This document shows, one piece after another, positions 1 to 64,000 of a DNA stretch of 64,000 bases. Within the stretch, counting starts at the first letter, position 1. Every line of letters starts with the position of its first letter. Source of the stretch: an uncultured virus (IMG/VR IMGVR_UViG_3300037601_000035) (lineage: Duplodnaviria > Heunggongvirae > Uroviricota > Caudoviricetes); IMG/VR virus record IMGVR_UViG_3300037601_000035; one strand, given 5' to 3'. The notes under the pieces were generated by a model that was not told the origin of the DNA, did not search any database, and saw only the letters and a program-made list of their open reading frames with translations. The translations under genes were made by a program, and so were the position numbers.

Positions 1-936
1 GTTACTAGACAAAATGGAAACGCAGATGCATTTGATATTAATTTAAAATTAGATTTGAATGCTCAGGATGTAGTTGCTGTAAATACAGTAAATGAATATA
101 ATAACTATTCAATGCATTTATATGGAGAAGCATTAAATGTAATGAAAGAAACTCACGATAGGTTATTAGAAAATATAAATGGAATAAATGTTCTTCAAGA
201 TAAAGTAGATCAATTAGAAGATTTAATAATTAATTCAACTACTATTTCAGATTTAGAAGAAAAAATGGAAGAAATAGAAGAATCATTACTTGCTTCTAAA
301 AGTTTATTTGAAAATTCAGATGAAATTATTTCTTTAATAGAAAGAAACTATGATGAAGTTTTAAATATTTACAAAAACTTTACTAGTGTAGAAATGTCAT
401 ATAACTTAGATGTTATAAAAAATGATAGAGGAGCTACAATAGATAAAACAATTCCAGGATTAGTAAAAATTGGGATAGAAAATGAAGGATATAATTTACC
501 TAAAAATCCTATTGTAGACTGGGATTTGATGAAATATAAAAATGACGAGTCTGCTTTTTATCATTCTCATATATTAAATACAGGAGCAAACTATTTTAAA
601 TTAATGAATGATAAAACATTAAAAACAGATAGTAGAACTCTTTCAGATGGACAAAAGATGATTTTTTATATAGATGATTCTAATGTTAAATGGAGAGAAG
701 GTCAAAGTTTAAAGGTTTCTTTTCAACACGAATTTATATTATCTGAAGATTTACCAAAAGCAATCACTTTCTTAACAGATTCTATAAATAGAACACAATC
801 AGAAGATGGATCATATTCTATAGAAATGGGATCTTTAAGTGGATTAGATTTATCTGCTTCTGGAAATAAACCTATTTTAGAATTTATCTGTGTAGATTCA
901 GAAAACTTAGAATTTACATTAGATATTATAAGGTAA
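1..936 (+). CDS. 5'-truncated putative virion structural protein
   Basis: Frame 1 is open from base 1 (VTRQNGNADAFDINLKLDLN...) to TAA at 934-936; coiled-coil then beta-rich C-terminus; function inferred from context only. Confidence 0.5.
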   Translation, partial: VTRQNGNADAFDINLKLDLNAQDVVAVNTVNEYNNYSMHLYGEALNVMKETHDRLLENINGINVLQDKVDQLEDLIINSTTISDLEEKMEEIEESLLASKSLFENSDEIISLIERNYDEVLNIYKNFTSVEMSYNLDVIKNDRGATIDKTIPGLVKIGIENEGYNLPKNPIVDWDLMKYKNDESAFYHSHILNTGANYFKLMNDKTLKTDSRTLSDGQKMIFYIDDSNVKWREGQSLKVSFQHEFILSEDLPKAITFLTDSINRTQSEDGSYSIEMGSLSGLDLSASGNKPILEFICVDSENLEFTLDIIR

Positions 937-938
937 AA

Positions 939-1781
939 ATGAATAAAGAATTTAAAACATATAAAGAGTTCATAAATGAAAGTAAAGAGTTAGATCAATC
1001 TAGGTTTCCTTTAGAAGATCCTGAAGAAGTAAAACAATGGATAGAAGAACATCTAGTAGGAAAAAAAGATTATTTGGGTAAATTGATATTATCAGGAGAT
1101 TGGAATATAGATGAACAGGGGTATTTTAGTACTACTGGAGTTTTAAATTTATCTTTTATGAACTTAACTAAGTTACCGTTTAAAATTAAATATGTAGGAG
1201 TTGATTTTTATTGTTGCGAGAACAAGTTAACTACTCTTGAGGGGTTAGAGAGTTTAAAGTTTATAGGAAGAAGGTTTGAGTGTCAGATGAACAATTTAAC
1301 TAATTTTAAGGGTCTAGAGAATTTAGAGTCTGTAGGAGGTAGTTTCTGGTGTTATGATAACAAGTTAATTAGTTTTAAAGGACTAGAAAATCTAAAGTTT
1401 GTAGGAGGAGATTTCTTGTGTTATACGAATATGTTAACTAGTCTTAATGGTCTAGAGAGTCTAGAGCAAGCAGGAAGAATTTTTTCTTGTTATGATAATA
1501 AGTTACTTTCTACAAAGGTTCCTTTTGAAATTAAAGGAAATTTTACCTTTGATAATGTTAACTTTCCTTATAAATATGAAGATTCAGTAGAATATTTAGT
1601 ATTATTAAGTGAAAAAGAACAGAAGAAGGTTCTAGAAGATTTAGTAGATTTTGATAGTAGAGCTTATAGAAAATTACTTACTTATGCAAAAGAAAATAAT
1701 ATAAAACTATCTATAGATCAAGAAGAGAGTATCTGGCATCAACATGCTAATGATTTAGAAGATACAGGATTGGAATTTTAA
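939..1781 (+). CDS. LRR protein family A (capsid-targeting-like leader, 4 x 23-aa LRR, C-terminal DTGLEF)
   Basis: MNKEFKTYKEFINES leader; repeats of NxLTxLxGLExLxxVGxxFxCxx; paralogs at 36228, 55469, 61406. Confidence 0.9.
   Translation: MNKEFKTYKEFINESKELDQSRFPLEDPEEVKQWIEEHLVGKKDYLGKLILSGDWNIDEQGYFSTTGVLNLSFMNLTKLPFKIKYVGVDFYCCENKLTTLEGLESLKFIGRRFECQMNNLTNFKGLENLESVGGSFWCYDNKLISFKGLENLKFVGGDFLCYTNMLTSLNGLESLEQAGRIFSCYDNKLLSTKVPFEIKGNFTFDNVNFPYKYEDSVEYLVLLSEKEQKKVLEDLVDFDSRAYRKLLTYAKENNIKLSIDQEESIWHQHANDLEDTGLEF
1221..1496 (+). repeat. Four tandem 69-nt LRR-coding units
   Basis: Period of 23 codons starting aacaagttaact. Confidence 0.85.
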
Positions 1782-1783
1782 AA

Positions 1784-1791
1784 AATATATA
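1784..1791 (+). promoter_or_regulatory. RATATATA putative late promoter (one of about 15 copies)
   Basis: AATATATA 30 nt upstream of ATG 1822; motif recurs upstream of structural and leader-bearing genes. Confidence 0.6.
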
Positions 1792-1821
1792 GTTTATATT
1801 AAGAAAAATTAAAATAAAAGT

Positions 1822-2217
1822 ATGAAATTATTTGAAGCAACAATAGGAAACGAAAGATTATCTGGAGGTTCTTTAGCACACTCACAATTAAAATCAATAT
1901 CAGAATATTCTCAAAAAACTTCTGATTTATTTCAACCACAAGACGATTTACCGGATTGGGTCCAAGTAAAATTGGCAACGATAGAAAAGGACATGCACGA
2001 TCTATATCATGAATTAGATGCTCAAACTTTTGCACAACTTTCAAGTACTGATTTAGAACCCGTAGCAAGTTTTGATGATATGAAAGGAGGAGAACCTGCA
2101 GGTCTTTTATTTGATGATACTGAAGGAGAGCCAGAAAAACCTGAAGAAATTGCTCTTTTAGATGAGCCTAAACCTAAAAAGAAAGAAGAAACTGAAGACG
2201 AAGACGAAGTAGAATAA
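1822..2217 (+). CDS. Acidic hypothetical protein, probable head/virion component
   Basis: MKLFE leader, DLPDWVQVKL motif, acidic tail, RATATATA upstream. Confidence 0.6.
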   Translation: MKLFEATIGNERLSGGSLAHSQLKSISEYSQKTSDLFQPQDDLPDWVQVKLATIEKDMHDLYHELDAQTFAQLSSTDLEPVASFDDMKGGEPAGLLFDDTEGEPEKPEEIALLDEPKPKKKEETEDEDEVE

Positions 2218-2227
2218 ACTTTACTTT

Positions 2228-2944
2228 ATGAAATATTTATTTTTAACAATATTATTATTTTTAACTTTCACTAATTATTCTAGTGCTTCTCGATATGTTT
2301 TAAAAATAGACGAATGTTTACATGAAAAGGCATTTGAAATAGCAGAAGGAGAAGTAGGAGTAGTTGAAAAGACGGGAAGAAATGATGGTGAAGTTGAAAA
2401 ATATTTAAGAGTAGTAGGTTTAGGAAAAGGTTATCCGTATTGCGCAGCAGGAATTTCTTGGTGTTATTTAGAAGCTGCTAAATTTTATGGAAAAACTAAA
2501 AGTTTTATTCCTTTTCCAATGACTGCAGGTTCTCAAGTAGTTTATTCTCATGCTAAAAAATATGGAGTAAAAGGAAAAAATAAACCAGAAAAAGGAGATT
2601 TTTTTACATATCGTAAGAAGAATTCTTATACTGGGCATACAGGTATTGTAGATACTGTAAAAAAGGCAGGATGGATAGAATCGATAGAATTTAATACTTC
2701 TAGTGGAATAGGAGGTTCTCAAAGAGACGGCGGAGGAGTTTATAGAAGAAAAAGAAATTACTTACATCCTTTAGGTAGAATGATGTTTAGAGGGTTTGTT
2801 GGTTTTGATAAACAAAAATCTGATTTATGTAAAGATCCTGTTTTGATAACAGAAGCAACGATATATAAATCACACTCGATAAGTAAACGTGATCGTAAGG
2901 ATGAAACGTTTATAGATAAAATTTATAAATTTTTTATAAAATAA
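2228..2944 (+). CDS. CHAP-domain peptidoglycan hydrolase with N-terminal signal peptide
   Basis: PYCAAGISW (catalytic Cys), GHTGIV (His), IEFNT; hydrophobic MKYLFLTILLFLTF signal. Confidence 0.8.
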   Translation: MKYLFLTILLFLTFTNYSSASRYVLKIDECLHEKAFEIAEGEVGVVEKTGRNDGEVEKYLRVVGLGKGYPYCAAGISWCYLEAAKFYGKTKSFIPFPMTAGSQVVYSHAKKYGVKGKNKPEKGDFFTYRKKNSYTGHTGIVDTVKKAGWIESIEFNTSSGIGGSQRDGGGVYRRKRNYLHPLGRMMFRGFVGFDKQKSDLCKDPVLITEATIYKSHSISKRDRKDETFIDKIYKFFIK

Positions 2945-2945
2945 A

Positions 2946-3425
2946 ATGAAAAAAGAAAATAGAATAGTAGAAAGTTTTAGTGAATATTTTAAATTAAATG
3001 AATGGGGATATCCTGAAGATGCTGAAGGAGCTCAATATTGGAAAATCGAAGATGGAGAATATTTTTTAGAAGATGCTCCTGATTACGAAAAAGTTTTTCC
3101 TTTTGATAAAGATGAAGAAGGAAATTATCCTGAGGATAGAGAATCAGTTCTTGCAGAATTTTTTAATGAATGGGAAGAAGATATTTTTGAAGACGGAGCA
3201 ACTTTGATTGAATTTGAGGCAGAAGGACATTTAGAAGGATCTGATATGGATAAGATAGTAGTAGATGAAATAGAAGTTAAATTTCCAGAAGAATTTAAAA
3301 AATTCATTGAAAAACATCCAGAAAAAAAATCTAAAATGGATGAGATAATGCATCACATTAAAACGACTATAGAAGATGATATTGTATATAATGAATTTTA
3401 TTCTCACAAAATATTTAGGCATTAA
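2946..3425 (+). CDS. Acidic hypothetical protein with capsid-targeting-like leader
   Basis: MKKENRIVESFSEYFKLNE; GATATATA at 2860-2867. Confidence 0.65.
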   Translation: MKKENRIVESFSEYFKLNEWGYPEDAEGAQYWKIEDGEYFLEDAPDYEKVFPFDKDEEGNYPEDRESVLAEFFNEWEEDIFEDGATLIEFEAEGHLEGSDMDKIVVDEIEVKFPEEFKKFIEKHPEKKSKMDEIMHHIKTTIEDDIVYNEFYSHKIFRH

Positions 3426-3431
3426 TTAAAT

Positions 3432-4433
3432 ATGAATCAAAAATATAACAAAATGCAAATATGGACAATAATAGCATTTCTAATAGTGCCATTATTGTCT
3501 TCTTTTATTTCTACATACCATATTGTAGGTTTCTTTGATTTAGGAAACTATACGTGGATGGCAGTAGTATTGGCAATTGCCTTTGAATTAGGATCAATTG
3601 CTTCTGCATTGTCTATAACAATTTTAGATAAAATTTCTAAATTTGCTGTTTGGACAATGTTTTTTACGTTAATAGCATTTCAAATAATAGGAAATGTTTA
3701 TTATACTTTTGATTACATTACTTTAGCAGAAAAAAATTACCCAGAGTATTTAGAAAACGCAAAAGTATTTTTAACTTACTTTTATGAATTTGAAACTTTT
3801 GATGATTTAAAAATGTTTCTTTCTTTATTAATAGGGGTTCCTATTCCATTAATATCATTAGCATTCTTAAAGACTTTAGTTGATTATGTAAGCAATGTTA
3901 AAAAAGAAATTTCTGAGAAAGAAGATAGCAATTCAAATTTTGAGGAATTAATAGATGAAATAGACCTTCCCGAAGAATATTCTGGAGAAGATGAAGAAGA
4001 GGACGAAACTCCAGAAGAGGATTTTAGTGACATAGAAGAAGACGTCGAAGACGACACTGAAATTGAAGAAGACGAAGTAGAATTAATAGATCCTTTAGAA
4101 GATTTAAAACCTCAAGAAACAGAACCTTTAAGTGAAGCAGATTTTAAAACATTTTTAGATAAGATAGAAATTCCAGAACCTCCTAAAGAAGAATTAAAGA
4201 AAGCAGTAGAAAAGGTTAAAAAAGAAAAACCTAAGAAAGAAAAAAAAACTTTAAAGATAGTTAATAGTTCTGGGGCAGTAGAAGAAGTAAATTCTAAACC
4301 TCCTGTAAAATTAGGAGAAAATAAAATGTCTGTAGAAGAGTATCAAAGACAAAATAAGCAAATGAAAGAAATGTTGCAAAAACTTTATCCTTCTGCAAAA
4401 GGAAAGAAATTTGATGACTCTGAATTAAAGTAA
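3432..4433 (+). CDS. Membrane protein (about 4 TM helices) with acidic low-complexity C-terminus
   Basis: Hydrophobic segments in the first 150 aa; D/E-rich tail. Confidence 0.7.
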   Translation: MNQKYNKMQIWTIIAFLIVPLLSSFISTYHIVGFFDLGNYTWMAVVLAIAFELGSIASALSITILDKISKFAVWTMFFTLIAFQIIGNVYYTFDYITLAEKNYPEYLENAKVFLTYFYEFETFDDLKMFLSLLIGVPIPLISLAFLKTLVDYVSNVKKEISEKEDSNSNFEELIDEIDLPEEYSGEDEEEDETPEEDFSDIEEDVEDDTEIEEDEVELIDPLEDLKPQETEPLSEADFKTFLDKIEIPEPPKEELKKAVEKVKKEKPKKEKKTLKIVNSSGAVEEVNSKPPVKLGENKMSVEEYQRQNKQMKEMLQKLYPSAKGKKFDDSELK

Positions 4434-4464
4434 AAAATATATAAATAAAGAATTAAATAAGAAA

Positions 4465-4875
4465 ATGATACAAAAATATAAATTATATGAAAAAGTTATA
4501 ACTAACAATTCTGAAGAAATTCAAAGCATTGAAGAATTTTCAGATGGTTATAAAGATTTAGTTTTTGAATTAATTCCAATAGAAAATAGAATACGAGCAT
4601 ACGATACTTTAATAGGAAAATATAAATCTAAATCTACTGATTTAGAAGTAGAAGTTACTTTTTATGAAAATGATAATGGAAGTTGGACTATAGAAGCTAA
4701 TGGTTTTTCTGTAGATACTAATAATAGTTTAGATGTATCTTTTTCTTATGATGAATTTTCAGATATGATTTTTAATTTGAAAACATTGTTTTTAAATTTA
4801 GAAGAAAATTCATCTTTATCTGTATGGGTTTGTAAAAATGAATTTGAATTAAATATACCACAAGAAAATGAATAA
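4465..4875 (+). CDS. Hypothetical protein
   Basis: 136-aa ORF, MIQKYKLYE leader, AATATATA at 4436-4443. Confidence 0.65.
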   Translation: MIQKYKLYEKVITNNSEEIQSIEEFSDGYKDLVFELIPIENRIRAYDTLIGKYKSKSTDLEVEVTFYENDNGSWTIEANGFSVDTNNSLDVSFSYDEFSDMIFNLKTLFLNLEENSSLSVWVCKNEFELNIPQENE

Positions 4876-5371
4876 AGAAAGAATAGTAGAAAGTTATGAA
4901 AGCTTTCAACAAATAAATGAATCTTCATATTGGGATGAAAGGGGTAAATATCAAGAAGAATATAAAAAACTTTATGATGAACTCGTTCCTGATCAAGGAG
5001 CAGCAGAAACAGTAAAAGGGGAACTTTTAAGAGCAGTTAGTAGATTGTACTATGAAGCTTTTAATAATGGTAATGGAAATGCAGTAATTGAACATTGGAA
5101 CGAAGAAGATGAAGAGTATGGAGGTCATGCCGGATATGGAGCAGAATACGAAGTAAATTCTTTTTATCAAGAATTTTTAGATTTTATAGAAAGTCATATA
5201 CCGCAAGCAAAAAATATTTGTAGTGAAATTCACTATATAATCAAAGAATCGGGATGGAAACCTTGGGAAGATATTAGACATGAAGCATACGATGATTTAA
5301 CTAATATAGTAATGGAATTTATTTTAGATGAAAATAATAAAGAAACTTTAGAGAAAGAATATGTTAAATAA
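4868..5371 (+). CDS. Hypothetical protein with capsid-targeting-like leader
   Basis: MNKERIVESYESFQQINE; GELLRAVSRLYYE motif. Confidence 0.7.
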   Translation: MNKERIVESYESFQQINESSYWDERGKYQEEYKKLYDELVPDQGAAETVKGELLRAVSRLYYEAFNNGNGNAVIEHWNEEDEEYGGHAGYGAEYEVNSFYQEFLDFIESHIPQAKNICSEIHYIIKESGWKPWEDIRHEAYDDLTNIVMEFILDENNKETLEKEYVK

Positions 5372-5699
5372 AATTAAAGAAATATATGTAAGTGTTAAAG
5401 AGTGGATTTTAGATTCGCCTACAATGTTAAGATGGATAATTTTACTTGGAGCATTTTTTGCTTTAATGCTTTTTGCTGGATTTAAAATAGAAGAATTTAA
5501 AGTTACTTTATTGCTTTTATGGTATGCTGTAGTAACTACAATAATTGCATCTAGTATGACTTACTTGTATGGAAAAGTAAATTATCATAAAGCAAAGACA
5601 AATCCTACTTTTATAATTGCACAAGTTGCAATTTTTATAGGAACTTATTTGTTTTCAGGATTAGTTATATTAGGAACTTACATCGCACAGTTTAATTAA
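5361..5699 (+). CDS. Small 3-TM membrane protein, holin candidate
   Basis: Three hydrophobic helices in 112 aa; CHAP lysin nearby; holin call is inference. Confidence 0.45.
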   Translation: MLNKIKEIYVSVKEWILDSPTMLRWIILLGAFFALMLFAGFKIEEFKVTLLLLWYAVVTTIIASSMTYLYGKVNYHKAKTNPTFIIAQVAIFIGTYLFSGLVILGTYIAQFN

Positions 5700-5700
5700 A

Positions 5701-6015
5701 ATGAAACAAATTTACGAAACGTTTGAACAATACAGTGAAGAAGTTTTACCTGATTTTTTTACATCTAATTCTTTACTGTATGTTAAAGTTAAAACTTCTA
5801 AAGGGTATAATAATAAAAAAGTTTCTTGTTATAATACTTACTTTAAGGGGAATGAAATAGATACGAATTTATGTTATGCTACTTTAAAAGAGTTAAAGGA
5901 ATTTAGTTCAGAGAGAATATTGTCAATACAACAATATAAAAAATATGCTTATTCAGAAGAAGTTACTTTAAACATAGATCTTCCCGAGTATATTCCAGAT
6001 GTTAGTGAATTATAG
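5701..6015 (+). CDS. Hypothetical protein
   Basis: 104-aa ORF in operon, MKQIYETFEQYSEE leader-like start. Confidence 0.6.
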   Translation: MKQIYETFEQYSEEVLPDFFTSNSLLYVKVKTSKGYNNKKVSCYNTYFKGNEIDTNLCYATLKELKEFSSERILSIQQYKKYAYSEEVTLNIDLPEYIPDVSEL

Positions 6016-6024
6016 AGGTACTAA

Positions 6025-6312
6025 GTGTTAACTAGAAAAAATTCAAAATTTCCAAATGTTTATAAATTGGAAATTGAATTAAGTCACAAACAATATCATA
6101 TAGATTATTTTTCTTCATTAAATAAAGTTGATTTATATTTAGAAAAATATCTTGAAACTAATTTTCCTACAGAGGCATTAAGAATAGAAATGTCTAGAAT
6201 AGGATTAAATGAAAACACAATTTATGGAACATTAGTTGATTCAGGAAAAATAATAGATGATGAATCAGGAATTGAATTTCCAATAAAAATTTATAAACTA
6301 AAGATTAAATAA
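6025..6312 (+). CDS. Hypothetical protein
   Basis: GTG start with upstream GAGG; 95 aa. Confidence 0.55.
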   Translation: MLTRKNSKFPNVYKLEIELSHKQYHIDYFSSLNKVDLYLEKYLETNFPTEALRIEMSRIGLNENTIYGTLVDSGKIIDDESGIEFPIKIYKLKIK

Positions 6313-6314
6313 AA

Positions 6315-6641
6315 ATGAGATTGTATGAAGCTTTTGATGGTTATTGGGAAAGTCCGAGAATTAAATTAGAAGATTCTGAAAGTTTTCCAGATTTAATTGA
6401 AGGTCCCTATGAAATAATGTGGGTAAAACAAGGAACTAATGTCGCTGTTGATTACATTCCATATTGGAGAGGATATGAAATAGATGAACTTCACAGTTTT
6501 AGAACAATAGGAAACTTAAAAAGATATATTAGGGATTACATTTTAGAAGATGTTTGGTATAGAAAATTAAAAGATAAACCTGAAAAAGAATTACCTAATA
6601 ATGCTTCAATAGAAAATAAAATACATTATTTAGAAATATAA
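6315..6641 (+). CDS. Hypothetical protein
   Basis: 108-aa ORF, MRLYE start. Confidence 0.6.
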   Translation: MRLYEAFDGYWESPRIKLEDSESFPDLIEGPYEIMWVKQGTNVAVDYIPYWRGYEIDELHSFRTIGNLKRYIRDYILEDVWYRKLKDKPEKELPNNASIENKIHYLEI

Positions 6642-6664
6642 AATTATGAAAAATAGATAATAAA

Positions 6665-6692
6665 AAACTTTTAATTTCCAAGGTGATATATT
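6665..6692 (+). promoter_or_regulatory. AAACTWTW-N14-TATAAT-like promoter
   Basis: AAACTTTT 6665-6672, 14 nt, TATATT 6687-6692. Confidence 0.55.
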
Positions 6693-6709
6693 AAATAATA
6701 TGTCACCTT
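6680..6709. repeat. 13-bp inverted repeat (hairpin, operator or terminator)
   Basis: AAGGTGATATATT-aaat-AATATGTCACCTT, one G:U pair. Confidence 0.7.
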
Positions 6710-6720
6710 TGTTATTTTAT

Positions 6721-6837
6721 ATGAAATCATCACAATTTAACTCAGTATTAAATTTTTATTCTAGATCACTTACTGGGTCTTCTCGGTACACTCCAGAGGT
6801 GTTTGATATAAAAGATATATGTAACAACAACAATTAA
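6721..6837 (+). CDS. Possible 38-aa leader ORF
   Basis: ATG..TAA open frame downstream of the promoter motif; may instead be non-coding. Confidence 0.25.
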   Translation: MKSSQFNSVLNFYSRSLTGSSRYTPEVFDIKDICNNNN

Positions 6838-6863
6838 ATAAAAACACCACCAGAGGCACCAGA

Positions 6864-7490
6864 ATGACTTTTATAGGAATCGATTATAGTATAAATTCTA
6901 CGGCAGTATGTATTTATAAGGAAGGGCAAGAAGAAGAATTTTTTAATTTTCAAAGAGCTCACATACCTAAAAAGTATATGAAAGAGTTTGAAGAGTCTTC
7001 TATAGACTTTACCTTTTTAGATAAAATACCTACTAACTTATCTTATGTAGAAGTAGAGAATTTAAAAATAAAGGAGGCTAAAAAGGTGGCATCTTTAATA
7101 ATAACATTGTTATCTAAATATGGAATAGAAGATGATTTGTATTTAGGAATAGAAGGTTTCTCTTATGGATCTGCAGGGAAGAGAGCTTTAGATCTAGCAG
7201 GATTTCAGTATATTTTAAGATCAAGATTAGAAGAGTCTGGGTTTATAAAGAATTGGTTTGTGTTTACTCCTGGAGAGATTAAGAAATTTGCTATTAAAGG
7301 AAATGCTTCTAAAGAATTAATGATGCAAACATATTTAGAGGTTGAAGCAGATAATGAGTTAACTAGAGTGATGACTACAGGAGACATATCTTCTCGAAAT
7401 CCTAAATTCACCAAACCTATTGATGATTTAGTAGATTCATATTTTATTGCACATTACACAAAAAAGATTATAGATGAAAAACTTTTTTGA
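6864..7490 (+). CDS. RuvC-like Holliday junction resolvase
   Basis: IGIDYS (D), IEGFSYG (E), KKFAIKGNASKE, DDLVDSY (D..D) RNase H-fold motifs. Confidence 0.8.
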   Translation: MTFIGIDYSINSTAVCIYKEGQEEEFFNFQRAHIPKKYMKEFEESSIDFTFLDKIPTNLSYVEVENLKIKEAKKVASLIITLLSKYGIEDDLYLGIEGFSYGSAGKRALDLAGFQYILRSRLEESGFIKNWFVFTPGEIKKFAIKGNASKELMMQTYLEVEADNELTRVMTTGDISSRNPKFTKPIDDLVDSYFIAHYTKKIIDEKLF

Positions 7491-7506
7491 AAAGTTAAAG
7501 TATAAT
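7479..7506 (+). promoter_or_regulatory. AAACTWTW-N14-TATAAT promoter
   Basis: AAACTTTT 7479-7486, TATAAT 7501-7506, upstream of SSB. Confidence 0.7.
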
Positions 7507-7554
7507 CAACTATAATTTTTCAAACAATATTTTTAAATATAAAGAGGTGTTATA

Positions 7555-8544
7555 ATGGCTAATGCACAAGACCTATTAGACGTATCGGATTATAATTATA
7601 CAGAAAATAAATCTTCTACGACTAAGTACTATAAACCATCTCCTGATTCAGGAATTAATGGGGTTTATAAAGCAGTAGTAAGGTTTGTTCCTTATGTAAA
7701 AAGTAAAGAACATTCTTTAATTACTAAATATGAAACATATCTAAAAGATCCTGAAACAGGAACTGGAAAATATGTAGATTCGTATAGAACAATAAACGAA
7801 AAATGTCCTATTCAAGATGCTTTCTTTACTTGTTATCATAGTAAAGATGCTTCTATAGAGCAACACAAAGACGAATTCTCTCAAAGACAACAACATTATG
7901 CAAATGTTCAAATTCTTCAGGATCCTAATAAACCAGAAAATGTTGGTAAAATTATGACTTGGAAATTTGGGAAAAAGATTCATGATCAAATTGAAGCAGA
8001 GGAGAATCCTGGACCAGGAAAAAGAAAAAGAAAACCTTTTGATGTATTTGAAGGAAGACCTTTTTCAATTGAAATTTATAAAAAAGGAGATTGGCCAAAT
8101 TATGATAGATGTAAATTTATCAGTGCCGATGATTTAATTGATTGCCCTTCTTATTTAGGTCCTAATGGACAAGAATTAGATGTAAGTAGAGATAATCCTG
8201 AAGATGTAAAAGTATATGCAGAATACATCTTAGAAAATTCTCCAGATATTACTGTAAATGCATTTAAACCTTGGGACGACGAAACTAAAGATTATGTAAC
8301 TAGAGTTATTAATACTCTTTTAAATAATGAAGGAAGCTCTCAAATTAAAGCAAGTATGACAGTAAATGAAGCTACTGCTCCTACTGCTTCTCCGGTATCA
8401 GAACCTGAAACAACAACTCCTTTAGATGATGATATTGCAGATGATTTAGAATTGTCAAAAGCTGCTGATACTTCTTCATCAGAAACTATAGATGAAGATG
8501 ATATATTAGCAAATGTTGATGATATTGATTTAGACGACTTATAA
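7555..8544 (+). CDS. ssb: T4 gp32-like single-stranded DNA-binding protein
   Basis: AVVRFVP, KCPI, YANVQILQDPNKPENVGKI, KFGKKIHDQI, PFDVFEG, NYDRCKF; acidic C-terminal tail. Confidence 0.9.
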   Translation: MANAQDLLDVSDYNYTENKSSTTKYYKPSPDSGINGVYKAVVRFVPYVKSKEHSLITKYETYLKDPETGTGKYVDSYRTINEKCPIQDAFFTCYHSKDASIEQHKDEFSQRQQHYANVQILQDPNKPENVGKIMTWKFGKKIHDQIEAEENPGPGKRKRKPFDVFEGRPFSIEIYKKGDWPNYDRCKFISADDLIDCPSYLGPNGQELDVSRDNPEDVKVYAEYILENSPDITVNAFKPWDDETKDYVTRVINTLLNNEGSSQIKASMTVNEATAPTASPVSEPETTTPLDDDIADDLELSKAADTSSSETIDEDDILANVDDIDLDDL

Positions 8545-8576
8545 AAAATAGTCTTTTGTGCTCATGCGGACTCCTC

Positions 8577-8614
8577 GAAAGGGAATGTAACTTAGATTAT
8601 GTTCCCTTTCTTTT
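8577..8614. terminator. Hairpin terminator between convergent genes
   Basis: GAAAGGGAATGTAA...TTATGTTCCCTTTC followed by a T tract. Confidence 0.6.
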
Positions 8615-9145
8615 ATTAATCATGATTTTAATAATTTCCGCTTTTTCATAATCTTCTTCTTCGACATATTTAGCAAGCATATTTTCTAGATGTTCAATGG
8701 AATCGGCGATATTTTTTTCTTGTCTTTCTTTTTCATCTATTTGATATGTCTCCAATAAATCTTCGTAAATATGAATAGGAAGTCCAAGTTTTAAAAGAAT
8801 TGTAAATATATCAGTCGGTCTACAATCAATGTAAACAGTTTCGTTTGTATTCAAATTAAGTAATTCTAATGAACCTTCCCAAACATCACCATTACTGTAA
8901 GTAAGGATCCCACCAACTATTTCAATTCCAAACGCTGTTAAAGATTCAATGTATAAGTCATGAGTATCTAAAACGTTTGAAATAAAAGTTTCAGAATTCA
9001 TAGCAAGAAATAAATTAGTAGCTTCAATGTCACCAATTTCTATAAGAATAGTTCTTTCATTTTGATATTCTTGAAGTTCTAAATATAATATTCCTGCAAT
9101 AGATTCTATAAGATTAGGTACAACTATTTTAGTATCTCTATTCAC
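8597..9145 (-). CDS. Bifunctional nuclease (DUF151)-like domain with C-terminal UVR motif
   Basis: LIEIGDIEA, THDL, IDCRPTD; LENMLAKYVEEEDYEKAEIIK UVR-type coiled coil; GATATATA upstream on the minus strand (9177-9184). Confidence 0.75.
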   Translation of the reverse strand: MNRDTKIVVPNLIESIAGILYLELQEYQNERTILIEIGDIEATNLFLAMNSETFISNVLDTHDLYIESLTAFGIEIVGGILTYSNGDVWEGSLELLNLNTNETVYIDCRPTDIFTILLKLGLPIHIYEDLLETYQIDEKERQEKNIADSIEHLENMLAKYVEEEDYEKAEIIKIMINKRKGT

Positions 9146-9190
9146 TTTTATTTCTCTTTAGTTTTTGTTTATAAAGTATATATCGGTCAA

Positions 9191-9218
9191 AAACTTTTTA
9201 GTTAGCAGATGATATAGT
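9191..9218 (+). promoter_or_regulatory. AAACTWTW-N14-TATAAT-like promoter
   Basis: AAACTTTT 9191-9198, TATAGT 9213-9218. Confidence 0.6.
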
Positions 9219-9265
9219 TATTAAATAAAGAAACAAATTTTACAAATTTAATTGGTACACACACT

Positions 9266-10117
9266 ATGAGTAAAAAAATAACCTTAAACGTGAAAGATCC
9301 AAAGGCTCTCCAAGCTTTCTTTTCGAAGTTTACAAGCTTAGGATCGACTGTTTTAGCAGTCATTAATAAGGATTCTATTGAAGTAAGTGGATTTGAAGAT
9401 GATAGAAGTACTTATAAAAAATCTACTATTTCTTTTAAAGATGTTTTTGAAGAATCTGAAATAGATATTGATCAACCTATATTTATGAGTTTCTTTTCTA
9501 AAGTATCTAAAATAATTTCTTATTTGAACAACTATTCTGAAAGTTGTAAATTCATAATTACTTATGATGAATTAACTACTCAATCAATAGTAAATTTAAC
9601 TTCAGAATGGAATGACAATAGGAACAATGTTTTAGTAGTAGAACACATAACTTTAAAAGATGATAATTTAAGTTTAAAAATGGGCGCTCCTAGATTAAGT
9701 ATGTCTAAAGCTTCATTTGATATGAATGAAACAAAATTAAATGGTATTCTTGCTGAAACAGAAGATACTCAAATTAAATGTAAATTTGTTTTGAATAAAA
9801 CTATAAAAAGTAAAATTGCTTCTTTGGTAAAAGGAAAATCTTCTTCAGATAATCTTTCAGATATTTTATCGATTAGTATTTCTGAAGACGATAAAGAAAA
9901 TTTAAAAGTTTCTATGAAAAATTATTTTGTATATACATTTCCAGTAGAAGAATATTTTTCAGATTTTGAAATATTTACAGATCCTAAATTTTTAGGTTCT
10001 ATTGATGACGAAGAATATATTTGTCAAGTATATGAAAAACCAAATTTAAATTACACTGTATTTAGTTCTAAAGAATCAAATACTTTTAGTATAACAACAT
10101 CTAAAACATCAGCATAA
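9266..10117 (+). CDS. Possible sliding clamp (gp45/PCNA-like)
   Basis: Size, alternating alpha/beta pattern and position directly before the polymerase; no diagnostic motif. Confidence 0.4.
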   Translation: MSKKITLNVKDPKALQAFFSKFTSLGSTVLAVINKDSIEVSGFEDDRSTYKKSTISFKDVFEESEIDIDQPIFMSFFSKVSKIISYLNNYSESCKFIITYDELTTQSIVNLTSEWNDNRNNVLVVEHITLKDDNLSLKMGAPRLSMSKASFDMNETKLNGILAETEDTQIKCKFVLNKTIKSKIASLVKGKSSSDNLSDILSISISEDDKENLKVSMKNYFVYTFPVEEYFSDFEIFTDPKFLGSIDDEEYICQVYEKPNLNYTVFSSKESNTFSITTSKTSA

Positions 10118-10120
10118 AAT

Positions 10121-11344
10121 ATGACTCCAGTAGAAAAAATAACAGACGAATATCTAAGCAATTTAAGTACATCTGAATTAAAAGAACTTTTAAATGAGTA
10201 TGAAACTGAATATGCCATTTTAGATGCAAATCAGATGTCTATAAAGATCTCTATTAATTCAATGTATGGTGTTTTTGCAAGTCCTTATTTCCATTTCTTC
10301 AGTTATGCAATTGCATCTACTGTTACTGCGATGGGAAGACATATTACACAATCTACAGAAAAAATGTTCAATAAATATTTTCAAGAAGTATGGCCTAAAG
10401 ATACTAAACTTCATGAAATTATGGAAGTTTCAGATGTTCAACCTCCAATAAAAAATGTAGCTATTTATTGTGATACAGATTCAGTATATTTTTCATTAGA
10501 TGAAGTATTTGAAAATTGTACTCTTCCTGAAAAATATTCTGAAGATAAAGAATTTGGAGGAACTCATTTTATTCTAGATATTTGGAATAATAGATTAAAT
10601 TCTTATCTAAAGAAATTTTTTGATAATTATGCAGCTCATTTTGGCGTAGAAAATTTACATAATTTAGAACTTGAAAAAATCTGTAGATCAGGTATTCTAG
10701 CAGCTCCTAAAAAATATGTTCTAGATGTTTCGTGGACAGAAGGTGGAAAAAATGGATTATTCTATAAGAAAAACAAAAAATTTAATTTTACTGGAGGAGA
10801 AGTAGTTCAATCATCTACCCCTAAATATGTAAAAAACATTTTAGAAAAAACTATTGTAGATATTCTAAATAGTGAAAGGGGTAAAATAAATATGCCTGAA
10901 CTATTATCAAAGGTAAAAACAATTAAAGAAGAATACTTCTTACAAGACATTGATGTAATAGCAAAAACAGTAACTGTAAACGATTACGATAAACATATTG
11001 TTTCAGATGGAAAAGATTTAATCTTTAACAAAGGAGCAACTTATCAAGCTAAAGGAGCAGCATATTATAATCATCTATTAAATACTACCGAATCTCAGTA
11101 TAAACAAAAATATCCAATGATAAAATCTAAAGATTCTGTTAAATGGTATTGCGCTGAAATTCCAATTGATAAATGTGATAGATTTGCTTATTTACCAAAT
11201 ATGTTCCCTTATCAATTTGCTCCTGAAATAGACAAAGAAGCTCAATTTGAAAAAAGTTTTCTAGCTCCTTTAAATGCTTATATTCGAGCTTTAGATAAAC
11301 CGCCAATTGACAATAACTTATTTACATCATCTCCACTATTTTAA
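10121..11344 (+). CDS. polB: Family B DNA polymerase, C-terminal subunit (split gp43B-like)
   Basis: Motif B KISINSMYG at aa ~42-50, motif C YCDTDS, KKY, GGEVVQSSTP; lacks the exonuclease domain and motif A. Confidence 0.9.
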   Translation: MTPVEKITDEYLSNLSTSELKELLNEYETEYAILDANQMSIKISINSMYGVFASPYFHFFSYAIASTVTAMGRHITQSTEKMFNKYFQEVWPKDTKLHEIMEVSDVQPPIKNVAIYCDTDSVYFSLDEVFENCTLPEKYSEDKEFGGTHFILDIWNNRLNSYLKKFFDNYAAHFGVENLHNLELEKICRSGILAAPKKYVLDVSWTEGGKNGLFYKKNKKFNFTGGEVVQSSTPKYVKNILEKTIVDILNSERGKINMPELLSKVKTIKEEYFLQDIDVIAKTVTVNDYDKHIVSDGKDLIFNKGATYQAKGAAYYNHLLNTTESQYKQKYPMIKSKDSVKWYCAEIPIDKCDRFAYLPNMFPYQFAPEIDKEAQFEKSFLAPLNAYIRALDKPPIDNNLFTSSPLF

Positions 11345-11364
11345 AAAATAATAAAAAAGAAATT

Positions 11365-11655
11365 ATGGCTAAAAAGAAAAATGAATCAATGGATTTTGCA
11401 TCCATTTTAAATAAAGTACAAGATATAGTTCCTTCTGCAAATGTAGTTTCAGAAGATGATACTTTTAAAATTAATAATTGGGTAGATATGGGTAATTATC
11501 TACTTAATGCTCAAATGACAGGGTCTATTTATAGAGGCCTTCCTGAAGGGAGAGTGTTACTTCTGGCAGGGGATCCGGGTTGTTTACACCCTGATCAAGA
11601 AATAGAAGTTTATATAGGTAAATCTGAAAATTTTAAAGATTTAACAAAGTTATAG
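11365..11655 (+). CDS. uvsX: UvsX/RecA N-extein (72 aa) fused to a 24-aa split-intein N fragment
   Basis: DMGNYLLNAQMTGSIYRGLPEGRVLLLAGDPG then CLHPDQEIEV (intein block A). Confidence 0.9.
   Translation: MAKKKNESMDFASILNKVQDIVPSANVVSEDDTFKINNWVDMGNYLLNAQMTGSIYRGLPEGRVLLLAGDPGCLHPDQEIEVYIGKSENFKDLTKL
11581..11652 (+). mobile_element. Split intein IntN of UvsX
   Basis: Starts with Cys inside Walker A (GDPG|C), block A-like CLHPDQEI, ends at TAG. Confidence 0.85.
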
Positions 11656-11730
11656 AATTTCCAGTTCCAGGTTCACCTGTAATGTGATATATAAAAATAA
11701 AACATTATGACAAGCCTGGAACTAAAAAAT
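11656..11730. promoter_or_regulatory. Homing-site mimic and inverted repeat flanking the GATATATA promoter and endonuclease start codon
   Basis: AGTTCCAGG..TAATGT pairs with ACATTA..CCTGGAACT; GATATATA at 11686-11693 in the loop; reverse complement of 11657-11683 encodes ITGEPGTGN. Confidence 0.7.
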
Positions 11731-13122
11731 ATATTTGCGCAAAAAGAAATATTGTCAAAAGAAGACTACATCATTGAGATAAACAAAATATTTAGTGATT
11801 TAGAAAAAGTTAATTTTGAAAATTTCTACTTAAAATATAAAGAAAAATATTCTACATATTCAAGAAAAAATTCTATTAAGATACTTTTACCTTTAAATAT
11901 AGATTTAAAGAAACATCATTTAGAATATTGGATTGAAAGAAACTATTCTAAAAAAGAAGCTGAATTATTAGCAAAGAAATATAAAAAAATATTAGATAAA
12001 AGTAGATCTAGATTTTGTGTGGAATTTTGGATAAAAAAAGGTTTTTCAGAAGAAGAAGCTAAAGAAGAAATTTCAAAAATACAAGCTAAAAATTCTAAAA
12101 AATCTTTAGACAATAGAAGAAAAACCGGTTACGAATGGTCAGTGAAAAAAAGAAAAAAGAAAAAATGGAAAAAAGAAGGCTTTTCAGAAAAAGAGATAGA
12201 GAAAAAATGGAAATCTTATATTGAAAAAAATAATAATCTTCATTTAGAATATTATTTAGAAAGAGGTTTTTCAGAAGAAGAAGCCAAAGAAGAAATTTTT
12301 AAAACGCAAAGAAAAAGATCTTTAAAAAGGCATTCTAAGAAATATACTAATCCAAAGGAGTATAAAAAAGGAATGAATGTATTTAAAGAATTTTATGAAG
12401 CTAAAGGTTTTTCAGAAGAAGAAGCTATTGAAAAATTAAAAGAAAGACAGTCTACTTTTTCTTTAAAATATTGTATAGAAAAATATGGCGAAAAAGAAGG
12501 AAATAGAATTTTTAATGAAAGACAGAAAAAATGGCAAAATTCTATGGAACTTTTAGACGAGCATACTAAAAACAAAATTAAAAAAGCGAATGCGAATGCT
12601 TCTTTAGAATATCATGTAGAAAAATATGGTGAAAGAGAAGGAACAGAAAAGTTTATTGTAAGACAAGAAAATAGAATGAATTCATTGCGATCGAGTATTA
12701 AATCTTTTAATTTTAAGTATGGTTCAAGTAAAGAGTCATATAAAATGTTTAAAGAAATCGAACACTATTTTGCTTCTAAAAAGAAAAAATATAATCTAAC
12801 ATTTTTATATGGAGAAGATGAATATGGAATTTATGGAAATAATAAAATGAATTTTTATGATTTTACTATCCCTGAATTAAATATTTTAGTAGAATATCAC
12901 GGAACACATGTTCATCCTAACCCAGAATGGAATGAAGAAATTAAAGAAAATTGGGTTCATGCTTTTAATAAAACTAATTATGAAGAAAATTATAATAGAG
13001 ATCTAGAAAAAAGAAAACTTGCAGAAGAGAAAGGTTTTGTTGTTTATGAATATTATTCAGATCAAAATGAAACTGAATTTATAGAAAAAATTATTAACAT
13101 TATAGAGAAAAAATATGAATAA
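11707..13122 (+). mobile_element. Free-standing homing endonuclease (Vsr/DUF559-like PD-(D/E)xK C-terminal domain, N-terminal repeats)
   Basis: YDFTIPELNILVEYHGTHVH...RDLEKRKLAEEKGF; repeats xGFSEEEA and EKYGExEG; lies between the two intein halves. Confidence 0.85.
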
Positions 13123-13612
13123 AAATGATATACTAAAAGAACTTTTATGTTGGTATGAAGATATTAATGAAATTAATACTTCGTTAAATACTAAATTAAA
13201 AAACGATTCTTCTGAAGAATATTATAATACGGTATTCAATATTCATTGTGAAAAAAACACGAAAAAAATAAAAATAAAAGATTTAATAGAAAAGCATAGA
13301 GATAAACAAATAATGATTAATTCATTTGATGGTTATCAAGAAATTATAGAATTCTATGAAAAAAGTAAAAGAGATATTTGGGAAGTTTCTACTGAAATAG
13401 GAACATTAAAGTGTTCTTTGGATCACATGATAGAAACAAAAGAATATGGATGGAAAAAAGTTTCAGAACTTAAAGTTGGGGATATTGCTCTAACGGTAAA
13501 AGGAGAACTTCCATTAATTAAATGCGAAAAAGTAGATGAATCTATAGTATATGATTTTGAAGTAGATCATAAAAATCATAGATATTTTTGTGAAGGATTT
13601 TCTAATCATAAT
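13115..13612 (+). mobile_element. Split intein IntC of UvsX
   Basis: Ends His-Asn followed by Thr(+1); restores Walker A GDPG-TGKT. Confidence 0.88.
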
Positions 13613-14683
13613 ACAGGTAAAACATTTTTATCTATGAATGCTGCTAGAGAAGCTCAAAAATCTTTTGATTCAAAAATATTTTGGTTTGATTCTGAAGGCG
13701 CAATGGATAATGATACATTAGAAAGAATCGGTGTTGATACTTCTAATGTAGTAATAGTTCCCGTTGAAACAATTCGACAAACGTCTCAGGTTATGCTTAA
13801 TATTTTAGATTCAATATCGGGAGAAAATTCTTGTGAATATATGTTTGTTCTAGATTCTTTAGGTAACTTGTCTTCTGATAAAGAAACAGAAGATTTGCTT
13901 TCAGGAAATAATAAAAGAGACATGACTAAACAACAAGAATTAAAGGCTATGTTTAGAACTTTACTTACTAGATTAAGGGTAAAAAGAGTTCCTATGATAG
14001 TTACTTCTCACGTTTATGAAGCAATTGGTTCTTATATTCCAACTAAAATAATTTCAGGTGGATCGGGTGCTAAATTTGGTGCTTCTATTTCATTAATGCT
14101 ATCTACTAGACAATTGAAAAAAGAAGACGATAAAGATGTAGATACTAAAAAGGTTGATAGTGAAATCAAGAAAACTGGAGTTCTTATCAAATCTAAACAA
14201 GAAAAAGCAAGATTCACAAAAGGTGGAATTCCAATTACTCTTCACGTATCTTTTTATAAAGGTATGAATAAGTATGTAGGTTTGCAAGATTATTTAGATT
14301 GGGAAAATTGTAAAGTAGCTCCTGGAAAATTAGTAGATGAATATGAAGAATATGAAACCGGTACAGGTAAAATAGCTAGAAGAAAAACTGGAAATACTGT
14401 ATTTGAACCACACTCTAGTTCTCAAGCTCCTAGAAGTTGGGTGATAGGAAACGGACCAGACGGAGAACCTATTCAAATAAAAACAAAAGAATTTTGGAGA
14501 TACGCGAAAGAAATATTCACTAAAGAAAATTTAGATTATATTGATTCTAGATTACAAGAAGTATTTATGTTTGCTGAGTATGATGCTGTAGAAGAGATGT
14601 TAGCAGAAGAATTAGAAAATGAATCACATTTAAAAGAAACTGTAGTAACTGACGATTCGGACGAAACTTTAGAAGAAGAGTAG
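13115..14683 (+). CDS. uvsX: Split-intein C fragment (166 aa) fused to UvsX/RecA C-extein
   Basis: Intein blocks CSLDH, WKKVSELKVGD, VYDFEV, HN|TGKT; then RecA motifs FDSEGA, VLDSLGNL, SHVY, SGGSG. Confidence 0.92.
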   Translation: MNKNDILKELLCWYEDINEINTSLNTKLKNDSSEEYYNTVFNIHCEKNTKKIKIKDLIEKHRDKQIMINSFDGYQEIIEFYEKSKRDIWEVSTEIGTLKCSLDHMIETKEYGWKKVSELKVGDIALTVKGELPLIKCEKVDESIVYDFEVDHKNHRYFCEGFSNHNTGKTFLSMNAAREAQKSFDSKIFWFDSEGAMDNDTLERIGVDTSNVVIVPVETIRQTSQVMLNILDSISGENSCEYMFVLDSLGNLSSDKETEDLLSGNNKRDMTKQQELKAMFRTLLTRLRVKRVPMIVTSHVYEAIGSYIPTKIISGGSGAKFGASISLMLSTRQLKKEDDKDVDTKKVDSEIKKTGVLIKSKQEKARFTKGGIPITLHVSFYKGMNKYVGLQDYLDWENCKVAPGKLVDEYEEYETGTGKIARRKTGNTVFEPHSSSQAPRSWVIGNGPDGEPIQIKTKEFWRYAKEIFTKENLDYIDSRLQEVFMFAEYDAVEEMLAEELENESHLKETVVTDDSDETLEEE

Positions 14684-14691
14684 GATATAAT
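14664..14691 (+). promoter_or_regulatory. AAACTWTW-N14-TATAAT promoter
   Basis: AAACTTTA 14664-14671, TATAAT 14686-14691, upstream of the helicase. Confidence 0.65.
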
Positions 14692-14710
14692 AAAATTAAA
14701 AAGGTGATAA

Positions 14711-16042
14711 ATGCAAGCATACAATTTAGAAAAAATATTTTTTCATGAAATAATTCTTAATCCAGAATATTTATTAAAGGTTGAATCTTCTTTCTTTGAT
14801 AATTCTGATATTTCAAGATTATATCGATATGCAAAGGCCTTAAAGTTAAAATATCCTGATTCTAAATTAACTACTGAAATGTTAAAGCATGTAGTTAAGG
14901 CTAAAAATGAACATGAAATTTTAACTGAAGGAAAAATTGATACTATATGGAATGCTAAAAACGAAGAACATGATAAGGAATGGGTAAATAAAACTTTACA
15001 AAGTTGGATTCAAGTAAAGTCTTTAGAAAAATCTTTAGAAGAAGGAATAGAATATTTTAGAGATAAACCCGTTACAATGGAAAATGCTCAACAGGTATGT
15101 ACCGATACTCTTCAAATAATTAATTCTAAAGGGTTTGTTTCTTTTTATGAATCGACTGCATTAGATATATTTGATACCAAATCTCATTACTATGATGAAG
15201 TAGAAGAAAAGAAAAGTTTTGGTGTTGAATTTTGGGATAAAATTTCAAGAGGTGGAATTACTCCCGGTACTGTATGGTGTGGAGTAGGAGAATCTAATAT
15301 TGGTAAATCTATTTGGTTAAGTGCTTTTGCTAGATGGTTAGTTGATCAAGGACATAACGTTTGTTATATTTCTTGTGAGATGCCAAAACATGAAGTTCTA
15401 GAAAGAATTGGATCAAATATGTTTAATGTAAAAATGGGACACTATTTTGAAAAAATGAACGATCCTATTTTTGCAAAAGAAACTATAGCAAAATATAAAA
15501 AAGGAAAAGAGACAGAATCTTTAATAGGTGGAGCTAAATTAGGAAAACTATTTATAGAAGATTTTCCAACTAATGGACTAACTGTTCCTGGGTTACAATC
15601 TTATTTAGTAGATAAAATAGAAAAAACTCATAATCTTAAATTAGATGTTATTTTAGTTGATTATATTAATATTATGTCTAATTGGAGAAATCCTAATTCA
15701 GAAAATACTTATATGAAAATAAAACAAGTAGCAGAAGATTTAAGAGGAATGGCTAAAAACAATCATTGGGGAGTTATTACTGTTACTCAAGCAAAGATAA
15801 ATGCTTATGGGTCTACTGACTTAAGATTAGAGGATATGGGAGAATCATCGGCTCTAGGACATACAATTGATTTAGGATTTGGTATAATGCAAGATGCAAT
15901 AATGTATGCTAATAGAAAGTACAATATTAAGATAGTTAAAAATAGATCTTCGGGATATAAGAATTGTTCTCAAGTATTTGACATTGATTATGACTATATG
16001 AGAATATCTCAAGACACTTCACAAGAAATGATAACATATTAA
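14711..16042 (+). CDS. dnaB: gp41/DnaB-like replicative helicase
   Basis: Walker A GESNIGKS, YISCEM, Walker B ILVDYINI, AEDLRGMA, VTQ, KNR. Confidence 0.92.
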   Translation: MQAYNLEKIFFHEIILNPEYLLKVESSFFDNSDISRLYRYAKALKLKYPDSKLTTEMLKHVVKAKNEHEILTEGKIDTIWNAKNEEHDKEWVNKTLQSWIQVKSLEKSLEEGIEYFRDKPVTMENAQQVCTDTLQIINSKGFVSFYESTALDIFDTKSHYYDEVEEKKSFGVEFWDKISRGGITPGTVWCGVGESNIGKSIWLSAFARWLVDQGHNVCYISCEMPKHEVLERIGSNMFNVKMGHYFEKMNDPIFAKETIAKYKKGKETESLIGGAKLGKLFIEDFPTNGLTVPGLQSYLVDKIEKTHNLKLDVILVDYINIMSNWRNPNSENTYMKIKQVAEDLRGMAKNNHWGVITVTQAKINAYGSTDLRLEDMGESSALGHTIDLGFGIMQDAIMYANRKYNIKIVKNRSSGYKNCSQVFDIDYDYMRISQDTSQEMITY

Positions 16043-16054
16043 AAAGAAAAAATT

Positions 16055-16513
16055 ATGGCAGCAAGAAAAAGAGATAGAGATAAAGTATTTGATAACAATT
16101 ACAACACTGGAAATCTTGATGATTTTTCAACTGAAGAAATTGTATTAAATGAAAAATATAAGAAAACGTTTCTTAATCAAGAATATAATTCTGACGTAGA
16201 TCATCGAATCAAAAAATTAAGTGCTGAATTGTATAAGTATGTAGAAGGATCTCCTTTTGAAAAAATACTTACAAATAAGAAATTAATTAAAAGAGCAGTT
16301 CCAGAAGTATTAGAATATATTCTTCCTTTCTTAGACGAATATACTACTTATACTTTTGCAGAAAGATTTTTTGTAATTTGTGATTTACTTAATGATGTAA
16401 AAGAAACCGTAATATATGAAAATCTTCCTGTAGATTATAAAGATACTGCTTTGAAAGAAATCAAAGACTATTCAAAATTAAAGAAACGAGAAGATTCTAC
16501 AAGATTGTTTTAA
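16055..16513 (+). CDS. Hypothetical protein, possible gp33-like late-transcription coactivator
   Basis: C-terminal helical pattern IC...E.....LP...K...LKE.....LKK...LF resembles gp33-type proteins; inference. Confidence 0.4.
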   Translation: MAARKRDRDKVFDNNYNTGNLDDFSTEEIVLNEKYKKTFLNQEYNSDVDHRIKKLSAELYKYVEGSPFEKILTNKKLIKRAVPEVLEYILPFLDEYTTYTFAERFFVICDLLNDVKETVIYENLPVDYKDTALKEIKDYSKLKKREDSTRLF

Positions 16514-16520
16514 AAAATTA

Positions 16521-16548
16521 AAACTATATGTCATTTTTAAAGTATAAT
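16521..16548 (+). promoter_or_regulatory. AAACTWTW-N14-TATAAT promoter
   Basis: AAACTATA 16521-16528, TATAAT 16543-16548. Confidence 0.65.
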
Positions 16549-16552
16549 TATT

Positions 16553-16885
16553 ATGATTAATATAACATTTAAAATATGTACCTTATTAGAAAAGGAATTA
16601 AAAGTCCCTACTAAAAATATGAGTGATGAAAAAATTCCTTGTAGATTATCTATTTATACTAAAAGAAAAAGTGAAGAATTTTTAGTTACTAATTTTATAA
16701 TTTCAGAAGAAGATATAGAAAAGAAAACTTTTAAAACATTAGATGATTTATTAGAAGAATGTAAAAATTTTAAAGTTTTAGCAATTTTTAAATGTTATGA
16801 AACAGAAGAAGGAATTTTATTTCATTATTATGGAGTAGAAAAATTTTTTAATCCTTTAGAACAATTTGTTAAATTTTTAAACTAA
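16553..16885 (+). CDS. Hypothetical protein
   Basis: 110-aa ORF after promoter motif. Confidence 0.55.
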   Translation: MINITFKICTLLEKELKVPTKNMSDEKIPCRLSIYTKRKSEEFLVTNFIISEEDIEKKTFKTLDDLLEECKNFKVLAIFKCYETEEGILFHYYGVEKFFNPLEQFVKFLN

Positions 16886-16904
16886 AAAATAAAGAAGATT
16901 AAAT

Positions 16905-17840
16905 ATGAAAGAAAAAAGATTTGCCAGTGTAGATTTAAGTAGACAACGATTGACTGAAATACCTGAAAAATATAAAGATTCTATTATTGATGGAGATTTT
17001 AATATTTCTAAAAATGAAATTAAAAGTCTTAAAAATAGTCCAAAATTGATTAATGGAAATTTTAATTGCTCACATAATATGTTATTGACCTGTGAGGACG
17101 GGCCGAGAATAGTTAAGGGTGATTACTTAGCAAGTAGTAATAATATTCTACTTTTTTATGGAATAGATAGGCCTGATAGAGAATTCGGTTTTACTGGACA
17201 CGGTCTAACCGGTTGCTTTGATGATCCCATTTTTGATACAGAAAAAAGAACAAAAGAACAATTTGATGATTTTACTATCAGAAGACAAAAACAATATGTA
17301 AAAAGTGTTGGTAATGCAGCTTATAATTTTGGTAATACTTTACTGTCATTGAAAAATACTCATTCAGGTATTAAGTATGTAACGGGAATTGAATATCACA
17401 ACGCCATTAGAAATCTATTCCGTCAAACAATGAATAATACAGCTTATATTTTAGAATTATTAGAAAACTGGGATCCTTTAGCGTTTAAAATATTCGATGA
17501 ATATTATGACAAATATTGGAATATTAATATTCCTAAAGAAGAGTTATATTTTTTTATATGGGATGGAAAAAACGCTCCATTAAAAATTTCTGGTGATGAA
17601 AATTCTATTCAAGTTCTAAATGATAAATTAATGGAACTTTCTGACGAAGAATTTGATCAATGTATGCGTAAAAACTGTCGTAATGTTCAAAGTTATCAAT
17701 ATGATCTTTATTTTCTTAAAAGAGAAAACGGAAAAATTTTTAATTATAATAGCGTTCCTCCAATATATTATCAAAATTTAGAGAATCATTTTAATATTAA
17801 TTTTTTCGATAATTTATTACAAGAATTAAAAAATAAATAA
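16905..17840 (+). CDS. LRR protein family C
   Basis: VDLSRQRLTEIPEKYK...GDFNISKN..LKNSP...GNFNCSHN.L. Confidence 0.8.
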   Translation: MKEKRFASVDLSRQRLTEIPEKYKDSIIDGDFNISKNEIKSLKNSPKLINGNFNCSHNMLLTCEDGPRIVKGDYLASSNNILLFYGIDRPDREFGFTGHGLTGCFDDPIFDTEKRTKEQFDDFTIRRQKQYVKSVGNAAYNFGNTLLSLKNTHSGIKYVTGIEYHNAIRNLFRQTMNNTAYILELLENWDPLAFKIFDEYYDKYWNINIPKEELYFFIWDGKNAPLKISGDENSIQVLNDKLMELSDEEFDQCMRKNCRNVQSYQYDLYFLKRENGKIFNYNSVPPIYYQNLENHFNINFFDNLLQELKNK

Positions 17841-17865
17841 AAAAATAAAGAAAAAGAGGTCCTTT

Positions 17866-18900
17866 ATGAGTGAAAAAAGATTTCAAATATCTCCAGAAGA
17901 AAATATTAAAATTGTTAATGGTAATGTTGATTTAAGCAGACAAAAATTAACAGAAATACCAGAACAATATAAAGATGCTTTAATTATAGGAAATTTTGAC
18001 GTGTCTTTTAATTATTTAAAAAATCTTAATAATTGTCCAAAATACGTTTTAGGTAGTTTTCATGTTAATCATAATTTTTTAATTACTTTAGAAAATGGAC
18101 CTATTATAGTTGGTACTGATTATTGGTGTGGCGCTAATAATTTAGTTACGAATTATGGAATGGGTATAATAGGGCAGAATTTACATTTTTATGATAATCC
18201 TTTTGAAATGGGACCGCAGAGTCCATGTTCAGAGGAATATGTAAGAGAATGGCAAAAAGAGCATATTGGAACCGATTGGATAAATAATTTCAATAATAAA
18301 GTATTAGGAATAAGTTATAGTACATCTGCGGGAAATGATATTAGGTTACGTACTTCTATTGCTGGGGACGAAAGAAATGAATTAATTCGACATTCATTTG
18401 AAACAGCATATAATAGTTTTAAAACTCTTCCTAAGGACGAACAAAAAAGAATTTTAGAGTTAACTAGATATTTTCATTTTGATCTTTCTGACAGAATTAA
18501 AAAACATGAAGAAACTTTAGAAGAAGATTCTTTAGAAAAAAGATTACAAGAAATATTTAATAAAACTGCTCCCATACAAAATAAAAACGATTTTCCTTTT
18601 GGCGGAAAAAAGACTTTTAATGTAACTATGGCAAATCAAAGTAAAATCGTTCCTCTTTTACCAAATGAAAAAGAATTTCCAGAAGAAGTTATTGTAGTAA
18701 ATAAAATAAACAATCTTCTTAAAAAAATTGATAGTAATAAATTACAAGTTTTTATGAATCTTTACCCAGAATTAAATACTGGAAAATTAGTTGAACTAAT
18801 AGACGTTCTTAATTTACAGGTAGGGACTTTTAATGAGATAAAAAAACATATTAAGTTTTTTGAAAAATATGGTGAACTAATGCTTGGTAACTGGGGATAA
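17866..18900 (+). CDS. LRR protein family C
   Basis: VDLSRQKLTEIPEQYK...GNFDVSFN.LKNLNNCP; paralog of 16905. Confidence 0.8.
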   Translation: MSEKRFQISPEENIKIVNGNVDLSRQKLTEIPEQYKDALIIGNFDVSFNYLKNLNNCPKYVLGSFHVNHNFLITLENGPIIVGTDYWCGANNLVTNYGMGIIGQNLHFYDNPFEMGPQSPCSEEYVREWQKEHIGTDWINNFNNKVLGISYSTSAGNDIRLRTSIAGDERNELIRHSFETAYNSFKTLPKDEQKRILELTRYFHFDLSDRIKKHEETLEEDSLEKRLQEIFNKTAPIQNKNDFPFGGKKTFNVTMANQSKIVPLLPNEKEFPEEVIVVNKINNLLKKIDSNKLQVFMNLYPELNTGKLVELIDVLNLQVGTFNEIKKHIKFFEKYGELMLGNWG

Positions 18901-18931
18901 TAAGAAATTTTAAATTAAAAATAAAAAGGAT

Positions 18932-20428
18932 ATGATTATTAAAGTACAATTAGACGATAAAAGAATAGAAGATTCTCGAATAGGAGAAAAGTTTATATTA
19001 TTATTTGGTGAATCGTCAGAAAATAGATTAATAGTAAAATTTGTAGGAGCTGCAAGAACTTCCGGAAAATCTATATTTAATATAGAGTTTTATAATGGAG
19101 ATGAATTTGGTATTTCTAATCAAAAAGAAATACTTGAAAAAATAAAAAAATGTACCAAATTTAATTTATTTTCTTTTAAAAATTCTGAAATTAACGGATC
19201 TATGGAATATGTAGAACCTATGATTGAAGGAGGAAGTGTAGGAGCAGAAGCAGAAGCTAAAGACACACAAGATACTGTATATTTTTATGAAAAATATAGT
19301 TCATATATTCAACAAGGATATGAATTACATTTTGGTGATGTTGATTTGTCTGGATCGCATTTAACTGAAATTCCAGAAAAATGGAAAAATCAAATTGTTA
19401 TTGGGGAGTTTAATATTTCTAGAAATGATATTGTTTATTTAAAAAATTGTCCTCTTATTATAGAAGGAGATTTTTTAGCTCATCATAATTTATTACTAAC
19501 TCTTACTAATGGTCCTAAAATAGTTACGGGTAAATATAATGTCCATGCGAATAGAATTTTTTGTTTAAAGGGAATACCGGAGAATGTGCCTGGTTTTCAA
19601 AGATTTGGCGGTCACCCTATAGCAGGTTATCAAATGTGTGGATCTTACGGAGGTTCAGACAAAGATTATGAACAACATCTAGATAATTGTTTTCAGAATC
19701 AAGATTATCTTCCAGAATCTGCTAAACTCTTAAATGGAAATAAACTTGTTTCATTTAAAGGATTTCCTAATGAAGTTTCGGAAGAAGAAATTAATTCTAG
19801 TAGAGAAGAAGCTTTTAACAAATATTTTATTAAATTATTATCGGAAGAAGAAAGACAATTTATTAGAAGGGAATTAAAAGAATGGGATAAAGATGCTTAT
19901 CAATGGCTTAAAGGTAAAATAAATTCAGAATATGGAGAACAAGTTGTAGAATACGACCTATTAGCAGAACAAATTGATGAACTTAAGGATTATGTTCAAT
20001 ATTTAAGTGAAGTGTTAGAAATTATACTTAAGTATGTTTCTGTCGAAGAAAAAGAGTTTAATAAAAAAATTAAATCGTTTTTTAAAAATAAAAACAATCA
20101 ACAAAAATATCCTTATAAGATAGATATTTTAAAAGATTGGGGTAAACAAATGTATGGTCCTCAAGGAGCTGTTCCAGTTGCAACATCAATTAGCGAATAT
20201 TTTCCTGCTCTAGTACAATTAACAAAAGATATTAATAAATTCATATTAGATGCGCAATTATATCATACTGATTTTTCTAGACAATATCCAAATTTGGATA
20301 CAAGTAAAGAAATTACTATTAAAGATGTTGCTAATACAAGAATAGGTGACATCGAAGAAATAAAAATGGCTATTGAAAATTTTAAAAATGGGAAAGGTCT
20401 TCCTATATTTTATACTGCTTGTTATTAA
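18932..20428 (+). CDS. LRR protein family C with N-terminal extension
   Basis: VDLSGSHLTEIPEKWK...GEFNISRN; LLSEEERQFIRRELKEWDKDAY cap. Confidence 0.8.
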   Translation: MIIKVQLDDKRIEDSRIGEKFILLFGESSENRLIVKFVGAARTSGKSIFNIEFYNGDEFGISNQKEILEKIKKCTKFNLFSFKNSEINGSMEYVEPMIEGGSVGAEAEAKDTQDTVYFYEKYSSYIQQGYELHFGDVDLSGSHLTEIPEKWKNQIVIGEFNISRNDIVYLKNCPLIIEGDFLAHHNLLLTLTNGPKIVTGKYNVHANRIFCLKGIPENVPGFQRFGGHPIAGYQMCGSYGGSDKDYEQHLDNCFQNQDYLPESAKLLNGNKLVSFKGFPNEVSEEEINSSREEAFNKYFIKLLSEEERQFIRRELKEWDKDAYQWLKGKINSEYGEQVVEYDLLAEQIDELKDYVQYLSEVLEIILKYVSVEEKEFNKKIKSFFKNKNNQQKYPYKIDILKDWGKQMYGPQGAVPVATSISEYFPALVQLTKDINKFILDAQLYHTDFSRQYPNLDTSKEITIKDVANTRIGDIEEIKMAIENFKNGKGLPIFYTACY

Positions 20429-20462
20429 AATTAAAATAAACTAAAAAATTATAAATAAAAAT

Positions 20463-21044
20463 ATGGAAAAAGAATCAAATAAAGAATTTGATGTATATCA
20501 AAATGAAGAAACTTTATGGAAATCTTTTAAGGAAAGTATAGAATATCCTTTAAGAACTGATGACATACTATCTCAAATGATAATTAATGAAGAAAACCCG
20601 TCTTCTACATTCACTGATAAATTTATTAGTGATCTTAGAATGTGTATTAGTCATTCTATAAGAAATGAAAATTTATTACTAAAAGTTCCTTCTTCTTTTA
20701 AAATAGGTTTATCCTCCTTTGATGAAGGATATTTTATAAACTATGAAATTCCAAATGATAATATTATTGATTACTATATTAATATTTTTGATGAATTAAA
20801 TGAAAAGTGTTTTGTAGTTGTTTACGATCGCAAAGTTTATGTTTATGATAATCTTTCAAATGAAAGAAAAATACATACTTTTTCTTTTTCTAAAGACGGT
20901 AAATGGTATTATGATATTTTACATAAAGTAGATAAACTGTCTTTAAGAACTGTTTCAACTTGGTTTCCTAGTAAAGAAAAAATGCATTCTGAAGGGTTTT
21001 TAGTAGTTGGATTGTTTCATTTTTTAATTCCACTATCAGATTAA
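20463..21044 (+). CDS. Hypothetical protein
   Basis: 193-aa ORF in operon. Confidence 0.6.
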   Translation: MEKESNKEFDVYQNEETLWKSFKESIEYPLRTDDILSQMIINEENPSSTFTDKFISDLRMCISHSIRNENLLLKVPSSFKIGLSSFDEGYFINYEIPNDNIIDYYINIFDELNEKCFVVVYDRKVYVYDNLSNERKIHTFSFSKDGKWYYDILHKVDKLSLRTVSTWFPSKEKMHSEGFLVVGLFHFLIPLSD

Positions 21045-21048
21045 ATTT

Positions 21049-22119
21049 ATGAAACTTTGGATGACAACAGATTCTCACTTTGGAGTAAAGAATAATTCTG
21101 AAGAATGGTTAGAAATAGCTAGATCTTATTATTATGATTTTTTTATTCCAGAAGTATCAAAAAGAAAAGGACCTACTGATATTTTAGTTCACATGGGAGA
21201 TGTGTTTGATAGTAGAAATGCTATTAATATTTCTGTTATGTGTTTTGCTAAACATCTTTTTAAAGATTTAGCAGCTTTATTTCCAGAAGGAGTTTATGTC
21301 ATTTGTGGAAACCATGATACTTACAGAAAAGATACTAATGAAATTAATTCTTTAGTTATTTTAGAAGGAATAAAAAATGTTCATCTTATAGTAAATGAAG
21401 AAGAAGTGTTAAGAATTCATGATAAAGATATAGCCCTACTTCCATGGCAACTTAGTTCAAAACACGAAAAAGAAACCTTAAAAGGAATTAAAGATTCAGA
21501 TTATCTTTTAGCACATACTTCAGTTATAGGAGCTTTGTATTCAGGAACCCGAAGAGTAGAGCATGGAAATAAACCAGAATCTTATGCTGATTTTGGACAA
21601 GTTTATACAGGACATATTCATACTTCTCAAAAAATAAAGAATGTTAGATTTAATGGTTCACCTTATGAAATTACTAGAAATGATAGAGGAAATCAAAAAT
21701 CTATTTGGGGATTTGATATTAAAACTGGAAAAGAAATTCAAATAATAAACACTTTTTCTCCTAAACATTTATCTATTAATTATGATTCTTTATTAGGAAA
21801 AGAAGAAGATGAAATTAAAAAAATAATTAAAAATAATTTTGTAGATGTAAATGTAAGTTCTGAAATTAAAGATACGAAAGAATTAGATAATTTTATGGAT
21901 ATGTTATCTAATACACAAAGTAGAGATACTAAAATTAAATTTATAGATAAATCTTTAACTCCAGATTCTATAGATATAGATGTAGATATTTCTAAAATGA
22001 AAGAACAGAATAATAGAGAATTAGTTAAAGAATACCTGTCTAAAAAAGGATATAAAGATTCTTTAATAGAAAAATTAGTAGATTATATTGAAATAGAGAT
22101 GAAAAAATTAGAAGGATAA
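21049..22119 (+). CDS. sbcD: gp47/SbcD/Mre11-like recombination nuclease
   Basis: Phosphoesterase motifs DSHFG, GDVFD, GNHD, AH, GHIH, GSPY. Confidence 0.93.
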   Translation: MKLWMTTDSHFGVKNNSEEWLEIARSYYYDFFIPEVSKRKGPTDILVHMGDVFDSRNAINISVMCFAKHLFKDLAALFPEGVYVICGNHDTYRKDTNEINSLVILEGIKNVHLIVNEEEVLRIHDKDIALLPWQLSSKHEKETLKGIKDSDYLLAHTSVIGALYSGTRRVEHGNKPESYADFGQVYTGHIHTSQKIKNVRFNGSPYEITRNDRGNQKSIWGFDIKTGKEIQIINTFSPKHLSINYDSLLGKEEDEIKKIIKNNFVDVNVSSEIKDTKELDNFMDMLSNTQSRDTKIKFIDKSLTPDSIDIDVDISKMKEQNNRELVKEYLSKKGYKDSLIEKLVDYIEIEMKKLEG

Positions 22120-22120
22120 T

Positions 22121-22330
22121 ATGCAAATAGAAGAACTTGAATTTAGAAATATTGGACCGTACGGGAACAATTCACAATCAATTAAATTCGAAAAAACCGG
22201 ATCTTTAAACCTACTGACAGGAAAAAATGGTCATGGGAAATGCGTTCATCCAGATACTATGATAAGTATAAAGTTTGATGATCCTGAATTAGAAAAGAAA
22301 TTTAAAGAGTATGCAAATATACAATATTAA
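22121..22330 (+). CDS. sbcC: gp46/SbcC N-extein (40 aa) fused to a 29-aa split-intein N fragment
   Basis: MQIEELEFRNIGPYGN...LLTGKNGHGK (SMC/Rad50 Walker A) then CVHPDTMI; directly follows gp47. Confidence 0.88.
   Translation: MQIEELEFRNIGPYGNNSQSIKFEKTGSLNLLTGKNGHGKCVHPDTMISIKFDDPELEKKFKEYANIQY
22241..22327 (+). mobile_element. Orphan split intein IntN of gp46
   Basis: Cys directly after the Walker A Lys; block A-like CVHPDTMISIK; no IntC partner in the window. Confidence 0.82.
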
Positions 22331-22353
22331 AGAGACTTAAGGTCTCTTTTTTT
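22329..22353 (+). terminator. Intrinsic terminator after the gp46-IntN fragment
   Basis: AAAGAGAC-ttaag-GTCTCTTT plus a T tract. Confidence 0.8.
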
Positions 22354-22389
22354 GTGAATATATACTAATATTAAATAGACTAAAAATAA

Positions 22390-24180
22390 ATGAAAAATTA
22401 TACGGAGTATTCTAAGGACTTAGAATCGAAAAGACATAGTAATAATCATCTTAAAGAAACAAACACCTCTGGGTTCATCTATGAGGACGAAGATGTAGAA
22501 TCTTTAAACGTAGAAAATGAAATAGGTGGTGATGAAACTGCTACAGCAAATGTAAGTATGGTTACTAGTGTTGCTGAGACATTAACTACTTATGTAGGAA
22601 TGGGTTTGGTAGCAAAATTTGCTTTTAAGAAATTAGGGGGATGGTTAGTTGGTTCAGCTATATCGAAAGCAGGAGCCGCTGCTGTTGCTAAATCTTCTTT
22701 TGCTGTTGGAACTACTGCAGCAGCCGCAGGAGCAGCTAAAGTAAGTATTTTTACAAAGGCTCTTTCTGCATTAGGTGTAAAATCTGCTGTTGCTGCAACT
22801 TCTGCTGGAACTACTACTGGTTTATGGGGAGCAGGATTTTGGACAGGTATAGGAAGATCTTTATTGATGGGAGGAAAAGCCATTCTTAGTTTCTTTACAA
22901 CTGCTGCAGGGGTAACTGTATTAGCGGCAGCCGCGGTTGTATGGGGATTCTTCTATCTTAGAGGAAATCCAGACATGTACGAGATTAAAGAAATCTGGGA
23001 AAATGGAAAACATAAAAAGAGTACTAGTAAAACAAAGATAAAAAATATTTATAAATCTGTTGCTGGAGGTTTATTTGCTTCTAAAACAGCAGGACTTTCT
23101 TTTTTAGGAAAATTAAATGATAGTTTTAAAGGAGAAGGAAAGTTTACCATAAGAATTGCAGACGATCAAAAATCTCTTAAGTATGTAGAAGAGTACATGA
23201 AAGGAATAGAGAAATTAGGAGAGTCTATAACTGAATCTTCTTTGATGAATGAAATTTTAGCAGGAGATTCTAAAGAAGATTGGATAGATGAAGTATTTGA
23301 TCAATATGCAGGATTTAATGTTTCAGGAAGAAAAGATATAGAAGATTATACTTCTATGAAAGCTTATGTTTCTAAGTATATGTTAGAAAATGACGATGAT
23401 GAAAAAAATCCTTATAAGATGTCGGTAGCAGAAGAATCAGAAGGATGGTATGATACTTTCTTTGATAATTTTATTCCTGGGATGAATACTATTGGATGGG
23501 CTTCTTGGATGCTTTCAGAAGAATATTTAAATCAAGCAAATAGTACTCACAATATTACCAATAGAAAATGGTTACATCAGGTAATACGTTCTTATTGGAA
23601 TAATAGAGTTGATAATTTAGATGCTTCGAATTTTGGAATTCAAGAATTTCAAAAATATTGTAAAATCATTTTAGGAAATGATTCTCTTTTAACTGATATT
23701 GGATTTTTAAGACAATTAGAATATGGTGTTTTAAATGAAGATGGTAAGTATACAACTAAAGGGTCATTTGAAGATTTACTTAAACAAGTAGGACCGTTTG
23801 TTACTAAATTTTTAAAGGCAAACGCTGCTTCAGATAAAAAAGTTCCTGTTACAAATGTTACTTTAGCATTTGCTACATTTTGGGCTTCTTATGCTCTAAT
23901 GGCTTCTATATGGGAAGGCTCGATTACTTACTTAGCTTTAATGCAACTTATATATGGAATAGAAGAAGGATCTAAGAAACATGATGTACTTAAAAAATTT
24001 AGTATAGATGATGAATACGAATCGGGAGAAAAAGTAGATCAAACAAATAACAATTCTAAAGGAGGTGTTAAAGGATCACAGGATTATGGAGACATCTCAC
24101 CAGAAATACATCAAAAAAATGCAGATATAGTTATAAATAAATTTAAAGAACTTGAAGGCCTAGATCAATTCCGTGGCTAA
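22390..24180 (+). CDS. Large Ala/Gly-rich protein with hydrophobic helices, candidate ejected virion protein
   Basis: AATATATA at 22357-22364; MKNYTEY start; long A/G-rich hydrophobic region at aa ~55-190. Confidence 0.6.
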   Translation: MKNYTEYSKDLESKRHSNNHLKETNTSGFIYEDEDVESLNVENEIGGDETATANVSMVTSVAETLTTYVGMGLVAKFAFKKLGGWLVGSAISKAGAAAVAKSSFAVGTTAAAAGAAKVSIFTKALSALGVKSAVAATSAGTTTGLWGAGFWTGIGRSLLMGGKAILSFFTTAAGVTVLAAAAVVWGFFYLRGNPDMYEIKEIWENGKHKKSTSKTKIKNIYKSVAGGLFASKTAGLSFLGKLNDSFKGEGKFTIRIADDQKSLKYVEEYMKGIEKLGESITESSLMNEILAGDSKEDWIDEVFDQYAGFNVSGRKDIEDYTSMKAYVSKYMLENDDDEKNPYKMSVAEESEGWYDTFFDNFIPGMNTIGWASWMLSEEYLNQANSTHNITNRKWLHQVIRSYWNNRVDNLDASNFGIQEFQKYCKIILGNDSLLTDIGFLRQLEYGVLNEDGKYTTKGSFEDLLKQVGPFVTKFLKANAASDKKVPVTNVTLAFATFWASYALMASIWEGSITYLALMQLIYGIEEGSKKHDVLKKFSIDDEYESGEKVDQTNNNSKGGVKGSQDYGDISPEIHQKNADIVINKFKELEGLDQFRG

Positions 24181-24209
24181 ATAAAACTATTTTTGTTGTT
24201 TTCATATTG

Positions 24210-24244
24210 AATCTCTACTAATTAATTTTAGTAGAGATTTTTTT
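24210..24244 (+). terminator. Intrinsic terminator
   Basis: AATCTCTACTAA-ttaatt-TTAGTAGAGATT plus a T tract. Confidence 0.8.
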
Positions 24245-24268
24245 ATTTAAAAAATTTTTCTTATATTA
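24240..24268 (+). promoter_or_regulatory. Putative early promoter (shared with 61376-61404 minus strand)
   Basis: TTTTTATTTAAAAAATTTTTCTTATATTA, 26/29 identical to the second copy; AAGGAG RBS downstream in both. Confidence 0.45.
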
Positions 24269-24318
24269 CAACACATTCAATTAACAATTAAGAAAAATTT
24301 TAAAGGAGTAACGTATCG

Positions 24319-25866
24319 ATGAGTTTAAAATCAGCAAGAAAAAAGTATTTAGATACAGGGGAAGTTTCTGAAGAAGTTTTCAACGAATTAAAAAAGAATG
24401 ATCCTTCTAAAACGTTTAAATATATCGAAGCAATGTGTGACTACTATTTAACTAAATCTCCAGATCTCGGTTATCCACAAGCATTTAAACAGAATCATAG
24501 GATTAAATTTATAAGTAAAATTATCTACCATTGGGAAAGATTTAGAAAAAAAGGTTATATTAAAGAAGATATTAATCAATTAAATTTTAATGAATGTGTA
24601 GAGATAGTTTTAGAGACCGGATATGAATTTAATATTAAATTTATGGAAAAAAAGGACACTAGAAAATATCATGAAACTGTTATTGTAGATAACGATAAAT
24701 TCAAAATTGTAGTTCCGCATACAGATATGGGTTCTATAAAATACGGATCAGGAACTAGATGGTGTACTGCTGCAAAAAGATCCAATAGATTCAATGAATA
24801 TCAAAACGCAGGTCATTTTTTCTATTACGTTCACTTTAAAGATTTAGATACTCATCCTAATAATCCTGAATTAAATTCAAATTATTATAAAACTGCTATA
24901 GATATAGATATTGAAGAGGATGAAATTAGATTTTGGGATGTTAATGACAATAAAATTTTAACTTGTTACAGTATAGATTTAGAAGAACCTGCAAAAGAGG
25001 TTAGAAAGGATTTACAAGAATTTATTGAACGTCATTATTCTCTAGAATTCCAAAAAGTTTATGTTCCTATAATTAAATATTTAACTTTCAATAGACGTTT
25101 TTTAAGTAAAAAATATATTCAACAAAATAATTTGGCAACGCTTTTACCTAATAATGGAGGATATATTTTCAATGATGATGGAACATTAGATAAATTTTAT
25201 GGAGATTGTGATTTAAATTCATATATTGAAGAGAAAGGAGAAAATTGTATAAAAATAAAGAATTTTATAGGAGATGGTTTATATTTAAATAATTTGAAGA
25301 TAAATGATTTATCTAACTATATTGAAAACGTTGAATGTTATAAAATAGAAGCTAACAATTTAGATTTAAATAAATGGTCTAGTTTTCCAAAAGGAAGTAC
25401 TTATTATATTGATTTAACTAATAGCAAAATTAAAAATTTATATCATTTAAAAGATATTTCTTACTTTAAAATAAATTTGAATTGGAGTCAAATAAAATCT
25501 TTAAAGCTTATTAGTAAAAATGTTTTAAGTATACACGCAAATGGAGTACCTTTAGAAAAAATAGATTGTAAATTACCAAATAAAATGGATGAGATTGTAT
25601 TAGAAAATAATAATTTAAAATCTTTGAAAAATTTACCTGATAATGTAGGAGAAGTTTATTTACGAAATAATAATATTCAGGATTTAAAGTATTTGCCACT
25701 AAAATTTGATACTATATTTTTAGATGACAATGAAATTAAAGAAATTCCTGAAAATTTAATGTCTCATCAGTTTAATAGATTATATTTACACAGAAATAAA
25801 ATTAAAATTAATGATATTTTTATTGAAGATTTAGTGTTAAATAATAAAAGAGGATCTTGGCAATGA
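24319..25866 (+). CDS. WCT-domain + LRR protein (family B, leaderless)
   Basis: DPSKTFKY, IVVPHT..SIKYGSGTRWCTAA, C-terminal LRRs (NNLKSLKNLP). Confidence 0.85.
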   Translation: MSLKSARKKYLDTGEVSEEVFNELKKNDPSKTFKYIEAMCDYYLTKSPDLGYPQAFKQNHRIKFISKIIYHWERFRKKGYIKEDINQLNFNECVEIVLETGYEFNIKFMEKKDTRKYHETVIVDNDKFKIVVPHTDMGSIKYGSGTRWCTAAKRSNRFNEYQNAGHFFYYVHFKDLDTHPNNPELNSNYYKTAIDIDIEEDEIRFWDVNDNKILTCYSIDLEEPAKEVRKDLQEFIERHYSLEFQKVYVPIIKYLTFNRRFLSKKYIQQNNLATLLPNNGGYIFNDDGTLDKFYGDCDLNSYIEEKGENCIKIKNFIGDGLYLNNLKINDLSNYIENVECYKIEANNLDLNKWSSFPKGSTYYIDLTNSKIKNLYHLKDISYFKINLNWSQIKSLKLISKNVLSIHANGVPLEKIDCKLPNKMDEIVLENNNLKSLKNLPDNVGEVYLRNNNIQDLKYLPLKFDTIFLDDNEIKEIPENLMSHQFNRLYLHRNKIKINDIFIEDLVLNNKRGSWQ

Positions 25867-27515
25867 GTTTAAAATCTGCTAGAGAAAAATATTTAAAAAC
25901 AAAAAAAGTTTCTAAAGAAGTTTTCAATAAACTAAAAGAACTAGATCCTTCTAAAAGCTATAAGTATCTTGAAGCTATGTGTGATATGTATGAAAATTAT
26001 TATTTTTACATAAATGAAGATGACCACTACCCGGAAAAGTTTTTAACTCTATATAAAATAAAATGGGTAGAAAGATTAATTTATCATTGGGATAGGTTTA
26101 GAAAAAAGGGTTACATTAAAGAAGATATAAATCAACTTTCTGCTGATACAATTAGAACTATTTTAGTTCGAGTATTTGAAAAATATAATATTAAATTTAT
26201 AGAAAAAAATGACACTCGAAAATATAAAAAAACTATTCTAGAAAACAATGATGATATACAAGTAGTTATTCCTCACACAGATACTGCTTCTATAAAATAC
26301 GGGTACGGAACTCAATGGTGTACAGCAGGAACAGAAGATAACAGATTTAATCAATATCAAAATTCTAATTGTGTTTTATATTATTTCTATTTTAAATATT
26401 TAGATAGGCATCCAGACGATCCATCTTCAAATAGTAATTTGTATAAATTAGCAGCAGAAGTTAGTAGAGAAGAACAATATATTAAATTTTGGGATGTTGA
26501 AGATTCAAATGTTTATGTAATACATTGGGAAAATACAAAAAACACTGAAGAAAATCTAGAAGAAATTTATAAAAAAATAGCAATATGGAAATCTTTAGAT
26601 CCTCCACATAGAGCAGATTTTCATGATATAATTAAACTTGCAGTATCTTATATAGATTTTTCAGAAAAATATTTTGATGAAAAATATAAAGAACAAAATA
26701 GCAAATACGACAAAGAAATAATTGACGAAGTAGGAAGTTATAGAGTATTTAATGATGATGGAACATTAGATGTATTTGGATATAATAATTATATTCCAAC
26801 AGACTACCCTATTAAAATTAAAAATTGTTTTTGTAGAAGTTTATTTATAAGGGAAATTTATTTTGAAAATTTAAATATTGAAAATATAACTTCTGTATAT
26901 TTATACGGAGGTAATTTAAAAATAGATAATTGGAAATCTTTTTCTAACGGATTAATATATGATCTGGATTTACATGATTCTGATATTGACGATTTAAAAC
27001 ATATTTCAAATATTTCATATTGGAAATTAGACGTTTCAAATACTAAAATTAAAACACTTTTAAATTTAAATACTCAGCATTTGGAAATATTTAACGGAAG
27101 TTCTAATGAAATAAATGAAATAGAAGTAGTATTTCCAGAAAAAATGAAAGAAATTAATTTAAGTAAATGTAAAATAAAAAAGATTAAAGGGTTACCTAAA
27201 AAAATGAATTTACTAAATTTAGTAGATAATGAAATTGAAAAAATAGAAAATCTTCCTCAATGGACAAGAAGAATATTGTTAATGGAAAATAATATTAAGT
27301 CTTTACCCGAAAATCTTTCGAATAGTAATTTTGAATCGTTAAATCTTTCTTACAACAAAATAGTTATAAACGATATAGATGTTTCTGAACTTTCATTGTC
27401 CAACCCTAGAACTGCAGAAGAAACGTTAATTTTACCAAATAGTAAAAAAATTATAGTAAATTCGGGTATTACACTTAGTGAAAGTACTTGCGACAGAGCC
27501 GGGGTACCATTTTAA
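25863..27515 (+). CDS. WCT-domain + LRR protein (family B, leaderless)
   Basis: Start set at ATG 25863 (MSLKSA, ATGA overlap); KYGYGTQWCTAG; LRRs; ends GVPF. Confidence 0.85.
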   Translation: MSLKSAREKYLKTKKVSKEVFNKLKELDPSKSYKYLEAMCDMYENYYFYINEDDHYPEKFLTLYKIKWVERLIYHWDRFRKKGYIKEDINQLSADTIRTILVRVFEKYNIKFIEKNDTRKYKKTILENNDDIQVVIPHTDTASIKYGYGTQWCTAGTEDNRFNQYQNSNCVLYYFYFKYLDRHPDDPSSNSNLYKLAAEVSREEQYIKFWDVEDSNVYVIHWENTKNTEENLEEIYKKIAIWKSLDPPHRADFHDIIKLAVSYIDFSEKYFDEKYKEQNSKYDKEIIDEVGSYRVFNDDGTLDVFGYNNYIPTDYPIKIKNCFCRSLFIREIYFENLNIENITSVYLYGGNLKIDNWKSFSNGLIYDLDLHDSDIDDLKHISNISYWKLDVSNTKIKTLLNLNTQHLEIFNGSSNEINEIEVVFPEKMKEINLSKCKIKKIKGLPKKMNLLNLVDNEIEKIENLPQWTRRILLMENNIKSLPENLSNSNFESLNLSYNKIVINDIDVSELSLSNPRTAEETLILPNSKKIIVNSGITLSESTCDRAGVPF

Positions 27516-27528
27516 ATAGGAGAATAAA

Positions 27529-29202
27529 ATGAGTTTAAAAACTGCTAAAGAAAAATATTTACTTAAGAAAAAAATAAACAAAAAACTTTTTAATAAACTT
27601 AAAGAAGCGGATCCTTCTAAAAGCTACAAGTATCTTGAAGCTATGTGTAAATTTTATTTACAAAACGATTTTACAGAACACGACATTCCTAAACTTGCAA
27701 GATACATTTATCATTGGAATAGATTTAGAAAAAAGAAATACATTAAAGAAGATATTAATCAGTTAAATTTTAATGAATTTAACCGTATCTTAACTGAAGT
27801 AGGAATGAAATATAATGATAAAATTTTAAAAACTTTAGATTCGCATACTTCTGAAACTGTAATAGTAGACAATGAAAAATTAAAAATTGTAGTTCCTCAT
27901 ACAAAATATGCATCTATTAAACATGGCGCAGGAACCAAGTGGTGTACGTCTGCAAAGAACAGTAACAGATTTCGTGAATATAGAAATTCTTCTAGTGTTT
28001 TGTATTATGTCCACTTTAAAGATTTAGACGATTTTCCAGATAAACCTATGCATAATGATTCTCAATATAAAACTGCATATTTAGTAGATTATGAAGAAAA
28101 TTTAGTTGAACTTTGGGACGCAGACGATTCTCTACTATATTCTTTTCGTTTTGAAAACGAAGAAAAAGCAAAGGAAACATTAAAAGAATTTAATGCGAAT
28201 CATGTAGAAGCTTTGAGATTAATTGATTATAAAAATGAAGAGTTTATAAAAGATAAATACTTTACTCTAAGTCCTAAAATTTCTTTTATTGAAAAACTAC
28301 AAAGTTATTATACTCAATTAGTATATGTATTTAATGATGACAAAACAATTGACATTTTTGAAAGAGCAGAAGAAATGTCAGATATTATAAGTTCTATTTA
28401 TATGTCTTCTTTTCCTATAAAAATAAAATATCTTTTTGGAAGTCGCTCAAATTTAATTGTTCATGATAAAGAATTTTATGATAATTTACCAGAGTTCGTT
28501 TATTTAAAAACAGAATTAAGATTTGTGAACTATATGCCCTCTAACACTCACAATTTTTCTGTGAAGTTGCCTAAAGGAAGAGTAAGAGAGTTTTGTATTA
28601 TACACGGAAATATTTCACATATAGATTATACTGATTTAGAAATTACTTCAAAAATATTTCTAAAACATACCGAAATTAAATCATTAAAAAATATCCCGTT
28701 AAATATCAAAGCTTTGACAGTAAATTACAATAACTTGAAACAAATAGATTTACCTAGAGGAAATAAAATATGTTACTTAAATTTAGAAGATAATAATATA
28801 ACTAAAATAGAAAATCTAAATGATAAAATGGATAATCTTATTTTAGCAAATAATAAAATAACTAAAGTTGAAAATTTGCCTTCATATTGTGTTAATATAG
28901 ATTTAAAAAGAAATCCAATAAAAGAAATTTCTGATTTATCTAAGAATGGTTTTGAAGATTTAGAAATAGAATCTTCAGCCAATTTTAAAATGAACGGAGC
29001 ATTTATTAGAAGTGTTCGTTTATCTAATCCTCGTCAAAAAGAAACGGAAAAAATAAATGAAGAAATAGAAGAATCGATAGAAGAAGATTTATCTTTATCA
29101 GGAGGGTATACTACTATATGGGGTAAAAAACCTGTCTATGCAGTACAAAATGAAGATTATGAAATAGAAATAATTGAAGTAGATGAAAATATACCATTTT
29201 AA
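27529..29202 (+). CDS. WCT-domain + LRR protein (family B, leaderless)
   Basis: KHGAGTKWCTSA; LRRs; acidic tail ending DENIPF. Confidence 0.85.
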   Translation: MSLKTAKEKYLLKKKINKKLFNKLKEADPSKSYKYLEAMCKFYLQNDFTEHDIPKLARYIYHWNRFRKKKYIKEDINQLNFNEFNRILTEVGMKYNDKILKTLDSHTSETVIVDNEKLKIVVPHTKYASIKHGAGTKWCTSAKNSNRFREYRNSSSVLYYVHFKDLDDFPDKPMHNDSQYKTAYLVDYEENLVELWDADDSLLYSFRFENEEKAKETLKEFNANHVEALRLIDYKNEEFIKDKYFTLSPKISFIEKLQSYYTQLVYVFNDDKTIDIFERAEEMSDIISSIYMSSFPIKIKYLFGSRSNLIVHDKEFYDNLPEFVYLKTELRFVNYMPSNTHNFSVKLPKGRVREFCIIHGNISHIDYTDLEITSKIFLKHTEIKSLKNIPLNIKALTVNYNNLKQIDLPRGNKICYLNLEDNNITKIENLNDKMDNLILANNKITKVENLPSYCVNIDLKRNPIKEISDLSKNGFEDLEIESSANFKMNGAFIRSVRLSNPRQKETEKINEEIEESIEEDLSLSGGYTTIWGKKPVYAVQNEDYEIEIIEVDENIPF

Positions 29203-29215
29203 ATAGGAGAATGAA

Positions 29216-30754
29216 ATGAGTTTAAAATTAGCTAGAAAAAAATATGTAGAAACCGGAAAGATTAATAAAGAAGAATTTAATAAGTTAAAAGAAGCGGTTC
29301 CTTTTAAAGCATATAAATATATGATATTTATTTGTGAACTTTATTTACACCAATATTCTCATTTTTATATAAAATTTATTACTAAATCTATGTATAATTT
29401 AGATAAAAGAAATAAGTATAACATGTATAATCCATACCAAGAATTTTCTATCCATAAAATGTGTACTGATGTTGAAGCAATTACAAATAGATTTATACGA
29501 AATAGTGAAGACGTAAAATCACACGAATTGATTCTTAGAGATGATGAAGAATGGAAAATAGTAGTTCCGTTAAATAAAACATCTTCGATAAAATACGGCT
29601 ATGGAGCTAAATGGTGTACTGCAGCAACTGAAAGTAAAAATTATTTCTACTATCATGTATATCCTAATGGAACTTTATACTATTTTCAAAATAAAAAATT
29701 ATCACCGAATGCTAAAAGATATAAAATGGCAGTTCATTCTAATAGTAACGGAATAACTATTTGGGATGCGCCTAATGATCAGATATATTCTGAATATACA
29801 AAAAACAAATTAAGCAAATTATTACCACAAGAATATCAAAATTTTCCAATTCTTAATAAAGAGTTCGAAGAAATATCGTCATTTAGTGGGGTCGACATTC
29901 TTATTGATGTAGATGAAATAAAAATAACTAAAAATATAGACAGCACTTATGATTTACATAACTTTTATATTAGAAATCAAAGAGATGATTTTTTTAAAAA
30001 TTTAAAAATTAAAAATATTCATGGCGAATGTCATTTTTTTAGTAAAACGTTGAAAGATTTAAATATACTTTCTTCTGTAGAATTTATTAATGAAATTGAA
30101 ATCCATTCAAATAATTTAGAAACTTTAGAAGGACTTCCTTCTAATAATAGATTGATTATTAGAGGAGGGGTTGGATATGAAAGAGTAAATGAAAATCCTT
30201 TTTCTTTTAAAGGAATTCCTAAAAAATTAAAAAACTTGAAGATTGAAAGTTTAGATAAAATAGACTACATAGATTATATGCCTGATATTATTACTGGTGA
30301 ATTATTTTTAGAAAGAAACTCAGCTAATTACACATTAAATTTTAAACAATTTCCTTCTAAAATTAATACTTTCCGTATCGGTTTTGGACATAATAAAATT
30401 AAAATTAACCCAAAAATTGAAATTGATTTAGAAAATTTAATTATTCATAGCTGTTTAAGAATAGACAATGATAAAAATTTATTAGATAATATCAATATTC
30501 AAACGTTAAAACATATTCAAATTAAAGACATTCCAACGATGACAATACTTGAATTTTTATCAACTCTCCCGTCTAGTTGTGTTGTTGAAATAAATTTCAC
30601 TATTAATGAGACGGGTAGCATTGGAGAAATAGTATATCTAAAAAGAAAACTAGATGAATTAAAAGCACAAGTACATTTTAATATTTTGGGTTTTGATATG
30701 GACCAATTAGAAAATATGGTAGAAGAAAGAACTGAACTTCTGGAATCTTTGTAA
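29216..30754 (+). CDS. WCT-domain + degenerate LRR protein (family B, leaderless)
   Basis: MSLKLARKKY, KYGYGAKWCTAA, NNLETLEGLP. Confidence 0.8.
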   Translation: MSLKLARKKYVETGKINKEEFNKLKEAVPFKAYKYMIFICELYLHQYSHFYIKFITKSMYNLDKRNKYNMYNPYQEFSIHKMCTDVEAITNRFIRNSEDVKSHELILRDDEEWKIVVPLNKTSSIKYGYGAKWCTAATESKNYFYYHVYPNGTLYYFQNKKLSPNAKRYKMAVHSNSNGITIWDAPNDQIYSEYTKNKLSKLLPQEYQNFPILNKEFEEISSFSGVDILIDVDEIKITKNIDSTYDLHNFYIRNQRDDFFKNLKIKNIHGECHFFSKTLKDLNILSSVEFINEIEIHSNNLETLEGLPSNNRLIIRGGVGYERVNENPFSFKGIPKKLKNLKIESLDKIDYIDYMPDIITGELFLERNSANYTLNFKQFPSKINTFRIGFGHNKIKINPKIEIDLENLIIHSCLRIDNDKNLLDNINIQTLKHIQIKDIPTMTILEFLSTLPSSCVVEINFTINETGSIGEIVYLKRKLDELKAQVHFNILGFDMDQLENMVEERTELLESL

Positions 30755-30758
30755 TAGA

Positions 30759-30786
30759 AAACTTTTCACTTATTTTTAAGTATAAT
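30759..30786 (+). promoter_or_regulatory. AAACTWTW-N14-TATAAT promoter
   Basis: AAACTTTT 30759-30766, TATAAT 30781-30786. Confidence 0.7.
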
Positions 30787-30790
30787 AAAT

Positions 30791-31462
30791 ATGAAAAATT
30801 TAAAAGAAACATTTAAACAAATAATTCACTTCAATGAAAGTGATGAACACTTAAACTTATTTTTAGACGAATTAGTATTTCAATATTCTCAACCTTGGAG
30901 AAAATATCACAATGTAGATCATGTTTTTTCTTTATTAGATTCTATTACAACAGAAATAGAAAACGATTTATCTGAAAAAGAAATGCTTTTACTTAAAACT
31001 GGTATTTTATTTCATGATGTCATTTATGTTCCAGGATCTTCGGTAAATGAAGAAGCTTCTGCAGATTTTGCAAATACTTTTTTATTAAGAGCTGGATGGT
31101 CATTTGAAGATGTGTTAACAATTAAAGGATTGATAAAATCGACTAGTTTCAATCCTACATTAAATCACCCAAAACATTATTATGTAAAGCCATATTTACT
31201 TGCAGAAATAATTCAAGATTTAGATCTTTTAGGATTTTCTTATGATGAAGAAGAATTCATTTTAAATCAAGAAAAAGTATTTAATGAACTTCAAATATTG
31301 AAACATGAAAAATCAACTCCAAATACTTTCTATGAAACTATAGTAGAAGCAATGGAAAAGGGCGGAAGATTATATAAAACAAAATACTTTGAGCATTTAA
31401 ATATTAAAGCTTTAGAAAATTTACAACAATTAGTTAAAAAGAATAATGGAAATAATATTTAG
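30791..31462 (+). CDS. HD-superfamily metal-dependent phosphohydrolase
   Basis: RKYHNVDH, FHDVIY, NEEASA, DLD. Confidence 0.8.
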   Translation: MKNLKETFKQIIHFNESDEHLNLFLDELVFQYSQPWRKYHNVDHVFSLLDSITTEIENDLSEKEMLLLKTGILFHDVIYVPGSSVNEEASADFANTFLLRAGWSFEDVLTIKGLIKSTSFNPTLNHPKHYYVKPYLLAEIIQDLDLLGFSYDEEEFILNQEKVFNELQILKHEKSTPNTFYETIVEAMEKGGRLYKTKYFEHLNIKALENLQQLVKKNNGNNI

Positions 31463-31559
31463 AAGTTTTTGGACCTTTGCTGGTACAGTTATTCTATTAA
31501 TGATTGTATTGGATTTTATATTAGATGTGATTAAAGAATTTAAAAAGGATAAAAAATGA
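31446..31559 (+). CDS. 37-aa single-TM membrane peptide (not in ORF track)
   Basis: MEIIFRSFWTFAGTVILLMIVLDFILDVIKEFKKDKK; fills the gap and overlaps the next start (ATGA). Confidence 0.6.
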   Translation: MEIIFRSFWTFAGTVILLMIVLDFILDVIKEFKKDKK

Positions 31560-32146
31560 AAGTTAAAGAAGTTTTTGATAATATTACATTTCCAATAACT
31601 CTTTATGATAAAAATAAAAATGTAATTTATCATGAAGAAGAAAATGGACAATTTATAATAATGATTTATGATAGTTCAAATAGATTAATATATCAAGAAA
31701 TGTCAAGTGGTTATTTTAAAGAATGTGAATATGATAATGAAGGAAACTTAATATATTTTAAAAATCCTAACGGAATTAAATTTGACAATAGACCGGATTT
31801 TAAAAAGAAATTTAAAATAAAAACATATTCAATAAAAAATAATTCTAATGAAGGTCTTACTGCAAGAGATCCAAATTTACAAAATGGGGAACATAGAGAA
31901 GTACAATTAGAAGATCTTTTTATAGAAATTCCAGATCCTATTTTATTTTATGATAAACAAGAAAATAAAATTTATTATCAAGACAAGAAAGGTTTTTATT
32001 GGAAATCAGAATATGACGAAAATTCAAATCAAGTTTATTATAATGATAAATACAATAGATGGTGGAAAAAAGAATATGATTCACAATCTAGAGTGATTAA
32101 AGAAGTAACTCCTACTGGAGAACAATATTATGAATACGATAATTAA
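31556..32146 (+). CDS. YD-like repeat protein
   Basis: Repeated (E)YDxxxNxIY units in two duplicated halves. Confidence 0.65.
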   Translation: MKVKEVFDNITFPITLYDKNKNVIYHEEENGQFIIMIYDSSNRLIYQEMSSGYFKECEYDNEGNLIYFKNPNGIKFDNRPDFKKKFKIKTYSIKNNSNEGLTARDPNLQNGEHREVQLEDLFIEIPDPILFYDKQENKIYYQDKKGFYWKSEYDENSNQVYYNDKYNRWWKKEYDSQSRVIKEVTPTGEQYYEYDN

Positions 32147-32156
32147 GTAAAAGAAA

Positions 32157-33332
32157 ATGAAAGTTAATTTAATAGTAGACACAAACAATTTATTCTATCA
32201 AAATGCTGATGTAAAATATTATGCAAATAGAGTAGGGCATAAATTTCCAACGACTGAGAAAAAATTAGGTTCTCCTGAAGCATTAGAAATATTTAAGGAA
32301 AGTATCAATGTTTCATTTAGAACTATATGTCAAAACTTTTCTAAAATTGATCAAGTATATTTTGTTCAAGATTCTTCTTCTTGGAGAAAACAAGTTGATA
32401 TTCACGGAGAAAAATCTTATAAAGCAAATAGAGAAGATTCACATGATGACATGGATTGGAATGCCTGGACAACAGGAATAGATTGGATGATTTCTTCTGA
32501 ACCTCATTATACAAATATTAGAATGAAAGGTTTTGAGGCAGATGATTTAGTATGTTTATTAAATAGAAGATTGCTTGAAGAAGATCCTACATGTGTTAAT
32601 ATTATTCTTTCTTCAGATGGAGATTTTCAACAGCTACTTCAACCTAGAACTTTAATTTATCATCCAGTAAGAAATCATATAAAGCTTTTAATGTCTGAAG
32701 ATTTTACTTTAGAAGATATTAAAATTTTAGAAGAAAAAGAACCTGCTATTTTAGAAGCAGCAACAGAAACTTCTAATGATGATCCATTTTCTATATTTGA
32801 CGTTTCAGATATTAGTATAACAGATTCTAATTCCGATGTTCCTTTACATAAAATATTGCAAAGCTCTTTAGATATTCATAATATAGATAGTCAAGAAAAA
32901 ATCTGTACTAAAATTTTAAAAGGAGACGATAAAGATAATGTTCCTTCTTCTTTTCATTGGAATAATAAAAATGGAAATCCTACAAGAGTAACTGATAGAT
33001 ATGTAAAAAAGATATTTGAAAAGTTTAAAGAACAGAATCTTCCAATTCATATTAAAAGTATTTTAAAAAATATTGAAATTATTAAAGACACTTTAGAATA
33101 TGAAATCAATAAATCAAATTCTAAAAAAGATACTTACATAACCGTTCCTTTAGAAGAACTAAAACATAATATCTTTTTAAACTTTAAACTTCTTTATTTA
33201 TCAAGACAAACGTTTCCTAAAGATTTAGTAAGTAAATTTGATCAAGCATTTGAAGATTTAAAAGAAGGAAAAGGATTATTTTCTAAGATACAACCTACAC
33301 TAGTAGATTCTTCAAATGAGGAGTTATTTTAA
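32157..33332 (+). CDS. rnh: T4 RNase H-like 5'-3' exonuclease
   Basis: VDTNN, SWRK, YKANR, EADDL, SSDGDFQQL, GDDKDNVP. Confidence 0.88.
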   Translation: MKVNLIVDTNNLFYQNADVKYYANRVGHKFPTTEKKLGSPEALEIFKESINVSFRTICQNFSKIDQVYFVQDSSSWRKQVDIHGEKSYKANREDSHDDMDWNAWTTGIDWMISSEPHYTNIRMKGFEADDLVCLLNRRLLEEDPTCVNIILSSDGDFQQLLQPRTLIYHPVRNHIKLLMSEDFTLEDIKILEEKEPAILEAATETSNDDPFSIFDVSDISITDSNSDVPLHKILQSSLDIHNIDSQEKICTKILKGDDKDNVPSSFHWNNKNGNPTRVTDRYVKKIFEKFKEQNLPIHIKSILKNIEIIKDTLEYEINKSNSKKDTYITVPLEELKHNIFLNFKLLYLSRQTFPKDLVSKFDQAFEDLKEGKGLFSKIQPTLVDSSNEELF

Positions 33333-33701
33333 ATGAAAAAAGAATCTTCTATAATAGCAACTATACCTTATGAAGAAGTTTGTTTTAAATGGGTAAGTCA
33401 CCATTGGGATATTAATTTGAATGGAATATGTATCTATGAAAACGAATTATGTGAATTTGAAACATTTTTTGTTTATGATAAAGATGAAGAGGACGAAGAA
33501 CTTCAAGGAGATTATGATGCCTTTGTTCGTATTTACAAATTAAACTTTTTACAAAAACTTAAGTGGCTTTGGAGAAAAAGAAAATTTGAACTTTGCGTCG
33601 GTTACTATTGGTCATACAAAGATGGTGAACGATTAAATAAAAAATTCAAACATAAGAAAAAATCGCTTTCTAGTAGATTTTATAAATGGTATTATTATTA
33701 A
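33333..33701 (+). CDS. Hypothetical protein
   Basis: 122-aa ORF abutting the previous stop. Confidence 0.6.
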   Translation: MKKESSIIATIPYEEVCFKWVSHHWDINLNGICIYENELCEFETFFVYDKDEEDEELQGDYDAFVRIYKLNFLQKLKWLWRKRKFELCVGYYWSYKDGERLNKKFKHKKKSLSSRFYKWYYY

Positions 33702-33716
33702 AATATAGGAATAAAA

Positions 33717-34013
33717 ATGGGTGTAGATTATTCAGCGTATTATGGAATAGGAATTCAAGTAGATAAAGAAGATGAAATATCTATAGATTCTTTTTTAGAA
33801 GATGAAGTAGAAAATGAAGAATATTCATTTTTTGAAACTGGGTCTGCTTCTTATGGTGGAGATGCCGAATATTATGTTATTATTAAAGATCCATTTAAAA
33901 ACGGTTTAAATAATTTAGAAAAACAAAAAGAAACACTTCTATATTATTTAGATAGTAAAGGATTGACTACAATTGGAGAATTTGGTGTTGTAGGTGGTTT
34001 ACTTATAGATTAA
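33717..34013 (+). CDS. Hypothetical protein
   Basis: 98-aa ORF with AGGA RBS. Confidence 0.6.
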   Translation: MGVDYSAYYGIGIQVDKEDEISIDSFLEDEVENEEYSFFETGSASYGGDAEYYVIIKDPFKNGLNNLEKQKETLLYYLDSKGLTTIGEFGVVGGLLID

Positions 34014-35533
34014 CCGTTTTCTGGTAAAGGAAGATTAGTTACTACTTTATCATCAGCATCAGTAACAATAAATGTCTTAGGCCATTCGGTTCTAGTAAGA
34101 ATTAATCTTTGTTGAATTACTGGAGGATTTCCATCAGAAGGTCCTACATAATCTAAATGAAATCCTTTCAATACATAAAATCCTGAAATAAATTCATTTA
34201 AAATATAAGGATATGTAGTACTTACCTTTTCATCGCTTTTAAGAGCATTATATTCTCCTCCAATAGATCTTAATTTTTTAGCAGTATCTCCATATTCATA
34301 CCAAAGAATAGGTAAAATCATATACCTATGTAAATTGAAGTTGACTTGATCTAAAGTAACTTGAATAGAAAATTTATCTATTTCTTTTAAATTATGTTCG
34401 TTATGAAGTTGTGCTTGATAATAAAAAGGATGTACGTTATGTTCTGGTAAAGAATAAGAAATACCTGACCATATATGTCTAGTATTTTCTTTCCATTTAT
34501 CATTAAATACATTTCCCTTTAAAGATAAATAATTTTCTTCTGATCCTTTTGAAGTTATTGCTTCATTTAAAAGTTCTACTTTTTCATCTAATGTAAAATC
34601 ATAAAAATGAGAATATTTTTGATAACCTTCTTCTAACGAAATTCTTGAAGATTCATTTAAAATTCCTAGACTAGTAATCGTAGCTTCTTTAATACTTGAA
34701 TATTTCCAATTGTGTAAAACTATAGGAGATTCGAATTCCAATTCTTCTTCTATAACTTTAGAAGCAGTATTATCTTTAGCTTGGATAAAATCTCTTAATT
34801 TATAAAGACCTACATTTACTTTCTTTTCTTTTTCATTTGATAACTGATCAAAGACATTTATAAAGTTTAAATTATAGTACATGTCTATAAAAGAATCATA
34901 AAAAGATCTTTCGTTTTTCCATGCATGTTTTTTAATTTCTTCTAAATAAGTATCAAACGGTTGATTAGCACATAACCAATTTTGTTTATCAGAAGTTTCA
35001 ATTTCATTTGTAGAAAAACCAAGTTTCATTTCTTTTGATAGTTTGATCAAAGTATTTAAAGAAGTATCTTCTTCAAAGAAACTTGAATCATTAAATAGTT
35101 TAGGAATATTGACTACTCCAAATAAAACAAAAGAAGAATCCTTTTCATTTTTAATGTCAGTAATTATGAAATCTATTCTTAAAGGTTTAAAATCTTCTAT
35201 AGTTGATCTATAGAATAAAGTAATGATGTCTCCGTCTTTAGGAAGTCCAAAGTTTACAAATTCATCAAACTTAGGTTGAATTCTTAATTTTATAGTAGGA
35301 TATTTGTCTGCTAAATTTACAGTACAAATTTCTATAGATGTAGGAAGAATAGAAAATCCATTTATGTTAATGAAAAAATTATGTAGACCTACTAACTTTT
35401 CAAAATTTACTCCCTTGTTATTAATATTAGTATATGCTTCTCCATCAGCTTCAGAATAAACATATTCATTTTTATTCTTTACTTTTAGATCTTCTAATAA
35501 AATTTCAGGTCTATGTATATTTCTTATTGTCAT
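34010..35533 (-). CDS. Putative baseplate hub/tail structural protein
   Basis: LKLGFSTN, FIDMYYNLNF, SGFYVLKG pattern of hub-type proteins; next to a gp53-like gene. Confidence 0.5.
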   Translation of the reverse strand: MTIRNIHRPEILLEDLKVKNKNEYVYSEADGEAYTNINNKGVNFEKLVGLHNFFININGFSILPTSIEICTVNLADKYPTIKLRIQPKFDEFVNFGLPKDGDIITLFYRSTIEDFKPLRIDFIITDIKNEKDSSFVLFGVVNIPKLFNDSSFFEEDTSLNTLIKLSKEMKLGFSTNEIETSDKQNWLCANQPFDTYLEEIKKHAWKNERSFYDSFIDMYYNLNFINVFDQLSNEKEKKVNVGLYKLRDFIQAKDNTASKVIEEELEFESPIVLHNWKYSSIKEATITSLGILNESSRISLEEGYQKYSHFYDFTLDEKVELLNEAITSKGSEENYLSLKGNVFNDKWKENTRHIWSGISYSLPEHNVHPFYYQAQLHNEHNLKEIDKFSIQVTLDQVNFNLHRYMILPILWYEYGDTAKKLRSIGGEYNALKSDEKVSTTYPYILNEFISGFYVLKGFHLDYVGPSDGNPPVIQQRLILTRTEWPKTFIVTDADDKVVTNLPLPENG

Positions 35534-36211
35534 TTATCTAACTATTCTATTTTTCATTAATGAATTGAGTAATTCTGCTTTAGTTAATGTTTTTTCTCCG
35601 CATGATGTTTTAGTATCAGCAACAGAAGTTCCTAAAATAACCGTTCCATTAGGAGTAACAGTAACTTCTTTTTTGTTCTTATCTGAAAAATTAGGAGGTA
35701 GTAAATTTTCAGTGTCAGAATTATTTCCACTTTGTAAATTTTTAGAAGCTTCTAATTGTTTTTCTTCTTCTAATCTACTGTACTTATTTTTAAATGCTTC
35801 AAAAGAAGTATTAGAAGTTCTTTCTTTAGTAAAAGGATTATATTGTTCTATTATTTGTTTCTTAATTCTATCTTTAGAAGATTCTATTTCAGGTCGCATT
35901 TCCTTTCTTTTTGCTTCTGTATAAAATAAAGACTCTATGTCAGAAATTTCAGGAATTGCTAAATACATTCCTTCTTTAATAGAAAATGGATTTGAAATTC
36001 TATTATATTTTAAAATATGATATTCGTCATTTATATTATAAGAATAAACTAAAGAAAATAAATCTCCTCTAGCTTCCATTTGACTAGTAACATAACCTAC
36101 ATCATCTATTCTCGCAGACTCTATTCTAGATTCATAAGAAGGCTCAAAGAAATCGTACATTTCAATTCCATTCTTAATTATTAAAGGTTTTTCGTCTAAT
36201 ATCTTTTCCAT
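35534..36211 (-). CDS. gp53/LysM-like baseplate wedge protein
   Basis: RGDLFSLVY...ILKYNRISNPFSIKEGMYLAIP. Confidence 0.6.
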   Translation of the reverse strand: MEKILDEKPLIIKNGIEMYDFFEPSYESRIESARIDDVGYVTSQMEARGDLFSLVYSYNINDEYHILKYNRISNPFSIKEGMYLAIPEISDIESLFYTEAKRKEMRPEIESSKDRIKKQIIEQYNPFTKERTSNTSFEAFKNKYSRLEEEKQLEASKNLQSGNNSDTENLLPPNFSDKNKKEVTVTPNGTVILGTSVADTKTSCGEKTLTKAELLNSLMKNRIVR

Positions 36212-36227
36212 TTTTCTTTTTTATATT

Positions 36228-37022
36228 TTAAAATTCTAATCCGGTATCATCTAATATTTCTGCCTTTTTTCTCCATTCAAGCTCTTCTTCAGTATGTAAT
36301 CCTGAAATATTTAATCTTTTTTTCCAAGAATACTCCTTTAACATTTGATAGGCTTCAGGATCCCAAGATTCTAGATCTCCTATAATTTTCTTTTGTTCTT
36401 CTTCACTTAAAGAAGCTAAATGTTTTACAGAATCTTCATAATTGTAAGGGGAACTACTAGGCAAATCTCCTTTAAAATAAATAGTTCCTTTCACTTCAAA
36501 TGGAACTTTTTTAGAAAGTAATTTATTATTAAAACAACCAAAATTATTTCCTATGTATTTGAGATTTTCGAGTCCTTTTAACATTGTCAACTTATTATCG
36601 TAACAACTAAAAGATCCTCCTACATATTTAAGATTTTTTAAATTTTCTAAAGTAGTTAATTGATTACCATCTGCCATAAAAAAATCACCTATAAATTCTA
36701 AATTTTCTAAACCTTTAAGATCCGTTAAATTGTTTTCGGAAATACTTAAAATTTTTCCTATTGATTTAATTTTAAAAGGTAATTTTATTAATTCCATTCT
36801 ATGCAACCACAAAGATCCAGGAGTACTAAAATATCCTTCATTGTCTACATTCCACTGAATACTATCTTGAAATCTACGTATTCTATCATTACTTATTTGT
36901 CCTATTACATTTTTATTTATCCACTCTTTTACCTCTTCAGGATCTTCTAAAGGAAATCTCGATTGATCAAATTCTTTACTTTCGTTTAAAAACTCTTTAT
37001 ATGTTTTAAATTCTTTATTCAT
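36228..37022 (-). CDS. LRR protein family A (3 LRR units)
   Basis: MNKEFKTYKEFLNES...DTGLEF. Confidence 0.9.
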   Translation of the reverse strand: MNKEFKTYKEFLNESKEFDQSRFPLEDPEEVKEWINKNVIGQISNDRIRRFQDSIQWNVDNEGYFSTPGSLWLHRMELIKLPFKIKSIGKILSISENNLTDLKGLENLEFIGDFFMADGNQLTTLENLKNLKYVGGSFSCYDNKLTMLKGLENLKYIGNNFGCFNNKLLSKKVPFEVKGTIYFKGDLPSSSPYNYEDSVKHLASLSEEEQKKIIGDLESWDPEAYQMLKEYSWKKRLNISGLHTEEELEWRKKAEILDDTGLEF

Positions 37023-37040
37023 ATTTTTATTTATTATCTT

Positions 37041-39434
37041 TTATTCTCCCGGTCTTCTAGGACCAATAAATAAATCTTGTGGAGCAGGATCTGCGTCTGT
37101 AATAGTTCCATCATCATTTTGGTTTATTCTTCCAGCAGGATCATTATCCAAAAGACCTGTATCGTTTCCTGTATTTCTAGTAGAAAACCCATAATCCCAA
37201 GGTTCTTCACTTTGATTATTGTTTAAAGGAGTATAAAATCTTCCTTGTCCTAAGTTAAACATTGACATAATATCTCCAATATCTCTATCTCTACCATGTT
37301 TTAAAGTAACCGTAAATTTAACAGAAGTTGGAAAATCATCTGGACCTAAAGTTTCTCCTATTTCCATACTCATTCCTGTACAGACTAAATTTCCTATCAT
37401 CATAGCAGGATTCATAGGATTTCCTACTGTTACGTGCCATTCTCCTACAGGCTCTCCTGTAGTTAATGGATTAATTCTCATTATCTTTTCGTTTATTCTT
37501 TGAATGTCATATCCTTCCTGGAATAATCCAGAAGTAACTACTGTTTTCAATAACGATCCATCCTTATTAATATTATTTTCTATAGCGTCAACTAATTGAC
37601 CACTTGCTTTTGATAATAAAGCAACAAATCCAGAAGCCTTAGAAAATATATCAGATAAAGCAGTTTCTGAAGTACCTCCTCCAGTACTTGGCGCTCCAGA
37701 ATCATCAAAGTTTCCATCTCCGAAAGTTAATGTTCCAGAAGTATCTTGTCTATTTTCACCTGCTTTAGGAGTCTTTGGATCTGTTGGAACTTCAAAACCT
37801 CCAGCATCGATTATCTCTTTAATTGTTTTATAGCTTTCGCTTCCTATTTCTCCAGCATCTTTAATAAATCTTTGAACTAAATCAGTCCCATAATCTTTAG
37901 CAATTCCTTTATATGCTTTAAAAATTTCTGAATAATTTACTTCTCCTTCCCCTACTCCAGTAGCCATTTTTTCTAATTGTTCTACTAAAGTTTCTGGATA
38001 TGGAAGTTCTGTTGGTTGTCTATGAAACCTATAATCTCCTCCATAAAAAGATCCATTATTATATGTTAATGCATGCATATTATTCATAATATCTATCATT
38101 AACAATTTACTGTTCATTGTTCCTATTTGAGCAGCTTCATATTCAAAATTAATATCAATTGTACCTGCATCAAATTTTAGTCCTCTTGCTCTTCTCATAG
38201 TTCTGGTAACTACATTGATAGGACCATAAATTCTATTTTGCCATCCATTCGAAAATGGATCATTTTCTTTAGACTGAGTTTTAACTAATTCTAAAAGACT
38301 TTTTTTATCTCCATCTTCTAACTGTTTTTGTAACCCATATCCTTTAATAATTCTTGCTAAAGTGTCTGAATTAGTAGCTCCTGATATTTTATCTACTATA
38401 GCAGATCCATCAATAGGATTGTCTAAAAAACTAGAAGCTCCGTTTTGAATCCCATCTTTATTAATTTCAGGATTTCCTAAATCAGAATTTACATCTTCCC
38501 AGTTTGCTCCTACTGTCCAATTAGTAAAACTTCCTAAAGTATTTCCTGTTCCTTCTCCATAATAAGTAATTGCTCTAGCAGAATCAGAAGTAATATAATC
38601 ATCAGGATCATACCTATTTTTCTTTAAAATTGCTTTTAATCTTTCTTTTCCTGCAATAACTCCATTATCTAAAACAGGCAATTTAAATCTTCTAAGAGTT
38701 ATCATTTTATTATTTGGAATCCTCCCCCACCATTTACAAGCAGCGAAGTCTTTCCATTCATATTCTAAGTTTCCTATTCCATTTACTGTATTTCCAGAAG
38801 CAGTAGCGTCATTAATTGTTTTAGCATTTGACTTTCCTATATTTCCTCTGTCTATGGCACCTTTAGAAGTAGTTTGTAAATCACTTAAATTTGTATTTCC
38901 AGTATCTACAGTTTCTCCATCTTCGGTTATATTTCCACTTGTTCCATCAGAAGCTTGTATCTGAGACTGTGGATCAAATGTGCTGCTTTGTGGAGTATTT
39001 TTTCTAAGAGTCTTAGACCATTCAATAATATTCTTAGTCGTAGGATTTTGCCACTTTTCTATATCAGTATTTAATCCTTTTGTAGCTGTTTGTTTTTTTC
39101 CTTCTCCTACAAAATCATTCTTAACATTTCCAGAACTTCCGTCTAGATAAGATCCTCCATAAGAAATAAAAGCATATTTATTCATCCATGATTCTGTAGC
39201 CTTTTTCTTAGGCTTAATAAAATCATTATTTGTATTAAATATTCCAGCTTTATCTCTAAAATATTCAAATTCTTTTTCTACAGAACTTTCTACATCTCTA
39301 GGATTTGTTGCTGCTGGATCGGCTGGAGCACTAGAAGGTGGACCATCATTATTTGCAGAACCTGGCTTATCAGATTGAACAATTAAAGGATTTTTAATAT
39401 TTTCTCCGTTAATAGGAGGTGTAGTAACTGCCAT
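37041..39434 (-). CDS. Large virion structural protein (baseplate/tail-tube-associated)
   Basis: IPNNKMITLRRF, GEWHVTVGNPMNP..MIGNLVC, GPDDFP...VTLKHGRDRD; late motif at 39460-39467. Confidence 0.55.
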   Translation of the reverse strand: MAVTTPPINGENIKNPLIVQSDKPGSANNDGPPSSAPADPAATNPRDVESSVEKEFEYFRDKAGIFNTNNDFIKPKKKATESWMNKYAFISYGGSYLDGSSGNVKNDFVGEGKKQTATKGLNTDIEKWQNPTTKNIIEWSKTLRKNTPQSSTFDPQSQIQASDGTSGNITEDGETVDTGNTNLSDLQTTSKGAIDRGNIGKSNAKTINDATASGNTVNGIGNLEYEWKDFAACKWWGRIPNNKMITLRRFKLPVLDNGVIAGKERLKAILKKNRYDPDDYITSDSARAITYYGEGTGNTLGSFTNWTVGANWEDVNSDLGNPEINKDGIQNGASSFLDNPIDGSAIVDKISGATNSDTLARIIKGYGLQKQLEDGDKKSLLELVKTQSKENDPFSNGWQNRIYGPINVVTRTMRRARGLKFDAGTIDINFEYEAAQIGTMNSKLLMIDIMNNMHALTYNNGSFYGGDYRFHRQPTELPYPETLVEQLEKMATGVGEGEVNYSEIFKAYKGIAKDYGTDLVQRFIKDAGEIGSESYKTIKEIIDAGGFEVPTDPKTPKAGENRQDTSGTLTFGDGNFDDSGAPSTGGGTSETALSDIFSKASGFVALLSKASGQLVDAIENNINKDGSLLKTVVTSGLFQEGYDIQRINEKIMRINPLTTGEPVGEWHVTVGNPMNPAMMIGNLVCTGMSMEIGETLGPDDFPTSVKFTVTLKHGRDRDIGDIMSMFNLGQGRFYTPLNNNQSEEPWDYGFSTRNTGNDTGLLDNDPAGRINQNDDGTITDADPAPQDLFIGPRRPGE

Positions 39435-39474
39435 TATATACTAAGATTGAATTATAATTTATATATTTTATCTA

Positions 39475-39502
39475 AAACTTTATCACTTATACAGTGTATA
39501 AT
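39475..39502 (+). promoter_or_regulatory. AAACTWTW-N14-TATAAT promoter
   Basis: AAACTTTA 39475-39482, TATAAT 39497-39502. Confidence 0.7.
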
Positions 39503-39522
39503 AAATAAAAACAAAGGATTTA

Positions 39523-41418
39523 ATGGAAACAAAGTTATTATGTTGTGTAATGTTTAAGAATGAAGAAGAAATTCTTAAACGTTGTTTAGATTCAGTAAAA
39601 GATATAGTAGATGGTTATCTTTTAGTAGATACTGGATCTACTGATAATTCTTTAGAAATAGCTAATCAATATGAGCATGCTTATGTTAAAGAAATAGAAT
39701 TTCAAGATTTTGTTACTACTAAAAATGAAGTCCTTGACTTTGCAGAAAAGATGCCATATACTCATATTTTATGGATGGATGCAGATGAATATATTTTAGA
39801 AGAAGATGTAGAATCTTTTCAAAAAGCATATAATATTTTTAAGCAAACCAAATATGAAGTTTTAATTACTTCTATACATGACTTTCACAATGAGGTAACT
39901 GGATCTATTTATGATAGACCTAGGATATGGAAAAATATAGAATCAATTAAATTCCATGGACCATCTATTCATGAATATATTCCTTATGGAGAAGAAAATT
40001 CTTTATCATTTAAAGATTTAGAAGTTTATCACCAACATAAAACAGAAGGAAAAAATAAAAAAGAAACATTTGAATTTTATTTAGATCTTTTACATAAATA
40101 CGAAAACAATAATCCAAACGGTCCTTATTTTAGAAGATGTTTATTCTATATTGCTAGAACTTATTTTGATAGTAGAGATTGGGAAAAGTGTATAGAGTAC
40201 ACAATAAAATATAGAAAAAAATCAGAAGAAGATCAATATATTTTTAGAGAAGAATATTGGTATAGTTTATTAGATGAAGGAAAGTCTTTGAAGATGTTAG
40301 GAAGATTAGATGAGTCAGAAGAAGTATTTAAAAGAGCAATTTCTTTTTTAAGTAATAGAGCAGAAGCATATCATGAACTTGCTTTACTTTATTATTATAA
40401 TATGAAAAATCCTTTTGATGCAATTACCTTTTTAGAAGCTGCTAAAGATCTTCCATTTCCTCATGACAATATCTTATTCATAAATAGGTTTTGTTACAAT
40501 CATAAAATATTAGATCTTCTAGGAATTTGTTATGCTGAGACATTATACTTTTCTAAAGCTGTTCAAACTTATGAAAAGCTTCTAGAAGCACCAGATTTTA
40601 AAGAATATTGTCAAGATGATAGAATAATCAACAATCTAGAATTCTTTAAAGGTAATGCACAGATTAAGCCTGAAAGGTATTCTATAAATAACTATTTTGA
40701 TGAAGTTTACCTTATCAACTTAGAAAGAAGAAAAGATAGATTAACTAGAGCAACTAAAAAATTAAATGAAGCTGGAATAAGTTTTAAAAGAATGAAAGCT
40801 TATGATGGTCAATTGTTAAAAGAATTTGTAGATGAAACTATTCTAGTTAGAAGAACTCCTGGATATTTAGGATGTTTACTTTCTCATTTAGAAGTAATAA
40901 AAACTGCTTATAATGAAGGTCATGAAAAGATTTTAATTTTAGAAGATGATATTATTATTCATAGAAAAGTAAATGAAGAATTTGAAAGAATAATGAATAG
41001 CATGGTAGTTGAAAATAAAACTGAATGGGACTTATTTTATCTAGGTGGAGGAATGTGTACTGGAAGTTTTGAATTACCAGAAACTTATATTGATTCTTAT
41101 CCAATAAATGATGAAACTAGAAATGTTAGAATTTGGGAAGCATCACATGTGTGGTCAGGACATGCTTATTGTTTAAGTAGAAAACTTATGAAATGGATTA
41201 TTGATTATTATGAAGAAAACGGTTATCAATATGAATTAGATAGAGTTCTAGCAGCATTAGTACAAAGAAATGAAAACTTTAAATGTTATATGTCTTTTCC
41301 TCAGTTGTTCATGCAACACGATACAATTTCAGATAATTCTGAAGATGGAAATCACATGACAAATTATATGGACAAATTTTTAAATAAACAATATTCAATT
41401 CCAGAATATTATAAATAA
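39523..41418 (+). CDS. Glycosyltransferase fusion: GT2 - TPR - GT25
   Basis: KNEE..L.RCLDS, VDTGSTD, MDADE, IHE (GT2); TPR helices; YLINLERRKDR, GCLLSH, LILEDD, HAY (GT25). Confidence 0.85.
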   Translation: METKLLCCVMFKNEEEILKRCLDSVKDIVDGYLLVDTGSTDNSLEIANQYEHAYVKEIEFQDFVTTKNEVLDFAEKMPYTHILWMDADEYILEEDVESFQKAYNIFKQTKYEVLITSIHDFHNEVTGSIYDRPRIWKNIESIKFHGPSIHEYIPYGEENSLSFKDLEVYHQHKTEGKNKKETFEFYLDLLHKYENNNPNGPYFRRCLFYIARTYFDSRDWEKCIEYTIKYRKKSEEDQYIFREEYWYSLLDEGKSLKMLGRLDESEEVFKRAISFLSNRAEAYHELALLYYYNMKNPFDAITFLEAAKDLPFPHDNILFINRFCYNHKILDLLGICYAETLYFSKAVQTYEKLLEAPDFKEYCQDDRIINNLEFFKGNAQIKPERYSINNYFDEVYLINLERRKDRLTRATKKLNEAGISFKRMKAYDGQLLKEFVDETILVRRTPGYLGCLLSHLEVIKTAYNEGHEKILILEDDIIIHRKVNEEFERIMNSMVVENKTEWDLFYLGGGMCTGSFELPETYIDSYPINDETRNVRIWEASHVWSGHAYCLSRKLMKWIIDYYEENGYQYELDRVLAALVQRNENFKCYMSFPQLFMQHDTISDNSEDGNHMTNYMDKFLNKQYSIPEYYK

Positions 41419-41429
41419 AGGAGAATTAA

Positions 41430-41696
41430 ATGATAGAAGTAAAATATTCTAAAAAATTAAAGAAAGCAGCTGAAGGTTATTTGGTTAAATGCTTTGAAAA
41501 TAATAAACTTGGTACAGAAGCACATCCAAATTTAATTGCTGCTTCAATGGGAATTCTACAAGGAGTAGGTTGGTTTCAAGATGTACATGATAATTCTAAA
41601 TTAGATGCTTTTTTAGATAGTCTTCAAATAGAATATCCAGAAGATATAGAGGAAGAAGTAGAAGAAAAGAATAATAATAAAGGAAAGAAGAAATAA
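41430..41696 (+). CDS. Hypothetical protein
   Basis: 88 aa, AGGAG RBS. Confidence 0.65.
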   Translation: MIEVKYSKKLKKAAEGYLVKCFENNKLGTEAHPNLIAASMGILQGVGWFQDVHDNSKLDAFLDSLQIEYPEDIEEEVEEKNNNKGKKK

Positions 41697-41701
41697 AATA
41701 A

Positions 41702-41737
41702 AAAAGAGGACCTAAATTAATTTTTAAGTCCTCTTTT
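41702..41737. terminator. Bidirectional terminator between convergent genes
   Basis: AAAAGAGGAC...GTCCTCTTTT. Confidence 0.75.
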
Positions 41738-41756
41738 ATTTTATAACAAATTAATT

Positions 41757-42344
41757 TTATTTTGTAGACGTTTGTAATTCCTTTTCTATTACGTCTAAAA
41801 TAAATTGTATTCTTGTTCGTGCATCTGAAAGGTATTTTCTTAATAGTGAATCGTCTAATGCAATTTCTGATTTACTTAATGCCTCATCTATTAAATCAGA
41901 AACTTCATCTATTTGACTTCTTGTTCCTAATGCTTTAATTTCTTCATTTACTTTTTCATTTTGAAATTCATCAAAGCTTTCTATTATTTTATTTTCTTTA
42001 TTCATATTTTTATTTTCCGCATATAAATATTCTATTGGAATATTTAAAAAGTAATTTATATCCGATTCTTCTTTTATATGAAGAGTTTCACCGGTTTGAT
42101 CATTTTTAATTAACAAATCGACAATCCAGCTGTTTATTTTCTTTGTATTTGGATTATGATCTTTTGTTCTTTTATGGTTATTATATTGAATATTGCATAA
42201 ATTATAAAATTCTGAAAAAAACATATTTTTAAATACATATTCTTTTTCTTGTGTTATTTTAGATTTTTGTCCTCCATAGTCACGTATGTAAGTAATAACT
42301 CCAGAATATGTATCCGTTTTTGAAAATTGTTTGTAATTATTCAT
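41757..42344 (-). CDS. Hypothetical protein, possibly two fused ORFs
   Basis: Internal MNKENKIIESFDEFQNE resembles the N-terminal leaders of other genes. Confidence 0.55.
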   Translation of the reverse strand: MNNYKQFSKTDTYSGVITYIRDYGGQKSKITQEKEYVFKNMFFSEFYNLCNIQYNNHKRTKDHNPNTKKINSWIVDLLIKNDQTGETLHIKEESDINYFLNIPIEYLYAENKNMNKENKIIESFDEFQNEKVNEEIKALGTRSQIDEVSDLIDEALSKSEIALDDSLLRKYLSDARTRIQFILDVIEKELQTSTK

Positions 42345-42370
42345 TTGTTTTGTTCTTTATATTTTAAATT

Positions 42371-43207
42371 TTAATTTAATCCCATTGGAGGAAATAACGG
42401 TTCAATATCATCATCCTCTTCTTCGTCATAATCTTCTTCTTGGAATAAATCAGGATGCTTAGATTTTAATTCATCTAATTTAGATTTAATAGTATCTCCA
42501 GCAATCGGGAATCCCATCATAGCAATTACAGCATTTGATATTAACTCTTTACCGTCATATTCTACTACTGTAGTATCTACCCAAGTACCCATTAATAAAA
42601 CATAAATTCCTTTTGAATTTACTTTAAATTCAAATTCACCTACATTTCGATCATTAATAGAAACTTTACAAGTATAAAATTCTGACCATCCATTATGTTT
42701 TTGATATTCTAAATCTACAGAAATTCCTGCTACTACTTCTAGTTCTTCTTGTACATAGTCTAAAAGTTTATCTAAATACTTTAAATCTTCAGTAGGTCTT
42801 TTTCTTTTATCATCTGACTCTTTAAAATTATAACTATTTCTAGCATCATTTTCATTTAAAGATTCTCCAATAAGTTCTCTTCCTGCTTTTTCTACTTCCC
42901 ATGAAGCTCTTCCTGCTTCTGTTTCTGGAGAAATAGTTTGAACTTTCTTCATCTTTTTATTTTCTGTATCTATTTCATAAATATCAGAAACAAATTTATT
43001 TTCTTTCAAATATGTAAATGCTTTAAAAGTTTTATCTCCAGAAGAAAAGTCTTTTTCTACAGATTCTGTAATTTTACCTAATTTAATGTTTGATTTTTTA
43101 AAATCAAAATCACTAATAAGTTTATCTATTTTATTTTCTTTTTTAGTAGAAACATTTTTATTTTCGTTTAATCTATCTGAAAAAGATTGTGTATATTTTC
43201 TTTTCAT
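42371..43207 (-). CDS. Hypothetical virion/head protein
   Basis: MKRKYTQSFSDRLNE leader, further ITE/LNE sites, late motif at 43236-43243. Confidence 0.6.
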   Translation of the reverse strand: MKRKYTQSFSDRLNENKNVSTKKENKIDKLISDFDFKKSNIKLGKITESVEKDFSSGDKTFKAFTYLKENKFVSDIYEIDTENKKMKKVQTISPETEAGRASWEVEKAGRELIGESLNENDARNSYNFKESDDKRKRPTEDLKYLDKLLDYVQEELEVVAGISVDLEYQKHNGWSEFYTCKVSINDRNVGEFEFKVNSKGIYVLLMGTWVDTTVVEYDGKELISNAVIAMMGFPIAGDTIKSKLDELKSKHPDLFQEEDYDEEEDDDIEPLFPPMGLN

Positions 43208-43211
43208 AGTT

Positions 43212-44834
43212 CTATTTTTTATTGTTCATTTTATTTATATATTTTAATGTTTTATTGTAGGCTTCAGGATCCCAGTCTTTTAATTTTTCTAAAGCTCTTT
43301 CTTGTTCTTCCTTTGTTAATTTCAAAAATTCTTCAATTCCTGTTTTTAAATTAAATCCGCTTCCTGTATAATTATGTATAATATCCTGTATTTCTATTTT
43401 TGTTTTAGGAGAAATTATAGGATTTTTATGTAGATTTATATTTTCTATAATTTTAATTGAAGATGGAAATTTTAAAATTGTTAATTTATTTTTAATTATA
43501 GAAATACTAAATATTTTTTCATTTTTTAATCCTTCTAAACCGTTAAAATTTTCAATTTGATTGTTTGAACAATATAACATAAATAATTTTTCTAATTTTT
43601 CTAAACCTTTAAAATCTTTTAAATAATTTGTTTGTACGTTCAGAGTATAAAGAGATTTAATTTTCCCTAACCCCTTTAAATTTGTTAACTTATTATTAGG
43701 TAAAGACAAGTCTTCCACCTCTGTTAAGCTTTTAAGATGTTCTAAAGTATATAATTGGTTGTACCCTAAATTAAGATATGTTGCTTGTTGTAAGTTTTCT
43801 AATCCTTTTAAATTTGTAATGTTTAAATGTCTTATAGTAAGATATTTATGTATATGTGTTAACTGTTTAAGATCTTCTAAAGAAGTTAAATTTTCACATC
43901 CTTCTAAAATAAATGAAATTGCAACTTTTAAATGTTGAAGCATTTTAAGATTTGTTAATTTATCATCATTTAATATTTTTATAGTTCCTTCTACAGCTTC
44001 TAAATAAATATTTTCTTTTTCTAAAAAATCAAATACTTCTTTACTTAAATGAAGATCTCCTTTATAGTAGTATAACCCATTTTCTAATTTTTTTAAATTA
44101 TTTTTCTCTATCCCAAATTTTTCAAATTGATTCAATTCAATACTTAAATTCCTAGGTCTAAAGGTATTTGCTGGAATATATTTAAACAATTCTTTTGGAA
44201 TTTCTTCAAATGACATAGAATAATCTGTTGCATCAAATACGTTAGAATTTCCGTTTGGATAAATAGCTACAGCAATTTGATGTAAACTGTCTTCTTTAGA
44301 TTTTCTTTTGTCTAAAATATAGTAAAGAGTAACATCATCTCTGTATCGATACTCTTTAAAACGGTTTTGCGATCTGGTAGCAGCCGTACACCATCTAGTT
44401 CCTTGACCATATTTACAAGAAGCTTCTTCTGTATCTGGAACAACTACTCTAAAATATTCATTATCAAGAATAACCTGTATTCCCTCTTCTTTTTCTTTCT
44501 GATATTCTTTAGTTTCTAGTTTAGTTGACCCTTGATCTATTTCCTTTTTGAAATCTTCATAACTTAATCTTTGAATATCTTTATTTTTAATTAAATTTCT
44601 AGAAGATAATTTGTCAAATTCTTTTATTTGCTTTTCTAAAGCTTCTACATCAACTTTATGTTCTAAGTGATATTCGATCATTTTTTCTACATATTTAAAT
44701 GATGAACTTGGATCTATAGAAACTAATTTATCAAAAGTTTCTTTATCTATTTTATCTGTTTCTAAGAACCTTCTTTTAGCAGTTGCTTTAGATTCATTTA
44801 AAAATTCTGTATATCCTTTTACTATTTTATTCAT
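43212..44834 (-). CDS. WCT-domain + LRR protein (family B, with capsid-targeting-like leader)
   Basis: MNKIVKGYTEFLNES; SCKYGQGTRWCTAA; many LTNLKGLE LRRs; WDPEAY cap. Confidence 0.88.
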   Translation of the reverse strand: MNKIVKGYTEFLNESKATAKRRFLETDKIDKETFDKLVSIDPSSSFKYVEKMIEYHLEHKVDVEALEKQIKEFDKLSSRNLIKNKDIQRLSYEDFKKEIDQGSTKLETKEYQKEKEEGIQVILDNEYFRVVVPDTEEASCKYGQGTRWCTAATRSQNRFKEYRYRDDVTLYYILDKRKSKEDSLHQIAVAIYPNGNSNVFDATDYSMSFEEIPKELFKYIPANTFRPRNLSIELNQFEKFGIEKNNLKKLENGLYYYKGDLHLSKEVFDFLEKENIYLEAVEGTIKILNDDKLTNLKMLQHLKVAISFILEGCENLTSLEDLKQLTHIHKYLTIRHLNITNLKGLENLQQATYLNLGYNQLYTLEHLKSLTEVEDLSLPNNKLTNLKGLGKIKSLYTLNVQTNYLKDFKGLEKLEKLFMLYCSNNQIENFNGLEGLKNEKIFSISIIKNKLTILKFPSSIKIIENINLHKNPIISPKTKIEIQDIIHNYTGSGFNLKTGIEEFLKLTKEEQERALEKLKDWDPEAYNKTLKYINKMNNKK

Positions 44835-44875
44835 TTCATTTTCAGTTGATTTCCTTAATAATATATATTTTCAGT

Positions 44876-44903
44876 AAACTTTTAAATATTTTTAAAGTAT
44901 AAT
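44876..44903 (+). promoter_or_regulatory. AAACTWTW-N14-TATAAT promoter
   Basis: AAACTTTT 44876-44883, TATAAT 44898-44903. Confidence 0.7.
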
Positions 44904-44928
44904 TAATAAAAGGAGTTGCGAAAAAACT

Positions 44929-45138
44929 ATGGATAATCTTGATAACATGAGAAAAAAGGTAGAAGAACATATTGAAAAAACTATGCATGTTTCTTCTGAT
45001 GAAAGAGTAAAAAGATTAGAAACATGTTTTAGTTGTCCATATTTTATTAAATCTAATTCAAGATGCGGTAAATGTGGATGTGATATGAAAATAAAAACAA
45101 AGTTCAAAAAATTTAAGTGTCCTGATGGAAAATTTTAA
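44929..45138 (+). CDS. Small Cys-rich (zinc-binding) protein
   Basis: RLETCFSCP...RCGKCGC...KCPDGK. Confidence 0.7.
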   Translation: MDNLDNMRKKVEEHIEKTMHVSSDERVKRLETCFSCPYFIKSNSRCGKCGCDMKIKTKFKKFKCPDGKF

Positions 45139-45973
45139 AAGTATTTTAAAAAATCCTACATTTCATAGAGTAGGTTTAATAGCTATAATTGTAATTATTT
45201 TATTAATGCTTTTTGATAGCAATAAACAGATTAAAATTAATCAAAGAATACACGAGCAAAACGAAAAAGCTTTGAAAGATTCTACAATTAAATGGAAAAC
45301 AAAATGGAATACTGAATATTCTGAAAATTATGTTCTTTTACAAACAACTGATTCTTTAAGTGATTGGTCTCAAAGATTGCAAAATCAAGTAGATTCATTA
45401 AAGCTTGCTAGACCTGATACAGAAGTTATTTTTGCTCAAGAAGCAGATGTTTCAATTACAGGTTTAACAGGAGATTCTACAAATACTCAAATGACTTATA
45501 ATGATGGAAAAGGTAAATTCTCTTGGTTCTTTGATAAACAAGAACAAGGGTTAAGTAGATATTTAAGTGGAGAAACTGATTATTCTGTAGAAGTAAGTGG
45601 AGATAATGTAGTTATTTTTCCAGGAAAAACGTATATAACTAGAGATGATTACAATATAGAAATATTTATGCTTACTACAATGAATGATGATAATAGCATT
45701 TCTGTTATAGCAACTTCTCCAAATGAAAATGTAAGCATAGATCAAGTAAAAAGTGTTATTGATCCTTTAGTAGTAGAAAAATTTGTTGACAAATACATTC
45801 CTAGAGAAAATAAAGATGTTGAAATTAACTGGGGAATTCAGGCAGGTATAGGAGTAAATCCTTTTCCAGGACAAGAAAATACTACAGGTCCAATATTTTA
45901 TTTAGGATTAGGAGTTCAATACGAATTAGGAAATATTTTAGAGTTTGATTTTAAAGACTTAAGCCCATTTTAA
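45125..45973 (+). CDS. Membrane-anchored coiled-coil protein, spanin candidate
   Basis: N-terminal TM, coiled coil, C-terminal amphipathic beta strands WGIQAGIG...YLGLGVQY. Confidence 0.5.
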   Translation: MENFKSILKNPTFHRVGLIAIIVIILLMLFDSNKQIKINQRIHEQNEKALKDSTIKWKTKWNTEYSENYVLLQTTDSLSDWSQRLQNQVDSLKLARPDTEVIFAQEADVSITGLTGDSTNTQMTYNDGKGKFSWFFDKQEQGLSRYLSGETDYSVEVSGDNVVIFPGKTYITRDDYNIEIFMLTTMNDDNSISVIATSPNENVSIDQVKSVIDPLVVEKFVDKYIPRENKDVEINWGIQAGIGVNPFPGQENTTGPIFYLGLGVQYELGNILEFDFKDLSPF

Positions 45974-45974
45974 T

Positions 45975-46967
45975 ATGAAAGATAAAAATAAATTTGTAAA
46001 TTTTGATGAAGATCAAATAAAAGAATTAGAAGAAAGAGAAAAACAACTTGGTGTAAATCAAGACGTAAATGAAAAACCTTCAGAAGAACCTGAAGAAGAG
46101 CAAGAAGAAACGAAACCTTCGGAAAAGAAACTTTTTGTAGAAGAACCTAAAGATAATAATGTAGGTTACATAGAATTAAATAAAGAAATAATTCCTTCTG
46201 CTGTAATGTTTTACCCTGAAAATTCTACATTTAGAATTAGAGGAGGACAAACAACTGAAATAAGAACGTTTTCTTCTTATGCACAAAAAGATGCATATAC
46301 TATAAACCAATCTATAAATGGAATACTAAATCCTACAGTAAAATATTCAGTAGGACCAAAACAATATAGTACTAATTATATGTTAGAAATGGATAAAATC
46401 TTTTTCTTATTAGCAGTAAGAGATTTAACTTTTTATCATATTCCAAATAAAATAAAAAATCCTTCTAGTTGTCCTAAATGTGGACAAGCCTGTGGAATAG
46501 AAATATTTACAAGCAATACAGTATTTTTTGAAGAAGACCAGAATTTATCTAATTTTTACAATGCTTCTAAAAGATGTTATAGTTTTAATTTTAATGATGG
46601 AGAAACTTTAGAAATTAAACCTCCTATGATTTTAACTACAAGCGTTATAGAAAATTATATTTCTACTAAAAGAAGAAAAGGAAATAAAGTAGAAGTTGAT
46701 ATTTTAGAAAATATTAAATATCTAAATCTTGATTGGGAAAATATGACTGAAGATAGATTAGATAATCAAATTCTAGAAACATATAAATGGTCAACTGAAA
46801 AATATTCTTTATTTTTAAAAGTTATAGAAGATTTTAAAAAGCAAATGGTAAATAAGACAATAGATAATTGTAAATCCTGCGGTGCCGAGGTCACCGTACC
46901 CTTTCAGTTTCCCTCAGGACTTTTATCCATCTTCCTTGTTTCTGATCCGTACAGATTCGCTAAATAA
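45975..46967 (+). CDS. gp26-like baseplate hub/tail assembly chaperone
   Basis: LPS-like IPS..FYP, DKIFFLLAVRDLTF, CPKCG and CKSCG, C-terminal FPSGLLSIF. Confidence 0.6.
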   Translation: MKDKNKFVNFDEDQIKELEEREKQLGVNQDVNEKPSEEPEEEQEETKPSEKKLFVEEPKDNNVGYIELNKEIIPSAVMFYPENSTFRIRGGQTTEIRTFSSYAQKDAYTINQSINGILNPTVKYSVGPKQYSTNYMLEMDKIFFLLAVRDLTFYHIPNKIKNPSSCPKCGQACGIEIFTSNTVFFEEDQNLSNFYNASKRCYSFNFNDGETLEIKPPMILTTSVIENYISTKRRKGNKVEVDILENIKYLNLDWENMTEDRLDNQILETYKWSTEKYSLFLKVIEDFKKQMVNKTIDNCKSCGAEVTVPFQFPSGLLSIFLVSDPYRFAK

Positions 46968-46971
46968 GGTA

Positions 46972-47136
46972 ATGTCTAAATTAATATTTGAAAGATTTCC
47001 AATAAGTCTTTCAGATGTAGATTCTATTGATTATTTTAGATTTGAAGAAATTTTAGAAAACTTAGTAGAATTTAGTAAAGAACAAAAGAAAAAGAAACAA
47101 CAACCAATTGATCCTACATTAAGGAAAGATATATAG
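46972..47136 (+). CDS. Small chaperone partner ORF (frame open from 46864; possible frameshift extension of 45975)
   Basis: SLSDVDSIDYFRFEEILENL pattern typical of ORFs following gp26-like genes; ATG 46972 with AAGG upstream. Confidence 0.5.
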   Translation: MSKLIFERFPISLSDVDSIDYFRFEEILENLVEFSKEQKKKKQQPIDPTLRKDI

Positions 47137-47139
47137 ATT

Positions 47140-47457
47140 ATGAAAGAAACTTCGAATAAAGAACTATTAAAAGAAGAATTAGGTAACGTAGATCATATTG
47201 TTGAATCTGCAGAAGAAGTAGCTGAAGAGGTTCAAAAACAATTTGCTTTAGATCCTGAAAATTTAGATTTAGAAAAAATTAATGAAAAATTTTCAAGCGA
47301 AGAAGGAAAAAAAGAACTTGAAAGAATGCTTACTAAAAATTTAAAGGACGGAGACCCTCAAAAATTAATTCAATCTTTTTCTAATCTTATGAATGGTACT
47401 AAAAAAGGAGTTAAATCAAAATATTTAAGAAAAAAGAAACGTAAAAAGAAAAAATGA
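47140..47457 (+). CDS. Hypothetical protein with basic tail
   Basis: 105 aa; GATATATA at 47128-47135. Confidence 0.6.
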   Translation: MKETSNKELLKEELGNVDHIVESAEEVAEEVQKQFALDPENLDLEKINEKFSSEEGKKELERMLTKNLKDGDPQKLIQSFSNLMNGTKKGVKSKYLRKKKRKKKK

Positions 47458-49448
47458 ATAACTTTATAAATTTAGAAGAAAGACAAAAACAATATTCTGA
47501 ATCTGTTGAAAACTTAAAAATGATTTTTGAATCATCTCAAGATGAACAAAGTCATTTAGTAGAAAATTGTAAATGGATAGTAGAATCAAAAGATCAACTT
47601 TACAAATACGATACAGGAAAAGGAAAAACTTTAGTATTTGGAGGAGGTAACGTAGCTCTAATTTCAAATACTTTATTAGAAAAAGAATCTATTAATGAAG
47701 ATTCTGGTTTTTGGAATGATCTTTGGGGAGCAGTTAAAGAATTACCTAGTTATGCAGCAGGTGCAGCTGGACATATTGTAGATAATTTAAAAGCTATTGG
47801 AAGAGGAAATGCTTCTGGAGTTCTTTTAAGTGTTGGCGCTCTTTGTGAATTTTTTGCTCTTGCTTCTAGTTTTCTACCAGTTTTAAAACCAGTAAGTATT
47901 ACTTTAGCTCTTCTTGGAGGAGTAGGATTACTTGCAGGTGGAATTTTTGAATGTTTAGAAGCTTCTAAAGATATGGGTTCTTTAGAGGAAACTGCTAAAA
48001 GATTCGACGGTTCTGGTGGAGAAGAAAATATTCAAAAATTAGGTGATATTGAATTTGATTCTAATAAAGCAAAGAAAACTAAGATAGATGGAGTTCTTGC
48101 CGTAAAAGATATTAAATCAGGAAAACAATATGGAGTAGTAAGAAAAGAAGATGGAAGCTATGAATTTTATAAAGGAGCAAATGAATCTTTATTATTAGAA
48201 GCTGACAAAGGATTAGGACATCCTATTGATGTATTTTCAAACGGTACGATGCACGCCTTGATGGGGGTGGTAAGTATTACTGTTGCTCCATTTGGTTTAC
48301 TTGGTGGCCCAGGATATAAGAAAGCTGCTGAAACTGTAGCAAGACAAGTTTCAATGTCTTTAAAAGAAGTTTTTAGTAAAATAATGGTTGGAATAGCTCA
48401 AAGAAGTTTTAAAAAGGCTTTTATGATTTCTATTAATAAACATGCTACTATACATTTTGGTCAACATTTTCTAGCTGCAATGTTAGTTTATTTTACAGGC
48501 AAAAATTTAGGTAAAAAATCAGTAACTGGATTAGAAAAAGGAAAAGCTTATTCTATTTTAGATTTTCTTACTGGATTAGAAAATATTGTTAAAAGTATTT
48601 CTGCTAAATTAAGTAATGCTACTTCGCAAATGAAAGAAAAAGTAATGTCTACTATGGGAGGATATGTAGATGGAATTGATAATTTAATAGAAGAAGTATT
48701 TTCTGCAATTGAAATATTTCCTCAAACTTTATTAAAATTAGTAGGAGCGATAGTTAAGTATATTAAAAATATAGTTGAAATGATTCCTGCGTATCAAGAG
48801 CTTTTTGCAAAACAACAAGAAGCAGAAGAATTTGAAAAACTTGTAGGATTAGCTAAAAAAGAAACTGAAGCAGAATTACAACAAATTAATAAAAAAGTAA
48901 AAGATTTAGGTATTATAGATTCTAGTGGAAAACCTTCCCGAGAATTTACAGGACCTGGAGAATTTAAAGGTACTACTATGGCACAATCATCAACAGCAAC
49001 AAATCAAAAATACATAGTTCCCGATAGTATGTTAGAAGAATCTACAATATCATCTTTTAGAAATTTCAGAGAAAATAAAAAAGATGTTATGAACGAAAGT
49101 AATCAAAATAAAAGATTTAAAAATTTTACGGAGTATAATAAAATGAATGAAGGAATTTCAGATTGGACAAGAGAAGCTTTTAAACAGGTACAATCTTATT
49201 TTAATGGGTTACAAATAAAAGTTATTTCAAAATACAAATTTTCTCAAAAACAGTTAAAAGAAATTTTAAATGGTTCAATATCACCAGATGTAATTAAATT
49301 AGCTCCTCCTGCAGATATCGCAAAAATTGAAGCTGCTATCCCAAAATTAGAAGCAGAAATAGATTCTAAAAAAATTAAAACGTTCAAACAGCTTGTAAAT
49401 AGATTTGCAGATGAAACTGGCTTAGGAATATTAAATAAAATAAAATAA
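47454..49448 (+). CDS. Large protein with hydrophobic hairpins and multiple xNE/LEE sites, candidate ejected virion protein
   Basis: INE/ANE/LEE/MNE motifs; G/A-rich TM-like segments. Confidence 0.6.
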   Translation: MNNFINLEERQKQYSESVENLKMIFESSQDEQSHLVENCKWIVESKDQLYKYDTGKGKTLVFGGGNVALISNTLLEKESINEDSGFWNDLWGAVKELPSYAAGAAGHIVDNLKAIGRGNASGVLLSVGALCEFFALASSFLPVLKPVSITLALLGGVGLLAGGIFECLEASKDMGSLEETAKRFDGSGGEENIQKLGDIEFDSNKAKKTKIDGVLAVKDIKSGKQYGVVRKEDGSYEFYKGANESLLLEADKGLGHPIDVFSNGTMHALMGVVSITVAPFGLLGGPGYKKAAETVARQVSMSLKEVFSKIMVGIAQRSFKKAFMISINKHATIHFGQHFLAAMLVYFTGKNLGKKSVTGLEKGKAYSILDFLTGLENIVKSISAKLSNATSQMKEKVMSTMGGYVDGIDNLIEEVFSAIEIFPQTLLKLVGAIVKYIKNIVEMIPAYQELFAKQQEAEEFEKLVGLAKKETEAELQQINKKVKDLGIIDSSGKPSREFTGPGEFKGTTMAQSSTATNQKYIVPDSMLEESTISSFRNFRENKKDVMNESNQNKRFKNFTEYNKMNEGISDWTREAFKQVQSYFNGLQIKVISKYKFSQKQLKEILNGSISPDVIKLAPPADIAKIEAAIPKLEAEIDSKKIKTFKQLVNRFADETGLGILNKIK

Positions 49449-49459
49449 AATAATTTTTC

Positions 49460-49822
49460 GTGAAAGATTTTTATTTTAAAGGAAATAATGATATTACATT
49501 TGACTCTACAAGAGTAGATGAAAGAGATGAATTAGAGCAACTTCTATCACAATTGAAGATGCTCTTTTTCACAAATCAAGGTGATGTCTTAAAGGCAATT
49601 TCTCTGGGGCTTAATCTTGAACGCTTGATATTTGAGACGAATTACAATAAATATACTATTTTGAATAACATTAAATATCAGACTGGACAATTTTTAGTTT
49701 ATGATGATTCTAAGTTTGATATAGATTATGAATTACAGTTCTTTCAAGCTCAAGTAAGAGATATAGCATTATTAACGGTTTATATTAATGGACAAAGATA
49801 TTTAGATGTAGGTGTAAAATAA
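49460..49822 (+). CDS. gp25-like baseplate wedge protein
   Basis: ELEQLLSQLKMLFFTNQGDVL...LGLNLERLIFE. Confidence 0.65.
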   Translation: MKDFYFKGNNDITFDSTRVDERDELEQLLSQLKMLFFTNQGDVLKAISLGLNLERLIFETNYNKYTILNNIKYQTGQFLVYDDSKFDIDYELQFFQAQVRDIALLTVYINGQRYLDVGVK

Positions 49823-49828
49823 AAAAAT

Positions 49829-50761
49829 ATGATTATAAAATACACAGATTATAAATTAAACGAAGATACTTTTAATTGGAGAAAGGTTGCAAAATCTGAT
49901 CAAGAAAAGTTAGTGCAATTAAATAAGAACATCTTACTTAGTAAATTAATTGAAGCAGGGATAACAGATCCTAAAGCACAAGCTAACATTTTAGCACAAA
50001 TAAAGCATGAATCCGGTTTTATTCCTAAAAGAGAATTAACTAATTATTCTGCTGAAAGATTAATGGAACTTTGGGGCCCTAAAGAACAGCAAAAGAGTAA
50101 AAGAAAAAATGCAGTTAAATTTCCTACTATTCAACATGCACAAGCAGCTATAAAAAAAGGACCAGAATATTTATTTGGAGTTCTTTATGGAAAAAGAAAA
50201 GATTTAGGAAATGACAAATTTGAAGATGGTTATAAATATAGAGGAGGTGGCTTAATTCAACTTACAGGAAAACACAATTATACTAAAGCATCTAAGCAAT
50301 TAGGAGTTGATTTAGTAAATAATCCTGAGTTAGCAGCTGATCCTGAATATGCTTTTGATATAGCAGTAAAATATTTTGAAAGAGCTAAAAAAGAAAGACT
50401 TACTGATATAGATTATGTAAATAGAGTTGTAGGTTTTGGAACAGGAGAATCAGAAGGGACTGCTAGAAAAAGATCTGCTAAAAGATTAGAAAATGAGATA
50501 AGAAAAGGAAAAATTAAACCTTTAAAAGATGTAGAAAAAACTATAGCTACTTTAGCTACTACATTAAAAGGATCTGCTAATTTAGCTTCTGTTAAAAAAG
50601 AAGAGATTTTAGGAAATACAAATCAACAAAAAACTATAACTTTAGCATCTGCTCCAGAACCTGAAAAAGATCCTTATATTAAATTTGATCCTGAAAAGGT
50701 AGAAATGCAATCTTTAGATTATTTTAAAAGTTTAGATCCTAACAAATTTGGTTCTGCTTAA
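49829..50761 (+). CDS. Glycoside hydrolase family 19 lysozyme/chitinase-like enzyme
   Basis: AQIKHESG, LGN...DGYKYRGGGLIQLTGKHNY, NNPEL; MIIKYTDYKLNE leader. Confidence 0.88.
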   Translation: MIIKYTDYKLNEDTFNWRKVAKSDQEKLVQLNKNILLSKLIEAGITDPKAQANILAQIKHESGFIPKRELTNYSAERLMELWGPKEQQKSKRKNAVKFPTIQHAQAAIKKGPEYLFGVLYGKRKDLGNDKFEDGYKYRGGGLIQLTGKHNYTKASKQLGVDLVNNPELAADPEYAFDIAVKYFERAKKERLTDIDYVNRVVGFGTGESEGTARKRSAKRLENEIRKGKIKPLKDVEKTIATLATTLKGSANLASVKKEEILGNTNQQKTITLASAPEPEKDPYIKFDPEKVEMQSLDYFKSLDPNKFGSA

Positions 50762-52731
50762 TCACAACAACCTTCGCATGTTTTAGTTAATCTAATCCAT
50801 CCTTCTTCTATCATAATATACCAGAAAGGATTTTTTCTTCCTATCCAATTTTCATCAGAAAGAACGTGACCCCATCTATATGCTTGCCCTGCTCTAACAT
50901 TATCTATTATCCCAGTTCCAGTAGCATCAAAATCAATAAGATCAGGACGAATAGGAAGTAAAGGTTCGTATACTTTTTTAAATTGTTCTTGATAGCCTGT
51001 TCTTTCATCTGCAGAAAGTACACCCCAAGGCCAATATTTTTCAGGCATGGTATCTGATTCATTTATAATTGCAGGGTCAGATCCATTTTTAGTTGGTTGT
51101 ATAGAAGAAATACCTGGCATTGTAAATCCAGTATCATGTTCTAAAGGATGCCCGCTAGGAGAATCTGGTAAAGCTTTAAGATAAATAGAAATTTCTTTTT
51201 GTTTATCCATATCTACATGAGTAAATCCTTCCAATTCATAAACAAAATCATCTGTTAATTCAGTAACATTTCCTATAGTAACGTTTGCATAATCCATTTT
51301 AGGAACAGATTTAGTTACTTTTTCTATACTTACTAAAATTTCATATTTTGTTTTATACGTAGTTCCATTATAAAATGTATCAGTATCTTCAATGTTACCT
51401 ACATCATAATTAATAACTGTTCCTACATCTACATCTAAAGTAACTGAAGTAGGATTTTCTACGACTTCTATTAAACTATAACTAACTTTACGAAGTTTTT
51501 TCCATTCACCATTTATAAAAGCTCTTTGTACAATTTCAACATCTCCTGTTGGAGAAGCATATTGATTTTCTAAACAGTTACTGAAAAATCTATCAGGTTC
51601 ATCTAACCTATATTTTAAAGGAATGTCTGCTGTATTATATTGATCTCCTTTTAGTTGTGATTTTTTAGAAAGAATAATATCGCCAGGATTATCAAAATCA
51701 TTTGTAGTTACTTCAAATAATCCTTCACTTACAGAACCTGAAGTAAAACTGTAGTTAAATTGTTTATAAACTACTTCAGTTTCTTCCATATCAGAAGATA
51801 TTAAATGAGGATGCATTCCTTCCCATTGAGTAGGCGAGCATTCCTTATAATAAAGATATTTACCATTTTCATAATTTGAATCCCAATAGTCTTTATATTT
51901 AATTACTGGCTGAGGATATTTTCCTTCTGACCAAACTATAGGTTTTTGTGTTTGACTATCTTCATTAAATATTCCAGTTTCTAATCTAAGCTTAGTCATT
52001 CCTAAATATTTTGCTCCTGCCTGTTCTTTCATAGCACTATAAAATCTATACGTATTCCATAGCTTAGTTCTATTTTCAGTATTATCTACTTCTTCTCCCG
52101 ATTCTAACCAATGATCTGCACAAGTATCTCCATCTTCTGGCCAACCAAAAAATACTAAAGGACGAAGTCTTAGTCTATATTCTACGTTCCAGATACCACA
52201 ATCTTTAAATTTAAAAGTATTGTCTTTGTCTTTTTTTCCATTCGATCCACATATAGGAAATTTAATTTTCCAAAAAGGATCTTTTAATTCGTCATAACAA
52301 ATAGCATCTTGATTTATTGGCCAACTTAATACTGAAGAATCATATTGTAATTCTTTTCCATAATTAGGATTAGTTACATAAATAATTGTCCAATAAAAAG
52401 AATTTGCTGGAAATGAACCTCCAAACGTATAATCAAAACTATCTAAATATGTTACAGCTTCTTCTATAGTATCGTGCCAAGGATCAAACCCCGGACCATT
52501 AGATAAAAATTTAGTTGCTAAAGAGGCTACTAAAGCAGTAGAATTGTAATCTGTTTCCATGTCCTCATAAGATGTAAAATAATCAGCACCAGCTACATCC
52601 GCATAATCATCTACAGGAACATAATATTTTATCCATTGGTCACTATCTACCCCGAATTGGTATGTTTTAGGACGTTCAATTTTTCTATAAATAGTCTCGC
52701 AACTACAATCTTTACAAGGAGAATCTTTCAT
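50758..52731 (-). CDS. Large hypothetical (probable virion) protein
   Basis: 657 aa, Cys clusters at both ends, late motif at 52736-52743. Confidence 0.6.
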   Translation of the reverse strand: MKDSPCKDCSCETIYRKIERPKTYQFGVDSDQWIKYYVPVDDYADVAGADYFTSYEDMETDYNSTALVASLATKFLSNGPGFDPWHDTIEEAVTYLDSFDYTFGGSFPANSFYWTIIYVTNPNYGKELQYDSSVLSWPINQDAICYDELKDPFWKIKFPICGSNGKKDKDNTFKFKDCGIWNVEYRLRLRPLVFFGWPEDGDTCADHWLESGEEVDNTENRTKLWNTYRFYSAMKEQAGAKYLGMTKLRLETGIFNEDSQTQKPIVWSEGKYPQPVIKYKDYWDSNYENGKYLYYKECSPTQWEGMHPHLISSDMEETEVVYKQFNYSFTSGSVSEGLFEVTTNDFDNPGDIILSKKSQLKGDQYNTADIPLKYRLDEPDRFFSNCLENQYASPTGDVEIVQRAFINGEWKKLRKVSYSLIEVVENPTSVTLDVDVGTVINYDVGNIEDTDTFYNGTTYKTKYEILVSIEKVTKSVPKMDYANVTIGNVTELTDDFVYELEGFTHVDMDKQKEISIYLKALPDSPSGHPLEHDTGFTMPGISSIQPTKNGSDPAIINESDTMPEKYWPWGVLSADERTGYQEQFKKVYEPLLPIRPDLIDFDATGTGIIDNVRAGQAYRWGHVLSDENWIGRKNPFWYIMIEEGWIRLTKTCEGCCD

Positions 52732-52735
52732 AAAC

Positions 52736-52754
52736 TATATATTAAGGATATATA
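52736..52754. promoter_or_regulatory. Back-to-back divergent RATATATA promoters
   Basis: TATATATT 52736-52743 (minus) and GATATATA 52747-52754 (plus). Confidence 0.6.
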
Positions 52755-52760
52755 AGTTAT

Positions 52761-53099
52761 ATGAAAATTTTAGATCCTATAGTAATAACGTATTTAAAGG
52801 AAGATGTATTTCCTGTAATGAAATATCCTTTAGAACAAGTTTCTGATATACTTTTGGAAGACACTTTAGATTATGATGATCAAACAATAGTAATAAAGAA
52901 ATTTGTAGATAATTTAGAAGTGTATACACATTCCGATTTAGGAACTTCGGACGCCAATGTATTAGTAGATTTTTCTTCAAACATATTCGTAAATTATTTT
53001 GTTGCTAATGTAAATACTACTCCTGAATATCTTTTATGTTTTACTTTTAATGGAGATAAAATTGATTTAACAGTACCATTAGAAAATTATACACCATAA
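52761..53099 (+). CDS. Hypothetical protein
   Basis: 112-aa ORF. Confidence 0.6.
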   Translation: MKILDPIVITYLKEDVFPVMKYPLEQVSDILLEDTLDYDDQTIVIKKFVDNLEVYTHSDLGTSDANVLVDFSSNIFVNYFVANVNTTPEYLLCFTFNGDKIDLTVPLENYTP

Positions 53100-53767
53100 T
53101 GAATAAAGAATTTAAGACATATAAAGAATTTATAAATGAAAAAGTATCAACATCAATCCCATGGGATGCTATTGAATTAATTAAAAAAGACGTTGCTAGA
53201 TCTAAAGATTTTATTCAATCTAAAGTAACTTCTTTAGAGGAGCTTGCTGAATATTTAACAATGGTAACTAAAAAATATGACGTAGTATTTCATACTTACA
53301 AAGATTTTCCAGAATTAGAAGGAAGTCCAGCATTTCATAATTCTAAAGATGAACAAGTACATATTTTACTACAGCCAGATGTTCTTTCTATAAAAGAAAA
53401 TGATACTAAATGGGATAATTGGATGTCTAGATTAGAAGATTCTTTAGTTCATGAAATGACACATCAACAAGATTCTTTAAATCCTAAAAGACCTTTTATG
53501 GAAGGCTCTGATTTAGAAGATGATATTAAATATTTTTCTACTTTTGAAGAAATAAGAGCTTATGCAAATGAACAAATGAATAAGTTCCAAAATCAATTGA
53601 AGTGGAATAAAGAAAAAATAGAAAGAACTTTACAAGAAGTAGAACCTGTAGATCATGTTAAAGGTCAAATATGGAATGTTTATTTAAAATTATTTAAAGG
53701 AACAGATACTTTTGAATGGTTTTTAAAATGTTGTTATGAATACTTAGACAGGTACGTAAAACAATAG
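53099..53767 (+). CDS. HExxH zincin-like metallopeptidase with capsid-targeting-like leader
   Basis: MNKEFKTYKEFINE; LVHEMTHQQD and downstream EEIRAY. Confidence 0.7.
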   Translation: MNKEFKTYKEFINEKVSTSIPWDAIELIKKDVARSKDFIQSKVTSLEELAEYLTMVTKKYDVVFHTYKDFPELEGSPAFHNSKDEQVHILLQPDVLSIKENDTKWDNWMSRLEDSLVHEMTHQQDSLNPKRPFMEGSDLEDDIKYFSTFEEIRAYANEQMNKFQNQLKWNKEKIERTLQEVEPVDHVKGQIWNVYLKLFKGTDTFEWFLKCCYEYLDRYVKQ

Positions 53768-53806
53768 AAATATATACTATACTAAAAGAAATAAAAACAA
53801 ATAAGA

Positions 53807-55039
53807 ATGCAACATCTTAATGAAGGTAAAAAACAAGCAGAACAAAGATTTGTAGAAACTGGAAGAATCAACAGTTCTACTTTTACACAGCTTTTATCTG
53901 CAGATCCAACAAATAATAAAAAATATATTGAGAAAATGTGTGACTTCTTTCTTCAAATGAAAGATCATGAAAATTATTCTCAAATCATGGAACTGGAAAG
54001 AATAATGGCTCTTAGTCATTTAATAGAAGAGTTTCACGAAAAAACAAATAGAAATATAATAAGTGGAAACGATAAAGACATTCAAAGATATTCTGAAATA
54101 GATGACTTTGAAAAAGTTATTATAGATGCTAGAGGAAAGATTTCTAATACACAAAAGAAGAAAAAAGAAATTTCTGAAAATAGTGTAATGGTTTATGATG
54201 ACGATGCTTGGAGATGTCATTTAGTATTTAATTGGACAGGAGCAAAAAAGATAGGATCAGGAACTAAATGGTGTATTACGTTTTTAACTCCAGTACACTG
54301 GAACGATTATTTTTGGAGACAAGGACAACATTTTTATGTTATAACAAACAAAGCTTTTGATAGTCAACCCGTTTCGAGTGAAGATAAAAATCCTTTATAT
54401 AAGGTTGCTGCCCAAGTAAATTATAGTGGACAGCTTTCTAATTTTTGGGACGCACCTGATTCTTCATTTAATCCTATTTTAGATACTGGAATGAATGAAG
54501 AAAGAAGAATTTGGTGGAATGCTTTACCAGATAAAATTAAAAAGCTTTTAGAAAAACCTGAACCAGAAGGAGAAAGCAGAAAAATTTTAGTTCACAATCA
54601 TAATCCTAAAATAGGACATAATGTTGAAAAAAACGTTGAACAGATTCATTTTAAAGATTTTTATGTAAATTCTGATATTCCTTATATCGATTTTTCTAGA
54701 ATGAAGAATATAGATTTTAAAATAACAGGAGCAATTGTTATTTCTGATACAGATCTAGAATCTTTAGAAAGCGTAGATTTTTCAGAATTTAAAGGTGTTG
54801 AAAGTTTTAAAATAGAAGGAAATAAAAAATTAACAAGTTTAAAAGGTTTACCGAAAAACATTTCAGGTACCTTGACAATAGAAAACAATCCTTCTTTGGG
54901 TAAAGATGCAATTGATGATTTAAAAGGAGTTACTTTAAGGAAAAAGTTAACTTGGAAAAATAACAAGGAGAAAACTTCTATGTATGATTTTTTACAGAGA
55001 AGATGGGCTCCAGTATTAGGGAGTATTAATGCCAAATAA
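53807..55039 (+). CDS. WCT-domain + LRR protein (family B, short leader)
   Basis: MQHLNE; DPTNNKKY; GSGTKWCIT; NKKLTSLKGLP; AATATATA at 53769-53776. Confidence 0.82.
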   Translation: MQHLNEGKKQAEQRFVETGRINSSTFTQLLSADPTNNKKYIEKMCDFFLQMKDHENYSQIMELERIMALSHLIEEFHEKTNRNIISGNDKDIQRYSEIDDFEKVIIDARGKISNTQKKKKEISENSVMVYDDDAWRCHLVFNWTGAKKIGSGTKWCITFLTPVHWNDYFWRQGQHFYVITNKAFDSQPVSSEDKNPLYKVAAQVNYSGQLSNFWDAPDSSFNPILDTGMNEERRIWWNALPDKIKKLLEKPEPEGESRKILVHNHNPKIGHNVEKNVEQIHFKDFYVNSDIPYIDFSRMKNIDFKITGAIVISDTDLESLESVDFSEFKGVESFKIEGNKKLTSLKGLPKNISGTLTIENNPSLGKDAIDDLKGVTLRKKLTWKNNKEKTSMYDFLQRRWAPVLGSINAK

Positions 55040-55472
55040 TATTGAATATACTAAAATGGGATTTCTTTTGTATACTATGACAAAGGAAGGGCAGTTAGGA
55101 GTTTATTATTCTGAAAATGTTTTAAATAATAGACCTTTTATAGTAGAGCCTCAAGATGAAACTCACGACGTTTTAGCAGAAATTTTAGACGAATTAGAAC
55201 TAGAAGTAGATTCTAAAAGAATAAGTTTTTTAGGAAGCTTTAATAACGATGGTTCTTTTGGAGCAGAAGAAGTTACTAGAGAAATAGATGCAATTGCAAT
55301 TGATGTATCTTCTTTAAATATGAGAGAATTTATCAGTAAGTGGTCTTTAAAAGAAAATTTTGCTTATGTATTAAATAGAGAAGAAAATTCATTATTGCTT
55401 GCAATGATGATGAAATTGATACTAACTAAAAAGAAGTTAGCAAATGTAAAAAACAAAAATAAAGAAAATTGA
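55029..55472 (+). CDS. Hypothetical protein (possible degenerate Nudix fold)
   Basis: AEILDELELEV...FLGSF loosely resembles a Nudix box. Confidence 0.45.
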   Translation: MPNNIEYTKMGFLLYTMTKEGQLGVYYSENVLNNRPFIVEPQDETHDVLAEILDELELEVDSKRISFLGSFNNDGSFGAEEVTREIDAIAIDVSSLNMREFISKWSLKENFAYVLNREENSLLLAMMMKLILTKKKLANVKNKNKEN

Positions 55473-56374
55473 TAACTAAACAGATAAAAAATTATACAGA
55501 GTTTATAAACGAAAGCAAAGGTTTCGATCAATCTAGGTTTCCTTTAGAAGATCCTGGAGAAGTTAAAAAATGGATCCAAGAAAACCTAGAAGGGAAAAAG
55601 ACTCCAACTAGGAAGCATCGTTTATCTGGTGCTTGGACAATAGGTGAAGAAGGGTATGTCTCTTGTACAGGGGATATAAATTTAAGTGAAATGAAGTTAA
55701 CTAAGTTACCTTTTAGAATTAAGTCTGTAGGTGGCGATTTCGATTGTTCTAATAACAAATTAACTAGTTTAGAAGGTTTAGAAAGTCTTAAGTCTGTACG
55801 TGATTATTTTTTATGTTCTAAAAACCAGTTAACTACTTTAGAAGGTCTTAAGAATCTTGAGTTTGTAGGTGGCTCTTTCAGGTGTGATAATAACAAATTA
55901 ACCGGTTTAAAAGGGCTTGAGAATCTTAAGTCTGTAGGAGAGGATTTATGGTTGCATTATAATAAGTTAACTAGTTTAGAAGGTTTTCAAAGTCTTAAGT
56001 TTGTAGATGGTACTTTTGCGTGCCATGGTAACAAGTTAACCAGTTTGAAAGGTCTTGAAAATCTTAAGTCTGTAGGTGGCGATTTCCGGTGTCATCGTAA
56101 CAATATACTTTCTAAAAAATTTACTTTTGAAGTTAAAGGAAATATAGAAGTTGAACCTCAAGAAAAATACGAAGATTCAATAAAATATCTAGTATCTTTA
56201 CCAGAAGAAGAACAAAAGAAGATTATAGAAGATTTAATGGATTGGGATCTACCCTCATGTAGAAAACTTCTTTCTTATTCAGAAGAAAATAATATTAAAT
56301 TATCTATAAATCAAGAAGTTTATAAATGGAATAAAGAAGCTAAAGATTTAGAAGATACAGGATTAGAATTTTAA
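55469..56374 (+). CDS. LRR protein family A (5 LRR units)
   Basis: TTG start; IKNYTEFINES...DQSRFPLEDP...DLEDTGLEF. Confidence 0.88.
   Translation: MITKQIKNYTEFINESKGFDQSRFPLEDPGEVKKWIQENLEGKKTPTRKHRLSGAWTIGEEGYVSCTGDINLSEMKLTKLPFRIKSVGGDFDCSNNKLTSLEGLESLKSVRDYFLCSKNQLTTLEGLKNLEFVGGSFRCDNNKLTGLKGLENLKSVGEDLWLHYNKLTSLEGFQSLKFVDGTFACHGNKLTSLKGLENLKSVGGDFRCHRNNILSKKFTFEVKGNIEVEPQEKYEDSIKYLVSLPEEEQKKIIEDLMDWDLPSCRKLLSYSEENNIKLSINQEVYKWNKEAKDLEDTGLEF
55754..56098 (+). repeat. Five tandem 69-nt LRR-coding units
   Basis: Recurrent aa(c/t)aagttaac..cttaagtctgtagg with a 23-codon period. Confidence 0.85.
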
Positions 56375-56384
56375 ATAGATACAA

Positions 56385-57542
56385 ATGATAAATAAGTACG
56401 ATAATTATAGAAATAGATTTATAAATAGAAGTGTAGATGGAGTTCAAGATCCATTATATTTAACATTTGGTTTGCGTTTTGAATTTTTTCCTAGAATTTC
56501 TCCTGACGAATCTTTAGAACCTGGATTACTTTCAGGAGGTGCTAGAGATTTTCTATCTTCAAGAGGAGACGATTTAAGAGTTCAAAAATTAGATTATTTT
56601 GTTAATTTATTAAGAAAATTTTCTATTGAAGAACCTTGGTGGTTTACTCAACTTTCAGGAGTAAATGATCTTTTAACTTTAAATAACGAAGGTCCAAGAC
56701 TTCCTGAAGGAACTTCTTTTACGGTATCTTCTAGAGAATCTGTCGATATGAAATTTTTATCTTTAATGGAAGCTTATAGATCAACAGTTCAAGATAAAAA
56801 ATATATGAGAGACGTTTTAGTTAAAAATTTAAGATTTTTTGATATGTCTATTTATCTTATAGATCCTAGAATACTACTTAAGAGAAATGGAAATAAATTA
56901 GAATATGATGATGATTCTCAAGGAGTAATTGTTTTAAAGCTTAGAGATTGTGAATTTGTTTTTGATGATTATTCGGGACTTGCATCTTCTATTACTAATG
57001 AAGGAACCGAAGATGATATAAAACATACATTTGAAATTATTCCTAGAAGAATTTTAGAAGTTTATAATTTGCCTACTAAAGAATTATTTGGATATGGAGG
57101 AACAGGCTACTTTAGTGATGATAATAGACAAGACTTTAATTTCTTAACTAATTTCGTTAGACCTAAAACTGGTTTATATGCAGAACAAGGAAACGAAAGA
57201 AGACCTAAGGAAGAAGATTATCAAGATTTTAAAGATTCAAATAAAATAAAAATTTCAAATATTGAAGAAGAATCTGCTGAAGAAGCAAAACTTAAAAGAG
57301 AAATTAGACTTCCTGATAATATAAATGCAGAAAGTTCAGAAAGAGAACAATTAGATTTAGGAGAATTAAATGTTTCGAGTGCTAGAAGAGAACAACTGGA
57401 TTTAGGAAATTTAGAAGTAAATCCAGATAGGAGAATTCCAGAAGCTCCTAAAAATATAAATCCAGAATCAAATAAAAGAGATGAGTTAGAATTAGGTTTA
57501 TTAGAAGTAATTTCAAACAGACCACCAAGAATAATAGAATAA
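56385..57542 (+). CDS. Putative tail tube/baseplate-associated structural protein with C-terminal REQLDLG repeats
   Basis: QDPLYLTFGLRF, PWWFTQLSG, ESVDMK, LRFFDMSIY; three R(E/D)xLxLGxLxV repeats. Confidence 0.5.
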   Translation: MINKYDNYRNRFINRSVDGVQDPLYLTFGLRFEFFPRISPDESLEPGLLSGGARDFLSSRGDDLRVQKLDYFVNLLRKFSIEEPWWFTQLSGVNDLLTLNNEGPRLPEGTSFTVSSRESVDMKFLSLMEAYRSTVQDKKYMRDVLVKNLRFFDMSIYLIDPRILLKRNGNKLEYDDDSQGVIVLKLRDCEFVFDDYSGLASSITNEGTEDDIKHTFEIIPRRILEVYNLPTKELFGYGGTGYFSDDNRQDFNFLTNFVRPKTGLYAEQGNERRPKEEDYQDFKDSNKIKISNIEEESAEEAKLKREIRLPDNINAESSEREQLDLGELNVSSARREQLDLGNLEVNPDRRIPEAPKNINPESNKRDELELGLLEVISNRPPRIIE

Positions 57543-59026
57543 TGAATAAAGAATTTTTAAATTATAGAGACTTTTTAAGTTTAAATGAATCTAAAGCAAG
57601 TGCTAAAAGAAGATTTTTAAATACAAATAAAATAGATAAGGAAACGTTTGACGAGTTTGTAAAGATGGATCCAAGTCCTAATTTTAAATATGTAGAAAAA
57701 TTAATTGAATTTCATTTAAAAGATAAAGTAGAACCATTTGAACTTTCTTCTGCTATAGAGACTTATCATGAATTAGAAAATAGAAATCTAATAAATGCAG
57801 ATATTCAAAGACTTTCTTATGAAGAATTTGATTCGCTTATTACACAAGCACTTAAAAGAAAAAAGGAAATAGATAAAGAAAAGAAAGAAACTTCTGAGGT
57901 AGAAGTAATATTAGATAATGATGATTTTTTAATTATTGTTCCGCAAACGATAGAATCTAGTTGTAAATACGGATCAGGAACTAGATGGTGTACTGCTGCT
58001 AAAAAAGATAATTATTTTAAAAGTTATGTTTATAATCAAGGAGTAACTCTTTATTACATTATAGATAAAAATAGATCACACAGTAAAACTTATTCCAAAA
58101 TTGCAGTAGCTGTTTATGAAGATGAAAGAAGACTTGTTTATAATGCAAATGATACAGAAATAGGAATGCATTATGTTATGAACGAGTTAGGACTTGATGA
58201 AAATATTTTTATGCCTAGAGAATTAACTTCTCCTCAAGCTCAATTACATCGTACACTTACAAAATATGGAATTAATGAAGATAAGTTAACTGATAATGGA
58301 GATGGAACTTATGATTATGATGGAAGCATAAACTTATTTAGAAGAAATTTAAATAGTTTATTAGATATAGGAATTAGATTCAGAAAAATTACAGAAAATT
58401 TCAATTGCTCTAATAATAAATTAGAAAATTTAGAAGGATCTCCAGAAATAGTAGAAGGAATTTTTGATTGTTCTTATAACAATTTGCCTAGTTTGGTAGA
58501 TGGACCAAAACAGGTAGGTCGCGAATACGACTGTTCTTATAATCCATTAAAGACTTTAGAAGGAATTCCAGTAAAAGTAGGAGATTTAGATTGTCAAAAT
58601 ACTGAAATTATAAATTTACTTCATTGCCCACAGGAAGTAGGAGATTTGTATCTTTCAAATAATAAGTACTTAACTTCTTTAAAAGGTGGACCAGAAATTG
58701 TAGATGGAGATTTAACTGTAGGATTTACTAAAATAGAAAAGTTCGAAGATATTAAAAAAGTAAATGGGTCTTTATTTGCTCAAAGAACAAAACTTAAAAC
58801 TTTAAAAGAAATTCCTCTAGTAAAAGGAAATATAATATTATTTGGAAATCAACTTACTTCTATTGAAGGATTACAAAAAGAAATAACGGGTATGTTAGAT
58901 ATAAGTTATAATGAAATAGAAAAATTAGACTTTTTACCTAAAGCTCGTAGAATTAATGTAGAAGAAAATCCAGGTGATTTAGAAGAACAAATAAAAGAAT
59001 TGCGTAAATCTAGTGTCAATATATAA
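57542..59026 (+). CDS. WCT-domain + LRR protein (family B, with capsid-targeting-like leader)
   Basis: MNKEFLNYRDFLSLNES; SCKYGSGTRWCTAA; FxCSxNxLxxLxGxPxxV LRRs. Confidence 0.88.
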   Translation: MNKEFLNYRDFLSLNESKASAKRRFLNTNKIDKETFDEFVKMDPSPNFKYVEKLIEFHLKDKVEPFELSSAIETYHELENRNLINADIQRLSYEEFDSLITQALKRKKEIDKEKKETSEVEVILDNDDFLIIVPQTIESSCKYGSGTRWCTAAKKDNYFKSYVYNQGVTLYYIIDKNRSHSKTYSKIAVAVYEDERRLVYNANDTEIGMHYVMNELGLDENIFMPRELTSPQAQLHRTLTKYGINEDKLTDNGDGTYDYDGSINLFRRNLNSLLDIGIRFRKITENFNCSNNKLENLEGSPEIVEGIFDCSYNNLPSLVDGPKQVGREYDCSYNPLKTLEGIPVKVGDLDCQNTEIINLLHCPQEVGDLYLSNNKYLTSLKGGPEIVDGDLTVGFTKIEKFEDIKKVNGSLFAQRTKLKTLKEIPLVKGNIILFGNQLTSIEGLQKEITGMLDISYNEIEKLDFLPKARRINVEENPGDLEEQIKELRKSSVNI

Positions 59027-59056
59027 TCTGTTACTTTAATTAACCACTTATTATAA

Positions 59057-59458
59057 ATGAATTTTATTTTAACTACTGAAATAGAAAAAGATTTAAAAGA
59101 CATCTTAGATCCATTTTATTATAAATTTTTAGATGTAGAAATTCTTAGAAAAGATTATGAAAATAGTCATGATTTAGGAGATCCTGAATATACAGATTTT
59201 CATTTTAATTGTTTTTTAACTAAGAAAATTCAAAATAGTTTTAAAAGTTCTAAGTCTAAATACTTTGTTTATAAAGTTCCTGTAATTCATACTTCTTTAG
59301 TTGAAAATTTACAGAGATTTATAGAAGAGAAATATTCTGAAAAAATTGAAAAATTTATGATAGTTTCTACAGAAATAAAAGAATGTAAAAAGGAATTAAA
59401 AGAATTAGACAATTTAGAATTTATCAAATATTGTCCAGAACTAAAAAGTTTTGAATGA
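59057..59458 (+). CDS. Hypothetical protein
   Basis: 133 aa; AATATATA at 59018-59025. Confidence 0.55.
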   Translation: MNFILTTEIEKDLKDILDPFYYKFLDVEILRKDYENSHDLGDPEYTDFHFNCFLTKKIQNSFKSSKSKYFVYKVPVIHTSLVENLQRFIEEKYSEKIEKFMIVSTEIKECKKELKELDNLEFIKYCPELKSFE

Positions 59459-60127
59459 TAAATTTTTAGAATAAAAAGACCAATCAGTAGAAGAACAATA
59501 CTTCATATAAGAAGCAATATAAATTTCATTTTCTTCTAGATTAGATAAAGTTAAAGATCCACTAGTAGATGATTCAGCAAATAACCAAGTTGAATCATTT
59601 ATTTTTTTATATCTAACTCTTATTTTACTAAAATTTGAATTTAATTCATTTGAATCAAATATTACAGAAGTAGAAGTTACTCCTCTAATTTCGGGATCCT
59701 GATTGCTTAATTGACACGTTAAAGGAGCTGTTAATTGTAATTCACCAGAAATTTCTAAATAAACTTCAGATAAAGATTTAGCTTCTAAAGTTCCAAATAT
59801 TTTTTCTAATTCAACTGTTTTTCCATAAACATGAATAACAGTAACATCTCCAACCTCTTCTATTTTTTCTAAATAGTAAGATTGAACATTATCTCCTAAA
59901 ATAAATTTATAAACATCTTGAGCATTAAATGTATAAGTATCATTTTCTTGTAAATAAGATTCAGTTAAAGATATTTTTAATATAGAATCTCTTTTAACAT
60001 ATCCTTCTGAAACTAAAAGGATTTCATCTAATAATATCTTTCCTTCTGCTAATCCAGATACAGTTAATTCAGGTTTACAAATAAATCCAGGATCATTTGG
60101 ATTTTCTATATGTGCAGTACTACTCAT
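59441..60127 (-). CDS. Protein with C-terminal fibronectin type III-like domain
   Basis: RVRYKKINDSTW...LTLSNLEENEIY; GATATATA at 60132-60139 on the minus strand. Confidence 0.55.
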   Translation of the reverse strand: MSSTAHIENPNDPGFICKPELTVSGLAEGKILLDEILLVSEGYVKRDSILKISLTESYLQENDTYTFNAQDVYKFILGDNVQSYYLEKIEEVGDVTVIHVYGKTVELEKIFGTLEAKSLSEVYLEISGELQLTAPLTCQLSNQDPEIRGVTSTSVIFDSNELNSNFSKIRVRYKKINDSTWLFAESSTSGSLTLSNLEENEIYIASYMKYCSSTDWSFYSKNLSFKTF

Positions 60128-60141
60128 AAACTATATATCCT

Positions 60142-60738
60142 CTAAAAGATAAAATCATAATCTAATTCATACTTCAATTTTAAAGCATCAAACATAATCT
60201 TAAATTCCCATAAAGAATCTTCTTCTGGTCCACCTATAAAAGTAAACTTATCATATTCAAAATGTCTATAAATATCAGGAATATAAAAATTTTGCTCTTG
60301 TAGTTTTCCAAAACTTAACTCTTTGGAAAGTCCTAATTTCTTATACTCATCAAATGTTAAAGTATCTAATTCTTTTTCATTTGAATCCATATATCTAATA
60401 AACTTTACTAACTCAAGTTCATTAACATCCAAATCTTTAAAGTCTAAAAAGAATCCTTCTTCTTTACTCTTAGTCTGAACCTTTAAAAAGTCGACATCAT
60501 CTATTCCACAAGTATCTTCTAAAAAAGCCTGTATCTGATATACATCAAAAGCAGAATTTTCCTCTTCATACAAATACAAAATATTAGTATAATCTTGAAC
60601 ATAATCACTTAAATGATCAGGATCAAAAACAAACATATCCTGATATAAAGGCTGAAAATTTAACATCACCAAGTTACTAGTTGTAGTATATCCTCGACGT
60701 GTCTCTTTATCCCCTAAGAAGCTTTTATTGTATGGCAT
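60142..60738 (-). CDS. Hypothetical protein
   Basis: 198-aa acidic ORF. Confidence 0.6.
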   Translation of the reverse strand: MPYNKSFLGDKETRRGYTTTSNLVMLNFQPLYQDMFVFDPDHLSDYVQDYTNILYLYEEENSAFDVYQIQAFLEDTCGIDDVDFLKVQTKSKEEGFFLDFKDLDVNELELVKFIRYMDSNEKELDTLTFDEYKKLGLSKELSFGKLQEQNFYIPDIYRHFEYDKFTFIGGPEEDSLWEFKIMFDALKLKYELDYDFIF

Positions 60739-60764
60739 AGTTACCTATATCTTTTAATTTAAAA

Positions 60765-61355
60765 TTAAACCTGATGCTCCTCTGCACTCCCTGTACATAT
60801 TCTGAAGTCACCTTTTTCAAACCATTCTGGTTTATTATTTAATCTGTCCCATGTAGCAAATGGTTTATCATGAATGTAGAAATTTCTGTATGATTCTACC
60901 ACATTTTCTAGCTTATATATGTCAGGCATGGCAAGAGGCGGCGGAGTCCATGGAATGTCTGGAAGATTTGTAGGAGGATTATTTTTCATCCATTCAAATC
61001 TAGGATTTGTAGCATGTTCTTTTCCGTATCTTTTTGTAAATTCAGCTGATAGTTTCATTCCTAATTGTAGAAGCCAATTCCAATTATTTATAGATTGTGC
61101 GGCCCATTGAGTAGAAGGGTGATATGGATGAGAAGTTCTATAAATTTCTTCTCTTGGAAAATCTACAAATACTTCATTTTTCATAAAAGAAATTTCTTCT
61201 TCTGTAAGTTTCTTAAACATTTTTCCGTATCCGTGTTGGATGTAATATGCAGTAGCTAGCATTTGAATAGATTCTACTGTCATTTTAACAACATGTTTGT
61301 CGCAATGATAATCTACTATTTTATCTATATCTTCATCTAAATAAAAAATATTCAA
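60765..61355 (-). CDS. Pyrimidine-dimer DNA glycosylase / endonuclease V-like protein
   Basis: MNIFYLD...HCDKHVVKM..E..QML, HPYHP...W, PLAMPD.YK, SYRNFY; TTG start with AAGGAG RBS. Confidence 0.75.
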   Translation of the reverse strand: MNIFYLDEDIDKIVDYHCDKHVVKMTVESIQMLATAYYIQHGYGKMFKKLTEEEISFMKNEVFVDFPREEIYRTSHPYHPSTQWAAQSINNWNWLLQLGMKLSAEFTKRYGKEHATNPRFEWMKNNPPTNLPDIPWTPPPLAMPDIYKLENVVESYRNFYIHDKPFATWDRLNNKPEWFEKGDFRICTGSAEEHQV

Positions 61356-61375
61356 TTTTTACTCCTTTTTATTTT

Positions 61376-61404
61376 TAATATAGTAAAAATTTTTAAAATA
61401 AAAA
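61376..61404 (-). promoter_or_regulatory. Putative early promoter (second copy of 24240-24268)
   Basis: TTTTTATTTTAAAAATTTTTACTATATTA on the minus strand. Confidence 0.45.
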
Positions 61405-61405
61405 A

Positions 61406-62245
61406 TTAAAATTCTAATCCAGTATCATCTAAATCTTTAGCTTCTTTATTCCATTTGTAAACTTCTTTATCTAAAGGTAACTTAATATTATTTTCTTCAG
61501 CATAAGAAAGAAGTTTTCTATATGCTTGAAGATCTACTTCACTTAAAGCAGTTATTATTTTCTTTTGTTCGTTTTGTGTCAAAGATACAAAAGTTTTTAT
61601 TCCATCTTCGTATGAAGTATCATAATATGATGAATGATTTTTAATAGAAACTTTTACCCTTGAATGTAATTGTGGGAACATTAAGGTACTAAAATAATAA
61701 ATAAACTTCCTATGATTTCGTGCTAGATGTACTATATTAAAATAATAATATAATGAATAATGCAATTCTTTTCCAACAAATTGAAGCTTTTTTAACCCTT
61801 CTAAACTAGTTAATTTATTATTACTCTGACATTCAAAATAACCCCCTACTGATTCGAGATTTTTTAATTCTTTTAAATTGTGTAAATTGTTCCAACCGCA
61901 ATTAAAATTTCCACCAACTTGTTCTAACTTCTCAAGACCTTCTAAATCATATAAAGCATTATGACTACAATTAAAATTTCCTCCTATATTTTTTATTTTA
62001 AATGGAATTTTTTTCTTAACTGCTCTCATAGAAGATATATTTAAATTTCCAGGAGTGCTAAAATATCCTTCTTCGTCTACTTTCCAATCTCCTGTTAATC
62101 TATATTCTTCATTATATTTTTTATTTACAAGATGTTTTTCTATAAACGCTTTTACTTCTTCAGGTTCTTCTAATGGAAATATAGATTGATCTAGTTCCTG
62201 ACTCTCATTTAAAAACTCTTTATATGTCTTAAATTCTTTATTCAT
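61406..62245 (-). CDS. LRR protein family A
   Basis: MNKEFKTYKEFLNES...2-3 LRR units...DLDDTGLEF. Confidence 0.88.
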   Translation of the reverse strand: MNKEFKTYKEFLNESQELDQSIFPLEEPEEVKAFIEKHLVNKKYNEEYRLTGDWKVDEEGYFSTPGNLNISSMRAVKKKIPFKIKNIGGNFNCSHNALYDLEGLEKLEQVGGNFNCGWNNLHNLKELKNLESVGGYFECQSNNKLTSLEGLKKLQFVGKELHYSLYYYFNIVHLARNHRKFIYYFSTLMFPQLHSRVKVSIKNHSSYYDTSYEDGIKTFVSLTQNEQKKIITALSEVDLQAYRKLLSYAEENNIKLPLDKEVYKWNKEAKDLDDTGLEF

Positions 62246-63123
62246 TATGATCCAACTTTTACGGTTTGTGCTAGTATTAAATTTTCTGCTGCATCTACGG
62301 CAGTAGTGGTAACGCCAGGGGTAGCAAACATTTTTCCGTCTATATTTACTGCCATAGCTTTAAGTAATTTCATTAAAGGTTCTCCATGAACAGCAGAAAA
62401 AGTAGGAGAGCTTCCTAAATAAGTATTGTCTCCATTTATTTTAACTATACTTGAATTAACAGTTATTCTATTTTCTGAAGTTATGTCAATATCTCTATTT
62501 GATATTATCTTAATATCAGGACCTTTTAATTCTATCATAGATTCCGTATCTTTATGTTCTATGAATATAGAAGAGTCTGGGCGAATTACTATTTGACTTC
62601 CTTTATGATATACTTGAAGTCCTATAGATTTTGTATAAAGCATCCAATAATCTTCATCTTCATCAAAGAAAGTAACATTTGCATTTACATAATCACCATC
62701 TTCACGAGTAATTATTCCCATCATCTTTTCATTTAATTTATGAACAGTATGATATTCTCCGGAATAAATGTCATCGTTTACAAAATTAACTTTTACCAAA
62801 GATCCTAACTTAGGAGTACAAAAAGAACCTGATCCTGGATTTTCGCCTCCTGCAAATATTTGAGAATTTACTTGAAACATCCAAGGCAAAGCTTTATTAG
62901 GAAGTAAAAAATGTGATTCATCTAGATAATCTTCTAGTTTTAAAGGTTCGTCGGGATAAGTTCCTTTATCGTCAATAGGAGCTCTTTGATCAAATCTTTC
63001 AAATATTCTTATCTTAGCTCTTCCTCTTTGTAAAGGATCTTCTATATCAACAACTATACCTAACCAATCCTTTCCTCTAAGACTTTGATTATAATTTTCT
63101 TTTTGTTGCTTTTCTTTATTCAT
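62245..63123 (-). CDS. gp5/VgrG-like baseplate central spike (OB-fold)
   Basis: WLGIVVDIEDPLQRGRAKIRIF, LPW, PKLGSLVKVNF, beta-rich C-terminus. Confidence 0.8.
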   Translation of the reverse strand: MNKEKQQKENYNQSLRGKDWLGIVVDIEDPLQRGRAKIRIFERFDQRAPIDDKGTYPDEPLKLEDYLDESHFLLPNKALPWMFQVNSQIFAGGENPGSGSFCTPKLGSLVKVNFVNDDIYSGEYHTVHKLNEKMMGIITREDGDYVNANVTFFDEDEDYWMLYTKSIGLQVYHKGSQIVIRPDSSIFIEHKDTESMIELKGPDIKIISNRDIDITSENRITVNSSIVKINGDNTYLGSSPTFSAVHGEPLMKLLKAMAVNIDGKMFATPGVTTTAVDAAENLILAQTVKVGS

Positions 63124-63125
63124 TT

Positions 63126-63998
63126 TTAAATATTAAATCCTGAAACTTCTATACCACTTCCTTTCTTTACATTAAGTTCACAAATAAAGCTTCTTATTGC
63201 AGACGTAGGGAAAATTTCAATTTCTATTATACCATAAGATCCATCTAAAACAGATCCATTGTTATTACTAGAATCTATTTTAATTGAATAATCTGTAAAT
63301 GCTCCTTCATCTTTTAAAGGAAATAATAAAGCATCTACATCTTCGAATATTTGAAATCTTGTTCTAGGAGTATTATTATCGAAAATATATCTTTGTAGAA
63401 CATATTCAATTAATCTCTCAACTGTACATAACATGTCTCTTACATGTAAATTTGCTAAAGGAGAAACTTTTAAATAATTTGTTTGATTTCCGTACATTAT
63501 TATTCCATATCCACTTTTATCTATAAATGGATTATATCCTATTTCAGTAAAATATTGAACATCATTTTCAGAAATATATTCTACTCCTACTACTCTAGGA
63601 TCTCTAATAAATCCTCTAGATGTTCCTGCAGCAGGTTTAAATCTATCTCCTGTTCTATTTTTAGAAACAAATAAATTTGAAGCATGTGCTCCAGCAGGAA
63701 GTTTAATTCTTTGACCATTGTTTTTAACATAAGTAACATAAGGTCCAACTACAGTTGAATGTTTTGCTCCATTTGAAACAGAAGGATGTGAATATTTATA
63801 ATCTGGGTTTAAATCATCATTTCCACCTTCAGCTACATAAATAGCATCAAATACTCTATTGTTAGCAGCGCTTGAAAAAATTGGTCCAGGAGCAACTGAA
63901 TTAGTAAATGCTTCTATACTTGGTCCATTTAAAAGTGCAATCGATCTTCCTTGTTTACTACATAAATTAGATAAAATTGTTTTAGGATAAAGTTCATT
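63126..63998 (-). CDS. Contractile tail sheath protein (gp18-like), 5'-truncated
   Basis: Frame stays open upstream of the listed Met (checked to about 63650; extension to the window edge assumed): PAAGTSRG...GYNP...MYGNQT...LHVRDML...FDNNTPRTR. Confidence 0.85.
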   Translation of the reverse strand, partial: NELYPKTILSNLCSKQGRSIALLNGPSIEAFTNSVAPGPIFSSAANNRVFDAIYVAEGGNDDLNPDYKYSHPSVSNGAKHSTVVGPYVTYVKNNGQRIKLPAGAHASNLFVSKNRTGDRFKPAAGTSRGFIRDPRVVGVEYISENDVQYFTEIGYNPFIDKSGYGIIMYGNQTNYLKVSPLANLHVRDMLCTVERLIEYVLQRYIFDNNTPRTRFQIFEDVDALLFPLKDEGAFTDYSIKIDSSNNNGSVLDGSYGIIEIEIFPTSAIRSFICELNVKKGSGIEVSGFNI

Positions 63999-64000
63999 TG

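Follow-up and report, generated by a model that had tools for sequence, protein, structure and literature searches.

In the 64,000-nucleotide stretch of phage DNA analysed here (the window), the gp46 gene, which encodes the Rad50/SbcC-like partner of gp47, is present as an N-terminal fragment of 40 residues that runs directly into a predicted split-intein N-fragment (IntN) and stops. Our analysis leans slightly towards the view that this 69-aa ORF is the working N-half of a split-intein gp46, with its partner at least 30 kb away in DNA that has not been assembled. That such a partner exists, where it lies and that splicing occurs, we infer from the evidence set out below. The arrangement, in which a phage gene is fractured and its intein atypically split, is of a known kind, and the orphan state of this half is its one unusual feature. 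The features of the locus are as follows.

21049-22119, + strand: gp47 (SbcD/Mre11-like nuclease subunit), intact, 356 aa; PHROG 100 SbcD-like, E 2.6e-53.
22121-22240, + strand: gp46 (Rad50/SbcC-like) N-extein, residues 1-40, ending with the Walker A motif GKNGHGK.
22241-22327, + strand: predicted IntN of 29 aa from an atypically split intein, with Cys1 and block A CVHPDT-I-I-F followed by a helix-like tail.
22328-22356, + strand: stop codon TAA (22328-22330), intrinsic-terminator-like hairpin (22329-22349) and T-run; fold of -11.9 kcal/mol in a 90-nt context.
22390-24180, + strand: unrelated ORF of 596 aa with an Ala/Gly-rich hydrophobic N-part, 59 bp after the N-fragment stop.

In T4-type phages, gp47 is the obligate partner of gp46 and the two act together. 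The gp47 of the window passes the Pfam Metallophos cut-off (28.1 against 21.5 bits), and the start codon of the 69-aa ORF (22121-22330, + strand), which is preceded by an AAGGA Shine-Dalgarno-like box, lies 2 nt 3' of the gp47 stop. The N-extein gives weak scores with library models (PHROG 77, SbcC, E 7.5e-4; Pfam AAA_23, E 7e-4 and 20.6 bits, below the cut-off of 27) because just 40 residues of gp46 are present. It matches a 4-phage gp46 profile at positions 1-44 (E 2e-8), a 120-protein gp46 profile at positions 1-46 (E 2.7e-8) and residues 1-42 of the gp46 of locus L017 (E 5e-11). The ORF has the N-terminal beta-strands and the Walker A motif of gp46/Rad50/SbcC proteins; the coiled coil, CxxC zinc hook, signature motif, Walker B and D-loop are absent from it and from the assembled genome. 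Residues 41-69 begin CVHPDTMISIKF, and Cys41 together with the next 28 residues reads CVHPDTMISIKFDDPELEKKFKEYANIQY. The TAA overlaps the terminator hairpin, which has a 9-bp stem; terminator-like sites number 3 in 3.6 kb against 0.7 expected.

The ORF at 22390-24180 sits where relatives carry an endonuclease gene and the fusion of the intein C-fragment with the rest of gp46 (IntC-gp46C). It belongs to no Pfam or PHROG family, has no homologue in the related phage G002 and shows no similarity to the endonuclease ORFs of the relatives or of the UvsX locus of the window. The exact T4-type late box TATAAATA, which is found upstream of just 7 of 225 ORFs, is absent upstream of this ORF, where a near-match is present. 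The preliminary description of this DNA had read an intact gp47, gp46 residues 1-40 up to GKNGHGK, a 29-aa IntN, a TAA and a terminator, all of which is borne out by the ORF coordinates, the profiles and the hairpin scan. It was also right in calling the next gene unrelated, but the late motif that it gave to this gene comes down to the near-match. Paralogous ORFs of about 510-560 aa follow one another directly downstream of the split-gp46 locus (24319-30751, + strand), with further members at 57542-59023 and 43215-44834 (- strand); the N-domain, assigned to PHROGs 17056 and 28193 of unknown function, is common to them, and their C-parts are leucine-rich-repeat-like.

The tail of the 69-aa ORF is, to judge from its sequence, an intein N-fragment. 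Residues 41-69 align to the beginning (~30 residues) of the contiguous inteins that L099 and L106 have at the same Walker A site, and also to the IntN of five fractured relatives. Cys41 opens block A directly after GKNGHGK, and CVHPDT-I-I-F is invariant in all five family members. Among the homologues with a complete intein at this site, the contiguous protein of L099 scores 37.0 bits with Pfam Intein_splicing against a cut-off of 35.8. Invariant residues in 18 IntC-gp46C proteins are S66 and H69 (block B), D112, I113 and V115 (block F), and G125, H129 and N130/S131 (block G with the HN/S junction; here and below, a slash within a sequence marks the splice junction). The IntN is 29 residues long and ends at a natural stop, and those of relatives have 27-40 residues, whereas natural split inteins are described as usually having an IntN of ~100 residues (PMC10189870). 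A 29-aa IntN of this kind, with a long predicted IntC, is of the atypically split type.

The 69-aa protein occurs on 7 contigs in a collection of 5.8 billion proteins. Four diverged metagenomic protein clusters (67-72 aa) are 67-70% identical to it and have the same end point, and it retains all 32 columns that are invariant among the four diverged proteins; on the strength of this common end and these 32 of 32 columns, we take the N-fragment family to be real and constrained. The cluster mate P0006 differs from the window protein by one residue, at a variable position.

At this Walker A site, the relatives together present what reads as a complete evolutionary series. An alignment search of IMG/VR with the N-fragment gave 80 loci, 76 of which have an intact gp46 of 556-580 aa; among the other four, one is cut by a contig end, one has a 285-aa ORF and two are split (this phage again and G002). 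L099 and L106 have a cis mini-intein at the same Walker A point within a single gp46 ORF of about 712-722 aa. In L100, L101, L114 and L115, gp46 is fractured around an intact endonuclease-like ORF of 377-380 aa, as it is in L180 (group range about 347-380 aa), and in L097 (= G002) and L102 it is fractured with a decayed endonuclease. The downstream gene of the fractured relatives opens with a 123-136-residue IntC ending in ...SHN, after which come Ser and the remainder of gp46, and gp47 lies directly upstream in G002, L100, L114 and L180. The order in G002 is gp47, gp46N-IntN (80 aa, CVMPDT), a decayed endonuclease-like ORF and IntC(129-130 aa)-gp46C. Its N-fragment is 49% identical to the window protein over 59 aa, and its IntC-gp46C gives Rad50_zn_hook and SbcC_Walker_B matches below cut-off.

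A separate scan, with IntC-gp46C proteins as queries, gave 80 loci, of which the analysis covered the 8 with a match that begins at query residue 8 or earlier and so takes in the IntC (L099, L106, L100, L101, L114, L115, L097 and L102); the other 72 matches begin at residue 79-131. IntC-gp46C proteins are abundant, with an invariant block B (S..H), block F and HN/S junction, and 232 IntC-bearing proteins of the gp46 family were obtained at E <= 1e-5. A junction-pattern scan of JGI metagenomes gave 4 loci, all of the adjacent type and none from this phage. A third class, with Ser1 inteins, comprises 8 split loci with gaps of 1.1-1.5 kb and 43 loci classed as intact. In all 18 other split gp46 loci examined, several of which are repeats of one lineage, the halves are 0.3-1.5 kb apart, usually around an endonuclease gene (the adjacent loci include G002/L016, L100, L114, L102, L180 and L199-L246); the preliminary description was thus correct that phage fractured genes normally keep their halves adjacent. 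The window locus agrees with them in host gene and Walker A insertion site and has a homologous IntN. However, where these loci have IntC-gp46C, it has a terminator and an unrelated gene. Our literature search, in which candidates on Rad50 and bacteriophages were judged by titles and the beginnings of abstracts, gave no paper naming a split-intein gp46 or SbcC. In L012 (Prevotella phage Lak-B6, ~9370-11044), gp46 is one 558-aa protein only if TAG is read as sense (table 15); under table 11 the ORF covers just its last 159 aa.

The window also holds a complete, classic fractured UvsX gene (11365-14683, + strand) with all its parts adjacent, which the first reading of this DNA had missed.

11365-11655, + strand: UvsX N-part with a predicted 24-aa IntN, ...GDPG/CLHPDQEIEV...
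11707-13122, + strand: free-standing endonuclease-like ORF, 471 aa, with repeated 'KGFSEEEA' motifs; no Pfam or PHROG match.
13115-14683, + strand: predicted IntC (~167 aa, ending ...FSNHN/TGKTF) with the UvsX C-part; RecA Pfam E 1e-9, PHROG 97 E 8e-39.

The endonuclease ORF of this locus has homologues (E 1e-23 to 1e-32) inside the gp46 loci of relatives in which gp46 is fractured. The gp46 and UvsX inteins of this phage are related (IntC profile E 1.3e-8) and both have a short IntN (29 against 24 aa, with CLHPD in UvsX), but the UvsX locus is complete with adjacent halves while the gp46 locus has the N-half alone. Long hairpins precede endonuclease ORFs at ~11666-11720 in the window, ~8825-8870 in L100 and ~4846-4892 in L114. 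They enclose an A/T-rich late-promoter-like box and pair with the endonuclease start codon, which suggests that translation of the endonuclease is gated by promoter choice. The hairpin 3' of the gp46 N-fragment is not of this long, start-codon-sequestering type but an ordinary terminator.

Fractured phage genes in which the halves are separated by a free-standing endonuclease gene were described by Dassa, London, Stoddard, Schueler-Furman and Pietrokovski in 2009 (PMC2677866), in whose model loss of the endonuclease is stage III and dislocation of the halves is stage IV. The split inteins described there have an IntN of 88-105 residues, the examples given of separated halves come from cyanobacteria and Nanoarchaeum alone, and Rad50, SbcC and gp46 have 0 mentions in the main text. 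As in these fractured genes, a phage gene of DNA metabolism is cut in two by a split intein in the window, and relatives of the gp46 locus have a hairpin-preceded endonuclease ORF between the halves, the hairpins resembling the 5' UTR hairpins drawn by Dassa et al. In contrast to them, the gp46 locus of the window has no endonuclease gene and no C-half, and its IntN has 29 rather than 88-105 residues; the endonuclease ORFs of the relatives, compared with the Vsr-like family in that paper, have no Pfam match above cut-off. The best reading of the gp46 arrangement by this analogy is stage IV, 'dislocation into two separate loci'. The system resembles atypically split inteins in having a 29-aa IntN and a long IntC (123-136 aa in gp46 relatives, ~167 aa in UvsX of the window), and also in its setting, which is metagenomic DNA of a phage-like kind and enzymes of replication or repair. 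It differs from those described in the host protein, gp46/Rad50, in the Walker A site and in the predicted nucleophiles Cys1 and Ser+1. A second likeness, should the partner exist, would be to cyanobacterial split DnaE, with its separate loci, lack of an endonuclease gene and trans-splicing; dnaE-n and dnaE-c are reported to be more than 700 kb apart (PMC2874743). The DnaE case, however, belongs to a cellular genome; its split site is the typical one, with a long IntN and a short IntC, and its partner is known and proven, whereas a gp46 partner was not found in 215.6 kb.

The window is the minus strand of positions 143201-207200 of G000, a linear IMG/VR phage contig of 211,581 bp with 27% G+C. 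A rough estimate by CheckV puts the completeness of G000 at 82%, and its first ORF is truncated by the contig end, so the record is incomplete. A second IMG/VR contig, G001 (139,352 bp), has 135,330 bp in common with G000, the junction included, and shows 2 mismatches there (99.999% identity). With a 4,022-bp extension from G001, the assembled DNA that we searched comes to 215.6 kb, about 80-90% of the genome. The stretch is present in 17 public runs, mostly pond metagenomes and with no RNA run among them; X1-X6 contain it at full length, and the depth of G000 is about 17x in X1 and 9x in X7.

The preliminary description had raised misassembly at 22330 as a way in which its reading could fail. 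An endonuclease gene and IntC-gp46C that really follow 22330 could have been skipped by the assemblers, given that variable mobile-element sites can collapse in metagenome assemblies and that the exact junction lies outside the coverage of runs X8 and X14. However, the two IMG/VR contigs agree, and the junction is bridged with 0 differences by a 3,824-bp contig (20416-24239) of run X1, a possible source sample, and by a 2,209-bp contig (22031-24239) of run X7, which is not flagged as a possible source. The run contigs show no indel, insertion, joint or listed loose end near 22330, and the 69-aa protein recurs on its 7 contigs. The junction is real and is no assembly error; we give an artefact of assembly or population almost no credence. 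In other parts of this DNA, an intergenic element at 24175-24341, which includes a hairpin with a 13-bp stem (24209-24240), recurs at high copy in the metagenomes, the summed contig depth in this bin rising from about 9-18 to 51-632, and many metagenome contigs end or diverge at 24237-24291. Outside the window, G000 carries a transposase gene at 76901-78121 (L190:16901-18121; PHROG 506, E 3e-114), at which G001 ends (G000 position 76,252).

The C-half was sought in G000 and G001 in six frames (ORFs of at least 30 aa, HMMER --max) with the gp46 of LR756500.1, the 4-phage and 120-protein gp46 profiles, a profile of 18 IntC proteins, and the single proteins G002 IntC-gp46C, P0222 and L017 gp46. 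These profile searches gave no IntC-gp46C in the 215.6 kb. With every query, the gp46 part matched the N-fragment alone and the intein part matched the UvsX IntC alone; the single-sequence search with LR756500.1 gp46 likewise found the N-fragment alone. The same profiles find the Rad50 C-lobe of G002 at E 0. PHROG 77 and SMC_N searches of G000 and G001 returned nothing and missed the N-fragment itself, so they are not counted as negatives. An IntC with blocks B, F and G, a terminal Asn and a +1 Ser, Thr or Cys was not found in the 215.6 kb besides that of UvsX, and among 4 pattern matches to ...H[NQ][STC] ends with at least 250 aa downstream, UvsX alone was intein-like. In IMG/VR, the N-junction pattern occurred in this phage alone and the C-junction pattern in G002 alone, and a walk off both contig ends with exact 40-mers reached no new contig. 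P0222 (648 aa) was considered as a partner class since its longest contig has 7,040 bp, as has that of the N-fragment P0004. It was rejected: members of this class in IMG/VR have Ser1 inteins (GNNGNGK/S), distantly similar N-exteins and no adjacent gp47.

No gp46 C-part lies within 30.5 kb upstream or 184.9 kb downstream of the N-fragment, and a partner, if one exists, is at least that far away in the orientation of the window. The statement in the preliminary description that no ORF of the window joins an IntC to SbcC features therefore extends to the whole 215.6 kb. It had taken the partner to lie outside the window or to be lost, which stands, although its bounds of 22 kb upstream and 41 kb downstream are superseded by these distances. 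The search that it proposed for such an ORF, run on the 215.6 kb, IMG/VR and JGI metagenomes, returned none of this phage. Its central idea, a domesticated, endonuclease-free trans-splicing system with an unlinked and separately regulated partner, stays a proposal, the partner having been found neither in the 215.6 kb nor in the collections.

A partner might also be encoded within the assembled DNA in a form too diverged or fragmented to be recognized. Many ORFs of this phage have no family, and the clade fragments its genes heavily, UvsX being cut twice in G002 and gp43 lying in two unlinked halves. The Rad50 C-lobe with its signature motif and Walker B is strongly conserved, however, and the same profiles recognize it in G002; the best G000 matches other than the N-fragment have E >= 0.015 and fall in a low-complexity coiled-coil region, and no second intein end of the type ...HN followed by S, T or C was seen apart from UvsX. 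We regard such an overlooked partner as extremely improbable.

The DNA polymerase gene bears on what the missing part of the genome may hold. The polymerase ORF of the window (10121-11341, + strand, 407 aa) starts at position 134 of the 453 of the DNA_pol_B profile. The C-half of G002 gp43 matches G000 at E 4e-71, and the N-half matches nothing at E <= 1; in G002 itself, the halves are encoded at 11305-12687 and 23570-24745, with about 11 kb between the N-half, which is upstream, and the C-half. The family-B DNA polymerase of this clade is thus encoded in two unlinked halves, with no intein seen at the break. Cyanophage queries for the gp43 N-half, gp44, gp45 and gp62 found nothing in assembled G000, while the gp43 C-half, UvsX and gp41 of the same origin were found at E 1e-19 to 1e-38. 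The negatives for the clamp and clamp loader are soft, as diverged forms could be present, and that for gp45 by the Pfam profile DNA_PPF is void, as this profile matched no control genome. At least one indispensable gene piece, the gp43 N-half, lies outside the assembled DNA, and so a piece that the contig lacks need not be missing from the genome. With an incomplete genome, an unlinked partner and a lost one look alike.

If the 69-aa ORF is a working half, gp47 and the N-fragment would be translated from one transcript ending at the hairpin, and the 69-aa product would present a 40-residue N-extein bearing the 29-residue IntN. The strand and helix of the IntN would dock onto a separately made long IntC of about 125-170 residues ending in HN, after which the partner would continue with Ser or Thr and the other ~520 residues of gp46. 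Removal of the intein by protein trans-splicing would restore the Walker A loop GKNGHGK-S/T, and the full-length gp46 would pair with gp47. The endonuclease gene that first fractured gp46 would have been lost in this phage, and IntC-gp46C, no longer next door, would most likely lie in the unassembled 10-20% of the genome. The fuller version of this proposal, that of a stage IV phage without the endonuclease, in which an intein with a 29-aa IntN rejoins gp46 halves that belong to different transcription units and are separated by at least 30 kb, we put at even chances; the C-half would then be elsewhere, perhaps with the equally displaced polymerase N-half.

The working half is supported by the intact N-fragment, the full series in relatives and the intact and tightly coupled gp47, and it has precedents in print in Dassa stage IV and split dnaE. 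A partner in unassembled DNA is supported by the incomplete record and the off-contig gp43 N-half. Against the working half counts the failure to find its partner in the 215.6 kb or the collections. The N-fragment could instead be a recent relic, left intact but useless when the endonuclease gene and IntC-gp46C were deleted or replaced, in a phage that would have no Rad50 subunit of its own. If it were free to settle anywhere, a relocated partner would be expected in the 80-90% that is assembled sooner than in the missing part, which favours loss. The gene order common to G000 and G002 (gp43 C-half, UvsX, gp41, small ORF, gp47, gp46N) breaks exactly at the N-fragment stop, where the terminator and the unrelated gene follow, and with all 18 other split loci undislocated, dislocation is without precedent in the gp46 family. 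Yet the N-fragment retains 32 of 32 invariant columns, its start context and its coupling to gp47, and gp47, which acts together with gp46 in T4-type phages, is intact as well; other essential gene pieces are also off-contig, and the same state in two assemblies and several runs indicates that it is fixed in the population. A very recent loss would leave an equally perfect N-fragment. On this evidence we consider a relic rather unlikely, though a serious contender; if the partner is truly lost, the locus would be a case of ordinary gene decay caught early.

To our knowledge, phage split inteins have so far been viewed as by-products of homing-endonuclease invasion with their halves side by side. 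The literature that we searched contained no description of dislocated split-intein halves for any phage gene. If the 69-aa ORF is indeed a working half with a distant partner, an essential recombination ATPase would be encoded in two far-apart genes, as a stable and endonuclease-free way of encoding one protein. Such a state, seen in none of the 18 other split gp46 loci, would be to phages what the DnaE arrangement is to cyanobacteria, and would mean that the fractured state can survive genome rearrangement, as Dassa et al. proposed.

Split inteins with a short IntN are sought for protein labelling, and such an IntN can be made synthetically. The gp46 short-IntN family is large and diverse, which gives it practical relevance for labelling tools.

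Within the 215.6 kb there are two IntNs and one IntC, which raises the question of whether the gp46 IntN binds the IntC of UvsX (13115-13615) and thereby either acts as a decoy, tuning the maturation of UvsX, or makes a chimera. The relatedness of the two inteins is seen again with P0222 (E 5e-6 against the UvsX IntC), and both IntNs of this phage have C-x-H-P-D and an alternating I/V pattern. Relatedness in sequence is not equal to binding, however, and a gp46(1-40)-UvsX(C) chimera would be without the UvsX N-domain and of no evident use. Moreover, relatives with both inteins have a cognate IntC for each, and co-resident split inteins are generally orthogonal. Cross-talk of this kind seems to us very unlikely. 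The UvsX gene of G002 (L183, 25632-29942) is apparently fractured at two sites: a 327-aa N-part is followed by a short piece (27727-28179) that starts with an IntC ending in ...GIVSHN/S, then by an endonuclease-like ORF (28211-29278), and finally by a second IntC ending in ...GIISHN/S with the C-part (29208-29942).

Follow-up and report, generated by a model that had tools for sequence, protein, structure and literature searches.

The closest described counterparts of the locus analysed here come from bacteriophage T4, in which unrelated cargo proteins carry a short N-terminal propeptide, the capsid targeting sequence (CTS), given as MKTYQEFIAE (PMC8442874). In a second account, residues 4 and 7 of this peptide are assigned to targeting and residues 8 and 10 to processing, with the protease gp21 cleaving after L/I-x-E (PMC9026906). 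T4 also offers a precedent for delivery at two stages, as Alt is described as an injected head protein and ModA and ModB as proteins produced early (PMC2988021). A different parallel is provided by the type III effectors IpaH, SspH and YopM, which combine a variable set of leucine-rich repeats (LRRs) with a constant module in an injected protein.

The phage considered here is an uncultured, giant T4-like virus, a T4-related myovirus with a genome of 211.6 kb and 27% G+C. Our analysis centres on a 64,000-nt stretch of its DNA, referred to as the window, whereas proteome counts are based on the 280 ORFs of the whole genome. These ORFs include a Peptidase_S77 protein, the gp21-type prohead protease (56.3 bits against a Pfam cut-off of 27), and a match to the Gp23 capsid protein (100 bits). 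A scaffold is encoded as well, in a protease-scaffold ORF in which the motif YSEY[LIV]AE is repeated and [LIV]xE sites are numerous. We propose, with a probability of roughly 0.6, that the WC-LRR proteins of this phage constitute a family of cargo or effector proteins that exists in two forms, a packaged, leader-bearing one and a non-packaged, leaderless one.

The WC domain and its variable repeats

All seven paralogs listed in the first-pass annotation were recovered (Table 1), and a profile built from them retrieved exactly eight members from the 280 genome ORFs, with E-values of 1e-67 to 5e-89. The reported motif GxG(T/A)xWC(T/I) is present in each of the seven, reading GSGTRWCT, GYGTQWCT, GAGTKWCT and GYGAKWCT in the tandem copies A to D and GQGTRWCT, GSGTKWCI and GSGTRWCT in the dispersed copies E to G; the eighth copy, H, carries GxG(T/A)xWC as well. 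Two further motifs ascribed to most copies, DP(S/T)xxxKY and DI(N/Q)xL, each occur in six of the seven, the exception being D, which has AVPFKAYKY in place of the former and lacks the latter.

Table 1. Positions and strands of the WC-LRR genes and associated features
Feature	Position	Strand	Description
Copy A	24319..25866	+	Leaderless WC domain and LRR, 515 aa; AGGAG ribosome binding site
Copy B	25863..27515	+	Leaderless WC-LRR, 550 aa from ATG
Copy C	27529..29202	+	Leaderless WC-LRR, 557 aa
Copy D	29216..30754	+	Leaderless, 512 aa, most diverged; GYGAKWC; DP and DI motifs absent; one LRR unit by pattern
Copy E	43212..44834	-	Canonical leader MNKIVKGYTEFLNE (codons 44793-44834), WC domain, about 7 LRR units
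Copy F	53807..55039	+	Leader shortened to MQHLNE, WCI in the WC domain, short LRR-like tail
Copy G	57542..59026	+	Leader MNKEFLNYRDFLSLNE, WC domain, CSxNxL-type repeats
Copy H	genome 37323-38696 (outside window)	-	Leader MKTFLPFKDFLFE; from profile search
Second leader-bearing LRR family, member	55469..56374	+	MITKQIKNYTEFINE / SKGFDQSRFPLEDP...
Paralogs of ORF 55469..56374	939-1781; 36228-37022; 61406-62245	+; -; -	
Unrelated ORF with same leader	53099..53767	+	MNKEFKTYKEFINE
Late-type promoter motif	44855..44869	-	AATATATATTATTAA, 35 nt before E start
Late-type promoter motif	53769..53783	+	AATATATACTATACT, 38 nt before F start
Terminator-like hairpin	24209..24240	+	13-bp stem, then T run; closes late unit of ORF 22390-24180 just before array
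Second-class (probably prereplicative) promoter element	24236..24286	+	TTTTTTTATTTAAAAAATTTTTCTTATATTACAACACATTCAATTAACA; 28-nt core, 0 mismatches
Rest of array unit	30791..34013	+	Phosphohydrolase, uncharacterised ORF, exonuclease, two small ORFs

Both glycines, the Trp and the Cys of the WC motif are invariant across a 12-member alignment of the seven copies and five outside homologs. In two family alignments of 65 and 36 members, the Gly of the Gly-rich loop, the Trp and the Cys are invariant or more than 90% conserved, and a Tyr, a Lys and an Asp reach at least 90% in one or both. Copies A to D retain all of these residues (G, G, W, C, K, Y and D) and have Ile where the SC..WC pair common in the family has its first Cys. 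In the predicted structure, the conserved Cys is placed where a short helical turn begins after the Gly-rich loop. At just short of an even chance, we tentatively regard the WC domain as an enzyme or ligand-binding site formed around the invariant Gly-x-Gly-Thr-x-Trp-Cys loop and the conserved Tyr, Lys and Asp.

Fold comparisons of the domain, which according to the first-pass annotation may be a Cys-dependent enzyme aimed by the LRRs, brought no match to a solved structure and a distant likeness to models named PcfJ. Foldseek returned 0 PDB matches at E<=1e-3, a sequence profile search of the PDB found nothing, and the best VIA Z value was 5.4, with no enzyme fold recognised. A papain-like or Cys-His hydrolase fold was absent from the Foldseek and VIA matches, an absence that is not decisive, and the alignments of 12, 33, 36 and 65 members contain no His column at 90% that could provide a partner for the Cys. 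Alt, ModA and ModB are ADP-ribosyltransferases with an ART fold and R-S-E type motifs; neither the Pfam search of the copies nor the fold searches returned a member of the ART family. Among the best 50 rows of a BFVD Foldseek search, 15 were PcfJ-named (E 4.4e-4 to 8e-2), at low TM-scores of 0.26-0.36, and in the protein atlas the closest cluster that has a name is likewise PcfJ (0.90-0.91). The Pfam PcfJ model (PF14284) matched nothing in the whole genome at E<=10 and, at E<=1, none of 33 aligned members (the seven window copies and 26 outside homologs), and it scored above its cut-off in two more distant family members, inside their WC domain copies. The WC domain may be distantly PcfJ-like, with a predicted fold resembling that of proteins including pCF10 PcfJ and many phage proteins, for which the literature searched gives no function.

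The WC domain could instead be a non-enzymatic structural or adaptor module, for instance holding the protein in the DNA-filled head or docking onto a conserved host or phage component, while the repeats alone act as a stoichiometric binder or inhibitor, comparable to T4 IPI* and its restriction enzyme target. We hold this to be quite possible, at somewhat less than even odds. Apart from the lack of an enzyme fold in the PDB, VIA and profile searches and of a conserved His or acidic partner standing out beside the Cys, it agrees with the fusion partners of the domain in the wider family, which are nearly always binding repeats (LRR, ankyrin, LRV, HEAT, WG and DUF4116) and rarely enzymes, and with the model, in which half of the domain is predicted to be a helical bundle. 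The T4 internal proteins, too, are described as working through binding (PMC3012670). However, the conserved Gly-rich loop and the Tyr, Lys and Asp are more suggestive of a catalytic or ligand site than of a packing surface, and up to five WC domain copies occur per polypeptide in the wider family, which also speaks against this reading.

The repeats proved to be variable, as previously described, although they are clear only in A, B, C and E, each of which contains 4-7 LxxLxLxxNxL units; D has one unit, F has none by pattern, and G has repeats of another type. The background density of such units is 0.16 per 100 aa in the rest of the proteome, and the Pfam LRR scores of the seven copies all lie below the cut-offs. 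A model of A shows a predicted LRR solenoid (pLDDT 90.5) with strands about every 20 residues. The fold matches of its C-terminal part are LRR proteins, the best of them including IpaH3 (E 6.8e-4, rmsd 3.6 over 186 columns), YopM and, through their LRR domains, IpaH1.4, IpaH2.5 and SspH1. The likeness to these type III effectors, with their short LRRs of 20-22 residues, is one of fold only and, for the proposed injected protein, of a constant module joined to variable repeats; unlike them, the WC-LRR proteins have no NEL ligase domain, carry their LRRs C-terminally and would use a phage capsid as vehicle and a bacterium as target. Differences among the LRR parts, together with a full-length identity of only 24-26%, also make it too strong to speak of the same effector in the leaderless and leader-bearing sets.

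Transcription and origin of the leaderless array

As initially reported, the tandem copies A to D begin with MSLKxA(R/K)xKY and follow strong ribosome binding sites, which read AGGAG in A, C and D and GAGGA in B; AGGAG or GGAGG precedes only 29 of the 241 genome ORFs of at least 80 aa. For B, the most likely start codon is the ATG at 25863 and not the TTG at 25857, given that the spacing from the GAGGA box is 8 nt for the former and only 2 nt for the latter.

The "distinct upstream motif" attributed to these genes resolves into two things, a 50-nt element before A and a duplicated junction, CCATTTTAAATAGGAGAAT, before C and D. The element recurs in the genome in 12 copies with at most 4 mismatches, all of them 19-49 nt upstream of a start on the same strand, and 9 of the 10 occurrences of its core, CTTATATTACA, lie 20-90 nt before a start. 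Judged by sequence and placement, it is a second class of putative promoter. Separate expression of the leaderless array is supported, since a terminator and then this different, highly conserved promoter element precede it. The unit runs on into DNA-metabolism genes, and no terminator-like site was detected downstream of the array up to 31700, the end of the scanned stretch. By analogy, and because of the genes that follow the element, the second class would be early or prereplicative, as originally suggested for the tandem copies. The array may instead be transcribed by read-through from the upstream late gene, or the second-class promoter may be used late.

In the outside set examined for leaders, comprising 113 representatives with an N-terminal WC domain, only four are leaderless, three of them identical to B, C and D and the fourth, P0018, 90% identical to A. 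In the tree, A to D and P0018 form one clade (support 0.97), whose sister is the leader-bearing P0104 (0.92) and which is nested among leader-bearing members. The leaderless array is therefore derived within the family.

We consider it unlikely that the array, rather than being a distinct early set, is a drifting recent expansion or a group of late-expressed genes whose products reach the head by another route, such as pairing with leader-bearing paralogs. Such a scenario would fit the position of A to D, which directly follow a same-strand gene with a late promoter, and the state of D, with its missing DP and DI motifs and few LRR units. However, the four reading frames are all intact (512-557 aa), with the invariant residues and strong ribosome binding sites kept; they are set apart from the late gene by a terminator hairpin of 13 bp; a perfect core copy of a promoter element present about 12-fold in the genome precedes A; and a full-length ortholog of A, 90% identical, exists elsewhere. 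Moreover, B to D share only 29-42% identity with A, so that the duplications must be old and the genes maintained.

Leader peptides and the probable route to the capsid

The three dispersed copies of the window, E, F and G, have a leader ending in LNE, as the first-pass annotation stated, although that of F retains the cut site and lacks the aromatic part. The register noted between the two sets also holds, in that the residue following LNE (S, S and G) aligns with Ser2 of MSLK. In E, whose leader ends in GYTEFLNE, the Y, F, L and E occupy the T4 CTS spacing, and only in this copy do all positions match; the leader of G has a two-residue insertion, and that of H has F replacing Y.

The leader, whose core Y-x-E-F-[LI]-x-E matches that of T4, is common to about 20 unrelated ORFs of the phage, and two leader flavours are present among the leader-bearing ORFs. 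Of the 280 ORFs, 27 have the tripeptide [LIM]NE among their first 22 residues, compared with 7.5 expected. The proteome contains 15 instances of the motif Y-x-[ED]-[FY]-[LIV]-x-E (mean 1.2 and maximum 5 in 200 shuffles), namely eight in N-terminal leaders, where it begins at residue 8, 9 or 14, six in the scaffold repeats of the protease-scaffold ORF and one elsewhere. This likeness between leader and scaffold repeat was seen in a comparison that covers this phage only.

The RATATATA motif reported upstream of two leader-bearing copies is present before E and F, and the one before F heads a gap-free, same-strand run of ORFs that extends to G, whose start overlaps the stop of the ORF at 56385-57542. 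The octamer AATATATA precedes capsid, protease and large structural genes in addition to E and F, and 31 of its 37 occurrences lie 20-90 nt before a same-strand start, as against 11% in 40 permuted controls; genome-wide it is not over-represented (37 occurrences, whereas the permuted controls average 106). The case for AATATATA as a putative promoter is one of position relative to starts and of an extended consensus.

An N-terminal extension is the rule in the wider family, which comprises 12,512 cluster representatives at E<=1e-3. An extension of at least 6 aa that ends in [LIVMF]xE at the domain boundary is found in 63 of the 113 outside representatives, and the internal domain copies of polyproteins are also mostly preceded by a site of this type. 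One relative, EST35_0205 of the Pseudomonas jumbo phage PA5oct, which is about 33% identical to the query P0006, an outside member of the family, resembles the window copies in having a WC domain (FGKGTRWCTA) behind an N-terminal extension (MKLFEVFTLYE) and differs from them in its C-terminal part, which is not LRR; its record is annotated "structural protein, ESI-MS/MS".

By comparison of sequences, the identification of the leader as a T4-type capsid targeting sequence appears well supported. Of the earlier proposal of one effector delivered both from the capsid and by early expression, the capsid route of the leader-bearing copies has fared well, because their leader matches the T4 CTS at mapped positions and is common to unrelated ORFs, because it ends in the L/I-x-E site of the encoded gp21-type protease, and because the late promoter motif is shared with capsid genes and the PA5oct homolog is annotated in virions; the notions "same" and "early" are weaker. 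That the shared peptide is some other signal, for export, membrane targeting or translational or regulatory control, is very improbable, given that it is hydrophilic, aromatic and unlike a signal peptide, matches both the T4 CTS as described from experimental mapping and the repeat in the scaffold of this phage, terminates in the type of site that belongs to the encoded S77 protease and is found on genes behind a late promoter.

A two-form model

Starting from the family and its register, the common leader, the encoded protease, the presence of two classes of promoter and the placement of A to D as a derived clade, we infer packaging, cleavage, timing, ejection and function as follows. The first form, comprising E, G, H and perhaps F, would carry a propeptide of 13-16 residues that acts like the T4 CTS. 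This propeptide resembles one scaffold repeat unit (Y-x-E-[FY]-[LIV]-x-E) and is therefore proposed to join the scaffolding core. Produced late, together with the head genes, these proteins would be cut by the gp21-type protease after [LI]-x-E, acquire a mature S-K-A-x-A-K-R-R-F start inside the capsid and be ejected with the DNA into the next host. The second form, the tandem array, may have arisen when a leader-bearing ancestor lost its propeptide in a single event, and its genes would therefore start at the residue that proteolysis would expose. After this loss, the array would have gained a strong Shine-Dalgarno box, come under a different promoter and then undergone tandem duplication, its products being made in the infected cell, most likely before replication, and not packaged. 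In both forms, the WC domain would serve as the constant working part and the LRRs as the variable part that selects the host partner.

As in T4, a protease of the gp21 family and a capsid protein of the gp23 family are encoded, the candidate cargo genes are diverse and multi-copy, and the propeptide has the Y-x-x-F-[LI]-x-E core on unrelated proteins, ending in L/I-x-E. Unlike the T4 CTS, given as 10 residues long, the leader comprises 13-16 residues and has Asn at P2, and there are about 20 candidate cargo proteins, compared with three or four in T4. The candidate cargo is large (264-540 aa) and multidomain, unlike the small basic cargo of T4. With Alt, ModA and ModB, as far as these are described, the WC-LRR proteins would share the existence of packaged, processed and non-packaged, prereplicative forms of one family with diverged specificity, the timing being suggested here by promoter class. 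This likeness is limited to the mode of delivery, as the Pfam and fold searches brought up no relation of the WC domain to ADP-ribosyltransferases; unlike the Alt/Mod genes, moreover, the genes of the non-packaged form begin precisely at the predicted processing site and form a four-gene tandem array with variable LRRs. By analogy, the overall pattern may thus represent a variant of the T4 internal-protein and Alt/Mod pattern.

The phage and its WC-LRR paralogs

Corresponding to bases 143201-207200 (reverse strand) within a single 211,581-bp virus record with a G+C content of 27%, the window encodes products that PHROGs assign as tail sheath, baseplate hub, gp32-like SSB, UvsX, DnaB-type helicase, SbcD, a split DNA polymerase and endolysins. 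Elsewhere, the genome encodes a Peptidase_S77 (T4 gp21-type) prohead protease (56 bits versus a cut-off of 27) as well as a major capsid protein of the Gp23 type (100 bits). Judged by this combined gene content, the phage is a large T4-related myovirus. A megablast search with 20 kb of the window returned no close relative from the GenBank phage collection. Likewise, a scan of viral contigs for related loci yielded only a second, 100% identical assembly of the same phage, and a two-pattern scan of metagenome contigs gave no relative. UvsX lies in pieces, with its N-terminus in a 96-aa ORF, followed by an unrelated 471-aa ORF and a 522-aa ORF encoding the remainder, a break that may reflect the insertion of an intron, intein or homing gene. 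The match of the 407-aa DNA polymerase ORF to family B polymerase profiles is confined to their C-terminal part, suggesting that the gene is split.

All seven ORFs that the first-pass annotation had grouped as paralogs with a common N-terminal (WC) domain are present, and each contains the shared motif GxG(T/A)xWC(T/I) ascribed to them. A profile built from the paralogs detects exactly eight members among the 280 ORFs of the genome, including one outside the window (copy H). The proposed register between the leader-bearing copies and the leaderless tandem copies A-D also holds, with the residue after LNE occupying the Ser2 column of the MSLK starts in every alignment. Since the initiator Met is usually removed when Ser is in second place, we infer that both forms would begin at the same residue once this processing has occurred. 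For copy B, the start is most likely the ATG at 25863. The idea that all seven copies carry leucine-rich repeats (LRRs) stands in part: by the repeat pattern used, copies A, B, C and E have clear LRRs; they are sparse in D (one unit) and F (none), and G has another repeat type. The full-length model of copy A (pLDDT 90.5) displays a solenoid, and its best solved-structure matches are LRR proteins, including IpaH3, YopM and the IpaH and SspH LRR domains. Pfam searches with the eight paralogs assigned no family to the N-terminal domain and gave weak LRR matches; low matches to Rv2949c-like, Acid_phosphat_B and Recep_L were taken as noise. PHROGs placed the paralogs in unknown-function families only (17056, 28193 and 21719).

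Other repeat proteins are encoded nearby. Three tandem ORFs among the replication genes lack both a leader and the WC domain and contain repeats of the same kind as copy G (DLS.Q.LTEIP..G.F..S.N.L); they may represent a second, LRR-only intracellular set. A second four-member family consists of a canonical leader, followed by SKEFDQSRFPLEDPEEVK... and LRRs, with one member exceeding the Pfam LRR_4 cut-off; no leaderless member of this family was found.

Positions of the paralogs and associated features (window coordinates unless marked as genome)
Feature	Position	Strand	Remarks
Copies A-D	24319-30754	+	leaderless, tandem
Copy E	43212	-	leader-bearing
Copy F	53807	+	leader-bearing
Copy G	57542	+	leader-bearing
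Copy H (eighth paralog)	genome 37323-38696	-	profile match; leader MKTFLPFKDFLFE
Protease-scaffold gene (L001)	genome 58895-60862		outside window
DNA polymerase ORF	10121-11344	+	407 aa
UvsX pieces	11365-14683	+	two ORFs, with an unrelated ORF between them
LRR-only ORFs	16905-17840, 17866-18900, 18932-20428	+	tandem
596-aa ORF	22390-24180	+	behind late-type promoter
Terminator-like hairpin	24209-24240		13 bp, with T run; after the 596-aa ORF
Lysozyme/endolysin-like ORF	49829-50761	+	phrog_181
Second four-member family	939-1781, 55469-56374	+
Second four-member family	36228-37022, 61406-62245	-
Back-to-back late-type motifs	genome 39547/39555, 76879/76887		outside window
Possible third upstream motif class	genome 36051, 51608, 65430		AAGTATAATTAATAT
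Possible third upstream motif class	about 8545-8600		AAGTATAATTAATAT; before ORF 7555-8544

The leader as a candidate capsid address

The leader (such as MNKEFKTYKEFLNE) is a candidate capsid address that extends well beyond the WC-LRR family. Among the 280 ORFs scanned, at least eight with no other relationship to one another begin with MNKEFKTYKEF[LI]NE or a close variant, and a second flavour, MKKENRIVESF..F..NE, starts several further ones; overall, [LIM]NE is found inside the first 22 residues of 27 ORFs, compared with 7.5 expected. A lysozyme/endolysin-like ORF starts with MIIKYTDYKLNE and may encode a packaged wall-degrading enzyme. The capsid targeting sequence (CTS) of T4 is MKTYQEFIAE (PMC8442874), in which targeting depends on residues 4 and 7 and processing on residues 8 and 10, with gp21 cleaving after L/I-x-E (PMC9026906). 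In the leader of copy E (GYTEFLNE), the Y, F, L and E residues are spaced exactly as in the T4 CTS. The putative capsid-targeting leader system of the phage would work like that of the T4 internal proteins with their CTS.

The prohead protease and a scaffold part are encoded by one fused gene, in which about a dozen 14-residue repeats (...YSEY[LIV]AENVNK...), each with an [LIV]-A-E site, make up a scaffold region at residues about 280-480. The motif of these repeats is that of the cargo leaders and the T4 CTS. In the form Y-x-[ED]-[FY]-[LIV]-x-E, it occurs 15 times in the proteome, namely six times in the scaffold, eight times in N-terminal leaders (beginning at residue 8, 9 or 14) and once elsewhere, whereas 200 shuffled proteomes averaged 1.2 occurrences and never exceeded 5. 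At the sequence level, the leader looks like one scaffold-repeat unit followed by a cut site. This likeness suggests how it would join the scaffolding core, which it may enter by mimicking a scaffold repeat.

A link between the WC domain and virions is provided by the cultured Pseudomonas phage PA5oct. The WC-domain model has 26 matches at E<=1e-3 among predicted viral structures, including a 'structural protein' of this phage, and a tblastn search with P0006, an outside family member, identified the gene EST35_0205 in PA5oct and ten related phage records. Its product starts with MKLFEVFTLYE, contains FGKGTRWCTA and is annotated in the PA5oct record as 'structural protein, ESI-MS/MS'; 93 gene products have been linked to PA5oct virions by this method (PMC7318152). 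Taken with the leader sequences, these data make packaging of the leader-bearing copies likely.

Expression and origin of the leaderless array

A late-type motif, AATATATA (usually longer, AATATATAG.TTATA), occurs 37 times and is placed 20-90 nt before a same-strand start in 31 of these cases, compared with 11% for 40 permuted control words. It is located upstream of the capsid and protease-scaffold genes and of the largest structural genes, but also of copies E and F and a 596-aa ORF; copy G lies within a gap-free run of same-strand ORFs after F. No family match was obtained for the 596-aa ORF, which has a long hydrophobic stretch rich in Gly and Ala and is the only ORF between the two terminator-like hairpins that flank it. 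In two shared intergenic regions, late-type motifs are arranged back to back in opposite directions. A possible third class of upstream motif precedes a few genes, including the SSB gene.

Between the hairpin that follows the 596-aa ORF and copy A, a 50-nt element, TTTTTTTATTTAAAAAATTTTTCTTATATTACA..A.ATTCAATTAACA, is present in perfect form. This element is present in 12 copies in the genome (28-nt core, up to 4 mismatches), always 19-49 nt before a start, and most copies precede small ORFs at 70-123 kb of the genome. The array has strong ribosome binding sites (AGGAG in A, C and D, GAGGA in B); the strong form, AGGAG or GGAGG, is present in 29 of the 241 ORFs of at least 80 aa. No terminator-like site was detected between copy A and 31700, and the same-strand ORFs past the array encode a phosphohydrolase and an exonuclease. 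Based on the hairpin, the 50-nt element, the ribosome binding sites and the terminator-free run into these two genes, array A-D and the genes that follow it can be read as a putative prereplicative unit. The interpretation offered at the outset is supported in part: of its two modes of delivery, packaging of the leader-bearing copies is likely, and a separate, probably early, expression of A-D is plausible. A look for RNA sequencing runs covering 22300-31500 gave none, and a sigma-70 consensus scan was uninformative (59 sites versus 67.7 expected). An early-promoter motif of the giant phage phiKZ contains TATATTAC, which is also found in the 50-nt element before copy A; a literature text search for the phiKZ motif returned unrelated papers only. 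The idea of a virion RNA polymerase was dropped after Pfam found neither a beta nor a beta-prime RNA polymerase domain in the genome record, which, being about 82% complete, may still miss them.

The wider family became accessible only by a full profile search, which identified 12,512 proteins at E<=1e-3 among 1.84 billion cluster representatives, 8,515 of them at E<=1e-10; a word-based homolog search found 7. The best matches consist of the WC domain alone (215-260 aa) or combined with LRRs of several types, ankyrin, LRV, HEAT, WG or DUF4116, and rarely with a GNAT, poly(A) polymerase or M23 domain; a single polypeptide may contain up to five WC domains. We surveyed leaders in the N-terminal 320 residues of 161 proteins (153 stored ones and the eight copies of the phage), setting aside 40 and retaining the 121 with the domain near the N-terminus. 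Among the 113 outside proteins, 63 have an extension of at least 6 residues that ends in [LIVMF]-x-E at the domain boundary, 43 another extension of at least 6 residues, and three are short or misaligned. The remaining four are leaderless, three being identical to B, C and D and the fourth, P0018, 90% identical to A. Internal WC domains in polyproteins are mostly preceded by an [LIVMF]-x-E site as well.

In a midpoint-rooted FastTree phylogeny (200 profile columns, 114 rows), from which we had dropped six stored proteins that duplicate or almost duplicate window copies and one further row exceeding 60 gaps, A-D and P0018 form one clade (support 0.97), whose sister is the leader-bearing protein P0104 (support 0.92). 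Because this clade falls within a leader-bearing group, together with E and G, leaderlessness is, on this tree, derived and arose once, with tandem duplication following afterwards. The array copies share 29-42% identity with A, so the duplications are old.

The WC domain and a possible two-wave effector system

The suggested structure prediction and fold search of the WC domain produced a confident model but no match to a solved structure. The AlphaFold model of the copy E domain (pLDDT 92) comprises a helical half and an alpha/beta half, and in the copy A model, the invariant Cys lies directly after the Gly-rich loop, where a short helical turn begins. Foldseek against the PDB gave no match at E<=1e-3, and a sequence profile search of the PDB returned nothing; VIA-align reached a best Z of 5.4, and its weak GNAT-like and TdeM rows at Z 4-5 were regarded as chance. 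The nearest named family is PcfJ, accounting for 15 of the 50 BFVD matches listed and for atlas values of 0.90-0.91; PBECR4 (0.88) and MecA (0.87), also found in the atlas, are leads only. The Pfam PcfJ model exceeds its cut-off inside the WC domains of two distant members, with no match in the window copies or the other aligned members, and the domain is therefore a distant PcfJ-like relative rather than a member of this family. The literature searched reported no function for PcfJ. The conserved polar residues of the WC domain are Tyr, Thr, Cys, Tyr, Lys and Asp, with no conserved His in the alignments, a pattern with which catalysis is possible.

It is tempting to speculate that these proteins represent a two-wave modular effector system of large T4-related phages, akin to type III LRR effectors, a reading to which we give a chance of roughly one in four. 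Its constant part would be a catalytic, PcfJ-like WC module built around the cysteine, which exchangeable LRR, ankyrin or HEAT binders would aim at host proteins, perhaps those involved in defence. In the first wave, pre-made protein would leave the capsid, having been packaged by means of an address peptide that imitates one scaffold repeat. In the second, leaderless copies would be synthesised early, from a gene start that evolved to match the N-terminus made by the protease. If true, this match would imply that a free N-terminus at the exact residue matters for activity. 

The proposed pairing of packaged and unpackaged paralogs resembles that of T4, in which Alt is an injected head protein and ModA and ModB are early products (PMC2988021). 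New here are the cargo family as such and how many candidate cargo proteins there are, along with the coincidence of the leaderless gene start with the exact predicted cut site, a tandem expansion driven from a promoter class of its own and the likeness of the leader to a scaffold repeat.

Injected proteins take effect before the first phage gene is expressed, and as a source of functions in anti-defence and host takeover they are still largely unexplored. This locus offers a family of candidate cargo proteins that is uncharacterised and very large, with 12,512 cluster representatives and no solved structure. The occurrence of one family with and without a capsid address represents a natural experiment, in which localisation and timing are separable from function. 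Moreover, scaffold-repeat mimicry provides a concrete, testable idea for how a capsid address works, and the agreement between leaderless starts and predicted cut sites may enable prohead protease sites to be called from sequence alone in uncultured phages.
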